This document shows positions 1-64,000 of a stretch of DNA of 64,000 nucleotides, one piece after another. Each line of letters begins with the position of its first letter. Within the stretch, counting starts at the first letter, position 1. The notes beneath the pieces are model-generated. The model was not told where the DNA came from. It did no database searches and saw only the letters and a program-made list of their open reading frames with translations. Source of the stretch: Thermoprotei archaeon (GTDB lineage: Archaea; Thermoproteota; Thermoprotei; Thermoproteales; B15-G16); NCBI GenBank assembly GCA_003649205.1, contig QMRC01000002.1, positions 96,001 to 160,000 of the forward strand. Direction: 5' to 3'. Both the position numbers and the translations under genes were made by a program.

Positions 1-2
1 AA

Positions 3-254
3 CAAGGAATAATCTCACCCGAACTAGCCCAAGAACTCTACAAATTCATTACCTGGAGAAACATACTGGTACACAGATACATCGAAATAAACTACTCAAA
101 ACTATACGAAGACTCAAAGAAACTAACTACCATTGTAAGAGAGTTCGAAAAACAAATAATCAAGCTCAAGGAAAAGCACGAAGAAACCAAACACAACAAA
201 CCACAACAACAGCCACATAACCCCCAAGAGATTTCACAAAGCAAAAAGTACTGA
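3..254 (+). CDS. HepT/DUF86-type HEPN ribonuclease, C-terminal part (5' end outside window)
   Basis: Manual translation QGIISPELAQELYKFITWRNILVHRYIEINYSKLYE contains the HEPN RxxxxH motif (RNILVH). Stop TGA at 252-254. Not in the ORF track. Confidence 0.75.
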   Translation, partial: QGIISPELAQELYKFITWRNILVHRYIEINYSKLYEDSKKLTTIVREFEKQIIKLKEKHEETKHNKPQQQPHNPQEISQSKKY

Positions 255-442
255 AGATATGGAAAACCACGCAAAATACCTCAGATAAGTAATCAAATAC
301 ACAAGAGAAAGACTGAGAGAAAAGAACTAACAAAAACCAAAAATCAAGAACAGGAAACCTTCACAGTATGAGGGGATTAGCGGTAGAGACAACATAGCTT
401 ATAGAGGAGCGAAATCAATAATTTAGAGATGAGGGGGTAACA

Positions 443-1483
443 ATTCACGAAATTAAGTTCATAAACAGGGTACCAGAACTCAAAGCCTTAAGGGATTGGT
501 GCGCAAAACAGAGAACAACACCTCTCTACATCTACGGTCCTGAAGGCTGTGGAAAGACAAGACTACTGAGAGAATTCATCAAGAAATTCAATGAGTACTT
601 CGGAGATGACGCAATTGCAGTATACATCGATGCACTAGAGAGAAGCTCAGTAGAGAAAGCCATACTAACGTCGAGATCCGTGAAACTAGCTACAGAAACC
701 CTCGAGAAAATAATCGAGAAATTCTCCGGTCTAAGCGTTGGAAGAATTCTCGCTGAATCAATAACATCAATACTCGAAAAAGCAATCATAAAGAAGAAAC
801 TCGAAGACAACTACATCCTCATAGCAATCGACGACATAACCAGAGCACTTGGCCTCCAACAAATTGAGTGGTACATCAAGTGGCTTTACGAACTCCTATG
901 GAAGATCAGAGAAGAGTACAGACCAAAAGCCATAAACATAATAGTAACGACATCGGAAGGAACCAGCCTAAAATTAGTATCAAGACACAGACACGCACAC
1001 ATCACACTACTATGGAACCTACCCAAAGAAGCATTTAAAGAACTCTTCCACGAACTAAAACCACCAAACAACACAGAATTCGAACAAGTATGGAAACTAC
1101 TAGGAGGAAACCCAGGAAGACTAATTGAACTAGCTGAAGAATACAACTGGAACCTCGAAAAATGGCTCAATAACCTCATGAAGAGACTAAAACCACTCGC
1201 CGAAGAAATCGCTAGAAGAGGACTAATCAAAGAACTGAAACAACTAATCGAAGACCCCGACAACGTATGGTACAAAGCATCCCCCAAAATAGGTGAACTA
1301 TACGACCTCCTAGTAGAAAACAACGTATTCATGTACAAAGGATTCACAACACTAAACGAAACCGAAATACCCAAAGACCCAGAACTCGGAATCGGACAAG
1401 ACTACACATGGCAAATACCCGCATACAGATACATACTAGACAAACTACTCAAAAACAAAACAACAACCCCCACACAAACCTAA
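443..1483 (+). CDS. Archaeal P-loop ATPase (ATPase_2-like, GPEGCGKT family), paralog 1
   Basis: The frame of ORF 680-1483 is open back to 422 and contains KFINR and Walker A YGPEGCGKT. Walker B IAIDD, GGNP and a C-terminal WQIPAY follow. Start placed at ATT 443 by alignment with paralog 2. Confidence 0.85.
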   Translation: MHEIKFINRVPELKALRDWCAKQRTTPLYIYGPEGCGKTRLLREFIKKFNEYFGDDAIAVYIDALERSSVEKAILTSRSVKLATETLEKIIEKFSGLSVGRILAESITSILEKAIIKKKLEDNYILIAIDDITRALGLQQIEWYIKWLYELLWKIREEYRPKAINIIVTTSEGTSLKLVSRHRHAHITLLWNLPKEAFKELFHELKPPNNTEFEQVWKLLGGNPGRLIELAEEYNWNLEKWLNNLMKRLKPLAEEIARRGLIKELKQLIEDPDNVWYKASPKIGELYDLLVENNVFMYKGFTTLNETEIPKDPELGIGQDYTWQIPAYRYILDKLLKNKTTTPTQT

Positions 1484-1598
1484 AAGAAGACATAACCCTA
1501 GACCTCAACCAAACGAAAAATCCTCAGCAAGAAACAAGACCTAAAAAGTACCATAGCTACTACCTACCAAAACAGAGAAGACAACTCAGGGGAACAAA

Positions 1599-2588
1599 GT
1601 GATAGAGCTAAAGTTCGTAAATAGAGAAGAAGAATTAAAGACATTACATGAATTAGCAAATAAAGGAACAACACTACCAATCTACCTCTATGGACCAGAA
1701 GGTTGTGGAAAGACAAGACTACTAAAGGAATTCATAAAGAAAGTCAATGGGGTAGCCCTGTACATAGACGCACTTGAGGGTGAAGACCCAGAGAAGGCAC
1801 TACTCACAACACCACTAAACATACTCACCGACATAGTGAAAGATTTGATTAAAGAAGTAGCAAAACCTGTAGGACAATACCTATGCCTAAGTCTATGGAA
1901 AATACTCAAACACATAGAAACCAAACTACAGATAAGAGGTAAACCCCTAATCATAGCTGTAGACGACATCACAAGAGCAATAGGTCTAAGTAAAGTCGAG
2001 TGGTACACAAAGTGGCTATACGAACTAATTAAGAAACTACAGGAAGACTATCGACCAAGTTCCATTTTAATCATAGCAACAACAAGCGAAGGCAAGAGCC
2101 TAGACCTAGTAATGAGACACACATACACACACATCAACCTAGTATGGAACCTAGACAAAGAAGCCCACCAAGAACTAATACAACAACTAAAACCACCAAA
2201 AAACATAGACCCAGAACAACTCTGGTACTACACAGGAGGAAACCCAAGAGCAACAATCGACATAGCAGAAAACAACTGGAACATAGATAGCTGGATCCAG
2301 AAAATAGAGGCAAAACTAAGACCACTCATCAGAACCATAAGAAGCCTAAACCTAACCAATGAACTACAGAAACTAATCGAAGATCCAGACAACATAGAAA
2401 AACAACCATCACAAAAAATGGAACAACTCTACACAATACTCGTAGAAGCAAACCTATTCATGTACAAAGGATTCAGAACAATAAACGGAAAACACATACC
2501 TAAAAACCCAGAACTAGGAATAGGAGAGTACTACGCATGGCAGATACCAGCATATAAGCACGCACTAGAGCAACTACTACAGAGATAA
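1599..2588 (+). CDS. Archaeal P-loop ATPase, paralog 2
   Basis: KFVNRE, YGPEGCGKT, IIAVDD, TTSEG, TGGNPR, AWQIPAY. Confidence 0.9.
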   Translation: MIELKFVNREEELKTLHELANKGTTLPIYLYGPEGCGKTRLLKEFIKKVNGVALYIDALEGEDPEKALLTTPLNILTDIVKDLIKEVAKPVGQYLCLSLWKILKHIETKLQIRGKPLIIAVDDITRAIGLSKVEWYTKWLYELIKKLQEDYRPSSILIIATTSEGKSLDLVMRHTYTHINLVWNLDKEAHQELIQQLKPPKNIDPEQLWYYTGGNPRATIDIAENNWNIDSWIQKIEAKLRPLIRTIRSLNLTNELQKLIEDPDNIEKQPSQKMEQLYTILVEANLFMYKGFRTINGKHIPKNPELGIGEYYAWQIPAYKHALEQLLQR

Positions 2589-2683
2589 CAGTAGAATTCA
2601 CTACCTATGTAGCGGATAAAACCAATCATAAGGCTTCACACACCTAGAATCATCCACCCCACCATTAATCCTCCCAGGAACAA

Positions 2684-2901
2684 TCAACGAATCATTCCAA
2701 GACCCTCAACCACAACCACATTAAGATAAACATCATTCAACTTCAGCAAATAGTACACAGCACCCATCTCATCAACGTAAACTTCACTAGGACCACCCAA
2801 AACTCTCTCAAGAACACGAACAAACCCCCTCAAAAATTCTCAACACCTAACACACTTAAAACATCCCTATGCCTCTTTACCACATGTAAATAAAGCCTAT
2901 G
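2684..2901 (-). pseudogene. Frameshifted remnant of a small RelE/BECR-like toxin or nuclease
   Basis: Reads HVVKRHRDVLSVLGVENF, then after a frameshift FVRVLERVLGGPSEVYVDEMGAVYYLLKLNDVYLNVVVVEG. A nucleotide homolog lies at 49370-49500. Confidence 0.45.
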
Positions 2902-3047
2902 AGAAATCACTACATTACACCACCAACAAGAAACCTCAGAACACAACACCCAACAACCAAAGACAACACATATCCAAAAAGAGTTAAGTCTAAGCCAGGA
3001 AAAGAAACCAGAAAGAGGAAACTAAGTTACAAAATGAGGCTTAAGAC

Positions 3048-4070
3048 ATGAGTACAGAACCCAAGTTCGTCGACAGAGAATACGAACTAAAGACCCTGGA
3101 AGAACTATCGAGAAGAGACCTACCAACACCACTCTACATCTACGGTCCTGAAGGCTGCGGAAAGACAAGACTACTGAGAGAATTCATAACAAACTTCAAC
3201 GGAATAGGAATCTACATAGACACACTAGAGAGAACCAACATAGAGAAAGTACTAACAGTAAACCTAGCAATACCAGAGCTAAGAGAGTACATAGTGTCAA
3301 TAGCCAAGGAATACCTCGGAAACATAGGACTAATCCTCGCACAAAAACTATACACAGTACTAGAGAAAATAGCCACAAAATACAAACTAAAAGGCAAAAA
3401 CCTCGTAATAGCTGTCGACGACGTAACACAAGTACTCGGAATACACGAAATAGAACGCTACATGAAATGGCTCTACGAAGCAATAACCAAGATAAAACAA
3501 GAATACAGACCAGAATCAATACTCATACTAGTAACAACATCAGAAGGACAAAGCCTACAAAGAATAATAAGACACACCTACACCAAAGTAAACCTACTAT
3601 GGAACCTACCAAAAGAAGCCTTCACACAACTAGCAAATCAACTACAACCACCAGATAGAGACACAGTAGAGAAAACCTGGGAACTAACAGGAGGAAACCC
3701 AAGAAGACTAATCGAAATAGCTAAATGGTACAGATGGAACATAGACCAATGGCTAGAAGACCTAAAAGAAAACATAAGAGACGTAGCTAAAACAGCAATA
3801 AAACTCAACCTAGTAGAAGAACTAATCAAAGTAATCGAAAACCCAGACAACATAGATGTAGTAACAACAGAGAAAATGGAAAGACTCTACAAAATCCTAC
3901 TCGAAAGAAACCTAGTAATCTACACAGGAATACCACTACTACAATCATGGACAACAAAACAAAGACACCTAACACCCAACACCAAACTAGGAATAGGAAG
4001 ATACTACTCATGGCAAATACCAGCATACAAATACGCACTAAAACAACTACTACAGAAACAACACCACTAA
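3048..4070 (+). CDS. Archaeal P-loop ATPase, paralog 3
   Basis: KFVDRE, YGPEGCGKT, VIAVDD, TTSEG, TGGNPR, SWQIPAY. Confidence 0.9.
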   Translation: MSTEPKFVDREYELKTLEELSRRDLPTPLYIYGPEGCGKTRLLREFITNFNGIGIYIDTLERTNIEKVLTVNLAIPELREYIVSIAKEYLGNIGLILAQKLYTVLEKIATKYKLKGKNLVIAVDDVTQVLGIHEIERYMKWLYEAITKIKQEYRPESILILVTTSEGQSLQRIIRHTYTKVNLLWNLPKEAFTQLANQLQPPDRDTVEKTWELTGGNPRRLIEIAKWYRWNIDQWLEDLKENIRDVAKTAIKLNLVEELIKVIENPDNIDVVTTEKMERLYKILLERNLVIYTGIPLLQSWTTKQRHLTPNTKLGIGRYYSWQIPAYKYALKQLLQKQHH

Positions 4071-4389
4071 CACCCACCCCTTAGAAAAAGAACACCAATA
4101 ACCGATAGTTTATGTCAAGACACACCAAATCCCTAAGACATACAAGACCTAATCTAAGAACCTCCAACAAACAAAGAAAACAATTAGACAAAACACAAAA
4201 TCCCAACCCAAAGAGAAGACACTAAGCACACAACAACAAGAGAAAACACTCTCAACACTAAACCCTAAGAAGGTACCCACAAGAACCAAAGAAGACCTAC
4301 TAGCAATAGAAAATACAGCATCAGAAGCTCAAAAAGTAATCCAAAGAGTAGAGAAAGAATTAACTCAAAGAATTCTTAAAATCTTAGAC

Positions 4390-4653
4390 ATGGTGCTTTC
4401 AGGTAAGCTCACTCGAGAAGAAGCAACAAAGATATTCCTAAAACTCTACACATCAGCTACAGTACCTAACTGGCTAGAAGAACTACTAGGTAACCTCATA
4501 CTAATCGATGAACCAGAGGAACACGCCGGCTTATCAGAGCAAGAACTAAAGCAAATAACACAGAAACTACGCGAAAGAGCAAAAACACAGCAAAACCAAG
4601 ACAACTCCACCACCAAAAGACAAAAACCACTACCCGACGAGACTACTGACTAA
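4390..4653 (+). CDS. Hypothetical protein (frame open further upstream)
   Basis: Protein-like helical composition, no recognised motif. Confidence 0.4.
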   Translation: MVLSGKLTREEATKIFLKLYTSATVPNWLEELLGNLILIDEPEEHAGLSEQELKQITQKLRERAKTQQNQDNSTTKRQKPLPDETTD

Positions 4654-4821
4654 GTAACAACACTCAAAGCTACAGAGCACCTACATAGTCTGAGGCTATG
4701 AATACTGCTCTACGGTATCTATACCTCGTGGGGTAGCCTATGAGGAGATTCATAGGGTTGATCAGAGATCACAGGACTAAGATTGGAAGGATCGTTGCTA
4801 AGAGAGTGAGTGTGCGTAGCT

Positions 4822-5247
4822 ATGGTCGTGAGAGTGAGGATAAGGATAGAGAGGAGCGGAAAGGTTGTTGAAACTAGCGCCCTAGCAAATAGCAGTTACG
4901 AAGCTGAAACACCACAGCTACTGATACCCATTCGCCTTGCTGAAACCTTGGGCCTGTGGCCTCCTACAAAGGAGCTTACGGAGACCGTGTATGAGACTGC
5001 TGGTGCCCCACTCAGAGTATGGATAGCTCCAAGAGCGTGTAGAGTCAGGGTCATAGCTGAAGATACTGAGTCCCCCGATGTCATAGCCGATGCAGTGATC
5101 TCACCGATAGCAGACGAGGTTCTCAGCGATAAGCTCATCAGCAAGCTTCAGATAGCGTTAGAAGATGTAGAAGAAGGACTATGGAGATTCCGATGGGAAC
5201 CAAGAGACAAGCTGAGACGCAGCGAACCACCCAAGCTCTGGAAATAG
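4822..5247 (+). CDS. Retropepsin-like (clan AA fold) crenarchaeal protein
   Basis: VETSALANSSYEAETPQLLIP and ADEVLSDKLIS resemble the ALVNSG-type variant of the aspartyl-protease fold. Confidence 0.6.
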   Translation: MVVRVRIRIERSGKVVETSALANSSYEAETPQLLIPIRLAETLGLWPPTKELTETVYETAGAPLRVWIAPRACRVRVIAEDTESPDVIADAVISPIADEVLSDKLISKLQIALEDVEEGLWRFRWEPRDKLRRSEPPKLWK

Positions 5248-5321
5248 CCCATTACTATCGACACCTCACCTCATAGATTATAAGGCTTTCTAGAGTTTTA
5301 GAATAGTTAGGTAGAACTGGT

Positions 5322-5834
5322 ATGAGTGAGGAGAACTCTAGCTTCAATACAGTAACTCTAAAACTCCCTAGTATCATCATGGAGAAACTCAAGGATGTAG
5401 GAGTTGACGTAGAATCGCTAATAATTGATTTAATTGTAGACAATCTAAACCTTAAACCAGAGGAGGAACTTGAAGTTCATAGGGAACTAGCTAGAAGGTT
5501 CCTAGAGGAAGGTATGAAGCTCATCGATGTAAATCCTGTACAAGCAAGTGAGAAGCTATACAAAGCAGCTGAGGAAGCTGTGAAGACACTTGTACTCAAA
5601 CACAGGCTACGCAGCATAGTGGAAAGAGTTGAGAAACGTGGTAGGTGGAAAGTAGAAGACCTCTTCGACGCTATTAGTGAGTTGAGACAGATCTACAGCG
5701 ATGACATTAGGAGGTGGTGGGACTCTGCATGGAATCTCCATGTATGGGGATTCCATGAGGCGAAGGCTACGAAGAGGTACGTGGAAGAAAGGATCCGTGA
5801 TGTAGAGGAGCTGGTAAAGCTAGCTATAGAATGA
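5322..5834 (+). CDS. PaREP1 family (HEPN-like) protein
   Basis: VQASEKLYKAAEE and AWNLHVWGFHE. Confidence 0.9.
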   Translation: MSEENSSFNTVTLKLPSIIMEKLKDVGVDVESLIIDLIVDNLNLKPEEELEVHRELARRFLEEGMKLIDVNPVQASEKLYKAAEEAVKTLVLKHRLRSIVERVEKRGRWKVEDLFDAISELRQIYSDDIRRWWDSAWNLHVWGFHEAKATKRYVEERIRDVEELVKLAIE

Positions 5835-5975
5835 GGCTCAGCAGTACATATGCATAGTCTACAGAAGATGGTGATGAGATGCGAAGCTCTATCAATACAT
5901 GACTTTAGCGCTGATATAGCGCCATAGATAAGTTTGATGAGGTGCAACCAAGTCATAGATACGGGTGTGAGCTTG

Positions 5976-6506
5976 ATGGAAGCCATCTACGTCCCTAAGA
6001 AGCTTGTTGATGAAGCTAGGAAGATGGGTATCGACATAAGCGAACTCGTACTGAATGCTATCGCTAACGTGCTTGATTTAGATCCAAGTGAAGTTGCTTC
6101 TGCTAGGCTTGAGCTTGCTGAGAAATCTCTTGAAGAAGCTAGAGAGTTCATCAAGCAGAGAAATGCTGTTCAAGCGAGCGAGAAGCTGTACAAAGCCGTT
6201 GAGGAGTGCATCAAGGCATTAGCAGAGGTATTCAACGCTTCACAACTCAAAGAAGTTAGAAAGAGAGGAAAGTGGGATACATGGCTTCTCGGTATGGCTG
6301 CAACCGATCTCTCGAAAAGGCTCGGCGAAGAAAGGATTAGGTTAGCATGGAAAGACGCGTACGACATACATGTATGGGGTTTCCACGAAGCGAAGTACAG
6401 AGTAGAGGATGTGGAAGCAGCACTCCCACTAGCAGAGTGGTTGCTCAGCTACACGAAGCAAGTAATAAGTGAGAAGCTTAGAGAACATAAAGAGAAGCAA
6501 GAGTAG
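5976..6506 (+). CDS. PaREP1 family protein
   Basis: VQASEKLYKAVEE and AYDIHVWGFHE. Start moved to ATG 5976. Confidence 0.9.
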   Translation: MEAIYVPKKLVDEARKMGIDISELVLNAIANVLDLDPSEVASARLELAEKSLEEAREFIKQRNAVQASEKLYKAVEECIKALAEVFNASQLKEVRKRGKWDTWLLGMAATDLSKRLGEERIRLAWKDAYDIHVWGFHEAKYRVEDVEAALPLAEWLLSYTKQVISEKLREHKEKQE

Positions 6507-6514
6507 GTACATGA

Positions 6515-6910
6515 ATGAGCATGAGTACCTACGTAGAGAAGCTCATCCCTAGAAACTTAGTCATCGAGTCCTCTAGAGGTGCTCAAGTGAGGATCCATGT
6601 GATCGAGCAAGGTATCTGCAAGGAGGGAGCAACTAAGGAGATCGAGAACGAGCTAGAAGAACTCATCGGTAGCACAAAGCCAGACCTGCAGAGCATCACT
6701 AAGAAGATTGAGGAGAAGCTCCACACCGTGCTGACCAGCAAGCACAAGCTGCTGATCTACCTACCGCTCCTAAACCCGAGGACAAAGGCTAGAACACTCT
6801 GCAAAACCCTAAGAGAACTACTAGCAAGCAACGATACAAACACCCTACAACACAAACCCATTGAAATCCCACATATGAAATTGAAAGCTAGAGGTGTAGA
6901 GAATGTCTGA
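6515..6910 (+). CDS. Hypothetical protein
   Basis: 131-aa ORF directly after PaREP1, no motif recognised. Confidence 0.4.
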   Translation: MSMSTYVEKLIPRNLVIESSRGAQVRIHVIEQGICKEGATKEIENELEELIGSTKPDLQSITKKIEEKLHTVLTSKHKLLIYLPLLNPRTKARTLCKTLRELLASNDTNTLQHKPIEIPHMKLKARGVENV

Positions 6911-7067
6911 TCTGCTGACGCACTACACTATCAGCTACCTAGTTGCGAGCAGAGTGCTGAAACCGAGACACGCCTTATAAGCAGTAATATTCAGTCATAT
7001 ACAGGAGATGGTGAGCCCCAACGAGGAGGCAGGTCACGTAGCAAAGGTGGCTCCCCGAGGGGAGAGG

Positions 7068-7577
7068 ATGCTAGCTCTCAAAGCAAGGGCTGTTCTCGTC
7101 GAGGGAGACCTATACGACCTGTTCTCGGAGCTCTAGCCTCACTCGTAGGGAGGTGCAGAGGATTATCGACACGCTTTGGGAGCTGGATAAGTTACCAACA
7201 TTGAACCAGTGTCACCAGATGTTCTACAGGCAGCTAGAGAGAAGGGGTTCCGAGCACATCAAGCTAAGCAAATGTACAAGTATGGTCTCCCGCTCGTGAA
7301 ATCCGCAAAGAAGAATGGAGGCACTAAACCACTCCTCAAGAAGCTAAGCGTCAGGCTCGACAGGTACGATGCAAGCATAGACTTCAACACCTGGACGGCG
7401 ACAGTGAAGCTTAGGAACAAGACGTTCAAGCTAAAGCTACTGCATAGACGGAGCTACCTAGACAAGTTCAGGAGTAGGAAATGGTACGAGGTAGTCGTAA
7501 GGTGGTTACCTGGAGCGCAGGTAGAGGTTATTATCCCCTTCCGCTTCGAGCACCTAGCTAAGACCATGAAAAGATGA
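7068..7577 (+). mobile_element. tnpB: Degraded tnpB (IS200/IS605 OrfB) N-terminal fragment
   Basis: Pieces across a stop and frameshifts: MLALKARAVLVEGDLYDLF, RREVQRIIDTLWELDKLPTLNQCHQMFY, FRAHQAKQMYKY..KPLLKKLSVRLDRY. RuvC and Zn-finger half absent. Confidence 0.65.
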
Positions 7578-7850
7578 AGCTAGCAGAGAAAAGAAGTAAT
7601 AGTACTCACCGAACCAATCGATGAAGAGAACATGTAGAGAGCACGGTACTCAAAATGCAGGACATGGTACATGGCTAAAAACGAGCACTCCCATTTACCA
7701 TGTGGAGAGCCATCACATCACCATCAGCTACCCGCTCTACTCAATGCAGCGCGATGAAGATCCTCAATGAATACTCGTTGAAAGAACTGCATCCACACTG
7801 AGATACCATGAACCCATTTACAGCTAACAATACTGATGATAGCAACAGTC

Positions 7851-7866
7851 AGGAACCTATGGACAA
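7851..7866 (+). repeat. 16-nt direct repeat AGGAACCTATGGACAA (second copy 9369-9384)
   Basis: Exact match read from the sequence. Each copy lies about 55-60 nt upstream of a decayed gene start. Confidence 0.6.
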
Positions 7867-7927
7867 AGGAGCCGGTGTGGAGGAAGGAGCAAAAGTAACC
7901 TAATAGAGAGGATAGATTAGTAGAGAA

Positions 7928-8060
7928 ATGTTTGAGAAGAGCGTTACTATCAATGGCTTTAAGAGCATACGGGAAGGTAAGCTAGATGAATTTACAGAAA
8001 TAAACATCTTCGTATGTAGAAACAATACGGAGGAAGTCTACTGTACTCGAAGCTCCAACC
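7928..8060 (+). pseudogene. N-terminal remnant of an ABC/AAA_15-type ATPase
   Basis: INGFKSI..EINIFVCRNNT, then a 1-nt frameshift into KSTVLEA. Compare GRNNTGKSTVVEA of the intact gene at 39597. Confidence 0.7.
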
Positions 8061-8166
8061 CCCAAATAACCGCAGGAATACTACACCCCCATAAATCCAT
8101 AAATCCAGAAGAGGCAAAACTAGTACTAAGTCTGGAATCCAGGCACAGGAGGAGAGGGGCTAACCC

Positions 8167-8679
8167 ATGAGCACCAGTATAAGCATCCCCCTAAAACTCT
8201 ACGAGAGGCTGAAAAAGGAGGGGGTAGACATCGAAGCACTGGTAGTCGACCTACTAGTGGAGAGGTTAAACCTAAACCCAGACGAGGCCACTCAAATACG
8301 CCTAGAGCTAGCCGAGAAGTACCTCAAAGAAGGAGTAAAGCTAGTAGATAAGGACCCAGTACAAGCCAGCGAGAAGCTATACAAGGCAGCTGAGGAATGC
8401 ATTAAAGCCGCAGCCACACACCTCAACCTCAAGGACATACTAGCGAGGGTAAGGAGAAGAGGGAGATGGGTACTAGCAGACCTAGAGAAGGCAGCCCGAG
8501 CAGCAGGCAAGAAAATCAGCGAAGACATATACATAGGCTGGGACCGAGCAAACTACCTACACGTCTGGGGCTTCCACGAAGCAAAATTAGACGCCGAAGA
8601 CGTGAAAGCAAGAATCCCATACATAGAGAAAATGGTAGAGAAACTGAAAGAAGAACTAGGGAAGAGAGAACATAAGTAG
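8167..8679 (+). CDS. PaREP1 family protein
   Basis: DPVQASEKLYKAAEE and ANYLHVWGFHE. Confidence 0.9.
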   Translation: MSTSISIPLKLYERLKKEGVDIEALVVDLLVERLNLNPDEATQIRLELAEKYLKEGVKLVDKDPVQASEKLYKAAEECIKAAATHLNLKDILARVRRRGRWVLADLEKAARAAGKKISEDIYIGWDRANYLHVWGFHEAKLDAEDVKARIPYIEKMVEKLKEELGKREHK

Positions 8680-8859
8680 AAGGTAAAGGTAAAAGACAGC
8701 ATATACCTAGCATACCGGTGAACACATGAAGACCACTAATCACCTTACAGTAAGCCCCCCACAAGCCCACGACAGTTATAGGACCAATAACCGATGAACT
8801 ATAACCTACCCAGATTCAAGGTAGCAACACAGCTCCTGAAGAGCACTAGAGCTAATCCC

Positions 8860-9200
8860 CCTCCTCGACCTCAGCTACAGCAACGAAGAGCTAACCATAA
8901 AGATAACCCAAATCGTAGACACCCATGAGATCTACAGAGCCAACATAGATGACAAGACCCTGAGGATAGCTAACGCCAAGGACGTCAAAGTCTTCAAAGC
9001 AGACCTCTCCAGAGACCCCACACCGCTACCCAACAAGAGCATAGATACTGCTACAGCGCTAAAGGTCATTGAGCACCTACTAAACCCCCGACCATATGCT
9101 CAAGGAAACACATAGGATTCACAAGAAAAGAGATTACCTCCCTATAACAACACCAAACTCAACAAGCTGGATAAACAGAACAACACTACTACTTGACTAT
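8860..9200 (+). pseudogene. Degraded class I SAM methyltransferase
   Basis: LLDLSYSNEELT (from LDLGCGNG), KVFKADLSRDP, ALKVIEHLLNP, DHMLKETHRI, with frameshifts. Confidence 0.7.
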
Positions 9201-9437
9201 TAACCATATAATGCTGAACACACCCCCTACTCAACCTTAGTCACACTAACAGTGACCCAACTTCAAAATGATGCACCAGGCACACCAGCATTAGGAATAG
9301 CACTACTAGCCCTAAAACAATATAGGACATAGATCACTCAACAACTATACCTCATAGTAGCAAGCTAAAGGAACCTATGGACAAGAGAGTTAGTGTGATC
9401 AAAAACAAAGATAAGCTAGGTCTAGAGGATACACCTA

Positions 9438-9900
9438 ATGGATATTGTATTACCCAAGACAATTGCTGAGAAACTACAGAAGAAAGCTAAGTACACCGTC
9501 ACATCAGTTGAGAAGTACTTACTCGATGTCTTGACTAAGGACTACGATCCTGAGACTACTGCTGAAAAGCACCTTAGCACAGCACTAGAGCACCTCGAGC
9601 AGACTAAGGAAGAGCTCAAGGAAAGTGATCTTAGGCAATCCAGTAAAAAGATCCGGAATACATGTACACCTGCTATCAAGGCTCATGCACCTGCTAGAAA
9701 GAGCAAGAGAACAGAGTCACACACAGAATTATGGGTTTACAAGAACGAAGTTACTAAGAACTCGATAACTGAATTAAAATGGTACTCAAAGTAGCAGACA
9801 CCACACATAAGAACCTCTACGAAGAATTAACAACAAGAGAAAATGTGAAAGATACACTGAGAGAAGTAGAGAAGCTTGTGAAGACCATAGTGAAGAGACC
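9438..9900 (+). pseudogene. Degraded PaREP1 family gene
   Basis: DLRQSSKKIRN (from QASEKIWG) and ESHTELWVYKNEV. The tail THKNLYEELTTRENV continues after the stop at 9794. Confidence 0.75.
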
Positions 9901-9915
9901 TAGAGGTGATACAAA

Positions 9916-10542
9916 ATCACGTCCACGAACCCTCCACTCGAACTTAAACTAGATACCTGGTTCTACGAGACATACGTACCCAGAAGATTCACGCTGGATA
10001 ACGGTGAGGTAATTGAGTTAACCGCTAAAGAAGTTGAGGAGAAACTCTCAAGAGAACCACTATTCCTACTCTACGTACCACCAAAGCACATAGACGATGT
10101 GTGTAGACTACTCAAGGAAGAGGAATTCACCGAGACATGGCTACGTGTGCCCAAGGGTGAGAAGTACAGTCTTGTGAGAAGGCTCATTGAACCGTGGGAA
10201 CTCCATGTGAGAATCTACGAGAGTGGGTTCATAGAGTCCGAGGTCGAAGTGAGTCGAGACTACATTGAGCACCTAGGTGAGTACCGTGTGTATGTTGTCT
10301 ACGAGCTCTTCAACTTCTACAGCAAAGTCTATGACAGGTTACACATACTGTACAAGCCCAGGAACAGGTGGGTCGTTAAAGTGTGGGATAACCTACGCAT
10401 CAGAGTAAAACCACCAAAGCTACTAACACCCTGGAAACCCATAGCAGTGGGAGTAGGCGTAGCCATAGCTGTAGGCCTCCTCACATACGCACTAGCTAAG
10501 CTCGAGAAGGGAGATCATGAACACTCCCAGGAAACTACTTGA
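9916..10542 (+). CDS. Hypothetical protein with C-terminal membrane anchor
   Basis: The frame of ORF 10099 is open back to 9910, with SD GAGGTGA at 9903-9909. Hydrophobic IAVGVGVAIAVGLLTYAL tail. Overlaps the PaREP1 start. Confidence 0.6.
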   Translation: MTSTNPPLELKLDTWFYETYVPRRFTLDNGEVIELTAKEVEEKLSREPLFLLYVPPKHIDDVCRLLKEEEFTETWLRVPKGEKYSLVRRLIEPWELHVRIYESGFIESEVEVSRDYIEHLGEYRVYVVYELFNFYSKVYDRLHILYKPRNRWVVKVWDNLRIRVKPPKLLTPWKPIAVGVGVAIAVGLLTYALAKLEKGDHEHSQETT

Positions 10543-10924
10543 AGTGTACAACCTCTGCATAAGGTACCTCCACGAAGCTGAGAAACTCTTAGGCAAGGGA
10601 GACCCTGTTGAAGCTAGTGAGAAACTATACAAGGTAGTGGAAGAGTGCGTCAAGGCACTAGCCGAGGTACATGAACTTGAGGAGTACAGAAAATCTCTTG
10701 AAGTAGGTAAGTGGAATGTTGCTAGACTTGAATCTGCTTCACGTAAGTTAGCTGAGATCTACGGTGACGATGTGTACATCACCTGGAAAATTGCCTACGA
10801 GAAACTACACATTAGAGGCTTTCACGAGCGAGAACTAGCACCGAACGAAGTTAAAGAGGAAATACCTAGAGTAGGGATGTTACTTGCCATCATTAAGGAC
10901 CTCGTAAAGAAGTTAAGCAAGTAA
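10517..10924 (+). CDS. PaREP1 family protein
   Basis: GDPVEASEKLYKVVEE and KLHIRGFHE. Confidence 0.9.
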   Translation: MNTPRKLLEVYNLCIRYLHEAEKLLGKGDPVEASEKLYKVVEECVKALAEVHELEEYRKSLEVGKWNVARLESASRKLAEIYGDDVYITWKIAYEKLHIRGFHERELAPNEVKEEIPRVGMLLAIIKDLVKKLSK

Positions 10925-11518
10925 AGTACACTACACAGTACTTGACGAAGGTAAAGGAAACAACAGCTCTAACACCATTACCCAGACACAAGCAAATCTC
11001 ATAGACACATCAACAACCATTTAAAAACTATGAGAGACCTAACCCCCTCCACAGCCCCCACAAACCCCAGTAACTTACGAACTCACCAACAACCACAAAA
11101 GACACAACAACCCAACACATCTACCACAACTAGTAAGACTCTAACCTCCCTCCAACCCCCCAACTTTAATCACTAGCGCGAATAGGAGACTCAACACCAA
11201 TACTATGAATAGTACCATAAACCCTATCTCAAGACCCAAAACCCAAGATCTTCAACACTGCATAGATCCCCGAAACAACAACCCCAACAGCTAAGACATA
11301 AATAATCACCTGAAGCACCCTATCAACCAACGACAGATCCCCCCTAGACACATCAACCACACCACCAATTAAGTAATGCCCTAGCTCCACCCTTAAAACC
11401 CTCTTACACTACCTCAGAACCCCACCCTCGAAGCCCCCACCCTCAAAAACAACATCTACCCAGTCAACAGAACCAAGCGCACTAAAATTTATGTTACCGA
11501 GTACGTAATTCCAAGACA

Positions 11519-11878
11519 GTGAAGACAATGTGGGAGTACGTAATTGGCGGCGCTACCATCTTTGGATTAATCGTCACTCTAGGTGCTTGGTTAAACGGTA
11601 GAATGACTAGAAGAGTCATGATACAACACTTCAAGGAGGTTGAGCAGCATTTTGAGAGAATTGAGAGATACTTCGAAAGATCAGATAGAAGATTTGAAGA
11701 AATACTTAGAGAAATCAGGAGGATAAGTGAGGAGTCCAATAGAAGATTTGAGGAGATGAATAAGAGATTTGAAGAACTACTTAAGAAAATGGATGAAAGA
11801 TTCAATGAACTCATCAAACAACACAATGAGTTAATTAAGCAACATAACGAAATACTGAAAATACTGAGGACTAAATAG
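11519..11878 (+). CDS. Membrane-anchored coiled-coil protein (paREP15-like)
   Basis: N-terminal TM segment, then RRFEE/KRFEE/ERFNE heptads and a tandem NELIKQH repeat. Confidence 0.7.
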   Translation: MKTMWEYVIGGATIFGLIVTLGAWLNGRMTRRVMIQHFKEVEQHFERIERYFERSDRRFEEILREIRRISEESNRRFEEMNKRFEELLKKMDERFNELIKQHNELIKQHNEILKILRTK

Positions 11879-12040
11879 TGAAAACAAATCTAGGGTAACT
11901 ACGCTTACTGCTGATAGAGAATATCCTAAGATCCTTCACAGTCCTAGTCTCGAACCTTGGGTACTCGGTACACCCTTAAAGGTTAAGCCTAATAATATGG
12001 TTGACACAATTACATTAGGATAAAAGTCGCGCAAACGTTA

Positions 12041-12508
12041 TTGAGAAAACCTGATACAATATTCACTAGAGCACTAAATACCAGAGGTCTTACCCATGAC
12101 AGAAGGAATCTACCCGGCATTGTTACACTTGCTGATGGCAGTAAGCTCGTCCTACGTGTTGTAATCGTCGGTGTAAAGCATGTTGGTTTCTCACCATTTG
12201 GAGGAGTAAACTTCACAATCAAGACCGCAGGAGGCATAGCATCGCTCTACGTACCAGACGAACTAAAGAATAAAGTAAAGGACAAACCCCTCACCCCTCC
12301 TGATAAACCTCCAGAGGATGGATGGGAGCTAATAGATATCCAGAGTCAAGAACCAGCAATAGAAGAGGTAGAAGGCAAGAAGTACAGGATTAAGGTCTTA
12401 GCTGAAGCATCCATGGTTTCCCGCAACATGAATTACAAAACCGACGTAGGTGAACCACTCTACTGGGTCCACTGGAACGTTAAAACACAATGGAAGCCCT
12501 CGGGGTGA
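12041..12508 (+). CDS. Hypothetical protein
   Basis: 155-aa beta-rich ORF (LADGSKLVLRV), start uncertain. Confidence 0.55.
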   Translation: MRKPDTIFTRALNTRGLTHDRRNLPGIVTLADGSKLVLRVVIVGVKHVGFSPFGGVNFTIKTAGGIASLYVPDELKNKVKDKPLTPPDKPPEDGWELIDIQSQEPAIEEVEGKKYRIKVLAEASMVSRNMNYKTDVGEPLYWVHWNVKTQWKPSG

Positions 12509-12784
12509 AGCATATTGAGCCAGCTAACTAACACAGTAGACTCAACAATGAGCTACGGTCCAATACAAGAAGTACCTGTATCGTCACAAAATACAGCTAG
12601 CAAACTCAAGATCTTATCAAAAAAGCTTCGCGCAATAAAAACTCATAGATGCTGCTGAAAGCTGAGAGATAATATCACAGAAAGGAACTAGAAAAGGCTG
12701 AAGAGGTTAAGGTTCAAGCTACTAACTTGTCTACTCAGCCCTGATATAATGCTGATGTATTGGAGATGATTTTTTCTAAAGTGA

Positions 12785-13027
12785 TCATTTGTTAATCTTG
12801 TTAACTTTTACCAAAAAGCTTTGTATCTCCTTAGCTATTTCACTAACTATGGGTCTTATAATTAGTTCACTTGCTCTCCAAATCTCAATACCAATAACCT
12901 CACCTCTCTCGTTGAATTCCACGTACACGTCTTCACACACCTCAACAGTATCATGAGCATGGTCTTCCTTGAAAATTAAATACAGTATGTCATGTCTATT
13001 ATCGTACATAACCCTCACAACAATCAC
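12785..13027 (-). CDS. DUF2283 domain protein
   Basis: YDNRHDILYL..DVYVEFNERGEVIGIEIWRAS. Confidence 0.85.
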   Translation of the reverse strand: MIVVRVMYDNRHDILYLIFKEDHAHDTVEVCEDVYVEFNERGEVIGIEIWRASELIIRPIVSEIAKEIQSFLVKVNKINK

Positions 13028-13397
13028 CCTCTAGAGACTTCGCAAAAGTAGATTTACACTGAGCATATAATGCGTCCAAAGACCTCTTAACAAGACTCAG
13101 AGCCTTTTCCTGTAAATGCGGCAAATTAGAATCATTTTTCGCAATTTCGATAAGTGCCTTTAACGCATATAAATTACCTTCCTCAGCCATTTTACCTAAG
13201 GCATCTAATGCAGCCTCCTGAACACTCGACAACTGAAAGGGATCATTGATAATTTTCTTAAGATCCTCTACAACACCAATTTCATTGAGAATTTTGTTGA
13301 GAACTTCATTGTAAGAATTACACGCATAAATACGCTTCAACTGCTCCAACCTTTCAACCGTCTTCTTCTCGACTCTAATATATGTATACCTACTCAT
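12999..13397 (-). CDS. Antitoxin-like RHH N-terminus plus HEAT-like helical C-terminus
   Basis: YTYIRVEKKTVERLEQLK..SYNEVLNKIL, then VQEAALDALGK and LQEKALSLV repeats. Confidence 0.55.
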   Translation of the reverse strand: MSRYTYIRVEKKTVERLEQLKRIYACNSYNEVLNKILNEIGVVEDLKKIINDPFQLSSVQEAALDALGKMAEEGNLYALKALIEIAKNDSNLPHLQEKALSLVKRSLDALYAQCKSTFAKSLEGDCCEGYVR

Positions 13398-13476
13398 ACC
13401 TGACCTCTAAGATAACCACGTGACCCCCACTTAAAAACTTTTTGTACTTACCATTATCATAGCATTAACCTTATAT

Positions 13477-13788
13477 TTGGTATTTACAAAACATACCATA
13501 ATGCACCTTAGACTCACACATCATGCCAACGAAAAGTTGAGAATCAGAGGAATTGATGTAAAAGAGATCGAGCAAATCATGAGAAAACCATCAAGAATGC
13601 TCTATGACCTACTAACCAAAAGGTACATAGCAATCGGACCTAGACCAACAAAACCAAGCCAATATCTGGTAGTAGTGTACGAAAAGATAGACAATGATGT
13701 GGAAGTGATAACAGCGTACACTACAACAAAAGTAGACAAAGTAATTAAATCAAAGGTAGAGAAGGGAAGATGGTTCGAAATCAAGTAG
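13477..13788 (+). CDS. DUF4258 domain protein (BrnT/RelE-like toxin)
   Basis: LTHHANEKLRIRGI..YLVVVYE..VEVITAY. Confidence 0.8.
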   Translation: MVFTKHTIMHLRLTHHANEKLRIRGIDVKEIEQIMRKPSRMLYDLLTKRYIAIGPRPTKPSQYLVVVYEKIDNDVEVITAYTTTKVDKVIKSKVEKGRWFEIK

Positions 13789-14268
13789 AGAACATAAGAA
13801 GAAACTACAGCTACAAACTAGCTACAGCACCCAGACTATACCCAACATATGAACAGTGAACAAAACCAAGCCACATGACGAGACCAGACCCACAACATCA
13901 CCACTCAATCAGAGTATGCTTGCCAACACACAATTCTCGCACCAGCACCAATCAAACTATCAACAATCCCACCAGGAACACACTCAATAAAAACACCATA
14001 CCACAACAACACCATCCTCAACTTCAACACCATCCGGCAATCACCACCAACACCAGTATACGGACCAACGTACGTACCAGGTTCAATAACTGTACTAGAA
14101 TAGTGAAAATGAAAAAGAGACTCAACACGTCACCAGACTCTGAAACCTAACACTGGTAAAGATGAAGTTATAGTTGAAACCAGGATGTACTTCGATTGCA
14201 CCTCGATAATGTCTTAGTATCTAAAGAGTAAAAGAGCTAGAGTTATTGTGATGTCAACCTTCTCGCCA

Positions 14269-15405
14269 TTACTTAGAATGTTTGGCAAGTAATTCCCTCT
14301 TCACAACATCAAGTCTTCCATCATTTTCAATAAATACCTTAACTGCTTCAGCAAACAGTGGTGTAGTCCAAGCAAAGTACTGACCAATACCGGGCATATC
14401 CTTAGGAGGAGTCACACCTAGAAAGTCCTGCACCAAAAACGGAACAACTAAACTATCCTCAATCAAGACCTGTCGAATCAACGATATAGAGGGATCCATC
14501 CCCTGCAGTATGTCGGGATCCTCAACCACCTGAATTAATCGTCTAAGCAAATCACCCTCATCAATTCCACGTTCACTACACAACACACTAAGTTTCTGAA
14601 TAACACTAGTAACAAGACCCAAAACATCATCAAGATACTGACTAAATGACCCACGATACTCATATACCCACTTGATGATTTCACGTGGATTACCACCAGT
14701 CACCAAGTACACAGATTCTGGATCGAGATCACTACCTAACTCCCCCAACAAATCACGTACACCATCAAGACCTAAATTCCAAACAACACTCACCCTAACC
14801 TTACGCGTCTTCAACAACTCACCAACCACAGAACCATAGCTAGTCGAAACAATACTACAAACCCTATACCCCTGTCCAAGCAAATCATTAATGAAGTTAT
14901 AGAGGTGCTCCACAACCCTCTTTGCCTCCTCACCACGCACTTCATCAACAACAACCAACACATACTCGTAACCATACTTCTGCAATAGGGAAGAAATCTT
15001 ATCCAACAACTTAGAAAGTACAGAGAGTAAGGGCGAACCCCCTGCCGCTATGCTGCACACCATATCGAATAAGTCACGTAAGTCCTCACGCATCGAAAGT
15101 GCGCTACGCAATCTACTCAGAGATTCCGGCTCTTCACAGAGGATGCTGGATAACACGTGAGATTGTTTTGAAACACCATACGTGAATGCATTGAGCAGAA
15201 AACTCTTACCACAACCTCTAGGTCCATAAAGTACCTGGACAAAAGCGCTAGAACCTGTAAGAAGATCAACAAGCCTACATATCTCATCTCTACGATCAAC
15301 AAGCCTACAAACCTGTCTATACTCCCTAGCTCTCTCAAGTACATCCCAAAACCTCAGACTACGCGTAAACCAAAGGTAGAGACAAGCCGAAATAATATCG
15401 CCCAA
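14269..15405 (-). CDS. Archaeal P-loop ATPase, divergent paralog
   Basis: LVDRRDE, YGPRGCGKS, VVVDE, TGGNPRE, GIGQYFAWTTP. Confidence 0.85.
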   Translation of the reverse strand: MGDIISACLYLWFTRSLRFWDVLERAREYRQVCRLVDRRDEICRLVDLLTGSSAFVQVLYGPRGCGKSFLLNAFTYGVSKQSHVLSSILCEEPESLSRLRSALSMREDLRDLFDMVCSIAAGGSPLLSVLSKLLDKISSLLQKYGYEYVLVVVDEVRGEEAKRVVEHLYNFINDLLGQGYRVCSIVSTSYGSVVGELLKTRKVRVSVVWNLGLDGVRDLLGELGSDLDPESVYLVTGGNPREIIKWVYEYRGSFSQYLDDVLGLVTSVIQKLSVLCSERGIDEGDLLRRLIQVVEDPDILQGMDPSISLIRQVLIEDSLVVPFLVQDFLGVTPPKDMPGIGQYFAWTTPLFAEAVKVFIENDGRLDVVKRELLAKHSK

Positions 15406-15491
15406 TATCCCACCTACAACTCATAAACCACACAAAAGTTAATAATTCAATTAACAAAATCACCTCTGTATTTCCACATAACCCATCAACA

Positions 15492-17168
15492 TCAATCACT
15501 TACCTTGACTATATCATTAAATCGCTCCGCCAAATACTTAGCTAACTCCTGAAGATCCTCACTAGATAATGCCCTACAAACCTCCCAAGGCACGTAAATC
15601 CTATATGAACACAGACTACGAGGAACAGTCGCCACAACTTCAATAGCTTCACCTCCAGCTCTTACCAACACACTTGATCTACATACAATTTCACATCCAC
15701 CTCCAATTTCGAATACCGGCAGGGAAATGAACACCAAAGGAAGACCACACACATCAACAAAGTCCAAACACCGATACCTAAGAGACCTCACAAACAAATC
15801 CTGTAAATCCAAGAACTGAGAACATAAACCACGACGCTCTAAGAAATCAAACATAGCATTAGTAAGCTCAACCTCAACCTCCAACTTACGACGAAGATCA
15901 AGACGAATATTAGTCCTCAAGCTAGCAATACAACACGGCAGTCTCTGCACCTTGAGATCCTCAAGCAGGTACTCAGTGTACCTAAGCAACAACCCCTCCC
16001 GCTCCCTAACCTCCACACGCCTCTCACGCAGAAAATCCGCAATACGCACTAACAAAGCCTCATCCGTAGTAGCTACAAGACGAAGAACCTTAGTACCAAC
16101 ATCTAAATCCCTCTCAGCAGATGAACTCAAGTACGCACAGGTTATGTGCAAGAGAAGTTCACGCACAGCCCTACTCTCATCAGACTCATAGATCTCAGCA
16201 TACTGGTGAAGCCTCCTAACAAAAAGCTCCTGAATCAAAGGGACATAACTATCAGGAACCACAACTACAAGTCTCTTCCGACCCCCTACCTCCACGAGAC
16301 TAGGTCTCAAAGCCCTAGCCATTCGCGACCAATTAACAACAACCTCACCCCACACATGGAGAGAATCCCTATTGAGGTAATCCAAGCGATCAAGATCCAG
16401 CACACAATCGTCCATAACGAATCTGATAAGAGGATCAACAAAGTCCTCATAGAAAAGCTCTAGATACCTACTCAGATCAGAACCCTTCAAGACACCATCA
16501 AATGACTTAACAAATACAGTACCCCTACTCGATGAAGGGTAAGCCAAAGCAGCCTTTAAAACAGCCTCACCAACAAGAGAAACTCCACTCCTCCTCAATA
16601 AATCAAGAACAACCCTACGCAACTCAGCCAAATCCACACTAAATAGAGGATTACTAGGCTCCTGAGCAAGATTAAACGCCACATGCAGCATAAACTTATC
16701 AACACGCTCAATAGAGCACAAACCCAAGAAACTAGTCACCCTCCCAAGCAAATGCCTCAAAACATCCTCCAACACATGACTCCAACTCGAATGATATAGA
16801 TCATGAAGAAGAGCCGCAGCAACAAGACCAGAAGTAATATCCTCCACCAAGCTCTTAACATCCCGACCCAACACCTCCTCAAAAAACCTCCTGAGCATAC
16901 CAACCGAACCCAAATACCTACAAACTAAGTCACATAGCAGGCACTTCCACTCCCCCAAAAACAAATACGTAAGAACAGCAACCCCAACACAGTGCTCAAA
17001 CCGAGTATGAGTAGCACCAGGATACCTAAGCCACGGTAAGATAGATAACTGTCTAACAAACACCAACCTCTGAAATTGAGGCAAGGTCATAAGCTCATAT
17101 AGAAAACGCGGAACCCTCACATACCCATACAACGAATCATAAACAACAACATCATCGCCAGAAACCAA
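15492..17168 (-). CDS. HD-domain phosphohydrolase (SAMHD1/COG1078-like) with extended C-terminus
   Basis: FQRLVFVRQL, YPGATHTRFEH, LLHDLYH..SH, LDLDRLDYLNRDS. Start placed at TTG 17168. Confidence 0.85.
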   Translation of the reverse strand: MVSGDDVVVYDSLYGYVRVPRFLYELMTLPQFQRLVFVRQLSILPWLRYPGATHTRFEHCVGVAVLTYLFLGEWKCLLCDLVCRYLGSVGMLRRFFEEVLGRDVKSLVEDITSGLVAAALLHDLYHSSWSHVLEDVLRHLLGRVTSFLGLCSIERVDKFMLHVAFNLAQEPSNPLFSVDLAELRRVVLDLLRRSGVSLVGEAVLKAALAYPSSSRGTVFVKSFDGVLKGSDLSRYLELFYEDFVDPLIRFVMDDCVLDLDRLDYLNRDSLHVWGEVVVNWSRMARALRPSLVEVGGRKRLVVVVPDSYVPLIQELFVRRLHQYAEIYESDESRAVRELLLHITCAYLSSSAERDLDVGTKVLRLVATTDEALLVRIADFLRERRVEVREREGLLLRYTEYLLEDLKVQRLPCCIASLRTNIRLDLRRKLEVEVELTNAMFDFLERRGLCSQFLDLQDLFVRSLRYRCLDFVDVCGLPLVFISLPVFEIGGGCEIVCRSSVLVRAGGEAIEVVATVPRSLCSYRIYVPWEVCRALSSEDLQELAKYLAERFNDIVKVSD

Positions 17169-17735
17169 CCACAACCACCCAACCAGAAAAGACAAAACAA
17201 ATACATAAACCCTACAGCAACAGCAACACGAACCAAGTATAACACCCCATAAACACAATCCTCAACTACAGCCCCATTCTCAACATGATCGCACAATCAC
17301 CTTACAACACTACAATTCAGCATCAGTCCACCAATCTCGAGGATATCTCCAGAAGCAACAATACCTCGCCATCATCCTTCACGAAAAATAAAGAGCAAGA
17401 ACAGCACCACCAGAACAAACAACAAGAAATACATCACCTAAGATGCGTATCAACCCAAGACCAAACACCAAACCCATAAAGTACCTAGACCAGCAGAGAA
17501 ACTAAAGACCCAATAAGAATCCGCAAAACAACACAAGAACTAGAAGAGAAAACCAATACTAAACACCACAAGAAAACACAGTACCCAAACTCTAGAGACG
17601 AAGGCAAAGGAGCAAACAACAAGCATGAAGAAACAAGAACCTTGCAAATCAAAGTCAAGAAATAGAGACCTTAACGAAACACCTAGAAAACAGACAACAA
17701 AGCAACAACACAGGAAAAACAACGAGGACAAGTAC

Positions 17736-19064
17736 ATGACCACCCAACCAACAATATCAATAATCATACCAGTAGGAAAAGAAGGAGAAGACCTCTACAA
17801 CCGCATACTAAAATTCAAGAGAGAAATGGACCAAACAGCAAAACAACACAACATAACCTACGAACTCATACTAGTAACAGACCTACACCACAAACCAACA
17901 CTAAAAGCAATGACAAAACTAGCGAGACAAAACATAGCAAAAGAAAAATCAATAGAAACGCAGTACCCCACACAGGAAAACTACAGAACACTCCTAGACA
18001 CAAACACACCCATAACACCACAAACCACCACCAAAGCAACACCCTCTAGCAACCTGAACACACAGAAACCAAAGCTCAGTATCATCATACCGACGTACAA
18101 CGAACGAGATAACATACCAGAACTCATCAAGAGACTTGAGAAAACACTCAAAGACATTAACTATGAAATCATCTTCGTAGATGACAACTCACCAGATGGT
18201 ACAGCAGAAGTCATCAGAAAGTACATGACTAAAAACCCTAAGATCAAACTCATCGTTAGACACAAGAAAATGGGACTCACAACAGCCATGATAGATGGGT
18301 TTCTAACTTCAAGAGGAGAACTCGTAGCCTTCATGGATGCAGACCTCCAACACCCACCAGAACTCCTCCCTACACTCTACAGGCTCGTAGCCGAAAAAGG
18401 CTACGACATAGCCATAGCATCCAGATACGTCAAAGGAGCTAAAATACAAGGCTGGCCACTATGGAGAAGAATAGTAAGTAAAGGAGCAATCCTCCTCGCA
18501 CACCTCCTCATACCACAAACCAGAAAAGTCAAAGACCCTCTCTCAGGATACTTCCTAGCAAAGAGAACAGTACTAGAACCAATTATAGAGACAATACAAA
18601 AAAGACATCGAGTACAAAAATCAGTCTTCGGCAAAATCCTCCTCGAAACCCTTGCACAAATCCATGCACTGAAAGTAATCGAGAAGCCATACACCTTCAC
18701 AAATAGACGTTGTGGACAAAGCAAAATGCCACTAAGCATATACCCAAAGTACATCTGGTACCTCCTCACACTCAGCAACTACTTCACTCTCAAATACATT
18801 GCCATAGCCACCATAGCAGCACTCCTCGCCAAATACACAACACCAACCCTAGGCATAACATCACTAGCACTCAGCATACTTATTCGATGGCTCACACTCC
18901 ACAAAGAACTACCACTAAAAACACTACTCATAGCAGAAACAACATCAACAACCATCAAGAAACTAATCACCTACACCCTCCACACAACACTAGCACCACT
19001 CACCACCATAAGCTGGATCATAGCCACAGCCACAGAACTCTTCCTAATACATAGGTTAAGGTAA
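17736..19064 (+). CDS. GT2 polyprenol-phosphate mannose synthase-like glycosyltransferase with a truncated GT2 fragment fused at the N-terminus
   Basis: SIIIPTYNE, VDDNSPDGT, MDADLQHPPE, DPLSGYF. An additional ISIIIPV..YELILVTD segment precedes a low-complexity linker. Confidence 0.85.
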   Translation: MTTQPTISIIIPVGKEGEDLYNRILKFKREMDQTAKQHNITYELILVTDLHHKPTLKAMTKLARQNIAKEKSIETQYPTQENYRTLLDTNTPITPQTTTKATPSSNLNTQKPKLSIIIPTYNERDNIPELIKRLEKTLKDINYEIIFVDDNSPDGTAEVIRKYMTKNPKIKLIVRHKKMGLTTAMIDGFLTSRGELVAFMDADLQHPPELLPTLYRLVAEKGYDIAIASRYVKGAKIQGWPLWRRIVSKGAILLAHLLIPQTRKVKDPLSGYFLAKRTVLEPIIETIQKRHRVQKSVFGKILLETLAQIHALKVIEKPYTFTNRRCGQSKMPLSIYPKYIWYLLTLSNYFTLKYIAIATIAALLAKYTTPTLGITSLALSILIRWLTLHKELPLKTLLIAETTSTTIKKLITYTLHTTLAPLTTISWIIATATELFLIHRLR

Positions 19065-19271
19065 TACCAATCATAGCACTTAACACGGTAGCCCTAGCAA
19101 CAATACGCTTCGAACACCGCAATGACATAGCCGAGAGACAAGGTGAATAACTAGGGGAAACATCAATACGTAATACTGCAAAGAAACATGACATCTAGAG
19201 CAAAAGCAAATGACAGAAAACTTAATGAATGGAGCACCCTTTATTACTAGCTAGCACGTAAGGTTTCCAGT

Positions 19272-20387
19272 ATGAGGATACTATGGTTTCAATGGCGAGA
19301 CATAAAACATCCATGGAGTGGAGGAGCAGAGATATACATGCACGAAATCTGTAGACGACTCATCAAGTACGGGCATAAGATCCATGCAGTAACTTGCTGG
19401 CACCCTCAACTAAAGCACTTTGAAAAAATAGAAGGCTACACAGTAGAGAGAGTAGGAAACGACCTAACGTACCCACTGTACATACCCTACATAATTACCA
19501 AGTACATCAAGTACATCGATGTGATAGTAGAAGACACAAGCAAAATCCCCCTCTTCACCCCCCTCCTACGCATGAAAACTTCACCTCCTGTAGTAGCCAT
19601 AGTCCACCACCTAAACCGCGACATCTACTTCCAAGAACTCCCCCTACATAAAGCAACAATAGCATACATCCTCGAGACATTAATGCCTAAGCTCTACACA
19701 ACACTTCCAAACACAATACTCATAGCAGTATCAGAAAGCACAAAACAAGAACTTATCAAGCTAGGCGCAGATCCAAAGAGAATCTACATAGTACCCAACG
19801 CAGTAGACATATCAACATGTACACAAGCACCACCAGAAAACAAGAACTGCAACCCAACCATACTCTACCTATCAAGATTGAAGGCATATAAACAACCACA
19901 CCACGTGATCAAGGCATTTAGAAAGCTAATCAAATCAATACCTAATGCAAAACTAGTAATAGCAGGCAAAGGCACATCACATCTACGCAAACTAATAGCT
20001 AAAACACATCTAGAACACATAATAGAAGTGAAAGGAGAAATCGACAACAAAAGCAAAATAGACCTCCTACAAAAAGCCTGGGTCTTAGTTCAAACCTCAA
20101 GAAAAGAAGGCTTTGGAATTACAGTACTCGAAGCAGCTGCATGCAAAACACCAACAATAGCATACAACGTACCAGGCCTCCGCGACTCAATAAAACACAT
20201 GGAAACCGGAATCCTAGTACCACTAAACGACATAGAATCACTAACACAAGCAATAACAACACTACTACTAACCCCCAACCTCAGAAGAAAACTAGCAGAA
20301 AACGCCTATAGATACGCACTAAAACACAACTGGGAGAAAACAGCAAGAAAATTCGAGAAAATAATCGAGGAACTAAACCATGAATAA
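19272..20387 (+). CDS. GT4 family glycosyltransferase
   Basis: WRDIKHPWSGGAE, EGFGITVLEAAAC, GLRDSIKHMETG. Confidence 0.92.
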   Translation: MRILWFQWRDIKHPWSGGAEIYMHEICRRLIKYGHKIHAVTCWHPQLKHFEKIEGYTVERVGNDLTYPLYIPYIITKYIKYIDVIVEDTSKIPLFTPLLRMKTSPPVVAIVHHLNRDIYFQELPLHKATIAYILETLMPKLYTTLPNTILIAVSESTKQELIKLGADPKRIYIVPNAVDISTCTQAPPENKNCNPTILYLSRLKAYKQPHHVIKAFRKLIKSIPNAKLVIAGKGTSHLRKLIAKTHLEHIIEVKGEIDNKSKIDLLQKAWVLVQTSRKEGFGITVLEAAACKTPTIAYNVPGLRDSIKHMETGILVPLNDIESLTQAITTLLLTPNLRRKLAENAYRYALKHNWEKTARKFEKIIEELNHE

Positions 20388-21309
20388 ACCCCTAGTAAGC
20401 ATCGTAATACCAACCCGAAACTCAGCCAACACACTCCCCCTATGCCTAAAGTCAATAATGAAACAAACATACAAAAACATAGAAATAATAGTAATTGACA
20501 ACTTCAGCAACGACAAAACTAGAGAAATAGCTAAACAATTCGGAGCAAGAGTCTACCTACTCCCCTGCGAACGCACCAAAGCAAAGAACATAGGTACACT
20601 ACTAGCAAAAGGAAAGTACATACTATACCTAGATTCCGACATGATACTCTCAAGAAACGTCATAGAAAAGTGCGTCAATACCATGGAAAACCAACCACAC
20701 ATAGGAGGAATAATAATACCCGAGATATCATTCGGAAAAAGCCTCCTAGCACACCTACGACTATACGAACGCATCTGCTACTTCCACACCGAAATGGAAT
20801 CAGCTAGATTCTACAGAAGAGACCTCGTACTCCAAGCACACGGATTCGACGAAGATCTACTACTCTACGAAGAAGCCTCCCTACACGAAAAAGTACAAAA
20901 AATGGGCTACAAAATAAGCAGAGTACCAACACCAATAATCCACCTAGAAAACACGCACCTCTGGCCCTTCCTCAAGAAAAGACTAAGATACGCAGTAACA
21001 CTACATAGATTCATCAAAAGATACCACAACAGAAAAGCCGTAGCAGACCCAACATATAGAATGAAACTAATAATTAGAATACTGAAAAAACTCTCCACAC
21101 CCATCCCAATAATATTACTAATACTACTACTCAAATCAATAGAACAAGCCGCATACTACATATCAATACTAACCAGCATAACTAATATAAAAAGCCAAGA
21201 TAGCACATACGAGATCCAAACAATAATACAGGATAAAACACGAAAAAAGCAATACCTACACGACACACAAAAGAGAGTACCGTGCCGAGAAAGATTCCAC
21301 TCTAACTAA
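20380..21309 (+). CDS. GT2 family glycosyltransferase
   Basis: VSIVIPTRN, IDNFSNDKT, YLDSD, GFDEDL. Confidence 0.9.
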   Translation: MNKPLVSIVIPTRNSANTLPLCLKSIMKQTYKNIEIIVIDNFSNDKTREIAKQFGARVYLLPCERTKAKNIGTLLAKGKYILYLDSDMILSRNVIEKCVNTMENQPHIGGIIIPEISFGKSLLAHLRLYERICYFHTEMESARFYRRDLVLQAHGFDEDLLLYEEASLHEKVQKMGYKISRVPTPIIHLENTHLWPFLKKRLRYAVTLHRFIKRYHNRKAVADPTYRMKLIIRILKKLSTPIPIILLILLLKSIEQAAYYISILTSITNIKSQDSTYEIQTIIQDKTRKKQYLHDTQKRVPCRERFHSN

Positions 21310-21484
21310 AGCTTCAATAAAGCATCACATCAAAAATAATGCACACCTACCCAAGAACCTAGAACATTAGTAAGCAAGAAAGCTTATAAACTAATTATAA
21401 ACTAAAAGTAAGTCAAAAGCGTAGAAACATAACACCAGTGATAGGTCACATGAAGCAGCAATCAACCGATATTTAGTACGTGCG

Positions 21485-21898
21485 GTGAAAGCAGTGAAAT
21501 GGGAAGAATACGCTACGAAGCATCCTCACTTTGTATGCGAAGATACAGTCCCTAAACTACTTGAGGAACTACTGAAGTACCTCAATAAACTGAATAAACC
21601 CTTCTCAATCATCGACCTAGGATGTGGAGATGAAACTACCCTATACGCTCTACATAATAGAGGACTACTCGAAAACGCTAGTAAGGTAGTAGGTGTCGAT
21701 ATCTCCAAAGAAAGAATTAAGAGAATGAAAACATTCTGTCCATTTGCTAAAGGCATCATCGGAGACGTATGTAACCTAAAACAAATCCCAGATAACTCAT
21801 TTGGTGAGATAATCTCAAAGCCAAGTAATAGAGCTTTTAGATTCGACATAGTAGAGCATGAGTTCTCTAGACTTGTCACAGAGGGAAGAAGCACATAG
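21485..21898 (+). pseudogene. Truncated class I SAM methyltransferase
   Basis: IIDLGCGD and VVGVDIS. Homology is lost after DNSFGEIIS, and the VIEH motif appears only out of frame. Confidence 0.65.
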
Positions 21899-21965
21899 AA
21901 TACAAAAATAAGAGTTATGCATTACTACAGATATACCTTCGCCTCAACATGAAGAAGTAAGAGGG

Positions 21966-22685
21966 GTGAAAAGTGAGTTGAGGAACAAATTCTACACACT
22001 GATGCTAAAACTTTACAACAAATGGTCCAATAGGGAGAAGCGTGCCTTTCTTGAATTGCTTGAGTATAACCCCAGAGCTAAAGTACTAGACCTAGGATGC
22101 GGTAACGGCAAATTCACCCTCGAGATAAAAAGGAAAATAGGTACTAGACTAGTATATGGAGTCGATATTCACGAACCAAGTTTAAGAAAGGCTTCAAAAC
22201 ATGGAATCATAGTTGTTAAGCATGACTTGAACGTTTTCCCTTATCCTTTCAACTCTAATGAATTTGATGTTATAGTTTCTCGTCAGGTAATAGAGCATCT
22301 GTATTATCCCGTTAAATTTCTCAAGGAGATCCATAGAATGCTCAAACCAGGAGGTTATGTAGTAATATCAACAGAGAACTTAGCTAGTTGGGATAACATA
22401 ATCGCCTTATTACTTGGCTATACACCCTTCTCTATGGAGTTCGATGAAGGCCTAGTTAAGGTAGGAAATCCCTTAAGTCCTCATGAGAAAAGACTTAGAG
22501 ATAATTATCAGCACCCGCATGTCAGAATACTTACGTATAGAGGTTTAATAGAATTGATGAAGTTCGTTGGATTTAAAGTTGAGAAAGTTGTTGGTAGCGG
22601 GCACATATTCATAACTAGACTTTTTGAAGAAATAGACAGGAGGCACTGTAGATTTATCACGATTAAGGCTAGGAAAGAGCAATAA
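21966..22685 (+). CDS. Class I SAM-dependent methyltransferase
   Basis: VLDLGCGNG, YGVDI, QVIEHL, LKPGG. Confidence 0.92.
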   Translation: MKSELRNKFYTLMLKLYNKWSNREKRAFLELLEYNPRAKVLDLGCGNGKFTLEIKRKIGTRLVYGVDIHEPSLRKASKHGIIVVKHDLNVFPYPFNSNEFDVIVSRQVIEHLYYPVKFLKEIHRMLKPGGYVVISTENLASWDNIIALLLGYTPFSMEFDEGLVKVGNPLSPHEKRLRDNYQHPHVRILTYRGLIELMKFVGFKVEKVVGSGHIFITRLFEEIDRRHCRFITIKARKEQ

Positions 22686-24070
22686 ACCTGTCATTAGGTA
22701 TAGGGGCTAAAGCAGCAAATTACAGCATAAGCCTCATTACGAATTCTGGTCCTTTGATTAGGAGGGAAAACGATCGAGATTATTGTTAGAAATCGCAACC
22801 CATAGTAGGGTAAGAACACATTTCTACATGTGCTATACCGAACCTTAGTTAGCACCTCTTCTAAACAATTTCTTCACAATTAAGTTGTAACGAAGAACAT
22901 GAGCTAGCAGTTCACATTTGCAACTCGTAGGAGGCAATATGGTGAGTTCCTTCTACTTGAGTTGAAATTCGATAACACTTGTATATTGTACCTGCGCCAA
23001 TCAGTATAATCCATGATATGGATTATATTTGCCAACGATGCATCGTCATTCATGCCACTGTACCATATTGTATACCATGGCGTTATATAAGGTAGAAGCA
23101 ATAGGTGTGGCAAACACGTTAGGGAGAGTAAAGAAGAGATTTTAGGATGAAAATTTGCTTAAAGAACTTAGCAAGAAGAACAAAGATATTAAGGCAACTA
23201 GGAAAACCTCCAAGTGCGTTATACAGTAAAGTGAGGAAATGTTATAGTGTCAAATTACTTGTTGAAGACCTTGGTAGCCACATACTCACCTTTCGAGCTT
23301 TACAACAATCCAAGAAATGTTGAAGAAGTTCTTAAATGGGAAAGTATATTGAAAAAGCTCGGGAAGAAAATAAGTCAACTTGGAAGATATATCGTCAGAG
23401 ACAGTGCAGATAACAGAAATAGAATTAAGCTAAGGAGTAAGCCCTTAAACTTAGAAGAGCTATGTAGACTAGAGGAATTGACGGAAATTCGTGAAATTTC
23501 TCTTCAAAGAAAAGACTAAGAAAGCTCGGTACTGACAATGAAATTGAAGTACCGTGGGCAAAACTTCAAAATATAGAAATTGAGTAGACCAAAATACCGT
23601 GTAGCTAATTTTGCAAAAACTTAACTGTAGTCTATATTGTGGAAACGCCCCATAGAACTATTAAATGTACATTTAGAGAAGTAGAATTGGATTTTACTAA
23701 GCTCAAGGAAATCAGGAGAATGTGGCTATATGCATTAAGGTTAAGAAACTTAAGAAGAAGCTTTTGGTTCAAAAGATAAGGTATGGTTTGAGTATCGAGG
23801 ATGTATGTTTTCCAAAGCTAGAGAAGCTTACAGCGCACTAACAAGCTTCTTAGAGATATACAGAAACACTGAAGTGCATGTCGTTCTAATTGAAGAAATG
23901 TTGTTAGCAGGATTTCTAAGCGAGCATAACAAAGTTTAGAGTCTCTCATTGAATTGGAGATATACCGCAAATTTAAGCAGAAGAGAAGAAAAATTGTAGA
24001 ACAAATATATTTGGTATATTTGGGAAGCATAGGACATAGAGCAAAAGCTAATCCAAGTGGGTGTCTAGTT

Positions 24071-25132
24071 ATGAAGAGCATAGACGAGATTAAAGATGCT
24101 AATTATAATTTCGATTTTAAGTACCAAAGAGTGATAGTACCCGAAGTTATTTCTATACATTCTAATTCACCAAAGATACACTACTTCTCCTTTGGAGAAT
24201 TCTTCTATGAAGACCTATTTCCATATACCAATTGCTGTATCAAAATATTCTTTGACTTTAAACCCAGAAAATACTTCATTGATTTACTTAATGAATATGG
24301 TGATGGAAAGTGCACAAAGTATTCAGACTCCGTATTTTTAAAAGGAATCGATACTAATTCGTTAAGTACCATCTACAGGAAAAAAGCAGGTTTTGTAGAC
24401 TTGTTTATGCTTACTAAAATTTCTCAAGATAGAATAGAACTTTATGTTAATAAGCATTACTATTCCTTATTTAAGCTAAGAATAGAGAACGTTGTACCTC
24501 CCGGACTTCATCTGAGAGATATAACTTATTTGAAGTTGCTACTTAACGATTTCCTGACCTTACATGCATCAGCTTTTGCTACAAGTGAAGACGAAGGTTA
24601 TCTTGTGTTGGCTCCTCCAAATACAGGAAAATCCTTTGTAGTTACGAAATTAGCAGAGGACGGATTTAAGCTTCTTTCGGAAGATCTGTCTGTCGTAAAT
24701 TTGCGGGATCTATGCATCCATGCTGTTCCGTACACAGCAACATTCTACCATGAAACATCAAAATTAAAATACATAGCTCCATTAAGCTACTATATTCCGG
24801 TAAGGAGAAAGGTGTTAGGAGAACTCTTTAAAGGCAAAATAATCCCCAAGGCAAAGTTGAAGAAAATATTCATTTTGGAGTACGGTCGACAACCAGTCTT
24901 CGATAGGGTTGATGAAGATAGCGCATTAGTAGAGATTTTGAATCTGACTAGAAATGAGTTTAACCTTAGATCAAATTTGGTCATTAATGCTATCTTGTAT
25001 CATCAAAAGCTTGATTTAGAATCGATTGAAAAAGAAAAATTTAGTAGATTAATTAAAAGGATTGATGTCATCAAAATTAGAGCTAATTCTCCATATGAGT
25101 ACTTGGATATAATAAAGAGGAAAGTAAGGTGA
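24071..25132 (+). CDS. HPr-kinase-like (PEPCK/HprK fold) P-loop kinase
   Basis: LHASAF..GYLVLAPPNTGKS..GFKLLSEDL. Confidence 0.7.
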   Translation: MKSIDEIKDANYNFDFKYQRVIVPEVISIHSNSPKIHYFSFGEFFYEDLFPYTNCCIKIFFDFKPRKYFIDLLNEYGDGKCTKYSDSVFLKGIDTNSLSTIYRKKAGFVDLFMLTKISQDRIELYVNKHYYSLFKLRIENVVPPGLHLRDITYLKLLLNDFLTLHASAFATSEDEGYLVLAPPNTGKSFVVTKLAEDGFKLLSEDLSVVNLRDLCIHAVPYTATFYHETSKLKYIAPLSYYIPVRRKVLGELFKGKIIPKAKLKKIFILEYGRQPVFDRVDEDSALVEILNLTRNEFNLRSNLVINAILYHQKLDLESIEKEKFSRLIKRIDVIKIRANSPYEYLDIIKRKVR

Positions 25133-28100
25133 TTGACTATGCAAGGATCTATACATGGTGACCTGATGGAAAAACTCATACTGATATGCATAGCTACAAC
25201 TATTACATTTACTGTGGGATTTAAAGTTATTTTAAGTCCTGGTATCCCCATAATGGCTGAACAAGTAGAAGTCTACGACGAAGAGCACTTCCTAAAGGCT
25301 GCCCAAGTTTGGGATGATCAGATAGGTATAACATCAATTGCTGATGTACCGAAATACTATTTGTACCACATAATCTACTTCCTTTCTAAAGCCATGGGTT
25401 TTGAAGTGACAATAAAGCTTTTTCTGATCCTTGTTCATCCTGTAAGTTTCTTAACTAGCTACTACTTTTTAAAGAAAATTTTAATTGAGAAGAGCAAGAT
25501 AACTACCCTAACTGTTTTTCTCCTCATATTAATTTCCTTAGTTTATACTTTCAATCCTTGGATAACTCATCGATCTAGAAACTTAATATTACGGTGGCAG
25601 TACGCTCTATCGCCCCTGCTATTCTACTTGTGGATAAAAATTCTAGAAGATAAAAGATACCTTCGCTACTCCTTCATATTTGCAGTACTCTTTTCACTAG
25701 TTGAAACTTCACGGTATATATCTAAGTTTCTCCTTCCAGCATTCCTTCTCACAATCTTTTATATCACCTTTAACAGAAAGGCAAAAATTGTTGTAAAAAG
25801 GTTATTAACGACAACAGCATTTCTTGGAAGCATGCTTCTGCCCGTGTATCTTCCACTACTACTTACAAGTCTTACCAGCCAACCAACAGTCATTCAAGCC
25901 TTTACTGTCAGTGACATATCTGGTGAAAGACCAATAAATGCGTTTGCATTATTCTTCACGAATTACCTTGGTTCTCATTACTCCAATCCTTACCCTCCAT
26001 CTGACAAAAGACCGTTTCTGTTCCTTTCTATTACTATCCTAGCATTATCTTCCATAATCTTCATGAATTCAATAATTAGGAGGATGAGAGGGAACTCATG
26101 GATATTCATCAGTTTTCTGGTACTTACTCCAATAACTCTGTACTTATCAATGCTTAAAGAGGCTCCACTTTCAAACTACCTGATAAATCTGATGGTAGAC
26201 TTTCCTCCTCTTGGAAGGTTGTTTAGACAAAGCTATCACAACGCTACGTTTCTACCCCTATACTACGAGGTGCTTCTCGCCTCTTTAATTGTGTTCATAT
26301 ATGAAAAAACGTATAGTAGTAAAGGCAAGAATAAAGTAGGACAAATTGTGCTGGGAATACTATGTTTTATAATTCTATTTTCCGCATTGACCTCAAGCTG
26401 GCCCTTACTAACGGGTAATCTAAATGATTATTGGAATCCTACAACAATACCAAAAGACTACGTATATGTGAACAAATTAATTAAAGCTGAAAATCCCCTA
26501 TTTCATGCTTTATGGATGCCTACCTTCGGGGGTAGAAAAGCTGTTTGGGTAAACGCTTCTTCCCCTTATAATCGTCCGCCAACAGGTATATTTGACCTAA
26601 AATCCTCGTCTCTACCAACATATTTGTACACGGAACTCTACTTCTTCGATTACTATAATCCTATTGGTTGGAGACCATTTTACCGACCTTTAGACGGTTA
26701 TAAAGGCCTTAAGTGGGGTAATATTTTCGGACCTTTAAATATCAAGTACTTAATTATCCACTATGATTTATCATGGAACAAATATGAAGAAAAAATCAAC
26801 TACACGAATTTGTATATAAAATCCATCGCTAATAAACTTAAAAGCGATCAAACCTTAAAAGTTATTTATGAAGGAAAGTATTTAACTGTATTCCAAATAC
26901 AGAATGTGTCTCAACGCATTTTCATTCCCAATACTACGAGCATAGTTGTAGGTGGTCTACCAGCCTATGCCTCTTTAGTAGATGTTATATATATTAATGA
27001 ATTAAATGTTGGTGCTTCTGTAATTTTTCTAGATAGCTTAGATATAAAAAGTATTAGAGACTTTCATCACATTCCTGACCACATTATCATAGTAGGTAAT
27101 AGTTCTATAATACCTTTTATCTTAGCAAAGCTAGACAAGAAAATAGTAATACAACCTGCTGCTTTTGTTAAGAGGGTTGTGGCACCTGAAAAAGTGTGGA
27201 GTTATGGCTATTCCACGTCGAGTTACAGCTTTCAAAGTACTCTGAAAAAACTAGGTATTAACGAGTGGGCTTGGGACTTTGATTACGACTGTGGTCTAGT
27301 CTTCACATGGGCTAGATATAGTATTCCATCTAATCTCAAGCCCTCTAATAGAGATCTCATTAAGTCTTGGGAATTTAGTTCACAGGATGACTGTCTTCTG
27401 TGGATAGAGAATACATTATCTAAATCTAAACAGTTTAATGCATTACAGAAGCTAATTTGCATCGATGGTATTCTCAAAGTTGAACTTTACAATTCTACTT
27501 GGGGTTGGAAGACTATTAACTCACCATTGATACCGGTTGATCCTCAGCATGTCTATCAATTTGTTGTTAAGATTCGTGGCGTTAACGCTCACAAGGTCCA
27601 TATTAAGATTGCTGAGTTTGATTCCAGCAAGAAAATAATTGATGTTAAGTGTGTTAAGAATGTTGGTGATGGTACTTTCGACTGGAAAGTGGTTATGCTT
27701 AATTACGTTCCTAGTAACACTAAGGTCCGCTATGTTCAACTTCAAATCTGGCATGGACATCTAACCGATAAGCCTTTACCTAACATCATCATGATTGACT
27801 ATGTTAAGGTTTACGATATCACTAAGTACAGTAAGCGAGTTACTCTTGATGTACCTTTCAATGTGCCTGGATCAGGTGAGTACAGGTTGCTTGTGCGTTA
27901 TTTTGAGAATGAGAGAGGTGGTGCTATAAGGGTTTACCTTGATGGTAGGCTTGTTGCTGAGGTTAGAACTGTTAGTCAGTTGAATAGGTTTGTGTGGAGA
28001 GATCTGGGTACGTTCAGGCTTGAGGCTGGTAGACATGTGCTTACGCTGGAGAATGTTGAGGGCTTTAATGCTGTCAATGTGTTTGTTCTGATACCTGTTG

Positions 28101-28957
28101 AGGAATTTAACAAGATTGTTGAGGAGTTTGAGAAGCTCTTGGAGGGCAAAACCATTATCTATCTATTCGAAGCTGAGTCAGACATGTTTAAAGTGAAGGC
28201 TAGGACCGTTAAAGACGTTGATGCTAGTAACGGCGAGGTGTTGTACCTGGAGTCGGGTGGGTATGCTTGGCAGAGGTTTGAGATTGTTAGGAGTGGTTAT
28301 TATGTGGTAGCTGTGAGGTTAAGTGGTAGTGCAAGGATTGTGATTGACAATAATAGCTTCACAGTATCTTCGAGTGGTCTTGGGTTCTGTTATCTAGGGC
28401 CTATATACCTTGAGAAGGGTGAGCATACTATTCGTGTGGAGGCTCTTGTCAAACCTCTGTACCTTGATGTTGTTTGGATCTACTCTGTTAAATCGCCTAA
28501 CTCTAGGGTGACTGTAGAGGATTTATTCAAGGTGGAGGAGGAGCCTGCTAAGGTCATTCGCTATGAACGTATTGATCCAACGTTGTGGAGAGTAGAGGTG
28601 GTGGCGAGGAAGCCGTTTATGCTGGTCTTTGCCGAGGCTTATGATTCTCTTTGGGAGGCTAGGGTGTATAAGGGTGGTAAACTTGTTGAGAAGGTAAGGT
28701 CTATCCCTGTGTACGGTGTTATTAATGGTTTCTGGATCAATGCTACTGGTAACCTAACTATTGTTATTCGTTATGTTCCTCAGGATTGGTTTGAGTTTGG
28801 GTTGAAGATCTCTGTAACGACGTTTGCTCTATGTGTCTTCTACCTTGTGTGGGATTGGAGGAGGGGTAGGGGTGATAGGTGGGCTGTGTTGTTGGGGGAG
28901 TGGGTTAGGTCTATGCCTAGGTGTTTTAAGGGTGGTGGTTTTCGTGGAGCTGCTTGA
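25133..28957 (+). CDS. Large polytopic membrane protein, GT-C-like (AftD/YfhO-like), with extracellular carbohydrate-binding beta-sandwiches
   Basis: Many TM segments in the N-terminal third (YTFNPW, WPLLTGN), NIKYLIIH, CBM-like regions and a YfhO-like end (MLVFAEAYDSLW..YGVINGF..YVPQDWF). Confidence 0.7.
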   Translation: MTMQGSIHGDLMEKLILICIATTITFTVGFKVILSPGIPIMAEQVEVYDEEHFLKAAQVWDDQIGITSIADVPKYYLYHIIYFLSKAMGFEVTIKLFLILVHPVSFLTSYYFLKKILIEKSKITTLTVFLLILISLVYTFNPWITHRSRNLILRWQYALSPLLFYLWIKILEDKRYLRYSFIFAVLFSLVETSRYISKFLLPAFLLTIFYITFNRKAKIVVKRLLTTTAFLGSMLLPVYLPLLLTSLTSQPTVIQAFTVSDISGERPINAFALFFTNYLGSHYSNPYPPSDKRPFLFLSITILALSSIIFMNSIIRRMRGNSWIFISFLVLTPITLYLSMLKEAPLSNYLINLMVDFPPLGRLFRQSYHNATFLPLYYEVLLASLIVFIYEKTYSSKGKNKVGQIVLGILCFIILFSALTSSWPLLTGNLNDYWNPTTIPKDYVYVNKLIKAENPLFHALWMPTFGGRKAVWVNASSPYNRPPTGIFDLKSSSLPTYLYTELYFFDYYNPIGWRPFYRPLDGYKGLKWGNIFGPLNIKYLIIHYDLSWNKYEEKINYTNLYIKSIANKLKSDQTLKVIYEGKYLTVFQIQNVSQRIFIPNTTSIVVGGLPAYASLVDVIYINELNVGASVIFLDSLDIKSIRDFHHIPDHIIIVGNSSIIPFILAKLDKKIVIQPAAFVKRVVAPEKVWSYGYSTSSYSFQSTLKKLGINEWAWDFDYDCGLVFTWARYSIPSNLKPSNRDLIKSWEFSSQDDCLLWIENTLSKSKQFNALQKLICIDGILKVELYNSTWGWKTINSPLIPVDPQHVYQFVVKIRGVNAHKVHIKIAEFDSSKKIIDVKCVKNVGDGTFDWKVVMLNYVPSNTKVRYVQLQIWHGHLTDKPLPNIIMIDYVKVYDITKYSKRVTLDVPFNVPGSGEYRLLVRYFENERGGAIRVYLDGRLVAEVRTVSQLNRFVWRDLGTFRLEAGRHVLTLENVEGFNAVNVFVLIPVEEFNKIVEEFEKLLEGKTIIYLFEAESDMFKVKARTVKDVDASNGEVLYLESGGYAWQRFEIVRSGYYVVAVRLSGSARIVIDNNSFTVSSSGLGFCYLGPIYLEKGEHTIRVEALVKPLYLDVVWIYSVKSPNSRVTVEDLFKVEEEPAKVIRYERIDPTLWRVEVVARKPFMLVFAEAYDSLWEARVYKGGKLVEKVRSIPVYGVINGFWINATGNLTIVIRYVPQDWFEFGLKISVTTFALCVFYLVWDWRRGRGDRWAVLLGEWVRSMPRCFKGGGFRGAA

Positions 28958-28989
28958 GGTGTTTTGGTAGTTGGTCTGTGTTGTTGTGT

Positions 28990-29271
28990 TTGTTTGATGT
29001 GGTTGTGTCTTTGGTGTCTTGGTGTTGATGTTTTTGAGGTGTTGGTTTTCTTTGGGGTAGTTGGTTTCTTGGTCTTGTGGGGTTGGTGGGTTTTAGGTTG
29101 TTTATTGTTCATTTGTTGCTGGGGTTTGGTGATTTTTGTAGGTGGTGTCTTGATATTTCTGAGGCTATGGGGCTTTTTGGTTGGGGGTCTAGGGTTCCTC
29201 TTAGGGAGGGTCTTAAGCGGATAATTGAGTGGGTTAAGGTTAGGTTACGTGAGGAGGGTGTTTTGTCGTAG
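28990..29271 (+). pseudogene. C-terminal remnant of an NDP-sugar epimerase/dehydratase
   Basis: GDFCRWCLDISEAMGLFGWGSRVPLREGLKRIIEW matches the family tail DDPxRRxPDISKAxxLLGWxPxVxLxEGLxxTIxW. Confidence 0.7.
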
Positions 29272-29350
29272 GCTGTAGGTTTGTTTGGGATTTTTCTTTT
29301 CTTGGTCGGTAGTGCTTAGATAACCTTCAGTGTAGGTGTAGTTCTGGGTT

Positions 29351-30142
29351 TTGGGAAGCTATATGGTTGGTATTGCTACTGAACAGGTTTTGGTTGTTCA
29401 CTATGTGTTGTATAGGCTTGGTAGTTGTGTTCCTGTTACGAAGTTGCGTAAGGTCTTGTTCCTCTGTGACTGTAACGTTGTTAAGAGGTTGGGTAGGAGG
29501 CCGTTCTTTACGTGGGTTAAGTACTTGTATGGTCCGTATTCGAGGGAGGTTGAGGCTGTTGTGGAGTACTTAGTTGCTGAGGGTTGTGTGGTGCGTGAGG
29601 TGTAGATGGGTTTTAGAGGTAGGGTGTATGAGGTCTATACTGTGTAGATTAGCCCTGACTTGGGTTGTTTAGTGAATGTTGTTGGTAGTGATGTTGTTGG
29701 TGTGCTTGAGGAGGTGGTGTCTAGGTATCGTGATCAAGATGTTGATTCTCTCAAGGAGACTGTCTATAGGATTGATGAGGTTAGGGATGTGGGGCTTAAT
29801 GAGGTTATTGTGATTATTCCGCCTGTGATCTGTGATAGGGAGGTGCTGGGGGTGGTTTATAAGTTCGTTAGGGTTGATCCTAGGGACTTTGATTACTGGT
29901 GTGCGGTTCTTCCTTTTGGTTTTGTGCCTGTGCCTAGTAATGTCGATCCTGAAGTCTATGTGACGCGAGTTCTTAGTAGACAGTTGGAGATCGAGAAGAG
30001 CTTGAGGGGGTTTGCTGAGAAGATGAGACAGAAGTACTCTAAGAGGACTCTTGAAGCTTTCTTAAGCTATACTCCTTCTCCGGAGGAAGTTGATGAGTTA
30101 GCTGGTGAGGGTTCTTCCGAGGAGTATGAGTTACGTACTTGA
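29351..30142 (+). pseudogene. Panacea (DUF4065/SocA-like) antitoxin interrupted by two in-frame TAG stops
   Basis: VTKLRKVLFLCD..YLYGPYSREV. ORFs 29351 and 29660 share one frame. Confidence 0.7.
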
Positions 30143-30329
30143 TACTAATGTATGTGTTTACTATACCTTATACGTTCTCAAGCAGATGTTAGGGATTGGG
30201 AGAGTTAGTGATCTAGAGTTATGCTGCTTTAACTTTTTACAGAGTTTAGTGTTGCGAGGTAGGAGAGCAATCGTGGGTTTGGTGTCGGTTATTGAGTGTG
30301 TTGATGTGTTTAAGGCTCTTGCGAGGTGA
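30126..30329 (+). pseudogene. Truncated PIN-domain protein
   Basis: MSYVLDTNVCVY, overlapping the Panacea stop. Confidence 0.6.
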
Positions 30330-30384
30330 TTTTGTGTCGATCATAGGGATCTATTCGAGGTATTTATGATCTCTTTGCTTCCTC

Positions 30385-31272
30385 TTGTTGATGTCAGGAC
30401 TATTACTCTGCAGGATTATCTACGTGCTCTTCAGGACTTTAGGGGGTCGTTCGGGTTTAAATCCTAGGTGGGAGTTCCTAAATCATGCAAAGTTTCTTGT
30501 ATTTTATCACGTATGTTTTTCGGGGAGAGTAATTTACCATGGGAAGTACTGTGGTTCAACAAATCTGACTATAGCCGGACTCGCGTATAGGAGAGGTATA
30601 GGGGGTTCAAGAGGTATCGGGAACTATGAGGAATTTACTATATCCAATCCTAGACCTAGGCTCAACTTGGGTAGAGGAGATGTATTTTACCTGAGTGAGG
30701 TACTGAATCTCGTTACCCATAAGGCATCTCTCTATGTTAACCCTAACTATCTGAGGAAGTATCTATTGGATCATCTAATGCGTATGGAATCTATTTTACA
30801 TAACAGCCGTAGGATTATCTCAGGCACATCTCTAGGTGAGTTGTATGAAACGTGTGTGGATCTGCTGGTTGTCTATGACCAGACATATGCTCTTCTTGAT
30901 GAAGTGCCTGGGAAGGGGCTCACAAGGGAGATAGAGGAGGAGCTAGCGAAAATGAAACCGCCTGTAAATCCATTTGAACTGGAACTAATGATACCAATTG
31001 ATAGGGATCAAGCGGAATTGCTGGCAAAGGACTTGGGGCTACAGTATGCAGCACTTCGAAAGATGATAAGGGAGTACATAGATGTTTTAGAAAGTGCATG
31101 TAGGTTGATTAAAGAGAGATACTTAGCGAAATTGGAGAGGGTAAGGGATTATTTCGATGTGAAGGAACGCAGTTTTATGGAATTCATAGAACGCAATAAC
31201 ACGCGCCACAGAAGGAGTCTCGAGAGGATAATAGGAACAGCCGCGAAGTTTGGGAAGCTAGGACAACTATGA
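30385..31272 (+). CDS. Phospholipase D-like (HKD) nuclease-domain protein, probably N-terminally truncated
   Basis: NHAKFLVF..YCGSTNLT..GNYE. Confidence 0.65.
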   Translation: MLMSGLLLCRIIYVLFRTLGGRSGLNPRWEFLNHAKFLVFYHVCFSGRVIYHGKYCGSTNLTIAGLAYRRGIGGSRGIGNYEEFTISNPRPRLNLGRGDVFYLSEVLNLVTHKASLYVNPNYLRKYLLDHLMRMESILHNSRRIISGTSLGELYETCVDLLVVYDQTYALLDEVPGKGLTREIEEELAKMKPPVNPFELELMIPIDRDQAELLAKDLGLQYAALRKMIREYIDVLESACRLIKERYLAKLERVRDYFDVKERSFMEFIERNNTRHRRSLERIIGTAAKFGKLGQL

Positions 31273-31674
31273 TGGAGGCTCTGGCAATGGAATGTCGCGG
31301 GTAATGATGTGTGCACTGGTGATGTTGAGGGCTTTCTTTCAGCTGTTGCTCTTCTTGGTCGGAACTAGTTTCAGGTATATGTAGTTCATGTAATAGTTCT
31401 CTTCAGCATAAGCATTTCACGCTAGAGGATCTAGAGGATGAACTTAGCCTCTAGCTGTGCTGTAAAGGATTAGTGTGTCTTTCGGTGTAGGTTGGCCACT
31501 TCTTGAGTTTATCTTCCTTTACTGCATGAATTTACTCATCAATGGACGTGTCTAGGACGTATGGTTGTGTGCATGATTTCTGTTACTGAGCTTGCTTTGA
31601 TGTAGGTATGTGCTGTAGCTTGATCTCTCAGGTTAGAAACTTTGAAGTAGTGGGATGGGTGATGCTGATAATGT

Positions 31675-31929
31675 ATGGCCGCTAGGGGTATTGTTTTTGA
31701 GCGTTGTATTGGTGAGTTGTTTACATGTCTTGGGTTTGAGGTTAAGCGTGTGAATTTCACTTTCACGTGCCCTATCCATGGTAGACTTCACGAAGTAGAT
31801 CTCGTTGTTGCAGCAGTGGAGAAACCTCTCATAACTACTTGGTACGTACCTGGCAGTTGTTTTGCTGTGGAGTGTAAGGTAGGTCCTGTACCGGAGAGAG
31901 TTGTTGAAGAGCTATATCTTAACCAGTGA
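31675..31929 (+). pseudogene. PD-(D/E)XK restriction-endonuclease (Mrr-like) fragment
   Basis: GIVFERCIGELFTCLGFEV..HEVDLVV..FAVECK. Confidence 0.65.
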
Positions 31930-33064
31930 TTTCTCAGCTTCGAGCGACTGCTTTGTGTGGATGGTTGCTTTACTCTCCATATGTTGTTAACCATAGTCTT
32001 ACTGCTTCTTTGGTATGAGGTAGGTCTTACTTAATCTACCTAATTTCTTCGCAGGTACACCTCATGTTGCTACCTCTCTTTTCCTCCTTGCGAACTTTTC
32101 CTCATTATGCTGTTTTCTTGGTTTAGTTATGTTGCTATCTTGTTGCTCTCGCTGAGTTAGTTTATGTTTCTCTCGTACGTTCTTCATATTCTTTTCTTGT
32201 TGTTGGGTTTGTTTTGTTGCTGCTTGTTGGTAGTTCTTTGTTAAGTGTATGTAGGAGTGTTTGTGTTTTTGGTTGTTCTGTGTGTTGTGTGTTTGTTTGA
32301 TTGGTGGGATTTTGTTTTGAGACTTGGGGGTGATTTCTGTGCTGTTTTGGTTGTGTTGTTTCGTGTTCTTAGGAGGGGTGGTGTTGTGGTTTCTGATTTT
32401 GGTCTTGATCCTGGTGATGTAGAGCGATTGCTTGGTGTGGAGGTACGTGATAGGTGCGGGGATAAGATTTCCGTGTTTAGGTTACTTGGCTTGTGTTCTT
32501 GTCTTCGTCGTGGTGTTTTTTCCTCCAGTTCCTGATCTTGTGGTTAGGCTATCGAGTGAGAGTTATGTAGTGTTGGAGCATAAGATTGGGAGGTTGGATA
32601 AGGTGAAGGCGAAGTTTAGGCGTTTATTTGATAGTGGTGTGCTGAATCCTGCTGAGACTTTAGCTATTGCTAAGGTGGATACCCTAGTTGTTGGTTCTGG
32701 GGCTAGGTTTTTGTACATGGTGATACCATTTATCAGAAGGGTAATGTTGAGTTTAGGGCTGTGAGGATTAAGCTTTGGGATGTAGGGTTTGTGAGGTGTT
32801 GATTGGTGGGTTGAAGTCAATACTTCGAGTTAATTGTGATCTTGCTGTGGCTGTTGTGTTTTGTTATGTTTGAGGGTGGCTGTGTATGCATACTGTCATG
32901 ATTCTAGCCTAGGTGTATTGTGAGGTAGGGATAAGCTCCTTGTCTTGGATTTATCGTGAATTTGTCAAAGGTGTTTAGGTGTTTTTCTAAGTGGATTCTT
33001 CATATTTAGCTGCTGTTGTTTGATCTCTATTGTCTGGTTATTGCTTGTTGTTTTTATCTCTATG

Positions 33065-34957
33065 CTATATTGGTAGTTCGCTGATTTTTCTCGTTAGTAG
33101 TTCGTTTATTGTTCTTTCTGCGCATTTCTCAAGGTTTTCCCTTAATTTGCTTGGTATTTGTCCTGGTACTTCTGGCGTGTATGTTGTTCTTACTATGATG
33201 AACATGAATGGTGTGTGGGCGTGTTTGTTGAGTATGGTGATGATGTTTTCTATTTTTGCTGTTTTGTTTCCTATTACTTCATCTAGTTTTCTGAAGGCGT
33301 AGTAGTTGATTAGTAAGTAAATGTCTACTTGTCCTAAATCTCTTCTTAGTTCGGGTCCGAGGTCTTCATTTATTGTGTATTCTATGCTTGGTATGTGGTA
33401 AGTCAATATAGGGTCCATGAGTGCTCTATCTATTAGTAGGTGGCGAATCGCTGTTCCGATGTCTGTTTCCATGCCACTTGTCTTGCCTGTTCTTGCTATT
33501 CGTTGAATTATTTCTGCTAGGTGACTATAGTCCAGGGTTATTAGGTAGAAAGAGAAGTTTCCTACTTTCACCAATGGTCTTTTGAGTACTTTTACGTTGA
33601 AGTTAAATGTCTTCACGTATAGGGAGTCGAACTTTGGGTCTAGTATTGTCTGTGTGAGTACTGTTATGTTCTCTACTAATTGTGTGAGGTCTGCTCCGCG
33701 GTGTATGAAGCTTAGCATTATGTCATCTATGTTGTATAGCGCCTTTATGTTGATTACTTTGCAGTACCTTAGTATTCTGGATGTGAGGTCAAGGAGTACT
33801 TGGTCGGGTTCTAGGAGATATGCTATCAGTGCTCTGGTTAGGGTCTCTAGTCCTGCTACTGCATGACCAATGTATGAGAGTACCCTCATACAGGTGTATA
33901 CTAATCTTGTGTAGAGGCTATCTAGTAGACTTCGTGTGAAACTTTCATAGATCTTCTCGTACAGTACTCCTCTCAGGTAACTTATTGCTTCTTCAAGTGC
34001 TGATGAGAGTTTTAAGGTAGGGGTTTCTCCTTGAAAATTGATTTCGATGTACTTTTTAGCTATCTTCTTATCTTTCTCTCCTGTTCTTGCTCCTTTCAAC
34101 AGCTCTTCTATGAATTTCCTTAGTTCCTTAAGTTTGCTCTCGAATGTTTGGTAGTGTTGTTCTTCAAGAAGGTATTTGTGTGCTTCTGTGTGGTGTGTGT
34201 CTCTGAGGATCCAGTCTAGTCTGTCAGAGTTTATTCCGCCTATTCCTTTGATTGAGCCTAATATCATTTGCATGACTCTGTACTTTAGCTTTAACTCTTT
34301 ACTAGTGAGTTCACTGAATATTGGATCCCATTCTTCAACCACCACTTGAGCTATGATTTTTTGTACTAAATTCCTCTCGTACTTAATTCTGCTCTTCCCT
34401 ATGAACTCAGTAATTGCTCTCTTAAGCTGTTCATTTTCGAGGAGCAGGTATGTCGTTATTGCTAGATCGAGTTTTTTAGGTTCGAAAAGATACATCTCAT
34501 ACACTTCGGACATGTGGGATACTAGTCGTCCAGTTACTCCATCAAGTGCATGTCCAAGACCACTATGCCCAAGGTCGTGTAGGAGGGCGCTTGCTTTGAG
34601 TATTAAAACGTCCTCTTCACTTAGTATTTCGCTTATTTTACTATATGTACGTCGTAGTAATTGAGCTATTGCTGATGCTATTTCCATGACTCCTATACTG
34701 TGTTCGAATCTACTGTGATTTGCACCTGGTATGAATAGGTACGTATGCGCTAGCTGCCTTATCTGCATTAATCTTTGTACTAGCGGTATCTTTATCAGTG
34801 ATGTAAGTCCATCATCTATGATCACATTGCCTACTATTGGTATTCTGTATGTAAAGCTCTCTGTTTGTTCTTCCACATTAACTAACTTTGAGTACCTAAT
34901 TTCGTACTCCCGTACTAGAAACCAAAATAGATCTTCTAAGGGCGTTATACTGAGCAT
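33065..34957 (-). CDS. HD-domain phosphohydrolase (SAMHD1/COG1078-like) with extended C-terminus
   Basis: VQRLMQIRQL, PGANHSRFEHSIG, LLHDLGH, INSDRLDWILRD. Confidence 0.88.
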   Translation of the reverse strand: MLSITPLEDLFWFLVREYEIRYSKLVNVEEQTESFTYRIPIVGNVIIDDGLTSLIKIPLVQRLMQIRQLAHTYLFIPGANHSRFEHSIGVMEIASAIAQLLRRTYSKISEILSEEDVLILKASALLHDLGHSGLGHALDGVTGRLVSHMSEVYEMYLFEPKKLDLAITTYLLLENEQLKRAITEFIGKSRIKYERNLVQKIIAQVVVEEWDPIFSELTSKELKLKYRVMQMILGSIKGIGGINSDRLDWILRDTHHTEAHKYLLEEQHYQTFESKLKELRKFIEELLKGARTGEKDKKIAKKYIEINFQGETPTLKLSSALEEAISYLRGVLYEKIYESFTRSLLDSLYTRLVYTCMRVLSYIGHAVAGLETLTRALIAYLLEPDQVLLDLTSRILRYCKVINIKALYNIDDIMLSFIHRGADLTQLVENITVLTQTILDPKFDSLYVKTFNFNVKVLKRPLVKVGNFSFYLITLDYSHLAEIIQRIARTGKTSGMETDIGTAIRHLLIDRALMDPILTYHIPSIEYTINEDLGPELRRDLGQVDIYLLINYYAFRKLDEVIGNKTAKIENIITILNKHAHTPFMFIIVRTTYTPEVPGQIPSKLRENLEKCAERTINELLTRKISELPI

Positions 34958-34969
34958 GCTAGTTCAACT

Positions 34970-35404
34970 CTACTTCACTGTGGCTTCTACTGCCCTATCG
35001 ATTCTCCTAACATATTCGTCATAAAGTTTAACCTCGTGCCTAAAAGGAGAACCACTTATGAGTTTTGCAATACGTTCAAGTGCTCTCCTGTCTCTTATCT
35101 TAACTACATTCCTCTTTTCATCATACTCTATTATTCCACACTCTGATAACGCCTTTAAGGCTGCTTTAAATTCCTCTTCGGAGTCAAAGAGAGCTAATCT
35201 CTGTTCTCTCGGTAATTCCTCAAATACAATACGCTGGAGTTCACCGTACAAAATCTCTGTTACCTCTCTCTCACTACCCTCTCTTTCCTGTATCTTCCTT
35301 TCCATCTCAATCAAGAACTTACTTATTATGTAAGCAACGAAACCAAGCATTTTCTCCCCAGATAAACTGATAGCAGCTTTTCTCTTAACCTTACCTACGA
35401 CCAA
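34970..35404 (-). CDS. Small winged-helix-like protein, first gene of an operon with the HD hydrolase
   Basis: EEFKAALKALSECGIIEYDEKRNVVKI wing motif. Stop lies 12 nt from the HD start. Confidence 0.6.
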   Translation of the reverse strand: MVVGKVKRKAAISLSGEKMLGFVAYIISKFLIEMERKIQEREGSEREVTEILYGELQRIVFEELPREQRLALFDSEEEFKAALKALSECGIIEYDEKRNVVKIRDRRALERIAKLISGSPFRHEVKLYDEYVRRIDRAVEATVK

Positions 35405-35625
35405 TTTATCTGCAATATCGTTTAACTTTGAAGTGTGCCGATGTATTAACTGCGACTAGCTGCTTTTAAACCTTGCAACTCCTTTCATGATGAAAGTAGA
35501 TTCACTGCTATTTCGTTGAGCCTTATTGCTCTGTGCTGGTCCTGTGCATCCATACTCACATTGTACGTGCTGAGGATAATTAACCTATGAACTGTGTTGG
35601 TAGTTAGTGAGATATGATCGATAAG

Positions 35626-36034
35626 CTAGAGTACCTTTGCTGCTCTCTTTATCCTCTCTAGGTACTCTCTCAGTAATGGCATTTTTCGATCAATGGATCG
35701 TTCTCTAGGTCCTTTGCTATTTGCTCTAGGGTCTTTAGATAATCTTCATTAATTTCAATGACCTTTTCGTTTTCATTGTACTTCACTATACCAAGCTTGC
35801 TAAGGTACTTCAGATCTCTTTCTAGATTTTCGTCAGATTCGTGGAATACTACTCCTTGTTCTCCCCATACTCTGTTGAAGACGAATTCTGTGAATTCATT
35901 GAATTTGAGTTTTGTTTCCTTGGTTATGCCTTTTCTCTTTAGTAGAGAGTAGAGCATGTAGCATGTGTAGAGTCGTATTTTTTGACCCTTGTGTTGATTT
36001 CAAGTACTTTCTCTGTCCTCTTTGTTTTTCTCAT
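35626..36034 (-). pseudogene. Frameshifted paralog of the 34970-35404 winged-helix protein
   Basis: LERDLKYLSKLGIVKYNENEKVIEI. The tail MPLLREYLERIKRA is out of frame at the T5 tract (35682-35686), and the N-terminus is out of frame near the T6 tract (35978-35983). Confidence 0.6.
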
Positions 36035-36530
36035 GCTTGGGTATGGTGTTTGGTGGGTGCCTGTGTTATGGTCTTAAATTTGTTTTTGGTTGTGTAGTTT
36101 ATGGAGTATGAAGGTGATTAGTCTATCTGGAGTTGCTAGGTTTCTTGTCATGTGTTTTTGGTTCTAGTATTTTGTCGATTTGTTTATGTGGGTTTTGGTG
36201 GTTTGTTTTTGCTTTTTCTTTCTTGGTTTGTATGTGAACATTTGTTTTAGAGTATTTGTTATCGGTGTGTAGGTCTGGGTTCATGCCTTTGTACTTGGGT
36301 ACTACGTTGCTGCTGAGTACCTTCTCGTATGTAACTTGTGTTGGTTTAGTTGCTCTAGGTCTTCACATATCTTTCTTGAGGAGAGTTCATAGGTTCGTTT
36401 TAGGACTTGTTCTCTGTATTCTCTTGTTTTGGCTATGTGTTCAGTTTCTATGTTGTGATATTCGGTTAGGAAGAGCTGTGTTGTGTGGATTTTGAGAGTA
36501 ACTTTTTTAGAATGAGGGTAGGGCCTGAGT

Positions 36531-36767
36531 TTGGGATTTGAGATCGTGATTTCTGCTGAGGAGGCTATTGCGAAGGCTAGGCAGGTACTTAACAACATGG
36601 GTTTATCACTGCACTTCCTGTTTGAGGTTATACCGGGGAGAGAAGAGCTTCATGATGTGTGGTATGTACGTGCGCATACGGCGGTTGGCGCTTTGGAGGT
36701 GGTTATTGATCGTAGTAAAGGTGAGGTTCTTGCTGTGAGGAGGCTTGTTAAGAAGGTTGAAGCATGA
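36531..36767 (+). CDS. PepSY-like small protein
   Basis: ISAEEAIAKA..VWYV..EVVIDRSKGEVL. Confidence 0.6.
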   Translation: MGFEIVISAEEAIAKARQVLNNMGLSLHFLFEVIPGREELHDVWYVRAHTAVGALEVVIDRSKGEVLAVRRLVKKVEA

Positions 36768-37162
36768 GCTTTAGGAATTTGTTGGAGTATGTGAGGTATC
36801 TTGAACTTGCGAGACAGTTACTGGATAACCTTGAGGAGCTTGAGAGGAGGGGTGATTTTAGGAAGGCTAGTGAGGTGTTGTGGGGTGCTGTAGTCAATTA
36901 CACGAAAGCGTTATTGGCTTTAGTGTGTGAGAAGCCGGAGATTGTGAGGTCTATGAGACATAGAGACCTTAGAAGGGAGATGAAGTATATTGTGATGTCT
37001 GTAGGTGAAGATCCACACCTTGTAACTGAAATTGAGGCTCTTCACGCTAACTTCTATGAAGACTTCATGGATCCTGACGATTATCTGATGTATAAAAGGA
37101 AGGTTTTGAAGTATCTAAACATAGTTATGAGGAGAATTGAGCAAGTGTTTGAGCAATTTTAG
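36764..37162 (+). CDS. PaREP1/HEPN family protein
   Basis: GDFRKASEVLWGA and ALHANFYE. ATGA overlap with the upstream gene. Confidence 0.85.
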   Translation: MSFRNLLEYVRYLELARQLLDNLEELERRGDFRKASEVLWGAVVNYTKALLALVCEKPEIVRSMRHRDLRREMKYIVMSVGEDPHLVTEIEALHANFYEDFMDPDDYLMYKRKVLKYLNIVMRRIEQVFEQF

Positions 37163-37865
37163 GTATCTAGTCTCTAGACTTTAAGGAGTTTAGTAATCCC
37201 TTAGCTTTAGGTTAGTGGTTGTTTAGAGTTTGTGGAGAGTCATTGGATTTGGGTATGGGGAACTATGCTATCTGTGTCCTTAATGCTTCAGTGGGGGGTC
37301 GTATCAAGCTTCATGGACTTCACTTGGTACCTATTACATTTTACATTTATTTAGCGAGTTGGTTCAGGAGTAAGATTGGGGTTTGGTAGTTAACGCCATA
37401 GCTCTCTATATTTCCGTTGGTTGTACCTGAGGTGTTTGAGGTTTGGGCTTTGTTGGATGAGTTGCGTAGGAGTGGTGGGTATAGGGGTTGTTTTGTTGTG
37501 GTTGATGTGTGTGAGGTGAGGGTTGTTATTGAGTATATTCTGGAGAGGTTTGTGGAGTTAGTTGTTTAGTGTAATGGTTTTTATTCCTAGGGGTCTGTGT
37601 TAGGGTGCTTGGGGGAGGTGAGGGGACGTAGTTTTGGTCTGGCTGGGATTGAGTTGATGTTTAAGGTGGTGTCATTGGTTTTGGCTACAGCGGCTTGACT
37701 AAGATCTTTAGTCGTTTACCTGAATCTATTTCTGGTCGTTGCTGTGACTATGGTGTTGTTACTACCTTGTACGGGTTTCACGGGGATAGGCTCTACTTTC
37801 CATTTCTTTCTACTTTCTGGGAATTAAGTAAAGGAAGTAGTGTGAAGGGGAGGGGTGTAGGAGCG

Positions 37866-38279
37866 TTATTCACGGAATGAGGGTACTCTAGTAAGTATGT
37901 CGTCGAGTGCTATTAATTCCTGGTCGAAGTCACTGGTAGATAGGGTTTCCTTTTCCTTAATCTTTCTAGCTATTTCCTCAATTATTTTGTAGAGTGTGTC
38001 TAGAACTTCTTTTACCATCTTTTCGACAGCTTCTGTCAGTTCTCTTGGACCTCCCATTAGCTGGTATCTGTATGAGAGGAGGGGTCTTAGTCTAGAGGGG
38101 AGTGCCATGAGTTGATTGTCTATTATTTTTAGTGCAGGTATGTTCTTCACCATGCCAACTGTCGTAATGATTGCTGCTATATTGTACATGTAATCAAGTT
38201 CGAGTGCAGGAGAGTACTTGACCCTTTCTAGCTGTGTTTTAATTGCTTCAGCTATTTCTTCTCCTGCTAGATTAACCAT
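37866..38279 (-). CDS. Hypothetical helical protein
   Basis: 137-aa ORF with ATG start preceded by an SD-like GAGATGAG. Confidence 0.65.
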   Translation of the reverse strand: MVNLAGEEIAEAIKTQLERVKYSPALELDYMYNIAAIITTVGMVKNIPALKIIDNQLMALPSRLRPLLSYRYQLMGGPRELTEAVEKMVKEVLDTLYKIIEEIARKIKEKETLSTSDFDQELIALDDILTRVPSFRE

Positions 38280-38345
38280 GGGCTCATCTCAGGTGTTGAT
38301 GGTTTTATACGTCTTACTAGCATAGCTGCATATATGTTTAGTAGT

Positions 38346-38564
38346 CTATCTCGTGCTTTTTTTGACTTTCTTTAAAGCTTCTTCGAGTTTCTTTCTCTCT
38401 TCTTCGCTAGTTGTTTTAGATAGAGCTTCTTCAATCATTCTCTCAGTGCTCATTATGTTAACTGCGAGCTTTAGGAGGTCCTCTATACGGGGGGTTGGAG
38501 AGACTGCGATTCTGTTAGTAGCTAATTCTATGTGTTTAGCCATTTCTTCGAAATTAGCTTTCAT
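38346..38564 (-). CDS. Small coiled-coil hypothetical protein
   Basis: MKANFEEMAKH, ATGA overlap with the upstream gene. Confidence 0.6.
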   Translation of the reverse strand: MKANFEEMAKHIELATNRIAVSPTPRIEDLLKLAVNIMSTERMIEEALSKTTSEEERKKLEEALKKVKKSTR

Positions 38565-38770
38565 GTTTCTACACCTCTTATTGTTTGTGATTTGATCCAT
38601 TTCCTAATTGCTTCTACGGGATCTGCAGTATTGTGTAGTAGTGCATCTATTACATCAGAGTACGTCACTTTCTCTCCATATTTGCTAACGTACTTTCCTA
38701 CGATTTCTACTAGCTTTCTATGTACATCTTTCCTAATTTTTATCGTTACACCTTCTCTAACCTTATCCAT
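38561..38770 (-). CDS. Ribbon-helix-helix-like DNA-binding protein
   Basis: VTIKIRKDVHRKL..VTYSDVIDALL. Confidence 0.65.
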   Translation of the reverse strand: MDKVREGVTIKIRKDVHRKLVEIVGKYVSKYGEKVTYSDVIDALLHNTADPVEAIRKWIKSQTIRGVET

Positions 38771-38779
38771 ATCTTCACC

Positions 38780-38810
38780 GTTACTAACGTTAGTAACATC
38801 TCTTTAAATT
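38780..38810 (-). promoter_or_regulatory. TATA box plus perfect 18-bp palindromic operator
   Basis: GTTACTAACGTTAGTAAC (38780-38797) lies between TTTAAA (38803-38808) and the RHH start at 38770. Confidence 0.7.
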
Positions 38811-39094
38811 ACTTCCCCTATGTAAGCTTTGTGTTTTCTTGAGTTAGGTGTTTCTTCTGTTTTGTGGTTTGGGGGTTTGTACGTTATTGGTATGTAGGTT
38901 GTGTGGGTTGGTGTGGTGTTTCTAGTTGGAGGTGGTATCGCTAATGATCTTGATAGTGAGGTTGATCTTGAGTGCTCTGATCATGTAGGTTTCTGGTCCT
39001 GCTGCGTAAGTTGTTTGGGGTGGGTTTGTGGGAGTGTGCTGGGTTTGGTTTTGCTGCCTAGGATTGATTTAATTTATCGTGAGGTTTCCTTCTC

Positions 39095-39514
39095 GTGATG
39101 TTGTTAGGCGCTTCTTCTATGTGCTTGCTCAGCTCAATTACGGTGGTATGTGGTATTTTCTCGAATAGTGGTTCTTCTGTGTCTATTTTAACTGATAGAG
39201 ATGCTCTCAGGGTCTTTGGGGGTGTTGGTAGGGTGCTTGAGCTAGCTAAACGTAGTCTTGTTGGTATTGGTGGGTATGCTAATACTTATGTTGTTGGGGA
39301 TGTTGTTTTGAAGTTAGTTGATGTTTTTGATCATAGGGTTTCTGTAACGTTTAGGTTGTCGAGGTTGTACGTTGTTACGCATTTGAGGAGATTTCGGGGG
39401 CGGGAGTTTAGGGATGCTGTATTTCAGGTACCTAGTTTGCTTGGAAGTGATGTGCTTCAGTGTGCACATGTTGATTTGGATTACGTGGTGATGAGATTTT
39501 GGAGTTTGACGTGA
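39095..39514 (+). pseudogene. Degraded retropepsin-like protein
   Basis: SNSGSSVSIL (from DTGS), GIGG and PSLLGSDVL (from LLGxD). Confidence 0.5.
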
Positions 39515-39596
39515 TAGCTATGTGGTGTAGATGCTGGGGTTTTCTGCAAAACAATATTATGTTGTGTACTGGGAATTTAGGTGGTGGGTGCTTGTT

Positions 39597-40835
39597 GTGA
39601 TTCGGTTTTTGAGACTCATTAACTTTAGGTTATTTGAGTATCTTGAATTGCCTCTCAATCAGGTGACAATACTTGTTGGTAGAAATAATACGGGGAAGAG
39701 TACTGTGGTAGAGGCTCTTGCTATTGTACTGTCTTTGCCGAGGAGATTTCATGATGTGTTGGGTTTAGATATTGTTGAGGTCATGGAGAGGTACAGAGGT
39801 GGATGTAAGTACCTTGTTAGGACTGGTGCGCCTTATTCAGAGGTAGAGCTTAGGCTAGATGATGAGACTATTAGGGCGACTGTCTTGACTGGTCCGCTTC
39901 AGGATAAGGAGGGTCTGCTGAGGGAAGCTGGACATTTGTGGGAGGGTATTCTGCGGTTACTTATGGAGAGAGCTAGGACTAAGTTCAGAGAGAAGTTGAG
40001 GGATTTAGAAGCTGAGATTAGGGCACTAGAGCATAGGTACAGGATACTTGAGTCAAGAGCACTTGAGAAGAAGCTTGAGGCTTTGAGAATGCAGATGGAG
40101 GATCTTGTTAGGAGGGAGAGTGAGTTTGTTGCGCAGTATCTAAGGGAGGACTTGAAGAGGGAGGACCTTTTAGCTGCTGTGCTGCAGCGGGGGGATTCAC
40201 TTCTTTGTGCAGGTTATGTGACTTTGAGAGATAAGGAAGTTGCAGTTGAGATATTTGACAGTGAGTGCATAGTGAAGTTACCGCAGGTTCTAGTTCGAGT
40301 ACCCTGGCTTAGGAGAGACCTAAAGGGTTTGCTCACAAGACTTGAGCAGGAGGTGGAGCCTCTGCTTAGGGTAGTGGAATTTCTCAGAAAGGAGGTCCCT
40401 TACTTCTGGGACTTACGTGGTGAGAAGATTGTGTTTAGGTTTGGTGAGAGGACTGAGATAGTGCCTTTAGATGCTACTGGTGATGGGTTGAGATCTCTAA
40501 TAGAGCTTTTAGTTCCCATATCTCTTGGTGCGGAGTTAGTTCTTCTTGAGGAGCCAGAGCGCCACATGCATCCGGGGTACCTAGATATCTACTGTCGAGA
40601 GTTAGTGAAGCAGTTGAGGAAAGAGAATGCGAAAACACAGTATGTAATTACGACGCATAGTCTTGAGTTCCTTAGAGACATTCTAGATCATGCACGGGAG
40701 GAAGAGGTATTGGACAAGGTAACAGTGGTTCGCCTCCATAGACTACCTGACGGTACGGTAGATGCTGAGGTAATTCCAGGAAAGGAAGCCTACAATGAGT
40801 TGGAGGAGCTAGGAAGTGATCTGAGGGGGATCTAG
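39597..40835 (+). CDS. ABC-type (AAA_15/AAA_21) ATPase with coiled-coil insert
   Basis: LINFRLF, VGRNNTGKS, GDGLRS, LLEEPERHMHP, ITTHS. Confidence 0.9.
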   Translation: MIRFLRLINFRLFEYLELPLNQVTILVGRNNTGKSTVVEALAIVLSLPRRFHDVLGLDIVEVMERYRGGCKYLVRTGAPYSEVELRLDDETIRATVLTGPLQDKEGLLREAGHLWEGILRLLMERARTKFREKLRDLEAEIRALEHRYRILESRALEKKLEALRMQMEDLVRRESEFVAQYLREDLKREDLLAAVLQRGDSLLCAGYVTLRDKEVAVEIFDSECIVKLPQVLVRVPWLRRDLKGLLTRLEQEVEPLLRVVEFLRKEVPYFWDLRGEKIVFRFGERTEIVPLDATGDGLRSLIELLVPISLGAELVLLEEPERHMHPGYLDIYCRELVKQLRKENAKTQYVITTHSLEFLRDILDHAREEEVLDKVTVVRLHRLPDGTVDAEVIPGKEAYNELEELGSDLRGI

Positions 40836-41419
40836 CTACGGGTTCTAGACTATGCCTTTGTGAGGGTTCAGTGGATGCTGAGCTATTGTGTGAGGTGTTT
40901 AGACGAATTGTAGGACGGGAAGCACGAGTACGGAGGTTTACAGAGAAGGATTCTGTCATTCGGAGACTTGTAAGTGAGGGACTTAAGGGGCAGCAATCAA
41001 CGTGTAGTTTCATAATCGTTGAGGAGGGTAAACAGAGGTTACTCAGTAATGCTGCACTGCTTGTGTCAAAGCTTCGTAGTATCTCTAGGGATTTTAGCTT
41101 AGTACTCCTTGTGGATACTGATCATAACTATCCCGGTGATGTGGCTCAAGAACTTAGGAGGAGGATCAGCAATATCGTGAGACAGAGGTTTAGGACGGAA
41201 TTTAGGCCTCAAATTGGTGTAGTTAAGTCTACAGAGCACTACTACGTTATAACTGTTACTTATCCTCGTGGTAGAGCTATAGTAATGCACTTAGTCACGG
41301 TACCTCAATCGCTTGAGCATTGGCTTAGCATGTATGGTAATGATGTACGTAGCCTGATAGCAAAGCGAGGCACTATTCCATGGCTACAGAACCTTTGTGA
41401 AGTGCTTCAGAGGCAGTGA
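40832..41419 (+). CDS. TOPRIM-like partner protein (DUF3226/DUF4276-like)
   Basis: LCLCEGSVD in frame upstream of GTG 40871, then LLVDTD and SLEHWL. Confidence 0.6.
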   Translation, partial: LATGSRLCLCEGSVDAELLCEVFRRIVGREARVRRFTEKDSVIRRLVSEGLKGQQSTCSFIIVEEGKQRLLSNAALLVSKLRSISRDFSLVLLVDTDHNYPGDVAQELRRRISNIVRQRFRTEFRPQIGVVKSTEHYYVITVTYPRGRAIVMHLVTVPQSLEHWLSMYGNDVRSLIAKRGTIPWLQNLCEVLQRQ

Positions 41420-41835
41420 TGTGGCTTTCTGCTTTCTCTATACCATCCGCGATATTGCTTGAGATAGTTGTCACGGTGCGATACCTGGTGTTGTTTGTAG
41501 TTCTTCACCATTTCTTCATTTCTGGTGTCTGGTTTCGGTGGAAGGTAGATTTTCATGGTACGTAGTACACGTCGATCCAAGTAAAGTTAGCTAGAACAGT
41601 GAGGTGCGGGAAGTTGTACATTTATCGCAAATCTCTAGTTACCTTAAGACGTAAGCAACGTACTGAACGACTTGAGTAATGCCTTGTTCACAGCGTTATC
41701 CATAGCTAAGTGGAATCAGCAGTACTACTCAGTAGCTCCAGATCTCGACATCAAGCACCAATTGCTCACTGTGTTGAAGCAAGTCTCTTTTAAGGAAAGT
41801 GAGCTACTTCAAGATCAGTGGAGGATGGTCTTGCT

Positions 41836-41982
41836 ATGGGTGAGGAGAAGGTTCTAGAGTTCAACATTGACGAGGTTCTGAAGGGTAGGTGTATCATCAA
41901 GAGGTTCGGTAAGGAGAAGGTGGTCATCTGCAGGGAGGGTGATACGATCAAGATATACTTTGTCGAAAGAGAGGAGAGCTAA
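41836..41982 (+). CDS. 48-aa small protein (below ORF-track cutoff)
   Basis: MGEEKVLEFNIDEVLKGRCIIKRFGKEKVVICREGDTIKIYFVEREES, preceded by GGAGG. Confidence 0.5.
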   Translation: MGEEKVLEFNIDEVLKGRCIIKRFGKEKVVICREGDTIKIYFVEREES

Positions 41983-42363
41983 TTTCTGGAAAGTGAGCTA
42001 TGTTGAAGTTACTGAGTAAGCTACTCAGTGGTATACGCTTTGTGCTGGAGTACCGTAAGTATAGAGCCACCAGTGTAATTCGGATAGAGAGGTCGTGGCG
42101 CAAACCATGCGAATGGGCCATAGAGTACATCTGGGACTGGAGATAACTGAGAACCAGGAAGTTCGCTATCCATGTCGATGAGGCTGGTAACGTCAAGATC
42201 AGAGAAATTACGTAGATGTACGAAAAGGAAGTAGGTCCTCATCACTAGTGGAGCTGACTCTGCAAATTACACATTAAGTTGTGCTTTAGCGATGGGTGGT
42301 GGGGGTCACTTACCAGGAATGGGTGCTTTGTGAGGGTTGTGCTCGGGTAGGTGAGGTAGGTAC

Positions 42364-42597
42364 ATGGTTGGTCGTGAATGCTTTCTTGAGAAGCAACTCG
42401 ATGATGGGCGTATCTTCGTAGATGCACTTAGGATTACACTAGTTACTCAGCTACCGATAGCGTTCGTGATAGCATTAGTCACGGAGTTTAGTCTTGAGTG
42501 TCTTACCTCTCTCATAGCCTTGGTAAGTGTGCTCTTAACAGTACTGACGGTAGAGGTTGAGAGGAGGAGTAAGTTACTTGTGGAATGGGGGGAGTAG
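42364..42597 (+). CDS. Small membrane protein
   Basis: SD GTGAGGT and two hydrophobic segments. Confidence 0.45.
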   Translation: MVGRECFLEKQLDDGRIFVDALRITLVTQLPIAFVIALVTEFSLECLTSLIALVSVLLTVLTVEVERRSKLLVEWGE

Positions 42598-43259
42598 CTC
42601 GTGAGTAGACGTGACGAAGTTCTCGAGATAGTTGAGTATGTGGTAATTGGGTTAGCTGCCATAGCGATACTACTCATTGGATGGCTACTTTAACTGCGAT
42701 AAGGTGGTACTGCGGTAGTTTCTGTTGAGGAGAATCACGTATGAGCTGTACCTAGGTCCTGCTTACTTCTTCTGTGCTGGCTTGGGAAAAGCTGACTAGG
42801 GTGGTGTACTGTAGTCATCAGGGTCTTCAGGATAGGTCTAGCTGACATCTTCTCAGGTAGAGATCTGGTGAATGTGGTCTCTGGCCTGTACCTGGTAATG
42901 TCTGTGTCAGGGACCATGCTTCACTGACTACCTGACAGCGTGCTGCATAAACTCTGGGGAAATTGCTCTCAAGTTGCTGAGGGTCAGCAGGTTAGAGGTG
43001 ATTCTAGCACTAGTCAAGTCCTTCGTCCTGAGTAACGCAGCTATGTAGCTCAAGTCCTAGTTCACCCTGCGAAAACCTCGAAAGGAGTGGGAAGAGCTTA
43101 GCAGGTCAGGACTCACTGACCTTTCCTAGGCAAGGCTTCGGAAGAATTGGTGAGCCCAGATCATGCTGGTAGCTCTGTACCTACGGTATTTCACTACGAA
43201 GCGTAGGATAACAGGCAGCTTAGTTAGCAAAGGGTAAAAGTTACTTCGCAGCATGGTTC

Positions 43260-43520
43260 TTGAGGGTTTCTCAGGTGACTGAACTCCGCATATCGTACGA
43301 TCCTGTTGCGGATGCCCTATACATACGGCTACGAGATGACAAGGTAGCTGATAGTGTAGAGATCTGTAGAGACATCATCATCGACTACAATGCTAAAGGG
43401 GAGGTTATTGGCGTTGAAATACTGAACTTCTCGAAGAAAGACAGAGAAGTAAATCTTAACGAAGTTGTGCTCAGGGGTATTGAGGTGCTTATAGCACGAC
43501 TTCAGGAAGTGAGAGAGTAG
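43260..43520 (+). CDS. DUF2283 domain protein
   Basis: SYDPVADALYIRL..IDYNAKGEVIGVEILNFS. Confidence 0.9.
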   Translation: MRVSQVTELRISYDPVADALYIRLRDDKVADSVEICRDIIIDYNAKGEVIGVEILNFSKKDREVNLNEVVLRGIEVLIARLQEVRE

Positions 43521-43765
43521 TCTACACGAAGCACGCACTTGAGAGAGCTAAGCAGAGAGGAATAGCACTTACTGAAGTTGAGGATTGTCTTCAGAGACCT
43601 GATGCAGTACTAAGTGAAGACGAAGTCAAGAAAGCGGTTAAGATTAAGAAACTCGACGATAAAGTCCTTGTAGTAGTCTACAGGGTTCTCAATAACAAAA
43701 TTCTCGTGATAACTGTTTACAAGTCGTCCAGAGTTAGGAAGTACTTTCAGGTACCTGGAGTGTGA
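43517..43765 (+). CDS. DUF4258 domain toxin-like protein lacking a canonical start
   Basis: VVYTKHALERAKQRGIALTEVEDCLQRPD..VLVVVYR..ILVITVY. Missed by the ORF track. Confidence 0.75.
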   Translation, partial: VVYTKHALERAKQRGIALTEVEDCLQRPDAVLSEDEVKKAVKIKKLDDKVLVVVYRVLNNKILVITVYKSSRVRKYFQVPGV

Positions 43766-43919
43766 GCACGTAAGCTCTAAGCTTGGTACGTACTCGAGAC
43801 GGTACTACATTGTGCACTAGTTGTCGACGTAATGACATCTTGCTTGGTCTCAGTATAACTCAGTACCGCAACTTGAGGTGGTGTCGTGGGTGTGGATGAG
43901 GACTCCATACTCACCCTAC

Positions 43920-44336
43920 TCACTTAGCTTGTAGTTCCTGAAGTAGTTTCTCTGTGTTTACTGCTTCTGGATACCTCAGTAGGTCCTGATCTTCAGTAAC
44001 TAGCTTCATCCCGTGTACACGAGCCATGTAGAGGTAGGAGGCATCGTAGAAGGTCAGGTTCTCACTAACCGCTAGGTCCAAGACATTGTGGATCTCGGTC
44101 CCAAGTCTCAGTACACGTATGCTACCGAGGATGAACTCGAAGAGCTTAGCTACAGTAGCTAGGTCCCTGATTCTTCCTAGCCTGTACTCTTTCCACAGCG
44201 CATTACCCACCTCATAGATTGTCAGGTCAAGTACTGTAAATCTGTCTGCATACTCGAGGAATTTCTTCCTCAGTCTCAGTACTAGTGGGTAGATAGCTGA
44301 GGCATCGAGTAGGTACTGTGAAGACGTGTAGATCAC
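43920..44336 (-). CDS. vapC: VapC PIN-domain toxin
   Basis: LLDASA, YEVGNALWK, LTFYDASY, VTED. Confidence 0.9.
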   Translation of the reverse strand: MIYTSSQYLLDASAIYPLVLRLRKKFLEYADRFTVLDLTIYEVGNALWKEYRLGRIRDLATVAKLFEFILGSIRVLRLGTEIHNVLDLAVSENLTFYDASYLYMARVHGMKLVTEDQDLLRYPEAVNTEKLLQELQAK

Positions 44337-44557
44337 CTCTCAAGTCTACTCTCCTTCACAGCACGTATCCACTCATCAACTGGTACATCCATGGACTGTA
44401 GAGCCTTCTCAAGAATCTCCTCAAATTGCCGGAGCTTTACCCTACGAATCTCTTCCTTCAGTGCTCTCTCAACAACCGCCCTGATGTCAATGCCCAACCT
44501 CTCAGCCTCCTCCTTAAGCTCACGACGTACTCGAACTGAGAGAACTACAGTAGACAT
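44333..44557 (-). CDS. vapB: VapB/CcdA-like antitoxin
   Basis: MSTVVLSVRVRRELKEEAERLGI, overlapping vapC. Confidence 0.85.
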   Translation of the reverse strand: MSTVVLSVRVRRELKEEAERLGIDIRAVVERALKEEIRRVKLRQFEEILEKALQSMDVPVDEWIRAVKESRLER

Positions 44558-44639
44558 GCTATAACCACAATCTATCCACACATGGCAAGTATATGAAGTT
44601 TCCGTATACGTGACTATGTGTCGTGATTACACGTGTAGA

Positions 44640-44860
44640 CGTTACTCCAGTACACGCTGCATGGATCTAGTTCATACTCACTGTCGCTTCACTTCGTGTA
44701 GGTGTAGGACCCTCCTCCACAGCACATCGCATAGCTCATACAGTGCGACATCTAGTACATACTACACCCTGCACTTCCTGACTACTCTACAAACTCAGTC
44801 ACTACGCGCTTCAGTTAGGTGCAGTGCCGCTGTGGTAAAGGCTTCCAAGATTACTTGTCT
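44640..44860 (-). pseudogene. Degraded vapC remnant
   Basis: VLDVALYELCDVLWRR downstream of an orphan vapB. Confidence 0.5.
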
Positions 44861-45099
44861 CAACTACTTCCCCTCACGTCTTCGCGGATTAACTCAGCTG
44901 AGGACCTCACAGTACCTACTTTCTGTCTCAGCATCTCACGTAGTTCATCAACTTCACTAAGGATTTTCTCTCTAAGCAAAGACCTAACTCGTTCCTCGAG
45001 AAACTTCCTGACCTCCTCAGCCCAATCAATCTCCGAGAACTGCTCCATCAATTCCCTTAGCTTGCGATCAATGCGAACACTAAAGATGACAGTAGACAT
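44860..45099 (-). CDS. vapB: VapB-type antitoxin (orphaned)
   Basis: MSTVIFSVRIDRKL..IDWAEEVRKFLEE..SAELIRED. Confidence 0.85.
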   Translation of the reverse strand: MSTVIFSVRIDRKLRELMEQFSEIDWAEEVRKFLEERVRSLLREKILSEVDELREMLRQKVGTVRSSAELIREDVRGSS

Positions 45100-45269
45100 A
45101 GACAGACACCGTGGTCATCTACTGTAGACAACCTTAGAACCTCAGTTAAGTAGTTTCATTGTTGTGTAGTGAGATTGTAGAGCTATTGTTTTGGTGCGTA
45201 GTGTTGCTGGGTAAGGTATGTAAGTTTGATGTTGGGTATTTCCTCGACTTGGGGTCATTTTGTGTGTGG

Positions 45270-45587
45270 ATGGATTTTCCTTACTTCGTAGTTGCTGTTA
45301 TTGGCTTGATAATGTTTGTCTTAGGTATAGTCTTGTTCGTTTTGTTTACACCCTTAGTTATAGATGTTGTTAGTTTGATGGTTTTACTCGTGGGTATAGT
45401 CCTTTCAGCTACTTCTGTATTGAGTAATGTGACTAAGAATTACTTTGGTACAGCAATTGTAGGGCTAGGTAGGAGGTTTGAATCTTTGGAGAAGAGGTTT
45501 GATTCTTTAGAACGAGAGGTTAGAGGTGGTTTTACTTCTCTTGGGATGTTGCTTAAAGAGATTCGTGATGAATTACGTAGGCGATGA
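45270..45587 (+). CDS. Membrane protein with C-terminal coiled coil
   Basis: Two TM segments, then RRFESLEKRFDSLE. Confidence 0.55.
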   Translation: MDFPYFVVAVIGLIMFVLGIVLFVLFTPLVIDVVSLMVLLVGIVLSATSVLSNVTKNYFGTAIVGLGRRFESLEKRFDSLEREVRGGFTSLGMLLKEIRDELRRR

Positions 45588-46056
45588 TGGGAAACGATGT
45601 TGATTATGTAGGGATGGGGTAGTCGAGATAGGTGTATGGTCCGTGAGGTATCTTGTCATTGGATTTCTTTCTCTGCATGTTTTTGTTTTTTCACTCCTTT
45701 CTGTGGGGTGCTCATTGTTTATTCTTGAGACTGTAGCTTGTTGATTTATGATGGTGTTCTGGGTGGGGATGTGGATGTAGTTAATTGCATAGAGCTTTGC
45801 TATGGTCATTGTTGTGGTTATTGATTGGTGTATGCGTGGGTGTTTTGTCCTTGTTGGGTTGGGAGGGTTTCCTGTGATTAGGTGTGGTGTGTTTCTCAGG
45901 GTAATTAAGCTATGTGTTAATTGGGTTAGCTGTTGTAGCTATACTACTTGTTGGGTGTTGCTTTGGTAGTGATTTAGGATTTAGCTATGAAAGTTCTTAG
46001 GAGCTTATTATGTTGTCTCTTAGGAGATAGTTCATGAAGGTGATTGGGGGCTGGTG

Positions 46057-46464
46057 TTAGAGTAGTAGTGTGGCTCCTGTTAGTTTGATGCCTTCTCTTG
46101 GGTCTAGTACTATTCCGTACTTGTCCATGGTGCCTGAACCTATGATTAGTTCAGGTAGTTTAACTTTACGTCCTTCAATCTCGATCTTCTCTACGAACTT
46201 ATCTACAATGAGTGCTGTTTCAGGTGGTAGTAACTCGATGTCGTCTATTATTATGGTTATTTGAGCGTACTTATCTGCTTCTGCAAATTCACCATTTACT
46301 AGGTAGAGCTTAATTGTTTTGGGGAGCTTCGTCCATTTAGGGCCAAAGTTCTTTTCGAAGAAGGTGCGCTGTATTACGGTATGGCTTGAACCTGTATCGA
46401 ATAGTGCGGTGCAGTGGGCTACTTTATCCATGAACTTGATCTTTATGTTCTTTAATGCGCGCAC
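46057..46464 (-). CDS. Retropepsin-like aspartyl protease
   Basis: ALFDTGSSHT and LIIGSGTMD. Confidence 0.8.
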   Translation of the reverse strand: MRALKNIKIKFMDKVAHCTALFDTGSSHTVIQRTFFEKNFGPKWTKLPKTIKLYLVNGEFAEADKYAQITIIIDDIELLPPETALIVDKFVEKIEIEGRKVKLPELIIGSGTMDKYGIVLDPREGIKLTGATLLL

Positions 46465-46638
46465 TTATTGGCACCACCTACATTGTGGTTGAAACTGTGG
46501 TTAATATTTCTTGAGTTGTCTTGAGTTGTGGTTCTGTGGGGTTTGTTTCCTTCTATGTGCTTGCTTAGCTTGGTTATGGTGGTTTGAAGGCTTGGTTAGG
46601 CGTTTGAAGGGGTGCTGTGCTAGGTTGGTGGTTCTTCT

Positions 46639-47991
46639 CTAGGTTTTGCTGACGATGCGTCTTGCTAATTTGTGGAATTTCTTCCTGTATACTGTGGTGA
46701 GTATTATTGATCTTGCGAGTAGGTCCACATCCATTGCTATCCATGCGCCTACGGGGCGGTTGCTTCTAGGTAGTAGCTCTGGTAGGGTGTAGGCTAGTGC
46801 GACGCGTATGGTGTAGAGACATGTTGCATTTATTATTGTTGGTACTATGGTGTTTCCTGCTCCGCGGACGGCACTTGAAGCGCTCATAGCTGCTCCTAGT
46901 GCTGGTTCGCTGATTCCTGCTAGGATCAGGTACATCATTGCTAGCTTACGGGTCTCCTCGTTATTTGTGAAGATTGTTGGGGTGTAGGGTGCTGTGAGTA
47001 TGAGTACTGTCCCCATGATGGTCATGAATAGGGTATTTACCTTTATGAGTTCCCACCCAATCTTCTTTGCTTCATCGAGATTTCCTTTACCAATGCTTTG
47101 ACCAACCATACTCGTCGTAGCAATGCCTATAGCGAAGGCAGGTAAGTAGGCAAAAGCTTCTATGCGTATACCTATTGTGTGGGCTGCTAGAGGTATCTCT
47201 CCGCACCTAGCAATAGCTCCTATGTACGCCATGTTTCCTAGTGCGAATACTAATCTCTCTATTGTTGCAGGTAGCCCTAGCTTGAAGACTGTCCACGCCT
47301 CTTTCCTAGGTATTAATGGTTTGATGGTGAAGGGTAGTCTACGTATGAAGGGTAGGTAAGCTAGTACGCTAAACCACGTAGCGATGAACGATGCCATTGC
47401 TGCACCGAGAACACCCATGGGTGGAATACCCAGTAGTCCGAAGATCAGTAGTGGATCGAGGATCAGGTTAGCTATGGCACTTGCAGAGGTAGCTATCATT
47501 GAGGGCTTGGTATCACCTGTAGCTCTGAAACCAGCACCGAGCACCATAGCGGCTGATAGCACTGGTAGCCCTAGAGCACGTACCTGTAGGTAGGTTGTTG
47601 CATCAGCTATGAGTTCAGGACTTACATTACCACCTGCTAGTAACCTCACAATATCCTCAGCTACTAAGATCACCAATGCCGTTGTTGTGGAAGTGAGTAG
47701 TATAGCTGACGTGAGGGATTCACCTAGGGCTTTGGACGCTCTATCGTATAACCTAGCACCGTAGGCCTGTGCAGCTACGATCATGGAGCCCATGTAGAAT
47801 AGTAGTGTAGAGACGAAGAAGATCCATGAAGCGTACCCCGCTAAACCCACAGCAGCTACAGCCTCATCACCTAGACGTGATACGAAGAACGTATCTGTAA
47901 TGAAGAGGAGGCTATCAACTGCTTCAGCGATCATCAATGGCCAAGCAATGTTCCAAGCTTTAGCTAGTACGCTTCTATCAATGATCGTCAT
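46639..47991 (-). CDS. MATE family efflux transporter
   Basis: DTFFVSRLG, GDTKPSM, NLILDPLLIFG, GVLGAAMAS, RGAGNT. Confidence 0.93.
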   Translation of the reverse strand: MTIIDRSVLAKAWNIAWPLMIAEAVDSLLFITDTFFVSRLGDEAVAAVGLAGYASWIFFVSTLLFYMGSMIVAAQAYGARLYDRASKALGESLTSAILLTSTTTALVILVAEDIVRLLAGGNVSPELIADATTYLQVRALGLPVLSAAMVLGAGFRATGDTKPSMIATSASAIANLILDPLLIFGLLGIPPMGVLGAAMASFIATWFSVLAYLPFIRRLPFTIKPLIPRKEAWTVFKLGLPATIERLVFALGNMAYIGAIARCGEIPLAAHTIGIRIEAFAYLPAFAIGIATTSMVGQSIGKGNLDEAKKIGWELIKVNTLFMTIMGTVLILTAPYTPTIFTNNEETRKLAMMYLILAGISEPALGAAMSASSAVRGAGNTIVPTIINATCLYTIRVALAYTLPELLPRSNRPVGAWIAMDVDLLARSIILTTVYRKKFHKLARRIVSKT

Positions 47992-48287
47992 TTATGTCAG
48001 GGATAGAGGTATTGAGGATTATTAACCTTTGTCCATAACTCTACGAATCGCTTACAGATTTTAGTCTCTTCATGACTAGTCTATGAGTTTACGAGACCTC
48101 TAGTAAGGTATTACAAACGAAAATTCGTCTTCCCTAGCTTTTTAGTGAAGCTAAGTGGGGTAGCGTCTTCGATGTACTTAGACATAGGTAGTGCGGAAAT
48201 TGAGGTCGTTGTCTGGTATTTAAGGAGTATCTTGGGGTCTATCGAGTATTGAGGGGTCTTTTCCTTGGTCCTGTACTCTATTCCGTA

Positions 48288-48897
48288 CTATAGTTCTCCT
48301 CTTTCTGCGCGGAGTATTGCCTTGAGTGTGTAGGCTATTATCCAGAGTTTTGCTGCTTCGAAGCAACCATCTTCGAGGAACCAGCGATCTGCTATTTCCA
48401 TGACTTTATCTAGCTTCTTCAAGTCGATTTCTTTTGGGTCTTTTTCCTTGATTTCCTTTAGGACTTGCTTTATGAATTCAGCTTCTTCAGGTTTTAGTGG
48501 ATCTAGTTTATGTGTGAGCTTCGATTATTCTCCCTGCTTCTCTAATTAGGTACTCTCTTTCTTCTGGTGTGAAGATTTTCTTTAGGGTCATGAAGTCGAT
48601 GAGGTTGCTGTGTAGTGCACGAATGAGTTGTGCTGAGAAGAGGGAGCTTCTTCTAATTTCTGCTCTAAGTCTCTGCTCAAGTTCCTTAAATCTCTCATCA
48701 ATTTGCTCGAATCTCTTATCGATTTGACTAAACCTCTCTACAACGTGTCTGAATCTCTCATCTATTAGTTTGAGCCTAGTTTCGATTTCAGTAAACTTCT
48801 TACCGAGCCAGTAGGCTAGAGATGCGACTGATGCGATGACTGTAGTTACAGTACCCAGTAGTGTGATGAACCACTCCATCTTACTTTCACTAATCAC
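48288..48897 (-). pseudogene. Frameshifted paralog of the 53163-53720 membrane-anchored coiled-coil protein
   Basis: After the stop at 48508 another frame continues KLDPLKPEEAEF..EDGCFEAAKLWIIAYTLKAILRAERGEL, matching the paralog. Confidence 0.85.
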
Positions 48898-48989
48898 GTA
48901 TACGTACCTCGTTAAAGAGAGTTTCTGAGAGTACCGGTGTGACTTTGTATGTTTGCTGAGTACGTGAGAGAGGTCGTGTACTGGAGGTG

Positions 48990-49300
48990 GTGTAGCTTAT
49001 GTTAAGCTTATGTTATTTGGTATATTTGTTACTATGTCTATGTCACCGAGTAGCATCAACCTGTTACGTATGTCTTCACCTCTGGTAGCAACTCCTTTAC
49101 TGACTTTGCTAGGAGCTGAGCATGTTACCTCTACTTCCTCAGGTACTGTACTCTTCACCTAATCCATTCAAATCTCATTCTCGATATTCTCCAGGAGCTT
49201 CATCAACTTGATAGCTCTTCTCTCGTAAATGTTCTTCTTACTGTGTACCTAGTACCTACGTATGTTGCTTCAAGTAGAGTGAGTTAATAGCGTTTTCCTT
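48990..49300 (-). pseudogene. Degraded HEPN-MNT pair remnant
   Basis: LLEATYVGTRY (HEPN LxxxYIxxRY), followed by HAQLLAKSVKELLPEVKTYV (MNT N-terminus). Confidence 0.45.
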
Positions 49301-49369
49301 AACAAACGTGTACCTGATAATCTTCATCATGTCGATAACTAGTGAGTTCTAATACGTCTCCCCTACATA

Positions 49370-49500
49370 TCAACTATAGTCACATTGAGATAGACACTAT
49401 GTGAATTCAGTAAGTAGTACACAACATCACTCTCATCAATGCAGACCTCACTAGAATTCCTTAAACTCTCTCACGATAACACGAGTAAATTCCACAAACA
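49370..49500 (-). pseudogene. Remnant homologous to 2684-2901
   Basis: SEVCIDESDVVYYLLNSHSVYLNVTIV aligns at nucleotide level with 2705-2835. Confidence 0.6.
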
Positions 49501-49528
49501 ACATAAGACATGGTACTAGGGTAAGGAT

Positions 49529-50536
49529 GTGGTGCTTATGATCGATCAAAGTACGAACTTCAAAATATACATCGAGGGTATAGGTAAGTGGATTAGCTTT
49601 GTTGATAGAGAGCGAGAGTTAAAGCAACTCATCAACCTAGCAACAAGAGGAAATCCATTCCCTATAGCCATATACGGACCTGAAGGTTGTGGAAAAACAA
49701 CACTACTGAAGTACTTGACCAAACAACTCAAACAACATGAAAACTACATAGCGATCTACATAGACGCACTAGAACAGCAAGATCTAGCGAAAGCCATAGC
49801 ATGCACACATCACGAACTATGGGAAGTAGTGACATCACTAGTCGCCATAACCCCTGTTGGAGAAAACCTAGCAAAATCAATCACCACAATACTTCGTAAA
49901 CTCCACGAAAAAATATCACTGAAAGGTAAGAAGGTAGTAGTCGTAGTAGATGATGTGTACAAAGCAATAGGACTCAACAATGTAGCAAGGTACACAAAAA
50001 TGCTCTATGAATGGGTTAATTACCTACACACAAACTTCAACGTAAGTACTGTGCTCTTCATACTAACAACGTCAGAAGGAGAATCGAAGAGAGAACTGTA
50101 TCGACACACCTACGTACACGTGTACATGATGTGGAACCTACCGAAGAAAGGACTTGAGGAACTAGCTAAGCAACTCGAAGCACCAATAGATATCGAAGCG
50201 CTGTGGAAACTAACAGGGGGGAACCCAAGAGCAGTAATAGACCTCGCAATACACAATTGGGATGTAGATAACTGGACGAAGTACATAGAACGAAAAGTAA
50301 CGTCAACAATACGCGACATAGATCCAAGAGAATTGAAGACCTTAGTAGAGGACCCAGATAGCAACTGGAGAATAGCTACCAAACTCGAAGAAAGAGGACT
50401 AATGATGGAACTCAACAGAGCACTAGTAATAGGAGAAGAACCAAACCCCAATCCAGAACTAGGTATAGGAAGAGAGTGGGCATGGCAATTACCAATCTAC
50501 AGACAAGTAATCGAGAAAATAGTAAGCAGTAAGTAA
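49529..50536 (+). CDS. Archaeal P-loop ATPase paralog
   Basis: FVDRERE, YGPEGCGKT, VVVDD, TGGNPR, WAWQLP. Confidence 0.9.
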   Translation: MVLMIDQSTNFKIYIEGIGKWISFVDRERELKQLINLATRGNPFPIAIYGPEGCGKTTLLKYLTKQLKQHENYIAIYIDALEQQDLAKAIACTHHELWEVVTSLVAITPVGENLAKSITTILRKLHEKISLKGKKVVVVVDDVYKAIGLNNVARYTKMLYEWVNYLHTNFNVSTVLFILTTSEGESKRELYRHTYVHVYMMWNLPKKGLEELAKQLEAPIDIEALWKLTGGNPRAVIDLAIHNWDVDNWTKYIERKVTSTIRDIDPRELKTLVEDPDSNWRIATKLEERGLMMELNRALVIGEEPNPNPELGIGREWAWQLPIYRQVIEKIVSSK

Positions 50537-50639
50537 GACAACACCTCTAAAACCTCAAATCCTGAAGAGCATCACAGCATCACTGTCAACAAACAAACTT
50601 AAGTCTTCGTCTACGTCAATTAATGTATGGTGTCTACGT

Positions 50640-50870
50640 ATGAGTGAGGTACTAAGTATACGGATTCCTCGTGAACTTAAGAAGAAGATGGAAGAGCTGA
50701 AGAATTTCGTCGATTGGAAACAAGAAATCATCAAGTTCCTGGAAGAACGTGTCAAGTACTACGAGAAGCAGCGTGTCCTTAAGGAAGTGAATGAAATCAT
50801 CAAGAGACATCCAAGACTCCCTAAGGGTACTGCTATAGAGCTCGTGAGGGAAGATCGTGATAGTCATTGA
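50640..50870 (+). CDS. vapB: VapB antitoxin
   Basis: MSEVLSIRIPRELKKKM..VDWKQEI..LVREDRD. Confidence 0.88.
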   Translation: MSEVLSIRIPRELKKKMEELKNFVDWKQEIIKFLEERVKYYEKQRVLKEVNEIIKRHPRLPKGTAIELVREDRDSH

Positions 50871-51267
50871 TGCATCTGCACTAGCTAAGTACATCCTAGG
50901 AGAAGAGCAGTGGGAAACAGTAGCTCAGTACCTAGAGCAGGAGAGGGTACTCACACTAGGTATGGCATTAGTTGAGGTGCTAAACGTAGTGAGAAAAGCA
51001 GTACACATCCACAAACTACTCAGTAGGGATGTAGCACGTGAAAAGTACCTAGCACTAAAGAAACTCGTAGAGAATGAAGTCATAGAAGTGGAGAATGAGG
51101 TAAAGTACCTTGAAAAAGCCTTCAACCTTGCTCTCAGCACCGGGATTACCGTCTATGATGCACTATACATCGTACAGGCAATGGAACACAAAACACAACT
51201 ACTCACCAGCGACCGAGGACAAGCAGAAGTAGCAAAGAACCTCGGTGTAACAGCAGTAATCGTATAG
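50857..51267 (+). CDS. vapC: VapC PIN-domain toxin
   Basis: VIDASAL, ITVYDALY, LLTSD. Confidence 0.9.
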   Translation: MIVIDASALAKYILGEEQWETVAQYLEQERVLTLGMALVEVLNVVRKAVHIHKLLSRDVAREKYLALKKLVENEVIEVENEVKYLEKAFNLALSTGITVYDALYIVQAMEHKTQLLTSDRGQAEVAKNLGVTAVIV

Positions 51268-51631
51268 CACTCAAACCCCCCTACACAGGACCCCACCAGC
51301 ACCCTACAGATCCAACCCAATACCTCAACACTCCAGCAACATTGATGCACTAGAGCATACTACTCACCCCCACCAATAACCAACTCATAGAAAGCAGAAC
51401 ACTGATTCTCAGAGCACCCTCAGAACAGAGTTACTCATGCTACCACCATCAAGATCTTACCCAACACACCACCCTCACCAAGCACATACACAAAGCACCT
51501 CAACCCCGAAACCAACGTCTCAACACAGGTAATTACTCTACCATACCTTTCCTCAATCTATGACTTGTTGACAAGATGTTCGTTGAACATTTATAAGGCT
51601 CCGTGCTACGTAATGTGTCACGGGATTGTGC

Positions 51632-51850
51632 ATGAGTACTGTGATACATGTCCGTGTACCTAGGTATGTAAAGGAGAAACTTGAGAAGTATGGTGTGAAC
51701 ATATCGGAAGAGGTAAGGCGTTTCCTTGAAGAGAGATTACGTCAGTTAGAAGCTCAGAAACTAGTGGAGGAACTTAGGAAGCATCTCGAGAGTATGCCTA
51801 AGGTAGGTGATAGTGTTCCACTAATTCGTGAAGATCGTGAAACTCGCTAG
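51632..51850 (+). CDS. vapB: VapB antitoxin
   Basis: MSTVIHVRVP..VNISEEVRRFLEE..LIREDRE. Confidence 0.88.
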   Translation: MSTVIHVRVPRYVKEKLEKYGVNISEEVRRFLEERLRQLEAQKLVEELRKHLESMPKVGDSVPLIREDRETR

Positions 51851-51856
51851 CAACAT

Positions 51857-52285
51857 ATGGCTGTACTAGACTCATCATTCATCGTGAAACTAGTTATTCA
51901 CGAACCGTACAGCGAAGAAGCACTTAATCTCTTCAGGAAACTCACTACATCTGGAGAGAAGCTACGTACACCATGCATAGCTCTAGCTGAGGTCCTCAAT
52001 GCTATCTGGAAACATACTGTACTACTCAAAGATCTTGATCAGAGTCAGGTAGGGAATGTACTTAGGTACCTAACTTCTCTCTGGCGATTACTTCATGTTC
52101 ACCCAATCGATGAACTTGCTGAGAATGCTCTAAATGTAGCCACTAGGTTAGCAATTACAGTATACGACGCATTCTACATAGTCCTAGCACTACAGTACAG
52201 AGAAGTGCTCTACACCTTTGACAGAAAGTTAGCAGCTAAGGCGAAGGAGGTAGGTGTAGAGACTGTGGTACCATCTGAGTCTTAA
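51857..52285 (+). CDS. vapC: VapC PIN-domain toxin
   Basis: VLDSSF, EVLNAIWK, ITVYDAFY, YTFD. Confidence 0.9.
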   Translation: MAVLDSSFIVKLVIHEPYSEEALNLFRKLTTSGEKLRTPCIALAEVLNAIWKHTVLLKDLDQSQVGNVLRYLTSLWRLLHVHPIDELAENALNVATRLAITVYDAFYIVLALQYREVLYTFDRKLAAKAKEVGVETVVPSES

Positions 52286-52399
52286 TTGGGACTACCTCCT
52301 AAAACCATACAGGTAACTCACCTTAGAGGTTAGGGAGAGAGACTGAGTAAGCTTGCTCTTGTCACTAGTACCTTAAGTACCTACCTCAATTGTTGAGAG

Positions 52400-52590
52400 A
52401 GCACTAGAGGGAGAGATTCGTAGAGTTAGACTTCGGCAAATTCAGTATCTTTGGTTGTTACTCTATCACCTATGACATCTGGTTTCTCGGCTATGGTGAT
52501 GTATACGAGGTTCTTGATGGTACCTATGTCGAGTAGGGTTTGTACTTTGGCTTTACTGTCCTTTACTGGAGATACTGTGCCTATTATCAT
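52400..52590 (-). pseudogene. Degraded retropepsin-like remnant
   Basis: KVQTLLDIGTIKNLVYITIAEK (from ALVDTGA..IAEKL). Confidence 0.4.
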
Positions 52591-52595
52591 CTGGT

Positions 52596-53135
52596 TTATG
52601 TGATTGGTTCTTTCTCAATTCCTGTTCTGTTTTGAGTTTGTGCTAGTTGTTGTGTTTTCTTGAGGAGTTGCTCTATATCTGGTAGGCTTGCTTTGACTTG
52701 GTCTATTGTTAGTGCTGCTTCGTGGAACCCCCATACATGTAGGTCGTACGCGATGCTCCATCCTCGGTTTATGGTTGGTTCGTTTAGTTTTGTAGTGAGT
52801 GTTTTTGCTGCTTTGGATAGTAATTTTGTCCACCATTTACCTTCTCTATGTGCTTCCTGTGCTTCTGGAATGTTGAATTTTGTGGCTAGTGCTTTTACGC
52901 ATTCTTCAGCTACTTTGTATAGTTTCTCACTTGCTTGTACTGCATTGCCTTTTTCTAGGTATTCTCTAGCTTCTTGCATGAATTTTCTAGCTAGTTCGAG
53001 TCTTGCTTCAATTTCTTCGTTGGGATTACAGAGTTTGTGAGTGAGTATGTCGATGATGTATGTTTCTGGATCGGTGCTTTGTTCCCTTAGTTTTTTCAGG
53101 TAGCTTTCTAGGTAGTTTCAGGGTTATGCTATGTG
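52596..53135 (-). pseudogene. PaREP1 family gene with an N-terminal frameshift
   Basis: VQASEKLYKVAEE and YDLHVWGFHE. The N-terminal ITLKLPRKL is out of frame at the T6 tract 53091-53096. Confidence 0.8.
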
Positions 53136-53162
53136 ACGTGGAGGTTGCCTCTAGGTGTTTCG

Positions 53163-53720
53163 TTATTTCCTTTCTTCTAAGTCTCCTCTTTCTCTTCGTA
53201 GGATTGCTTTTAGTGTGTATGTTACGATCCAGAGCTTGGCTGCTTCTTCGCACCCGTCCTCCATGAGCCATCTCTTCGCTATCTCCATGATCTTATCTAG
53301 CTTGCTTAGGTCTATCTCCTTTGGATCTTTCTCCCTAATTTCTCTCACGACCTCTAGTATGAATTTAACTTCCTCTGGTTTTAGCGGGTTTAGTGCTGTT
53401 TTATGTGCTGTTGCTAAGCGTTCGATTTCTCTTAGGAGGTATTCTCTTTCCTCGGGTGTGAAGAGCTTTTTCATTGTCATGAAGTCTATTAGGTGTGTAT
53501 GGAGTGAGTGTATGAGTGAGGTCACTGTTCTGGCGCTACTTCTAATCTCTTGTCTTAGTTCCTTTAGTCTTTCATCTATTTTTCTGAATTTGTTGTCTAT
53601 TTCCTCGAACTTCATGTCTATTGACGCAAATTTTCTACCTAGCCAGTAGGCTAGGGATATCACCGAGATTACCACTGTGAGAAGCGTGCTGATAATTCCT
53701 GTAAGTACGTACATTTCCAT
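53163..53720 (-). CDS. Membrane-anchored coiled-coil protein
   Basis: TM segment, YWLGRKF and ID.KF repeats. Paralog at 48288-48897. Confidence 0.8.
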   Translation of the reverse strand: MEMYVLTGIISTLLTVVISVISLAYWLGRKFASIDMKFEEIDNKFRKIDERLKELRQEIRSSARTVTSLIHSLHTHLIDFMTMKKLFTPEEREYLLREIERLATAHKTALNPLKPEEVKFILEVVREIREKDPKEIDLSKLDKIMEIAKRWLMEDGCEEAAKLWIVTYTLKAILRRERGDLEERK

Positions 53721-54348
53721 GTTCTCTACTTGAGCTGTGTTTAATGATTCTCCTAAGTATGTTACTGTGCTTCTCTCTTAAATGTCAGTATTTTGGTCTA
53801 CGTTGTTTCTCTGTACCTGGTGTTGATTCGTAGTTTTCCCTAGTTTCATCTATGGTTTCGTTGTTCAGTTAGGCGTAACTTCTTCATCGTTCTGTTGTGG
53901 GCTGGATTCATCATCTTTTCGTTGGTCTCTGTTCTCTGGTGTCAGTACCCGGTATCGGCTTAATCATCGATGATCATCTTAGTCCTCCTTCATCATCGTT
54001 AACCTTTGTGTCTCTGTGGGGGTTTTATGGCGTTCTTCGTTTCTTGACTCTTTGTTGCTTCTTTGCTTTTCCTCTACAGGTAACTCATAGTGTTTCTTAC
54101 CTCTGTTCTGAGGTTTCGCTATGTTTCTTTCTCTTTTCTTGATGTTATTTTGCTTTTTGTTCTCTTTCTTCTGAGTTTTTGGTTTTGTGGCTGAGTGGTG
54201 TGCTTCTTTGTGGTTTTCCCTGAGGTGTTGTTGCTGTGATTGTTTTGAGTAAGGGTTTTGTAGTTGTTTTGTTGTTGGTTACTGTGGTGATGATGCTTCC
54301 CGGGGAGCGTCCGATTGGTGATGAGTACGGTGCCTACTGACTGCTCTT

Positions 54349-55065
54349 TTAACTTGTTGGGAGGAGGTACTTGAGTAGGTTTATTGCTATGTTTAGTATC
54401 TTCTTCTCTGCTCTTCTAAGATCTTTTGCTATTGCTGACTTAGATACCTTCAGCATTGATGCTAGTTCTGTTAGGTTTACCTTTCTTGGGTATTCGTAGT
54501 AGCCTTTGCTTATTGCTGTGAGTAGGACTTTGTTTTGTGTCTTTGTTAGTGCATATTCGTTGACTATGGATGTTAGGTCTAGTAGTAGGAATGGGTTCAT
54601 TAGCTTTGCTAGCATGACTATGTCCTCAGGTCTCACTCTTGTGCTTTTGCATATCTTAACGTCGTTGTACTCTTTGAGTGTTGATAGGATTTCTGCTTCT
54701 TGCTTGCTATTTACTGATAGGAGGAACCAATCCTCTAGTCCTTCCTGTGTGAAGAGTGGTCTCAGTATTGCTAGTGGTTTATCCCATATACACTTTATTG
54801 CGTGTGTTGGTTTGCATACTAGCTCTAGTGCGCTCGTGTCTTTGCTTCTCCATAGTACGCCTACCTTCTTGACATTTAGTTTCTTGAATGTATCGATTAT
54901 TTCGTGTATGTCCCTGTTCCTATGGAGTACAACCATCTGTACATAGAGTCTTTCTTCGTCGATTACTCTTGAGTCTATGACATAGACCCCTATGTTGTCG
55001 AACTTCTCAGAGATAGATATAACAGGGCAATCTGGCTGCCACATCTTTATCAATGTTAGCCTCAT
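54349..55065 (-). CDS. Bacterio-opsin-activator-type (HTH_10) transcriptional regulator
   Basis: LTKTQNKVLLTAISKGYYEYPRKVNLTELASMLKVSKS..LRRAEKK. Confidence 0.88.
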   Translation of the reverse strand: MRLTLIKMWQPDCPVISISEKFDNIGVYVIDSRVIDEERLYVQMVVLHRNRDIHEIIDTFKKLNVKKVGVLWRSKDTSALELVCKPTHAIKCIWDKPLAILRPLFTQEGLEDWFLLSVNSKQEAEILSTLKEYNDVKICKSTRVRPEDIVMLAKLMNPFLLLDLTSIVNEYALTKTQNKVLLTAISKGYYEYPRKVNLTELASMLKVSKSAIAKDLRRAEKKILNIAINLLKYLLPTS

Positions 55066-55183
55066 GCCACATCCCTAACTATTTACAGCAATAAATATAT
55101 TAATAAATAACAGTAACTCTAAGTTTCAACATAGTGAATATGTAAACCAAAACTCTTATCTATTCAGGTTAAAAAGGTAGTGT

Positions 55184-56686
55184 ATGAGGTTTTCCTCCAT
55201 GGCTTCTGCTGAGAAAGCCATTAAGTTAGGTAGGTTGAAGGTTGGTCTAAGGTTGAGAGAGATACCACCATTCATTGGTATCGCTGCTGCTTTCGGTCCA
55301 GGTATTGTCTGGGCTGCTATTGCTCAGGGTTCAGGTGAGTTCATTTGGTGGCCATACCTAGCAGCTAAGTACGGTACAGCACTAATGTGGATTCTACCAA
55401 TCGCAGCTTACATGCAGTTCTTCGTCAATCACCTCGTAATAAGGTACACTGCAGCTACTGGAGAGGGCATCTTCTATGGGTTTGCTAGAATTCACCCAGC
55501 ATTCGCCATAATAATGATGATAATGTGTATGATAACGTTTAGCTGGATGGCGGGTTACGCAGGTGCAGGTGCTACAGCACTAGCAGCGTTAACAAACTTC
55601 CCACCAGGTTGGCCTGTTAAGCTACAGGTAATCTTCTGGACGTACGTGACTGTTGTTCTCTTCGTAGCTGCATTGTGTCTAGGTGGTGTAGTGTATAATG
55701 TTGTTCAGTACTTCATGTACGTAACCTTCGCGATTGCAACCGTTGGTCTACTAACTGTAGCTATTGCTTGTCCAGTCGTCCATAAGTATGCTCCTGAGTT
55801 CCTATCATCACTACTACCATTCCCAAGACCAGAGTTCTGGGAGGTAATTGGTAAGCTAGAGCCAGGTGATGCATCTGTACTAGTGACCTGTATTGCCTTC
55901 GCCGGTATGGGTGGCTTCTTCAACTTAATGTACTCATACTGGTGGAGGGAGAAGGGCTTAGCAATGGCTAGGTATGTTGGTAGAGTCGTCGGTCTAGCTG
56001 GCAAACCAGAGCCAATTCCAGAGGCAGGTTTCGCGATTGATCCGGAGAAGCCAACACCTGAAGAAGCTAGGAGGAGATGGAAGGATTGGATGAAGTTTGC
56101 ACACCTAGATAATGCTCTACTAGGTGTTACCAGCAACTTCGTCACTATCATACTAACGACAACACTATCGTACTCAATACTGAGGATGGTGTACCACACC
56201 TATCCAAAGGGTTGGGAGCTCTGTGTAGTACAGGCTAAGTGGTTCGAGATAATGTGGGGTCCAGTAGGTGCAATGATTCTGTGGATCATTGCTTGGAGCT
56301 TCATGGGTAACTGCTACCTAGGTATCATAGATGCTGTACCGAGGATGTGTACTGATGCTGTCTACGCTGTATTTGAGAGAGCTAGGAAGTGGTCGTATAG
56401 GAGATGGTACTACTTCTGGCTATTCGTCTACGTAGTACCTCTGTCCCTTATTACGCCATGGCTAGCTAAGCCAGGTTGGTTAATCATACTCTGTGGTATA
56501 CTGAACTTCTTCGCTATGGTCATCTACATACCAGCACTGCTGTACCTCTACTACGTGATAATGAAGAGAGAGTACCCTGCAAAGTTCGCAGTACCGGGTA
56601 CAGGTTGGCTCATTGCAGGCATCATAGCGTTCATATTCTACCTCTACACAGCGATATGGTACCTGAAGATTAGGTTCGGTCTATAA
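55184..56686 (+). CDS. Nramp/APC-family membrane transporter
   Basis: GPGIVWAAIAQGSGE, RYTAATGE and about 11 TM segments. Confidence 0.8.
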   Translation: MRFSSMASAEKAIKLGRLKVGLRLREIPPFIGIAAAFGPGIVWAAIAQGSGEFIWWPYLAAKYGTALMWILPIAAYMQFFVNHLVIRYTAATGEGIFYGFARIHPAFAIIMMIMCMITFSWMAGYAGAGATALAALTNFPPGWPVKLQVIFWTYVTVVLFVAALCLGGVVYNVVQYFMYVTFAIATVGLLTVAIACPVVHKYAPEFLSSLLPFPRPEFWEVIGKLEPGDASVLVTCIAFAGMGGFFNLMYSYWWREKGLAMARYVGRVVGLAGKPEPIPEAGFAIDPEKPTPEEARRRWKDWMKFAHLDNALLGVTSNFVTIILTTTLSYSILRMVYHTYPKGWELCVVQAKWFEIMWGPVGAMILWIIAWSFMGNCYLGIIDAVPRMCTDAVYAVFERARKWSYRRWYYFWLFVYVVPLSLITPWLAKPGWLIILCGILNFFAMVIYIPALLYLYYVIMKREYPAKFAVPGTGWLIAGIIAFIFYLYTAIWYLKIRFGL

Positions 56687-56998
56687 CTCTCTTCCCAACT
56701 TTTTAATAGCTACTAGCCCTCTTCACTTCCTCTCCTAACAGCTCCAACACACCGTCTATGATTCTCAATCTGGATTTCCCTTCAATTTGAGGTCTGGAGA
56801 GGTTTAGGGTTGAATGATGCTGTAGTTTATTGAGTGTGTTAGGGAGGTAATACCTGTTATGGGTGTTGCTACTGGTAGTACGTACACTGCGAAAGTTTGG
56901 GAAATGGGTATTTCAATGTACCTAATCACTTGAGGGTAGGTGGTTGAGGAAGGTATGTGCTTTTTATAAACTGTGTTGAAGTGAATTGGTTACTAGTG

Positions 56999-58663
56999 TT
57001 ATAGCTGAAATACTGCTCCTTTATCTGCTGATGAGACTGCTCTCGAGTATCTGAGTAGGTATCCCTTACTGATCTTTGGTCTTGGTGGCTTCCACTCCTT
57101 TAGTCTCTTCTCGATTTCTTCAGGTGGTAGTAGTAGATCTAGCTTCTTGTTCTTAAGGTCAATCCTTATTCTATCTCCGTCGCGTACGATGGCTATTGGC
57201 CCACCTTCTGCTGCTTCAGGTGATACGTGTCCAATAGCTAGTCCTCTTGTTGCTCCTGAGAATCTACCGTCTGTTACTAGTGCTACGGATTCGGCTAATC
57301 CCATACCTGCTACTGCTGCTGTTGCTGCTAGCATCTCTCTCATGCCTGGTCCACCTTTGGGTCCTTCGTACCTTATCACAACCACATTACCTGGAACTAT
57401 CTTACCGTCTAGAATAGCCTTCACGGCATCTTCTTCGCAGTCGAAGACTTTCGCTGTTCCTTCGAAGTACCTTAGGTGCTCTGGTATTGCTCCTATCTTT
57501 ATCACTGCTCCTCTAGGTGCTAGTGTACCTTTGAGTATCATGATACCTCCTCTTGGACTCCACGGATTCTCTACACTCCTGATAACGTCTCTCCTCAGTA
57601 CCGTAACTCCTTCAAGTAGCTCTCTAACTGTCTTCATTGTTACTGTTAATCTATCCTTGTGTATGAGTCCTAGTTTATCGAGTTCCTTCATTACTGCTAG
57701 TACACCACCTGCTTCGTAGAGGTCTAGCACGAAGTATGGTCCTGCAGGACTCAACTTACATAGTGTCGGTACTTTTTCGCTTAGTTCGTCGAAGTCGTCT
57801 AGTGTTAGGTCTACTCCTGCTTCTCTAGCTATTGCTGGTAGGTGGAGTACTGTATTTGTTGATCCTCCTAGTGCTAGGTCAACAGCTATTGCATCTAGGA
57901 ATGCTTCTCTAGTCAGGATTTTGCTTGGTGTTATGCTCTTCTCGACTAGCTTGACTATGAGCATTCCTACGTACTTTGCTAGTCTTACTCTCTCTGCGTA
58001 GACTGCTGGTATGGTTCCGTTTCCTGGTGGTGCTACTCCAAGTGCTTCTGCTAGGCAGTTCATGGTGTTTGCTGTGAACATACCTGCACAAGATCCGCAG
58101 GTTGGGCATGCTCTCTCTTCTACCTCCTTCAGTTCCTCTAGTGTTATCTTACCTGTCTTGTACTCACCAATTGCTTCGTACGCATTCTTGAAGTCTATGA
58201 GCTTGCCCCTGTACTTACCTGGTAGCATTGGCCCTCCTGCTATGAGTATTGCTGGTATGTCTAGTCTTGCCATTGCCATTAGCATTCCTGGTATGATCTT
58301 GTCACATGAACCTACGAGGACTAGTCCGTCGAATCTATGTGCTTGTGCCATTATCTCTATGCTATCAGCAATTATCTCTCTGGAGGGTAGTGAGTACCTC
58401 ATTCCTTCATGACCCATAGCTATTCCATCACATACACCAATTACACCGAACTCGATGGGTGTTCCTCCTGCCATTCTAACTCCTGCTTTAACTGCTTCAG
58501 CTATCTGTCTTAGGTGTATGTGACCTGGAATTATCTCATTCCATGCACATGCAATGCCGATTAGTGGTCTGCGTATCTCTTCATCGATGTAGCCCATGGC
58601 CTTGAATAGTGATCTATGTGGGGTTCTCTCAATACCTTCCTTCACGATAGAGCTTCTCATCAT
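56999..58663 (-). CDS. ilvD: Dihydroxy-acid dehydratase
   Basis: [53 protein letters not shown]. Confidence 0.97.
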
Positions 58664-58796
58664 GTGGGAGCACCTCCAAGTACTAGTAGCGTATGTGATG
58701 AATTATTATTTTACGTGGTTGACATGTTCTAATTCGTGATTGCGAACCTCGTAAAAATAGAGGGTTGGTACTGAAGGTATTGGGTTTACGAGTGAC

Positions 58797-59006
58797 TTAT
58801 AGGTACCCTAGTGCTCTTAGTCTCTCCTTAATCTTCTCCTCTTCTTCAGGTGTGTAGCTTGGTTTCTCTTCCTCTACTAAGACCTGTTCTAGGACGTACT
58901 TGATGAATTCCTCAACTGATGTGAATGTTCCTGTTTCCTCTATGAATTTCTTGGCTTTCTCGTACAGCTCTTTAGGTATCTTCACACTTACGTACTCATC
59001 GCTCAT
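58797..59006 (-). CDS. CopG/RHH protein with KERLRALGYL tail
   Basis: YVSVKIPKELYEK..YTPEEEEKIKERLRALGYL. Confidence 0.85.
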   Translation of the reverse strand: MSDEYVSVKIPKELYEKAKKFIEETGTFTSVEEFIKYVLEQVLVEEEKPSYTPEEEEKIKERLRALGYL

Positions 59007-59055
59007 GTTGATTACCGTACCTCTCAACTGCGTACCAGTACTTAAGTATTCTAAC

Positions 59056-60420
59056 TTATGGTGGTTGGAGTTCGAGTATTTGCTCTAGGATCTTCTCTAC
59101 ATCCTCTAACTTACCTACTTCCTGTGGTGGTTTCTCACTACACATAAATATCGCGTACTCTCCGTGATTACTGTCATCAGGTCCCTTAGCGGTCTCTAGG
59201 CTGTATACTGTGTTGAATCCTACCATCTCATTCGCTCCGTAGTGTAGGTTGTCGAAGTACAGTGTTATGTCTGGCATGTATGTTGTCTTTGGTCCTGTGT
59301 ATGCGTTCCACTTGTAGTGTACTACGTTATTTAGCTTCCTACCGTTGGGGTCTCTGACCTTACTTAGTGCGTCAGCTACCTGTCTACATATGTCCTCGTA
59401 CTCACTCCTCTTTACTACTCCCTTTGGCTCCCTACCTTCGAGATTGATCCATACCTGACCTACGTAAGCACCCCAAGACCATGCGATTGTTCTCTCCCAG
59501 TCGATTAGCTTCTTCTCGTCTAGTTGCTTCAAGGTCATGGGTTTACTTGGTTTCTCCTTGAGCTTTAGGAATCTCTCCTGAATCAGTACCTCGTTTACGT
59601 TGATTCTAGCGTACATTCTCTTAGCTCCGTGATCGCTCATGACTATGACTACGGTGTCTCTAGGTAGCTGTGTCACTAGGTTACTGAGTTCCTCATCTAT
59701 CTTCTTGTAGAGGTTGAGTAGACCGTACTTCAGCTCTGGATCCTCTACGTACCTTGGGTGTTCTCTATCGAAGTACTTCCATAGTGTGTGCTGTGCTCTA
59801 TCTACTGACATGAGTACACAGATAGCTAGGTCCCAGTCTTTAGTCCTTAGTAGGTACTTCAAGATCTTGAAGTCGTGCTCAATCTTCTCAATTAGCTTCC
59901 TATACAGCTTCCTAGGTTCTATTCTCCTGTAGTCGTACACATCTATTATGTACTGATCCTCACCACCAACTACGTTGAGTACTTCCTCCTTTAGCTCTCT
60001 AGGCCATGTGAAGTCACTCGAGGTATCTGGTGTGAAGAAGTCTGCTACTACGTATCCCCTGATTCTAGGTGGTGGGTATGTGCCTGGTACGAAGCATAGT
60101 ACGGTCTTTAGTCCTCGTTTACTAGCTCTATTCCATATGAAGTCTATGTGCTCAACAACTCTGTAGCTGTAAAGTCTATAGTCTGTGTAGGTTCCTGGTA
60201 CTCGGTATCTTAGGTCGTAGAGTCCGAAGTATCCAGGGTTTAAGCCGCTGAAGGCTGTTAACCAGGCTGGTATAGTTATTGGTGGTACGGTGGATTGTAC
60301 TCTCCTGTAGTATGTCTCGTATAGTTGTCTCATTGTGGGGAGTTCCTTAATCCAGGACTCAATCTGTAGCGGTTCAGCACTGTCTATACCGAGGATGAGA
60401 ACTCTAGTCAATGCCCACAC
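59056..60420 (-). CDS. Alkaline-phosphatase superfamily (nucleotide pyrophosphatase/phosphodiesterase-type) protein
   Basis: LILGIDSA, STVPPITIPAW, DRAQH, MSDHG, SNHG. Confidence 0.9.
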   Translation of the reverse strand: MWALTRVLILGIDSAEPLQIESWIKELPTMRQLYETYYRRVQSTVPPITIPAWLTAFSGLNPGYFGLYDLRYRVPGTYTDYRLYSYRVVEHIDFIWNRASKRGLKTVLCFVPGTYPPPRIRGYVVADFFTPDTSSDFTWPRELKEEVLNVVGGEDQYIIDVYDYRRIEPRKLYRKLIEKIEHDFKILKYLLRTKDWDLAICVLMSVDRAQHTLWKYFDREHPRYVEDPELKYGLLNLYKKIDEELSNLVTQLPRDTVVIVMSDHGAKRMYARINVNEVLIQERFLKLKEKPSKPMTLKQLDEKKLIDWERTIAWSWGAYVGQVWINLEGREPKGVVKRSEYEDICRQVADALSKVRDPNGRKLNNVVHYKWNAYTGPKTTYMPDITLYFDNLHYGANEMVGFNTVYSLETAKGPDDSNHGEYAIFMCSEKPPQEVGKLEDVEKILEQILELQPP

Positions 60421-60427
60421 CTCCGAG

Positions 60428-60652
60428 CTAGTGTTTTCTGTTGACCCCCCAGGTTACTCGAGCCCAAATTCTCTCATGGAGGTAGTACAGTACTGTCTTC
60501 ACGAAATTTATGAGTATTCCGGTACCGATGGAGAACTCAGCTTTACCTGTCAGGACGTACAGTATAGCTATGGTAACGCAGGTAGCTAAGCACCTCCACG
60601 TTGCAGCTTTCACGAGGCTTCTAGTTCTTGACTCTAGTGCTACCTTCATCAC
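60428..60652 (-). CDS. DUF2061 membrane protein
   Basis: RSLVKAATWR..LYYLHERIW. Confidence 0.88.
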   Translation of the reverse strand: MMKVALESRTRSLVKAATWRCLATCVTIAILYVLTGKAEFSIGTGILINFVKTVLYYLHERIWARVTWGVNRKH

Positions 60653-61248
60653 TTAGTCACCACGTCACTAATTGATGCTCCGAGACTGAGTAGACGTCTG
60701 TAAATGTCTATATGCTCTAGGTACTCAGTGACTGGTGGTGGTAGCATCTTCTTCCAAGACTCATCACCTGATAGTATCTTTCTCCTGAGTTCGCTAGCAG
60801 ATACCTCAATGCACCTATGTACGTTTCGATGACCTGGTACAACTACGTAACCGAGTAAGTTGAACGCTATGACCATCGGTGGCTTATTGCCGATGAAAGC
60901 TGTATCGCTTGGATTCATGTTGAGTAACTTCTCAACTGTCCTAGCCCAGGTAATGAGTGGGTGATTACTGAAGATAACCTTGTCCTCTGTTGGTAGTGGT
61001 GTATCCTTACCGAAGTCAGGTACAGCTCTAATAACTACCCTTGAGAGATCTACATCAGCCCACTCAAGTAACCTCCTCCAGCACTCAATCCTCTCGTTGA
61101 CGGTTAGTGGATCCTTAGGACCTAGAGGTGTCTCCCTAACACCAATGATTACTGTACTAGCTATCTCAAGACCTAGCTTAACGCTAGCTAAGTGACCTTG
61201 ATGAGGTGGTTGAAATCTACCTATGTACACTGCTCTCCTAAACAACAT
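60649..61248 (-). CDS. HxGH (cytidylyltransferase/NMNAT-like) nucleotidyltransferase
   Basis: YIGRFQPPHQGH, VSASELR, WKKMLP. Confidence 0.85.
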   Translation of the reverse strand: MLFRRAVYIGRFQPPHQGHLASVKLGLEIASTVIIGVRETPLGPKDPLTVNERIECWRRLLEWADVDLSRVVIRAVPDFGKDTPLPTEDKVIFSNHPLITWARTVEKLLNMNPSDTAFIGNKPPMVIAFNLLGYVVVPGHRNVHRCIEVSASELRRKILSGDESWKKMLPPPVTEYLEHIDIYRRLLSLGASISDVVTK

Positions 61249-61296
61249 ACCTAATCGCAGTGAGTAGCTTATCAACCTAATATATCAGTTAAACAA

Positions 61297-61324
61297 CACG
61301 TATACATACGTGACATATCACGTA
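61297..61324. promoter_or_regulatory. Overlapping inverted repeats in a divergent promoter (candidate RHH operator)
   Basis: CACGTAT-AC-ATACGTG (61297-61312) and TACGTGA-CATA-TCACGTA (61307-61324). Confidence 0.55.
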
Positions 61325-61378
61325 CAGACTAATGACATTTAGAGAGTAATTTAAGTAGGGTTCTTAGGTATGTGATTA

Positions 61379-61612
61379 GTGATGAGTGAGGTATCAGAGA
61401 GCAAGAGAAGTAGGAAGAGAGATTACGTCAACATCTCCATACCTAGACCACTCTACGAGAGATTAGCTAAAGCACTTGAGGGTACAGGATTTAGAAGTCC
61501 AACTGAGTACATAATCTTCCTTATTAGGAAGTACCTACCGTTGCTAGAGTCAAAGGATGTGAAAAAGAGATTAATTGCACTAGGTTACCTACCTGAGGAG
61601 GAGATGACGTAG
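61379..61612 (+). CDS. CopG/RHH protein with KRLIALGYL motif
   Basis: YVNISIPRPLYERL..GFRSPTEYI..KKRLIALGYL. Confidence 0.85.
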   Translation: MMSEVSESKRSRKRDYVNISIPRPLYERLAKALEGTGFRSPTEYIIFLIRKYLPLLESKDVKKRLIALGYLPEEEMT

Positions 61613-61684
61613 TAGGTACCTCAGGGTAGTGATTTGCATTAACCTACGTAATTTACATTAACCTTCCTTAATACCGTAGAGTTA

Positions 61685-62158
61685 GTGAGGATCATGGTCA
61701 GTAGAAGGCTTATCACCATAGTTACCGTTATCGCAGTGGTTATTGCTGTTCTAGCTATTGCGATCTATCTCAAGTACCAAGCAGTGAGCAGTAGTGTAGA
61801 TAGTCTCGTTGTTGATGTTCGTGTAATGGGTCTCTTACCAACGGAATTTAGAGGTGGTAAGGCAGTTAAGTACAATATTAAACTGCTGATCTTAATCTAC
61901 TGTAGAGTAGGTAGTTTTAGAGCAAGAGCTCTATCTATAAAGCTGTACTCAGATAGTACAGTACTTTATGAAGAGCAATTGAAAGACATTGTAGTCACCA
62001 GAAGTCCCATACCAATAATCTCGACACTGAATGTGGATGCTAAGTACATAGAAGCGTTTCTAGGTAGAAAGCCAAGAGTTGTAGCTAGTGTAGTAGCTGA
62101 AGTCACGGTACTTGGTGTGAAGATTGGCGAGATTAAGCGCGTAATCGAGCTTAGATAG
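61685..62158 (+). CDS. Membrane-anchored hypothetical protein (LEA-like beta fold possible)
   Basis: N-terminal TM segment and beta-rich body. Confidence 0.6.
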   Translation: MRIMVSRRLITIVTVIAVVIAVLAIAIYLKYQAVSSSVDSLVVDVRVMGLLPTEFRGGKAVKYNIKLLILIYCRVGSFRARALSIKLYSDSTVLYEEQLKDIVVTRSPIPIISTLNVDAKYIEAFLGRKPRVVASVVAEVTVLGVKIGEIKRVIELR

Positions 62159-62285
62159 GAACTTCAATGAGATAACTTAGGGAAACAAGCTCCCAACCAA
62201 CACACGTAGAATGTGGCACTTATCGCAGATTAGTAGTAGAGTGTAGTCACCGTAGTTAACCATTGAATAGCTAGGTATGAGGATT

Positions 62286-62304
62286 GAGGAAAGGCTAATA
62301 AATA
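62286..62304 (+). promoter_or_regulatory. BRE/TATA promoter of tRNA-Pro
   Basis: Purine-rich GAGGAAAG followed by TAATAAATA, about 24-32 nt upstream of the tRNA. Confidence 0.65.
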
Positions 62305-62327
62305 TGAAGAGATAAGGTGACACGACA

Positions 62328-62420
62328 GGGGCCGTCGTCTAGCCTGGACTAGGATGCCAGCCTGGGGAGAAACCCCGCCCAGAACGCTGGTGAGCCCGGG
62401 TTCAAATCCCGGCGGCCCCA
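62328..62420 (+). tRNA. tRNA-Pro(GGG) with a 17-nt intron at 37/38 (62368-62384); CCA not encoded
   Basis: Acceptor GGGGCCG/CGGCCCC+A, anticodon arm CCAGC-CTGGGG^C-GCTGG, T arm CCGGG-TTCAAAT-CCCGG. Intron CCAG pairs with CTGG (BHB-type). Confidence 0.95.
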
Positions 62421-62455
62421 GGGGAGTACCGGGGTCAAACCCGGACTCCCCGCCA
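62421..62455 (+). ncRNA. tRNA-like minihelix (acceptor stem, T-arm-like hairpin, G discriminator, CCA)
   Basis: GGGGAGT-A-CCGGG-GTCAAA-CCCGG-ACTCCCC-G-CCA forms 12 Watson-Crick pairs and starts at the base right after the tRNA-Pro discriminator. Confidence 0.7.
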
Positions 62456-62472
62456 ACTAATCCTCTCCTATC

Positions 62473-63678
62473 TTAATCTCTCCCCAGAAAGTCAATAGCT
62501 TGCCTCACGTGTCGTGCTAAGTCATCGAGACCAAATACTATACTAAGCCGCTGTAGTCTTTCAAGCCACTCGACGTGATGTCTACTCGCCCGGAATTCAG
62601 CAAAATACTTCCTATACTTCTCTGAATGATAATAATGAACTCTTTCAGCTGGTACCTTAAGGAGGTTAACTGCTAGCTCTTTGAACGGCTCTACCTGTCC
62701 TAGTCCTACACATCTTACAATGACGTACTTCTTGCCACACTTCCTCCTAACTAAATATATTCTAACTCTCTCCTGAAGTAATTTTCTCAAGTCATCTCGA
62801 CTGAGCCCTACACCCTTGATAATCCTCAGTTTAGCATTTCGTCTTCTATGCCTCAACTCCATGAGATAGAGGAGACAGTTTTTGCGCATGTGCTCTATTG
62901 AGAATCTTATCCTGAAGTACCTACTTGGTCTCCAATTCTCTTTTATTTCACCTAGGGTGTAGTCTATGTACTTCATTTCTTTGAGTTTCTCTAAGACCTG
63001 TAGGATAGGTCGTAGCTTATGTTCACTACATCTAACGTAAATTGAGCAATGTACCCAGCCATGTTTATCCATGCGTACATTAACCGTGCCATCTCCGTCT
63101 ACTAGACCTGATAAGAATTCAGCAACTTCATAGTAGGTATTAGGAAAGCAAACAACTCCTCTTCTTAGGCAGGTCACGATAGTAGTAACTTCTGGATCTT
63201 TAACTCTTAGGTACAACATGGGTTTTACTTCGTGAGGTAACACGTGTATACATCCAAGTCTAACATAGAGTCTTGGGTATGTCTTCAGTAGTATTGCACA
63301 GAGCTCCTTGTCTGTACTAGCAAAGCGTATGTATGGTCCCAACACAGAACCATCGGTCAGTGCTAATCCCACTCTATACCATACGTTGCTCATTGAAGTA
63401 TTCTTTACAGTGATTTCCTCAACGAACTTACTGAATTCTCTCCTTAAGTACACTACCCTCTCATTGATGCAGTACCTAGCACTACGTGTCCTCGATCTAG
63501 CCACTATAACCAAAGAAGGTATATGTTTTATCTGCTCTCTCAGTTCTCTCGCTTTTTGCTTTAGTTGTTCTAGCTCTTCTTTGGTGAAGTATCTGTGTAT
63601 TAACTCCATTACTTTGCTATGTAGTTTCTCTACGAATTCATCTATTTCATCGTACTTGATGGTGATTCTCGATTTCAC
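62473..63678 (-). CDS. Free-standing two-motif LAGLIDADG endonuclease-like protein
   Basis: YRVGLALTDGSV and EFLSGLVDGDGTV in a basic protein. Confidence 0.75.
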   Translation of the reverse strand: MKSRITIKYDEIDEFVEKLHSKVMELIHRYFTKEELEQLKQKARELREQIKHIPSLVIVARSRTRSARYCINERVVYLRREFSKFVEEITVKNTSMSNVWYRVGLALTDGSVLGPYIRFASTDKELCAILLKTYPRLYVRLGCIHVLPHEVKPMLYLRVKDPEVTTIVTCLRRGVVCFPNTYYEVAEFLSGLVDGDGTVNVRMDKHGWVHCSIYVRCSEHKLRPILQVLEKLKEMKYIDYTLGEIKENWRPSRYFRIRFSIEHMRKNCLLYLMELRHRRRNAKLRIIKGVGLSRDDLRKLLQERVRIYLVRRKCGKKYVIVRCVGLGQVEPFKELAVNLLKVPAERVHYYHSEKYRKYFAEFRASRHHVEWLERLQRLSIVFGLDDLARHVRQAIDFLGRD

Positions 63679-63748
63679 GAATTGTAGTGAGTGCTATGGG
63701 TTATAGGGGTCTTACATTTGGTCGACTGTGTTGTTTCTCTCTATGTCT

Positions 63749-64000
63749 TTACTTCTTGCTACTAAGTACTTCACAGATCTTGATGACGAAGTCCTTTGCT
63801 ACTGGTGGCCCCCATGCTGTTACTACGTTATCATCTACGATCACTGCTTTTTCAATGTACTCTGCTCCACCTTCTCTAAGTATCTTGACTAGTGCTGGAT
63901 CTGGGTAGCAGGTTGCTCTTAATCCCTTTAAGATACCCGCCTTAGCTAGTATTGCTGGTGCTGCACAGATTGCTGCAACTACCTTACCTTTCTCGTGAAA
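63749..64000 (-). CDS. DJ-1/PfpI family protein, C-terminal part (runs off window)
   Basis: KGKVVAAICAAPAILAKAGILKGLRATCY..VIVDDNVVTAWGP. Confidence 0.9.
   Translation of the reverse strand, partial: FHEKGKVVAAICAAPAILAKAGILKGLRATCYPDPALVKILREGGAEYIEKAVIVDDNVVTAWGPPVAKDFVIKICEVLSSKK

Follow-up and report, generated by a model that had tools for sequence, protein, structure and literature searches.

In bacteria and some archaea the leading strand of replication is G+T-rich and the composition flips at oriC, the usual explanation being deamination of the exposed lagging-strand template. The heavy and light strands of animal mitochondrial DNA are asymmetric as C-to-T and A-to-G changes build up on the strand that is single-stranded for long, and transcription-associated asymmetry appears as a jump in skew at transcription starts, with mutation of the non-template strand.

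The archaeal skew mosaic described here has the same pair of skews as replication asymmetry and the same AC-to-GT polarity at its flip, but it is several-fold larger (0.4-0.8 at third positions), patchy at about 1-45 kb rather than replichore-wide, and has no Orc1/Cdc6 gene or origin repeats at the flip, with about 80% of the genome neutral. Its magnitude at silent sites is comparable with that of mitochondrial DNA and, in the window (the whole stretch of 64,000 nucleotides that was analysed), it is likewise independent of gene direction; however, in mitochondria the asymmetry extends over one entire small replicon and goes with its mode of replication, whereas here a mosaic of two polarities lies in a 2-Mb chromosome. 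Like transcription-associated asymmetry, it weakens from 5' to 3', changes sign at divergent promoters and mostly leaves the coding strand rich in G+T (76%), but it does not track expected expression, and both the window and the cas locus of contig C1 have genes on both strands that share one sign.

The closest published counterpart of the mosaic is the bacterial GRINS. As described in the main text of that paper (PMC8256042), GRINS are duplicated regions of > 500 bp that share > 80% identity with a second region in their gene cluster, and they are linked to gene conversion. Their GC and TA skews are intense and rise and fall together (r = 0.70); single-strand deamination or tautomer mispairing was proposed as the mechanism. 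As far as that description goes, the likeness lies in the correlated skews (0.63 here), the G+T or C+A stretches, the abrupt sign changes and the recoding of proteins at synonymous sites. The archaeal patches differ in being unique in sequence (at best, the window matches other parts of its genome at 65-75% identity), in lying over ordinary core and accessory genes and in reaching tens of kb; the word 'archaea' is absent from the main text of the GRINS paper.

Strand skew in the window

Keto skew, (G+T-A-C)/N, was computed per kb along the window (Table 1), which lies on the 323-kb contig C2. The + strand was 64% A+C at 1-21.4 kb (keto skew -0.274 for the whole block 1-21400, z = -40; -0.25 to -0.50 per kb over most of 1-21 kb) and 62% G+T at 27.8-47 kb (+0.240 for the whole block 27800-47000, z = +33; +0.17 to +0.49 per kb at 28-34 and 36-43 kb), with a dip to only +0.07 to +0.14 at 34-36 kb. 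The strong, patchy change from A+C to G+T described in an earlier note was thus verified, as were its four example patches at 10930-11480 (76.1% A+C, z = -12), 17170-18060 (77.3% A+C, z = -16), 28930-29350 (82.4% G+T, z = +13) and 32150-32450 (82.1% G+T, z = +11). Its placing of the switch at 21.5-27.5 kb also held, the cumulative skew of the whole contig having a single V-shaped minimum there (window 23,665 to 26,942). The A+C block at the window start extends upstream to about C2:74 kb. By gene content, this part of C2 is an island of defence and glycosylation functions.

Table 1. Features of the window (positions 1 to 64,000)
Position	Strand	Feature	Skew or support
1-4600		A+C block over three ATPase_2 genes	keto -0.29 to -0.42 per kb
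680-1483 (fragment), 1599-2588, 3048-4070	+	ATPase_2 genes	Pfam, E = 1e-28 to 1e-45
4800-10800		Weakly skewed to neutral interruption	keto -0.01 to -0.26 per kb
5322-5834, 5934-6506, 8167-8679		PaREP1-family genes	Pfam, E = 4e-29 to 1e-35
10900-11500		Short, very strong A+C patch	76% A+C
13600-21400		Strongest A+C block	keto -0.28 to -0.50 per kb
14269-15405	-	ATPase_2 gene	Pfam
15492-17258	-	588-aa gene	paralogues by tblastn, E = 1e-9 and 3e-11
17625-19064 (GT2), 19272-20387 (GT4), 20380-21309 (GT2)	+	Glycosyltransferase genes	Pfam; third-position skew -0.62 to -0.75
21600-27700	+	Neutral low-GC core between polarities	keto -0.024 (21600-27600); GC 0.345-0.382 (about 35%)
21485-21898 (fragment), 21966-22685		Methyltransferase fragment and gene (entered with the neutral core)	
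27800-40000		G+T block, genes on both strands	keto +0.18 to +0.49 per kb, apart from 34-36 kb (+0.07 to +0.14)
29660-30142; 36764-37162 (PaREP1)	+	Genes in G+T block	Pfam
33065-34957	-	HD-domain gene in G+T block	Pfam
39531-40835	+	AriA/PtuA/GajA-like ATPase gene, start inside G+T block	Pfam, PADLOC
45000-47000		Further G+T patch, partly common to G001	keto +0.34 and +0.29
52400-54900		G+T patch kept in same-genus genome G001	keto +0.309

Inside the window the skew was independent of gene direction, as the earlier note had it, with Pfam-supported genes on both strands showing one sign per block. In the A+C block the third-position skew of the + strand was -0.61 to -0.78 for + strand genes (ATPase_2 at 680-4070; GT2, GT4 and GT2 at 17.6-21.3 kb) and -0.48 and -0.66 for the - strand ATPase_2 and 588-aa genes; in the G+T block (27800-40000) the gene values were +0.68, +0.45 (the - strand HD gene) and +0.43 (a + strand AAA_15/21 gene). 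A/C made up 85-90% of the bases at silent positions of + strand genes, whereas for a family member on the - strand of this A+C block the coding strand was 73% G/T at silent positions. The opposite amino-acid shifts that had been claimed were confirmed in ATPase_2 paralogues: the K/N/T/Q/H/P fraction was 0.32-0.33 for an A+C coding strand vs 0.15 for a G+T one, and the G/V/W/C/L/F fraction 0.27 vs 0.41.

An old, context-free mutational footprint

In Pfam-supported genes the skew was strongest at third positions (-0.61 to -0.78), weaker at first (about -0.25) and weakest at second (about -0.1). It was present at third positions and outside ORFs on either side of the switch (-0.414 and -0.162 respectively at C2:45-117.4 kb; +0.438 and +0.251 at C2:123.8-143 kb). 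Third positions of the A+C class (A.53, C.27, G.14, T.06) were the complement of those of the G+T class (T.52, G.29, C.10, A.09), the self-complementary contig C3 being counted twice in this composition and the correlations that follow, as well as in the context odds and in the G000 bin, neighbour-sign, patch, junction and 5'-to-3' tallies below. GC3 was unchanged (correlation of |k3| with GC3, -0.05), the GC and TA skews co-varied across genes (r = 0.63), and the A/T skew matched or exceeded the G/C skew. The strong, patchy, strand-specific mutational process postulated earlier is borne out by these features.

Odds of T:C and G:A at third positions were raised 2.3- to 4.0-fold in G+T-rich-coding genes and shifted to 0.14-0.59 in A+C-rich-coding genes, in each case with every 5' and 3' neighbour, so that no sequence-context preference was seen across all neighbours at third positions. 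Over 48,635 bases aligned between this genome (G000) and G001, the one other genome of the genus, the patch skews were nearly the same (-0.373 and -0.356; +0.389 and +0.387 respectively), and divergence was 4.2-4.3% in patches and 6.7% in neutral DNA, counted over all sites and not silent sites alone. Most variants in two public runs were transitions (348 vs 51 for X1, 218 vs 33 for X2); a single X2 contig (16176-16467) carried at least ten C>T changes on one strand relative to the window. The footprint is thus mutational, old, context-free, independent of orientation in the window and of outward polarity. Its freedom from context, its maximum at silent sites and its equilibrium state mark it as a long-term strand-asymmetric transition pressure, and not as the work of a burst, a motif-specific deaminase, selection or misassembly.

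Relatives outside the genus show a far weaker footprint. The standard deviation of keto skew in 500-bp bins was 0.153 in G000 and 0.112 in G001, vs 0.055-0.107 in seven genomes taken one from each of seven other genera of the order. The same patches are present in G001 at about 95% identity: 46049-46626 has a match at 98.6% identity, and 49944-56734 is aligned by one G001 contig (C16) at 94% identity, with differences of no clear lineage-specific direction. For Nre, k3 was 0.57 in G000 and 0.56 in G001, whereas 28 homologues from other genera averaged 0.09. Related glycosyltransferase copies were unskewed (two G020 loci, +0.06 and -0.005; metagenome contig L087, +0.03); therefore the skew arose only after these copies had split off, and no skewed donor passed it on.

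Genome-wide mosaic and possible causes

Although the earlier note had confined the process to this accessory region, about 19.5% of the 2.07-Mb genome lies in skew patches, of which the window holds the largest block. Core genes are included, among them RNase HII, OMP decarboxylase, diphthamide-synthesis genes, Nre and a GTP_EFTU-family gene (k3 +0.51). Patches have a median length of about 1 kb, most being gene-sized, and meet at 84 opposite-sign junctions.

At somewhat less than even confidence, we tentatively favour a cause in which DNA opens again and again, outward from discrete points, and the strand so exposed undergoes heat-driven deamination. A transition bias that differs between the strands and has lasted long would change A to G and C to T on one strand wherever selection allows, turning that strand G+T and its partner A+C; in a hot-living archaeon it could arise by hydrolytic deamination of repeatedly single-stranded DNA, adenine becoming hypoxanthine and cytosine becoming uracil. 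The affected strand would be set locally, the exposed strand running 5' to 3' away from the starting points, and outward exposure would give AC-to-GT flips, mostly in A/T-rich DNA between divergent genes. In the window the starting point would be the junction at about 21.4-27.7 kb, later split by a recent insertion of 5.3-6 kb, with a left arm of at least 43 kb and a right arm of about 20 kb, both crossing genes on either strand. The opening may come from a DNA-synthesis or unwinding process other than a canonical Orc1/Cdc6 origin.

The flip in the window has the polarity of most sharp flips in the genome. AC-to-GT flips outnumbered the reverse 30 to 9 with a window of 200 and a threshold of 0.2 (p = 0.001), 37 to 9 with 500 and 0.15, and 12 to 1 with 500 and 0.2. 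The excess was only a trend for larger patches (8 vs 2, p = 0.11) and disappeared for flips with 1-kb flanks (18 vs 15), which counts against outward opening. All three CRISPR loci had an A+C flank on the left and a G+T flank on the right. Adenine deaminates spontaneously far more slowly than cytosine does. Three observations sit poorly with deamination: divergence is lower in patches than in neutral DNA, although extra damage should if anything raise it; the A/T skew is no weaker than the G/C skew despite the slower deamination of A; and UDG, EndoV and NucS, which are expected to remove such damage, are all present.

Somewhat unlikely, in our judgement, is a transcription-linked cause, in which the non-template strand is deaminated in bubbles or R-loops, or the template strand is preferentially repaired. 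The earlier claim that the skew ignores transcription direction stood within the window but not genome-wide, where the G+T-rich strand was the coding strand in 247 of 324 ORFs with |k3| >= 0.3 (76%), a count in which C3 enters twice and which, like all the ORF-based counts, may take in wrong-strand ORFs, because two-letter DNA keeps both strands open. Same-strand neighbours agreed in sign 91 to 16. Transcription would also fit the intergenic AC-to-GT flips, 15/27 of which lay between divergent genes (background 18.5%), the enrichment of flip junctions in A/T-rich words, and the fall of skew within genes from 5' to 3' (0.15 to 0.06 in all ORFs; 0.60 to 0.40 where the coding strand is G+T-rich), the flanks of the latter genes losing their skew within 1 kb. 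Likewise, the C4 CRISPR array owes its A+C flank to real - strand Cas6 and AsnC genes. Gene-sized patches and the 76% of G+T-rich coding strands are more simply explained by transcription than by outward opening.

However, at least seven Pfam-supported + strand genes of the window carry the opposite sign, and at C2:74421-117309 18 consecutive ORFs (8 on -, 10 on +) share one + strand sign, the longest run in 2000 shuffles being 14. Opposite-strand neighbours were split 48 to 45 instead of being all opposite, and were correlated in the + strand sense (r = 0.455). In the cas locus of C1, Nre, Dph6 and Csa3 (-) lie with Csa1 and Cas1 (+) in one A+C block, so that the divergent Csa3 and Csa1-Cas1 share a sign. 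A+C-rich-coding genes lie in broad skewed surroundings and have no 5'-to-3' gradient. Expression level does not drive the skew: seven genes of classes that we take to be highly expressed were neutral or slightly opposite (among them EF1A -0.23, EF2 +0.03, thermosome -0.23 and +0.04, RpoB +0.01). In the window, transcription would have to run outward in long transcripts over both arms. Those of the left arm would be antisense to its + strand genes for ATPase_2 and glycosyltransferases, and antisense transcripts of 20-40 kb would be unusual.

It is unlikely that the flip is simply a junction of separately evolved blocks, by inversion of part of one uniformly skewed domain or by adjacent imports of already skewed DNA, with nothing acting there. 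The skew borders do match a strain-level border: in X2, the second sample, depth was zero at 22340-27675 with both flanks covered, cover resuming at 27,676. The region 1-42 kb is accessory, being found, paralogues aside, neither in G001 (71% complete) nor in 29 other relatives; the arms are roughly mirror images in gene strand vs skew, and sign changes between patches are common. On the other hand, related glycosyltransferase copies are unskewed, core genes are skewed too, and the polarity bias of sharp flips (30 vs 9, 37 vs 9) is not expected of random junctions. Inversion alone cannot make a one-sign domain with genes on both strands; therefore a domain-level process would still be needed. 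The neutral core, in which ORFs of 392 and 1274 aa had no family match in Pfam or PADLOC, is probably a strain-specific insertion; it is younger than the flanking skew, and therefore the present junction sequence cannot be the cause. One X1 contig (20243-24493) links the A+C block to the core with no differences, and an independent one spans 12647-17254 and 17260-20221, again with none; misassembly is unlikely, though less surely so at 24.5-28.85 kb.

Deamination and polymerase error would leave the same footprint, and sequence alone cannot separate them. In the latter, a strand copied afresh many times by a polymerase that tends to pair G with T would drift to G+T without damage, and the same correlated GC and TA skews, context freedom and outward polarity are predicted. 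NucS acts on G-T mismatches, and it is intact here. Y-family polymerases were found in none of 31 genomes, the two PolB genes are canonical, as in nearly all relatives searched, and no lineage-specific polymerase was found; we regard this cause as quite improbable. Error through tautomers is among the hypotheses in the main text of the GRINS paper (PMC8256042).

The organisation around an origin-like point suggested earlier was not upheld. A canonical chromosomal origin at 21.5-27.5 kb, with skew as ordinary leading/lagging asymmetry, would account for the AC-to-GT polarity and the single cumulative minimum of C2; we nevertheless regard it as very improbable. No Orc1/Cdc6 gene was found on C2, the two Cdc6_C matches of the genome (C1:220 kb and C14:41 kb) lying away from strong flips, and no ORB-like repeat clusters or tandem repeats were found at the junction. 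Moreover, the skew fades within about 20-45 kb, the core lacks cover in X2 and the genome has 84 opposite-sign junctions.

The repair defect or deaminase also proposed in the earlier note finds no support, UDG, EndoV and intact NucS being present as in relatives and the footprint lacking context preference. Bursts of hypermutation of foreign DNA by a sequence-specific deaminase or editing defence system, for which the defence and glycosylation setting, the same-strand C>T cluster of the X2 contig and a ComEB/dCMP-deaminase-like gene (relatives have cytidine deaminase) could be cited, are scarcely credible and largely refuted: that deaminase-fold protein resembles nucleotide-pool enzymes, below cut-off (ComEB, 132 bits vs 219), core genes are hit, patches are conserved between species, and the codon-position gradient with intact conserved domains indicates gradual change under purifying selection.

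The skew in the window is strong and ignores gene direction

Keto skew, (G+T-A-C)/N, was calculated on the + strand of the window (C2:96001-160000), and the strong, patchy A+C versus G+T skew claimed in the earlier note was evident in both polarities. Per-kilobase values ran from -0.25 to -0.50 across most of 1-21 kb and from +0.17 to +0.49 at 28-34 and 36-43 kb. The patches that had been singled out as examples were 76.1% A+C (10930-11480), 77.3% A+C (17170-18060), 82.4% G+T (28930-29350) and 82.1% G+T (32150-32450), and their raw sequence is near two-letter DNA. Each of them lies 11-16 SD from parity, the block 1-21400 lies 40 SD from it and the block 27800-47000 33 SD. The stretch between the blocks (21600-27600) was neutral, with a keto skew of -0.024, and low in GC.

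Because both strands of such DNA keep ORFs open, only family-supported ORFs were used to examine gene direction in the window. Within each block, such genes on both strands carried the same + strand sign (see the table), confirming that the skew in the window is blind to the direction of transcription. The skew was strongest at the third codon position, with approximately 0.25 at the first and 0.1 at the second. The predicted push on amino acid composition was also found, as the share of K/N/T/Q/H/P in ATPase_2 paralogues was 0.32-0.33 on one strand compared with 0.15 on the other. C and A have been lost jointly from one strand irrespective of gene direction, as in mitochondrial-type asymmetry. 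Judged by its gene content, the region appears to be a defence-type island, with the AriA/PtuA/GajA-like ATPase and HD-domain genes accompanied by PIN, PaREP1 and many ATPase_2 genes. In one 479-aa ORF the GT2 Pfam match starts at residue 152, and in the 150 codons at its beginning (17625-18077) every codon position is 78% A+C. This N-terminal part does not look truly coding, but like what is left of a decayed glycosyltransferase or an extension that stays open by chance.

Features of the window and of related loci (bare positions are those of the window; C1, C2 and so on are contigs; skew is that of the + strand at third codon positions)
Feature	Location	Strand	Skew	Remarks
ATPase_2 (three copies), GT2, GT4, GT2	A+C block	+	-0.61 to -0.78	
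ATPase_2	14269-15405, A+C block	-	-0.48	
588-aa gene	A+C block	-	-0.66	Paralogues present
Methyltransferase gene, 392-aa and 1274-aa ORFs	Neutral core			Latter two without family match
HD-domain gene, 630 aa	33065-34957, G+T block	-	+0.45	~4.6 kb upstream of the ATPase gene, opposite strand; weak dGTPase-like match
AriA/PtuA/GajA-like ABC-type ATPase gene	39531-40835, G+T block	+	+0.43	PADLOC E = 1e-19
ComEB/dCMP-deaminase-like gene	C2:45337-45948 (L112:5337-5948)			50 kb upstream of the window; 203 aa, C-terminal extension of ~55 aa
CRISPR array	C1:269684-271753			31 repeats
CRISPR array	C1:281171-282746			23 repeats
CRISPR array	C4:116612-121111			73 repeats
CRISPR array	C11:39660-43540			64 repeats

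The skew forms a genome-wide mosaic

The draft genome comprises 2,066,741 bases in 31 contigs at 43% GC, and its gene content (ATPase_2, a family described as 'predominantly from Archaea', PaREP1, Nre, Csa1 and Csa3) is in line with an archaeon. One contig outside the window, C3 (291,428 bases), reads the same on both strands, matching its reverse complement at 100% identity with p paired to 291,427 - p. Approximately 146 kb of the genome is present twice through this hairpin-type assembly artefact. C3 is counted twice in the bin statistics, the segmentation, the distribution of k3 (the keto skew of the coding strand at third positions) and the neighbour, context, gradient, purine-skew and GC/TA correlation counts below, and once in the sharp-flip counts and their gene-context analysis.

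Binned at 500 bases (4,117 bins), the genome had a keto-skew SD of 0.153, compared with approximately 0.045 expected by chance; 664 bins were above 0.2 and 257 above 0.3. Three-state segmentation gave 264 patches, 136 of them A+C-rich (10.8% of the genome) and 128 G+T-rich (8.7%), with a median length of approximately 1 kb and a maximum of 8.7 kb. Successive patches met at 51 M>M, 47 M>P, 45 P>P and 37 P>M junctions, 84 being of opposite sign. Among 1,278 ORFs of at least 200 aa the mean k3 was +0.10 (SD 0.25). GC and TA skews were positively correlated across genes (r = 0.63), and the composition of the A+C class was the complement of that of the G+T class, with GC3 unchanged.

The suggestion that the process acts on an accessory region was therefore not upheld, since patches occur genome-wide and core genes are hit as well as accessory ones. 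This follows from the well-supported core genes among the ORFs of skewed DNA, sets that may include wrong-strand ORFs. In 20 skewed loci plus the window, the coding strand was A+C-rich for ATPase_2, GT2, GT4, Csa1, Cas1, Cas2, HEPN, TGT and MoCF, and G+T-rich for RNase HII, OMP decarboxylase, two diphthamide-synthesis genes, NFACT, Nre, Cas6, HerA and BtpA.

A coding-strand layer and a domain layer

The mosaic consists of two layers, one linked to the coding strand and one made of domains that ignore it. The first was seen in ORFs with |k3| of at least 0.3, in 247/324 of which the G+T-rich strand was the coding strand. Where strongly skewed ORFs were neighbours on one strand, their signs agreed in 91 cases and differed in 16, and ORF skew fell from 5' to 3'. 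Sharp flips were AC-to-GT rather than the reverse by 30 to 9, 37 to 9 or 12 to 1, depending on window and threshold, and by 18 to 15 with 1-kb flanks. Among intergenic AC-to-GT flips, 15/27 lay between divergent genes, against a background of 18.5% of all neighbouring pairs. Purine skew was tried as a separate indicator of the coding strand and dropped because A versus T dominates it and couples the two skews: of 114 strongly skewed bins that also had purine skew, 104 were simply A-rich on one strand.

The domain layer was apparent from neighbours on opposite strands, which were not all opposite in skew (a 48 to 45 split) and, after subtraction of the mean coding bias, had + strand skews that correlated at r = 0.455. 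Genes with an A+C-rich coding strand had broad skewed surroundings, and one A+C block on C1 spans - strand genes (Nre, Dph6 and Csa3) as well as + strand ones (Csa1 and Cas1). The largest example of this layer is in the window: over C2:74421-117309 no change of + strand sign occurred in 18 consecutive ORFs (8 on the - strand, 10 on the + strand), whereas 2000 shuffles gave runs of at most 14.

The flip between the two polarities

The switch from A+C to G+T that had been placed at 21.5-27.5 kb was recovered on the scale of the contig. The cumulative skew of C2 (323 kb) has a single minimum, in the neutral core, at window positions 23,665 (non-ORF sites), 26,899 (third positions) or 26,942 (all sites). 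Third-position skew was -0.414 over C2:45-117.4 kb, -0.002 in the core and +0.438 over C2:123.8-143 kb, dropping beyond C2:143 kb to +0.128 and then to +0.029 in the last 163 kb. Both arms weaken with distance from the junction and are interrupted by neutral stretches.

In the core, the 392-aa and 1274-aa ORFs are adjacent on the + strand (23954-28957) in a 35%-GC block and have weak paralogues only. Neither had a match in Pfam or PADLOC, and no paralogues of these central ORFs were found at other flips. The final kilobase or so of the 1274-aa ORF enters G+T low-complexity DNA and may be non-coding. We compared the window with two public sequencing runs, as Logan contigs with contig-level depth. 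The run from a second sample had zero cover over 22340-27675 with both flanks present, suggesting that the two polarities were formerly approximately 1 kb apart and that the core is probably younger than the skew.

An assembly junction had been named as the alternative. It is unlikely, since contig depth was even across the junction (approximately 14-17 to either side) and one independent contig joins the A+C block to the core with no difference, although 24.5-28.85 kb was present in short pieces only, bridged by none of the contigs listed and with loose ends near 28,885. That depth and that contig, together with dependence on codon position and conservation in a second genome, show that the skew itself is no assembly chimera or damage artefact. 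A 293-nt contig of the second sample, at 16176-16467, had 21 differences from the window. In at least ten of them the window has C where the contig has T, always on one and the same strand, and the neighbouring contigs of that sample did not differ from the window, so that the strains show a strand-coordinated cluster of differences here. GGCC was found at none of 30 AC-to-GT switch points (0.6 expected). Across the whole genome GGCC (1,064 copies) and CCGG (1,155) are approximately four-fold below the composition expectation (~4,220), which would fit restriction-site avoidance.

Age and lineage of the skew

In the second genome of the genus (71% complete), several strongly skewed core-gene blocks were shared at approximately 95% identity. 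Over 48,635 aligned bases the patches were equally skewed in both genomes, that under study being slightly above the other. Divergence was 4.2-4.3% in patches compared with 6.7% in neutral DNA, and differences in the part aligned to the window comprised 546 transitions and 97 transversions. In A+C patches, C in our genome opposite T in the other outnumbered the reverse by 92 to 35, compared with 328 to 239 in neutral DNA.

Elsewhere the signal was lower. One genome from each of the seven other genera of the order, represented by 66-100 kb each, had a keto SD of 0.055-0.107 and 0-4% of bins above 0.2, compared with 0.112 and 7% in the second genome of the genus and a median SD of 0.14 in equal-sized subsamples of ours. 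The k3 of Nre was 0.57 and 0.56 in the genus and averaged 0.09 over 28 homologues outside it. As two of these 28 were near 0.45, other members of the order may have a weaker form of the skew. Copies related to the glycosyltransferase genes of the window were unskewed. For 1-42 kb, the second genome (71% complete) and 29 other relatives gave only weak or paralogous matches; when metagenomes were scanned with the GT4 protein, one short contig proved related (L087, of which 83 bp could be aligned) and three further contigs were distant. The paralogues within the genome were too diverged to polarize the changes (65-75% identity, many transversions).

What may produce the skew

To either side of the window flip, the strand that has lost A and C points away from the junction in its 5'->3' direction. 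Such an outward polarity is predicted alike by a replication-type bubble (on the lagging-strand template), by nick-started strand displacement or resynthesis and by divergent transcription, and DNA-end resection predicts the opposite. We tentatively favour, at rather less than even confidence, heat-driven deamination of a strand exposed by DNA opening that moves outwards, not from a canonical origin, because expression level fails to predict skew and genes on both strands are covered. Two results argue against simple extra damage as the model, namely the lower divergence in patches and the strong A/T component.

Transcription or R-loops is the main rival, a rather unlikely one for the skew as a whole; it is probably behind much of the gene-sized layer. 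Transcription would give a G+T-rich coding strand, but in the window seven Pfam-supported + strand genes have an A+C-rich one. Genes taken as highly expressed from their class alone (EF1A, EF2, two thermosome genes and RpoB) had k3 values of only -0.23 to +0.04, and with expression so assigned the skew is not driven by it.

The flip has the AC-to-GT polarity of a replication origin and lies at the minimum of cumulative skew, but a canonical origin was not found there. No Orc1/Cdc6 gene lies near the switch, the only Cdc6_C matches in the genome being at C1:220450-220728 and C14:40789-41058 and thus none on C2; 20500-30000 lacks clustered repeats, and tandem arrays are absent from its surroundings. 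Skew of one sign along each replichore is also absent, given 264 patches and 84 opposite-sign junctions.

A repair defect fared no better, as loss of UDG, EndoV or NucS does not explain the skew. A weak second UDG is shared with two other genera of the order, which are not patchy; the TAG within the NucS match is simply where an intact ORF of 254 aa ends; and the Y-family polymerase and PolB complement showed no lineage-specific difference. A motif-specific deaminase was ruled out by the lack of neighbour-base preference: odds shifts differed approximately twofold or less among contexts within each series, and those of T:C and G:A were similar for every neighbouring base. A hypermutation burst was ruled out by the order of codon positions (third far above first, first above second), intact Pfam domains and conservation of patches at approximately 95% between species; unlike APOBEC-, DddA- or SsdA-like hypermutation, the skew has neither neighbour preference nor a gene-inactivating burst. 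Outward unwinding of the Cas3 type through CRISPR self-targeting was discarded, as 0/186 spacers match the window beyond 23-27-nt partials at chance level.

The single lineage-specific gene difference found was a ComEB/dCMP-deaminase-like protein in both genomes of the genus (2/2), in place of the cytidine deaminase of relatives with a match (two checked); other genera have a gene of approximately 130 aa or, in two, no match. It scores under the ComEB cut-off, belongs to nucleotide metabolism and is no more than a lead.

A broader proposal, which we regard as speculative and rather unlikely, is that chromosomes of this genus carry an undescribed, local and recurrent one-strand exposure or resynthesis that proceeds outwards from discrete, easily opened sites for 1 to more than 40 kb and over evolutionary time rewrites every free position of one strand to G/T. 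The window flip would then be the largest of these sites in the genome, a zone within a defence/glycosylation island where replication, repair synthesis or unwinding is initiated without Orc1/Cdc6, and the bacterial skewed repeats called GRINS would represent this process in repeat-associated form.

Relation to published skews and implications

GRINS are the closest published phenomenon, with intense correlated GC and TA skews, abrupt changes and a cause described as unknown (PMC8256042). Like GRINS, the DNA studied here has mean absolute GC and TA skews above 0.15 that are positively correlated (for example, GC -0.365 and AT +0.596 at 17001-18000). GRINS are, however, duplicates of more than 500 bp and more than 80% identity at the same locus and are associated with gene conversion, whereas all non-self matches of at least 150 bp in a blastn search of the window against the whole genome were 65-75% identical, the ATPase_2 and PaREP1 paralogues being likewise highly diverged (65-75%). 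The main text of that paper does not mention archaea. Our literature search, which covered main texts, found no patchy keto/amino-skew mosaic described in archaea, nor did a term search of the main text of a 2026 archaeal-skew paper (PMC12999951).

The present mosaic extends the GRINS-type phenomenon from bacterial repeats to unique archaeal DNA, and so narrows the mechanisms to those with no need for repeats or gene conversion. If the footprint marks the places and the strand in which archaeal DNA is habitually single-stranded, plain sequence would map an unknown DNA transaction in organisms not yet brought into culture. Since both strands stay open in patches, gene callers can choose the wrong strand. 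Codon-usage and amino acid statistics are distorted, Lys/Asn/Thr/Gln/His/Pro differing two-fold by strand within one family; skew-based origin prediction gives false positives, and composition-based binning and detection of horizontal transfer can be misled.

CRISPR loci and repeat elements

The remaining two large AC-to-GT flips (on C1 and C4) and one on C11 have CRISPR arrays inside them, and all three CRISPR loci therefore share the AC-to-GT polarity. On C4 it is accounted for by real - strand genes with G+T-rich coding strands. The repeats are of two types, both with the end ATTGAAAG in the inferred sense. Near-full-length matches were obtained for 11/186 spacers on C8, C17, C20, C26 and C27 of the same bin, and because spacers match them these contigs are probably viral or plasmid DNA or proviruses. 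C8, which has no strongly skewed bins, also holds a sub-threshold family-B polymerase-like match (21 bits; C8:44244-44417) inside an 819-aa open frame that may encode a mobile-element polymerase. Finally, a repeat of approximately 90 bp was found at many contig ends of the second genome of the genus and at several sites of ours (L068:1802-1905, L076:6349-6436 and L076:14612-14726). Assemblies probably break at this sequence, which is likely to be a small mobile element or repeat.

What the first reader, a model, noticed from the sequence alone, without database searches (positions are those of the whole stretch)
62328..62455. CCA-terminated tRNA minihelix fused with zero spacer to the 3' end of tRNA-Pro(GGG)
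Seen: tRNA-Pro ends at its discriminator A (62420) with no encoded CCA. The next base starts a 35-nt element, GGGGAGT-A-CCGGG-GTCAAA-CCCGG-ACTCCCC-G-CCA. It has a 7-bp acceptor stem stacked on a 5-bp stem with a T-loop-like 6-nt loop, a discriminator and CCA, and no D or anticodon arm. Its acceptor stem differs from that of tRNA-Pro (GGGGAGT/ACTCCCC versus GGGGCCG/CGGCCCC) yet stays fully paired, so it is not a simple att-site copy and looks structurally selected. Established: the 12-bp acceptor/T domain is the minimal substrate for RNase P, tRNase Z, the CCA-adding enzyme and several aminoacyl-tRNA synthetases. Inference: one cut at 62420/62421 would both mature the tRNA-Pro 3' end and release a stable mini-tRNA. 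It could be a processing signal, an aminoacyl carrier for non-ribosomal use, or a decoy for tRNA-targeting toxins, which are abundant in this window.
Basis: partly seen in the sequence, partly recalled or inferred. Interest (0 to 1): 0.85.

Follow-up and report, generated by a model that had tools for sequence, protein, structure and literature searches.

The report
tRNA-like hairpin beside homing endonuclease genes
A 35-base hairpin shaped like the top half of a tRNA and ending in CCA is fused to the end of a proline tRNA gene, has a twin behind the histidine tRNA gene, and each copy lies beside a selfish-type DNA-cutting enzyme gene, so it looks like a conserved part of a mobile cassette more than a stand-alone mini-tRNA.

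Summary
tRNA-Pro(GGG) spans 62328-62420, with a 17-nt intron. It ends at A73 and is followed with no spacer by a 35-nt hairpin (62421-62455): 7 bp + 5 bp, loop GTCAAA, then G-CCA.

- A second copy follows tRNA-His(GUG) on contig C14. Its 16-nt core and GCCA tail are identical. Its outer stem differs but is fully paired (4 compensatory pairs, 0 broken).
- Forty of 44 tRNA genes here encode CCA directly after the discriminator. These two carry the hairpin between N73 and a CCA with an ordinary trailer.
- Each hairpin adjoins one of the genome's two sister LAGLIDADG homing-endonuclease-like genes (about 30% identical). This small family sits beside or inside tRNA genes in relatives.

The hairpin occurs only in this genus. 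It was absent from 118 other class genomes and from the viral and metagenome scans.

My best reading (0.42): it is a conserved tRNA-mimic spacer of a tRNA-end endonuclease cassette. RNase Z or RNase P would cut it off, maturing the tRNA and releasing a CCA-ended mini-RNA. No RNA data exist. A truly functional mini-tRNA remains possible (about 0.15-0.2).

The parts
62328..62420 (+). tRNA-Pro(GGG) gene. Exon 1 is 62328-62367, the 17-nt intron at 37/38 is 62368-62384, and exon 2 is 62385-62420. It ends at discriminator A73 with no CCA of its own.
   Evidence: Rfam RF00005 at 48.1 bits. ARAGORN with introns finds the same span and a 17-nt intron. The anticodon and the bulge-helix-bulge fit are my hand parse. 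Contigs of other organisms continue from 62367 directly into the exon 2 sequence (table 7). The acceptor 3' strand plus A73 equals that of Pro(UGG) and Pro(CGG).
62421..62455 (+). Acceptor/T-arm-like hairpin ('minihelix'). Outer stem 62421-27/62445-51, bulged A 62428, inner stem 62429-33/62440-44, loop GTCAAA 62434-39, G 62452, CCA 62453-55.
   Evidence: Fold of -26.3 kcal/mol, z -4.5. A paralogous copy lies at G000:C14:51-89 after tRNA-His. All 24 of 24 pair cells are paired and 4 of 7 outer pairs changed on both sides. Three independent assemblies bridge the junction.
62429..62444 (+). 16-nt core CCGGGGTCAAACCCGG, identical in both copies and in both species. It is a derivative of the tRNA T arm.
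   Evidence: Two places in the own genome allowing 2 substitutions. Found only in G000 and G001 among the 62 genomes of the order.
62456..62472 (+). Pyrimidine-rich trailer after the hairpin's CCA. It is of the same kind as the trailers that follow the encoded CCA of ordinary tRNA genes in this genome.
   Evidence: Comparison by eye with the 60-nt trailers listed.
62473..63678 (-). Gene for a 401-aa LAGLIDADG homing-endonuclease-like protein with two motifs. It converges on the tRNA, and its stop codon lies 18 nt after the hairpin's CCA.
   Evidence: Pfam LAGLIDADG_3, E 1.4e-6. Both motifs and their acidic residues are invariant in the 5-sequence family alignment. AlphaFold2 model pLDDT 91, pTM 0.90. 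Best Foldseek match is the archaeal intron-encoded I-Tsp061I (2dch, E 5e-7), and the listed matches at E<=0.001 are LAGLIDADG enzymes. The paralogue beside the His hairpin is at C14:291-1490.

Best explanation
The hairpin is one of two paralogous copies of a tRNA-derived hairpin (acceptor stem plus T arm). It sits exactly between the discriminator base and a 'G-CCA plus ordinary trailer' at two single-copy tRNA genes: Pro-GGG in the window and His-GUG on contig C14.

Each copy adjoins one of the genome's only two genes for a sister pair of LAGLIDADG homing-endonuclease-like proteins. I read the hairpin as a conserved component of this tRNA-end-associated endonuclease cassette. It would be a tRNA-mimicking spacer that is removed at the RNA level by ordinary tRNA end-processing.

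**Proposed processing**
1. RNase Z cuts after N73 of the tRNA, or RNase P cuts at the 5' side of the hairpin.
2. The CCA-adding enzyme then completes the tRNA.
3. RNase Z cuts after the hairpin's own CCA.

The interrupted gene would therefore still give a working tRNA, and a 35-nt (Pro) or 39-nt (His) CCA-ended hairpin RNA would be released. This would be comparable to the way an intron or intein makes an endonuclease-linked insertion harmless, but through end-processing instead of splicing. At the DNA level the insertion may also split the endonuclease's target and protect the carrier allele. That part is speculative.

**Shown:** the anatomy, the second copy, the co-varying stem, the linkage to the endonuclease genes, the presence of the processing enzymes, and the restriction to one genus.

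**Inferred:** transcription through the hairpin, the cuts, endonuclease activity, cassette mobility, and any benefit.
For: 1. **Linkage.** The genome has two hairpins and two genes of this protein family. They lie at the same two of 44 tRNA genes.
2. **The family is tied to tRNA genes.** Of 13 distinct loci found in 120 class genomes, 11 have a tRNA gene or a tRNA 3' end within the fetched +/-1.5 kb.
   - One gene stops 10 nt after the CCA of tRNA-Asp.
   - Three follow tRNA-His-type 3' ends on the same strand.
   - One lies inside a roughly 763-nt intron at 37/38 of a tRNA.
3. **The neighbour is a LAGLIDADG enzyme by motif and by fold**.
4. **Position.** Forty of 44 tRNA genes encode CCA right after N73. 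In these two genes the hairpin plus G stands before a CCA that is followed by a normal-looking trailer.
5. **Constraint.** The two endonucleases are sisters (support 100/98). Their terminal branches are 1.21 changes per site each, and they are about 30% identical. Outside the tRNA T arm and hairpin, the two cassettes share no other DNA match better than E 0.01. Yet the 16-nt core and GCCA are identical, and the outer stem keeps 24 of 24 cells paired with 4 compensatory pairs.
6. **Processing is feasible.** RNase Z (321 bits), the CCA-adding enzyme (148 bits) and RNase P RNA type A (112 bits) are all present. The published behaviour of archaeal RNase Z fits (abstract of PMC7479834). Both tRNAs appear to be single-copy, so they must still be matured.
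Against: - There are no RNA data of any kind.
- Endonuclease activity and mobility are untested, and no hairpin-free allele of this genus was seen.
- The endonuclease gene is antisense and 18 nt from the hairpin at Pro. At His it is sense and about 200 nt away. The two are therefore not a fixed-orientation unit.
- Relatives that carry family members at tRNA-Asp and tRNA-His have no hairpin, so the endonuclease does not need it.
- RNase Z alone could remove any trailer. A mere spacer does not explain why the core sequence, and not only the pairing, is conserved. That points to specific recognition.
- The wider idea that an interruption goes with the endonuclease failed in genus g8. The tRNA-His intron there is also present in G022, which has no endonuclease gene within 1.5 kb downstream.
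- There are only two distinct hairpin sequences. The two species are about 98% identical across the 181-nt segment compared, so species comparison adds nothing.
Confidence: 0.42

Rival explanations
1. The hairpins are free-standing functional mini-tRNAs. After release they would be stable CCA-ended RNAs that act on their own, for example as aminoacyl carriers, or as ligands or decoys for tRNA-binding proteins. The endonuclease genes would be neighbours only because both kinds of element like tRNA loci.
For: The conservation pattern matches what two different tRNA species show: the same T arm, different but paired acceptor stems, and the same NCCA end. The core is kept while the neighbouring proteins diverged to about 30% identity. 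The His-linked copy has an 8-bp stem, like the tRNA-His acceptor stem with its G-1:C73 pair. The processing enzymes are present. From recall and from passages of PMC4033280: 12-bp acceptor/T minihelices are substrates for several synthetases.
Against: The element is restricted to one genus and two loci. The loop has 6 nt with G in place of U54, so the canonical T-loop is not kept. The extra G before CCA in the His copy does not fit tRNA-His identity. Co-location with both endonuclease genes at the same 2 of 44 tRNA genes is hard to credit as coincidence. There is no RNA evidence and no candidate partner enzyme.
Confidence: 0.17
2. The hairpins are neutral relics, either scars of break repair or leftovers of degenerate tRNA duplicates at endonuclease-cut tRNA ends. 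Fold-back priming at the T-arm inverted repeat would copy the acceptor 3' strand into a complementary 5' arm. That would give perfect pairing without any selection.
For: All 24 pair cells are Watson-Crick with no G-U, as DNA-level palindrome formation predicts. A T arm joined directly to the acceptor 3' strand is what a fold-back at the T arm would produce (inference). The hairpins sit next to enzymes that make double-strand breaks. They are absent from relatives.
Against: Both copies share the same altered loop (GTCAAA) but have unrelated outer stems. Independent scars would not share the loop, and a copied scar would share the stems. The core and GCCA are unchanged, whereas outside the tRNA T arm and hairpin the two cassettes share no other DNA match better than E 0.01. 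The bulges (A, or CAC) are asymmetric. No tRNA with either acceptor stem exists in this genome as a source.
Confidence: 0.18
3. The hairpin is a host 3'-end signal unrelated to the endonuclease. It would be a structured trailer that stops transcription or directs 3' processing of these two tRNAs, and at Pro would also end the convergent mRNA.
For: It is a strong GC hairpin directly at the tRNA end. At Pro it lies between convergent genes.
Against: No T run follows it. The 40 tRNA genes with an encoded CCA tail and tRNA-Arg(TCG) do without one. At His the downstream gene is on the same strand and about 200 nt away. This reading explains neither the tRNA-like CCA end nor the link to both endonuclease genes.
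Confidence: 0.08
4. The element is an assembly artefact: a collapsed or chimeric join at a tRNA.
For: This assembly does contain a fold-back artefact hinged at the tRNA-His end. Contig C3 is a perfect palindrome.
Against: Contigs from three runs in three studies bridge the Pro junction. G001:C174 and L081 carry the same sequence. The intact tRNA-His plus hairpin plus endonuclease gene lies inside the G001:C7 contig, recorded as 19,894 bases.
Confidence: 0.01

Closest known systems
Synthetic tRNA acceptor/T-psi-C minihelices (12-bp 'top half' with NCCA), used as minimal substrates for synthetases, RNase P, RNase Z and the CCA-adding enzyme. This rests on passages of PMC4033280, the abstract of PMC7479834, and otherwise on recall.
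   Same: A 7-bp stem stacked on a 5-bp stem, a single unpaired base, then CCA at the 3' end. There is no D arm and no anticodon arm.
   Different: This one is encoded in a genome and fused to a full tRNA. It has a 1-nt or 3-nt bulge between the stems and a 6-nt loop that lacks U54. No processing or charging has been shown.
Zero-spacer tRNA-like processing modules: tandem tRNAs, mitochondrial 'tRNA punctuation', and tRNA-like ends such as mascRNA cut out by RNase P and RNase Z
   Same: A tRNA-shaped element marks where the tRNA processing enzymes cut a longer transcript. The cut that frees one RNA also makes the end of its neighbour.
   Different: Here the module is only the top half of a tRNA. 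It lies downstream of a true tRNA between N73 and an encoded CCA, and it is tied to endonuclease genes.
Archaeal bulge-helix-bulge introns that carry LAGLIDADG homing endonuclease genes, for example the rRNA-intron enzyme I-Tsp061I (PDB 2dch), and Thermoproteales 16S introns (passages of PMC4496867).
   Same: The neighbouring protein's best structural match is I-Tsp061I. One family member lies inside a tRNA intron closed by a long GC helix. An insertion in a stable-RNA gene is made harmless at the RNA level.
   Different: The hairpin has no bulge-helix-bulge motif at its borders (checked by hand). It does not contain the endonuclease gene, and it would be removed by end-processing and not by splicing.
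Free-standing homing endonucleases that work with a separate protective insertion
   Same: An endonuclease gene lies beside a conserved gene, not inside it. A short separate insertion in that gene could break the target site.
   Different: Target, cleavage and protection are all untested here. Relatives carry the endonuclease gene without a hairpin.
Partial tRNA 3'-end duplicates at borders of integrated archaeal elements (abstract of PMC3293823). A likely example in this genome is the tRNA-Met 3' part plus flank, duplicated on C4.
   Same: tRNA-derived sequence lies directly at a tRNA gene next to foreign-looking DNA.
   Different: The hairpin is not a copy of the adjacent tRNA's end. It has a 5' arm that an att repeat would lack. 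No integrase is present.

Membership tests
tRNA (Rfam RF00005) | Cloverleaf with D arm and anticodon arm | tested here: not met
   The Rfam match ends at 62420, and nothing matches 62421-62455 even at E<=1. ARAGORN gives no call there.
Acceptor/T-arm minihelix (operational definition) | 7-bp acceptor-like stem plus 5-bp T-like stem, then one unpaired base and CCA | tested here: met
   Fold. The His copy has 8 + 5 bp and G-CCA.
Acceptor/T-arm minihelix (operational definition) | Canonical 7-nt T loop (U54, psi55, C56 ... A58) and uninterrupted coaxial stack | tested here: not met
   The loop is GTCAAA (6 nt, with G where U54 would be). A bulge (A, or CAC) sits between the stems on the 5' side.
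Acceptor/T-arm minihelix (operational definition) | Exists as a discrete RNA processed by RNase P or RNase Z and accepted by the CCA-adding enzyme or a synthetase | not testable with these tools
   No RNA run is listed for this sequence. Only the genes for the enzymes are shown.
Archaeal bulge-helix-bulge intron | Two 3-nt bulges around a 4-bp helix spanning both borders | tested here: not met
   Checked by hand in both possible topologies for borders 73/74 at Pro and at His, and no 4-bp central helix can form. The 17-nt intron at 37/38 of the same tRNA does fit the motif (sequence).
att-site repeat of an integrated element | Direct repeat of the adjacent tRNA's own 3' part, with an integrase gene nearby | tested here: not met
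   The acceptor strand differs (ACTCCCC against CGGCCCC), and a complementary 5' arm is present. The neighbouring ORFs give only a LAGLIDADG hit and metabolic enzymes.
Intrinsic terminator | GC-rich hairpin followed by a run of T | tested here: not met
   The hairpin is followed by GCCAACTAATCC, with no T run.
LAGLIDADG homing endonuclease (the neighbouring gene) | Two LAGLIDADG motifs with conserved acidic residues, and the two-domain alpha-beta-beta-alpha-beta-beta-alpha fold | tested here: met
   Pfam PF14528. D109 and D196 are invariant in the 5-sequence alignment; in the 39-sequence alignment D196 is invariant and D109 nearly so. Model pLDDT 91. Foldseek top match 2dch, and the listed matches at E<=0.001 are LAGLIDADG enzymes.
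LAGLIDADG homing endonuclease (the neighbouring gene) | Site-specific DNA cleavage and homing into empty alleles | not testable with these tools
   Only indirect signs exist. The family is patchy, found in 8 of 120 class genomes. Presence varies at tRNA-His within genus g8: G038 and G030 have the gene, and G022 has none within 1.5 kb downstream.

The most novel reading that the evidence does not exclude
The two hairpins are true, naturally encoded mini-tRNAs. They would be cut out of tRNA precursors as 35-nt and 39-nt CCA-ended acceptor/T-arm helices and kept under tRNA-like selection, with a fixed T arm, a free but paired acceptor stem and a fixed NCCA. They would have a function of their own, either as chargeable carriers or as RNA partners of the adjoining LAGLIDADG proteins. 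That would make them the first natural counterpart of the laboratory 'minihelix', and a new kind of tRNA-end mobile module.
Probability: 0.18. Interest if true: 0.9.

Novelty: new variant of a known kind. Interest (0 to 1): 0.62.

Why it matters
Acceptor/T-arm minihelices with CCA are central to ideas on how tRNA arose and on what the processing enzymes and synthetases really recognise. So far they are laboratory constructs. Here a genome encodes two of them at the exact processing site of two essential tRNAs, with a stem that co-varies. They are next to a small family of homing-endonuclease genes that live beside or inside tRNA genes.

If the proposed processing is real, selfish DNA would have a new way to sit in a tRNA gene without harming it, using end-processing where introns use splicing. 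It would also give a natural substrate for testing minimal recognition by archaeal RNase P, RNase Z and the CCA-adding enzyme. If the hairpin is only a scar, it is still a clear marker of endonuclease activity at tRNA ends.

Tried and rejected
- **Bulge-helix-bulge intron at 73/74.** Checked by hand in both topologies for both copies. No central helix can form, so this is rejected.
- **att repeat or integrase.** Rejected.
- **Full tRNA with the same acceptor stem.** Searched in the own genome with a 10-400 nt gap between the two strands. Only the hairpins themselves were found, 1 place each.
- **Pattern search for the hairpin's 3' end in 62 genomes at up to 2 mismatches.** Hit numbers resembled the reversed-pattern control and showed no tRNA with that end. 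Uninformative.
- **Core motif in viral contigs.** Twenty-five stretches matched. None has flanking arms plus GCCA or follows a tRNA. The protein family gave no viral relative.
- **Core plus N7-8 plus GCCA in metagenome contigs.** Eleven stretches matched. Ten are unrelated GC-rich sequence and one (L081) is the same Pro locus.
- **Covariance model R1.** It was built from the Pro hairpin only, because the MAFFT alignment of the two copies (A2) did not respect the structure. It recovers the His copy at 26.9 bits as a positive control. In the order search, I read 14 of the 17 places outside genus g1. Ten overlap ordinary tRNA genes, mostly the variable arm, T arm and acceptor of class II tRNAs. 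Four lie in unrelated sequence. None starts after a discriminator. The three places I did not read have the same score as two of the tRNA hits. The class search over 120 genomes added nothing.
- **Protein searches.** The word-index search found only the sister-species orthologue. The GTDB contig scan gave 5 loci: the four of G001, G038 and G020, and one weak bacterial hit.
- **RNA evidence.** No RNA holder is listed for this sequence.
- **Rfam type-T RNase P (RF02357).** No match, but its control rang in no genome, so this says nothing.
- **Does an interruption of the tRNA go with the endonuclease gene in genus g8?** Not supported.
- **Empty-site allele of this genus.** Not found. Contigs that leave the window sequence at 62420 and run on with CCA also differ upstream, so they belong to other organisms (table 7).
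Supplementary files of papers were not consulted.
- **Search for prior descriptions.** Four literature searches listed no paper on a natural tRNA-fused minihelix or on tRNA-linked LAGLIDADG genes in Thermoproteales. I judged this from titles and abstract starts only.
Full report
**1. The observation.**
The window is G000:C2:96001-160000, from a 2.07-Mb, 31-contig assembly with 43% G+C. Record titles of the sister genome call it an uncultured Thermoproteales archaeon.

Rfam finds a complete tRNA at 62328-62420 (48.1 bits). Nothing else matches in 58000-64000 at E<=1. Default ARAGORN misses it because of a 17-nt intron. With introns allowed it finds the same span but names it Ser(gga).

Parsed by hand, exon 1 ends at G37 (62367), the intron is 62368-62384, and the loop reads CUGGGGC, giving anticodon GGG. 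The intron fits a bulge-helix-bulge motif. Contigs of other organisms continue from 62367 straight into exon 2 (table 7). The acceptor 3' strand plus A73 equals that of Pro(UGG) and Pro(CGG) in this genome. A second ARAGORN 'Pro(ggg)' call on C1 has the 3' end of the Val genes and a CAC loop, so the window gene is the only Pro(GGG).

It folds at -26.3 kcal/mol with z -4.5 and stays independent of the tRNA fold.

**2. It is not chance and not an artefact.**
I folded the 40 nt after the discriminator of 44 tRNA gene calls. Only Pro(GGG) (-26.3) and His (-26.4) fold strongly, and the other 42 average -2.0. Contigs of three runs from three studies bridge the junction without gaps. G001:C174 and metagenome contig L081 carry the same sequence.

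**3. A second copy.**
A DNA search showed that window 62390-62466 matches G000:C14:20-98 at 80%. C14 starts inside tRNA-His(GUG). Directly after its discriminator C comes GGTTGGGG-CAC-CCGGG-GTCAAA-CCCGG-CCCCAACC-G-CCA.

The sister genome has the intact tRNA-His plus hairpin inside the G001:C7 contig, recorded as 19,894 bases. The break in G000 is an assembly fault. Contig C3 is a perfect 291,428-base palindrome hinged at the tRNA-His end.

The 16-nt core and the GCCA tail are identical in the two copies, and the outer stems differ. Aligned to one model, 24 of 24 pair cells are paired. Four of 7 outer pairs changed on both sides, none changed on one side only, and 23 of 500 shuffles do as well. 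With only two distinct sequences this is suggestive, not proof. All pairs are Watson-Crick.

**4. Where it sits.**
I kept 45 of 50 ARAGORN calls. I dropped three calls with predicted introns over 100 nt and two calls in the duplicate half of C3. The two His calls at the hinge are one gene, which leaves 44 genes.

Forty of the 44 encode CCA directly after the discriminator. The exceptions are Pro(GGG), His, Arg(TCG) and one doubtful call on C12. In Pro and His, the hairpin plus one G stands before a CCA that is followed by a pyrimidine-rich trailer like those of the other tRNA genes.

The element can therefore be read in two ways. It may be a 32-nt or 36-nt insertion between N73 and CCA. Or it may be a module that brings its own CCA and trailer. 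I could not decide between these.

In 21 related tRNA-Pro loci where I could find the 3' end (of 28 fetched), 8 have CCA, 13 do not, and by eye none has a hairpin.

**5. The neighbours.**
The ORF at 62473-63678 (minus strand, 401 aa) has a LAGLIDADG_3 hit. tblastn finds exactly one paralogue in the genome, at C14:291-1490, about 200 nt downstream of the His hairpin on the same strand.

Both LAGLIDADG motifs and their acidic residues are invariant in the 5-sequence alignment. In the 39-sequence alignment D196 is invariant and D109 nearly so. An AlphaFold2 model is confident (pLDDT 91, pTM 0.90). Its best PDB match is the archaeal intron-encoded I-Tsp061I (2dch, E 5e-7), and the listed matches at E<=0.001 are LAGLIDADG enzymes. 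By sequence the family is remote from solved enzymes (best E 0.004).

The family is tiny. It has 81 hits at E<=1e-3 and 5 at E<=1e-30 among 1.84 billion representatives, and it occurs in 8 of 120 genomes of the class.

Of 13 distinct loci, 11 have a tRNA gene or tRNA 3' end within the fetched flanks.
- In G038, tRNA-Asp is followed 10 nt after its CCA by a convergent family gene.
- In G038, G030 and G020, tRNA-His-type ends are followed by a gene on the same strand.
- In G043, the ORF lies inside a roughly 763-nt intron at 37/38 of a tRNA. By my parse this is Ala-UGC with G3:U70, although ARAGORN says Arg. The intron is closed by a 17-bp GC helix.

None of these relatives has a hairpin.

The two g1 proteins are sisters (support 100/98), with terminal branches of 1.21 changes per site each, and are about 30% identical. 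Apart from the tRNA T arm plus hairpin, the two cassettes share no other DNA match better than E 0.01.

**6. Distribution.**
The core at up to 1 mismatch occurs in 5 of 62 genomes of the order. Only the four places in G000 and G001 are hairpins. Model R1 finds nothing else real in 62 order genomes or 120 class genomes. The viral and metagenome scans add only the same locus. The two species are about 98% identical across the 181-nt segment compared, so they give no independent test.

**7. How it most likely works.**
The genome has RNase Z above the curated cut-off, the archaeal CCA-adding enzyme and a full-length type-A RNase P RNA.

I read the abstract of PMC7479834. It reports that two archaeal RNase Z enzymes cut after the discriminator in CCA-less precursors and after CCA in CCA-bearing ones. 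They need the acceptor stem but not the D, T or anticodon arm. A section heading adds that they require a matured 5' end.

Applied here, by inference only:
1. A cut at 62420/62421 gives tRNA-Pro a 3' end ready for CCA addition and gives the hairpin its 5' end.
2. A cut after 62455 then frees a 35-nt CCA-ended RNA.
3. RNase P acting on the hairpin would make the first cut equally well.

Both tRNAs appear to be single-copy, so some such route must operate.

The hairpin core has stayed unchanged while its neighbouring genes diverged almost to saturation, and the stem changed only by paired substitutions. So I think it is under constraint and not a fresh scar. Its exclusive co-location with both endonuclease genes makes it most likely a part of that cassette. 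In this reading it is a tRNA-mimic spacer, made harmless by end-processing, that may also split the enzyme's DNA target.

I give this 0.42. The rivals are a free functional mini-tRNA (0.17), a neutral repair relic (0.18), a host 3'-end signal (0.08) and an artefact (0.01). The remainder is unknown.

**8. What speaks against my reading.**
- There is no RNA evidence.
- The orientation and distance of the endonuclease gene differ between the two loci.
- Relatives have the gene without a hairpin.
- A mere spacer does not explain conservation of the core sequence.
- The tRNA-His intron in genus g8 is present whether or not the endonuclease gene is there, so 'interruption goes with endonuclease' is not a general rule.

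**9. Comparison with known things.**
The shape is that of the laboratory minihelix, but the T loop is not canonical. The hairpin is not a tRNA by Rfam and not a bulge-helix-bulge intron. It is not an att repeat, and it is not a terminator.

The closest functional analogies are tRNA-like processing modules and endonuclease-bearing archaeal introns. Four literature searches listed nothing that describes such an element (titles and abstract starts only).

I rate it a new variant of a known kind, with interest 0.62.

Noticed in passing
G000:C3:1-291428 (hinge near 145714; not in the window): Contig C3 is a perfect palindrome. Its first half equals the reverse complement of its second half with 0 mismatches. 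It folds back at the 3' end of tRNA-His, and the true continuation is contig C14. About 146 kb of the assembly is therefore duplicated by artefact. RNase P RNA, tRNA-Glu and tRNA-Phe appear twice for this reason.
   Followed up: yes
L137 (G043:C218) about 1312-2171: A LAGLIDADG ORF of the same family lies inside a roughly 763-nt intron at position 37/38 of a tRNA gene. By my parse the tRNA is Ala-UGC with G3:U70, although ARAGORN calls it Arg. The intron is closed by a 17-bp GC helix. A homing-endonuclease-bearing bulge-helix-bulge intron in a tRNA gene seems unusual.
   Followed up: partly
L141 (G038:C121), L136 (G030:C103), L179 (G022:C9): Within genus g8 the tRNA-His gene, which has a 28-nt intron, is followed by a family endonuclease gene in G038 and G030. 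G022 has none within 1.5 kb downstream. This is a presence/absence difference at one locus.
   Followed up: partly
G000:C1:28701-29200 and G000:C4:26276-26359 (also C12:49876-49970): The 3' part of tRNA-Met(CAU) plus about 50 nt of its downstream flank is repeated on C4 at 98.8% identity over 84 nt, and more weakly on C12. This looks like att-type partial tRNA repeats of integrated elements.
   Followed up: partly
G000:C1:229840-229958 (minus strand): ARAGORN calls this tRNA 'Pro(ggg)', but it has the 3' end of the Val genes and a CUCACGA loop. It is probably tRNA-Val(CAC) with two introns.
   Followed up: partly
window 43968-44315 (-), 50860-51237 (+), 51863-52246 (+): Three of the genome's seven PIN-domain (VapC-like) genes lie in the window, 10-18 kb from the tRNA.
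   Followed up: no
G000:C2:249765-249800 (outside the window): The trailer of tRNA-Pro(CGG), after its encoded CCA, folds into a moderately stable hairpin (-15.3 kcal/mol). This is the third strongest of 44 trailers, and it is unrelated in sequence to the minihelix.
   Followed up: no
G001:C2:190-783: The sister genome has a third, more distant member of the LAGLIDADG family near a contig end. No tRNA lies in the 2.3 kb held, and no counterpart appeared in G000 at E<=1e-6.
   Followed up: no
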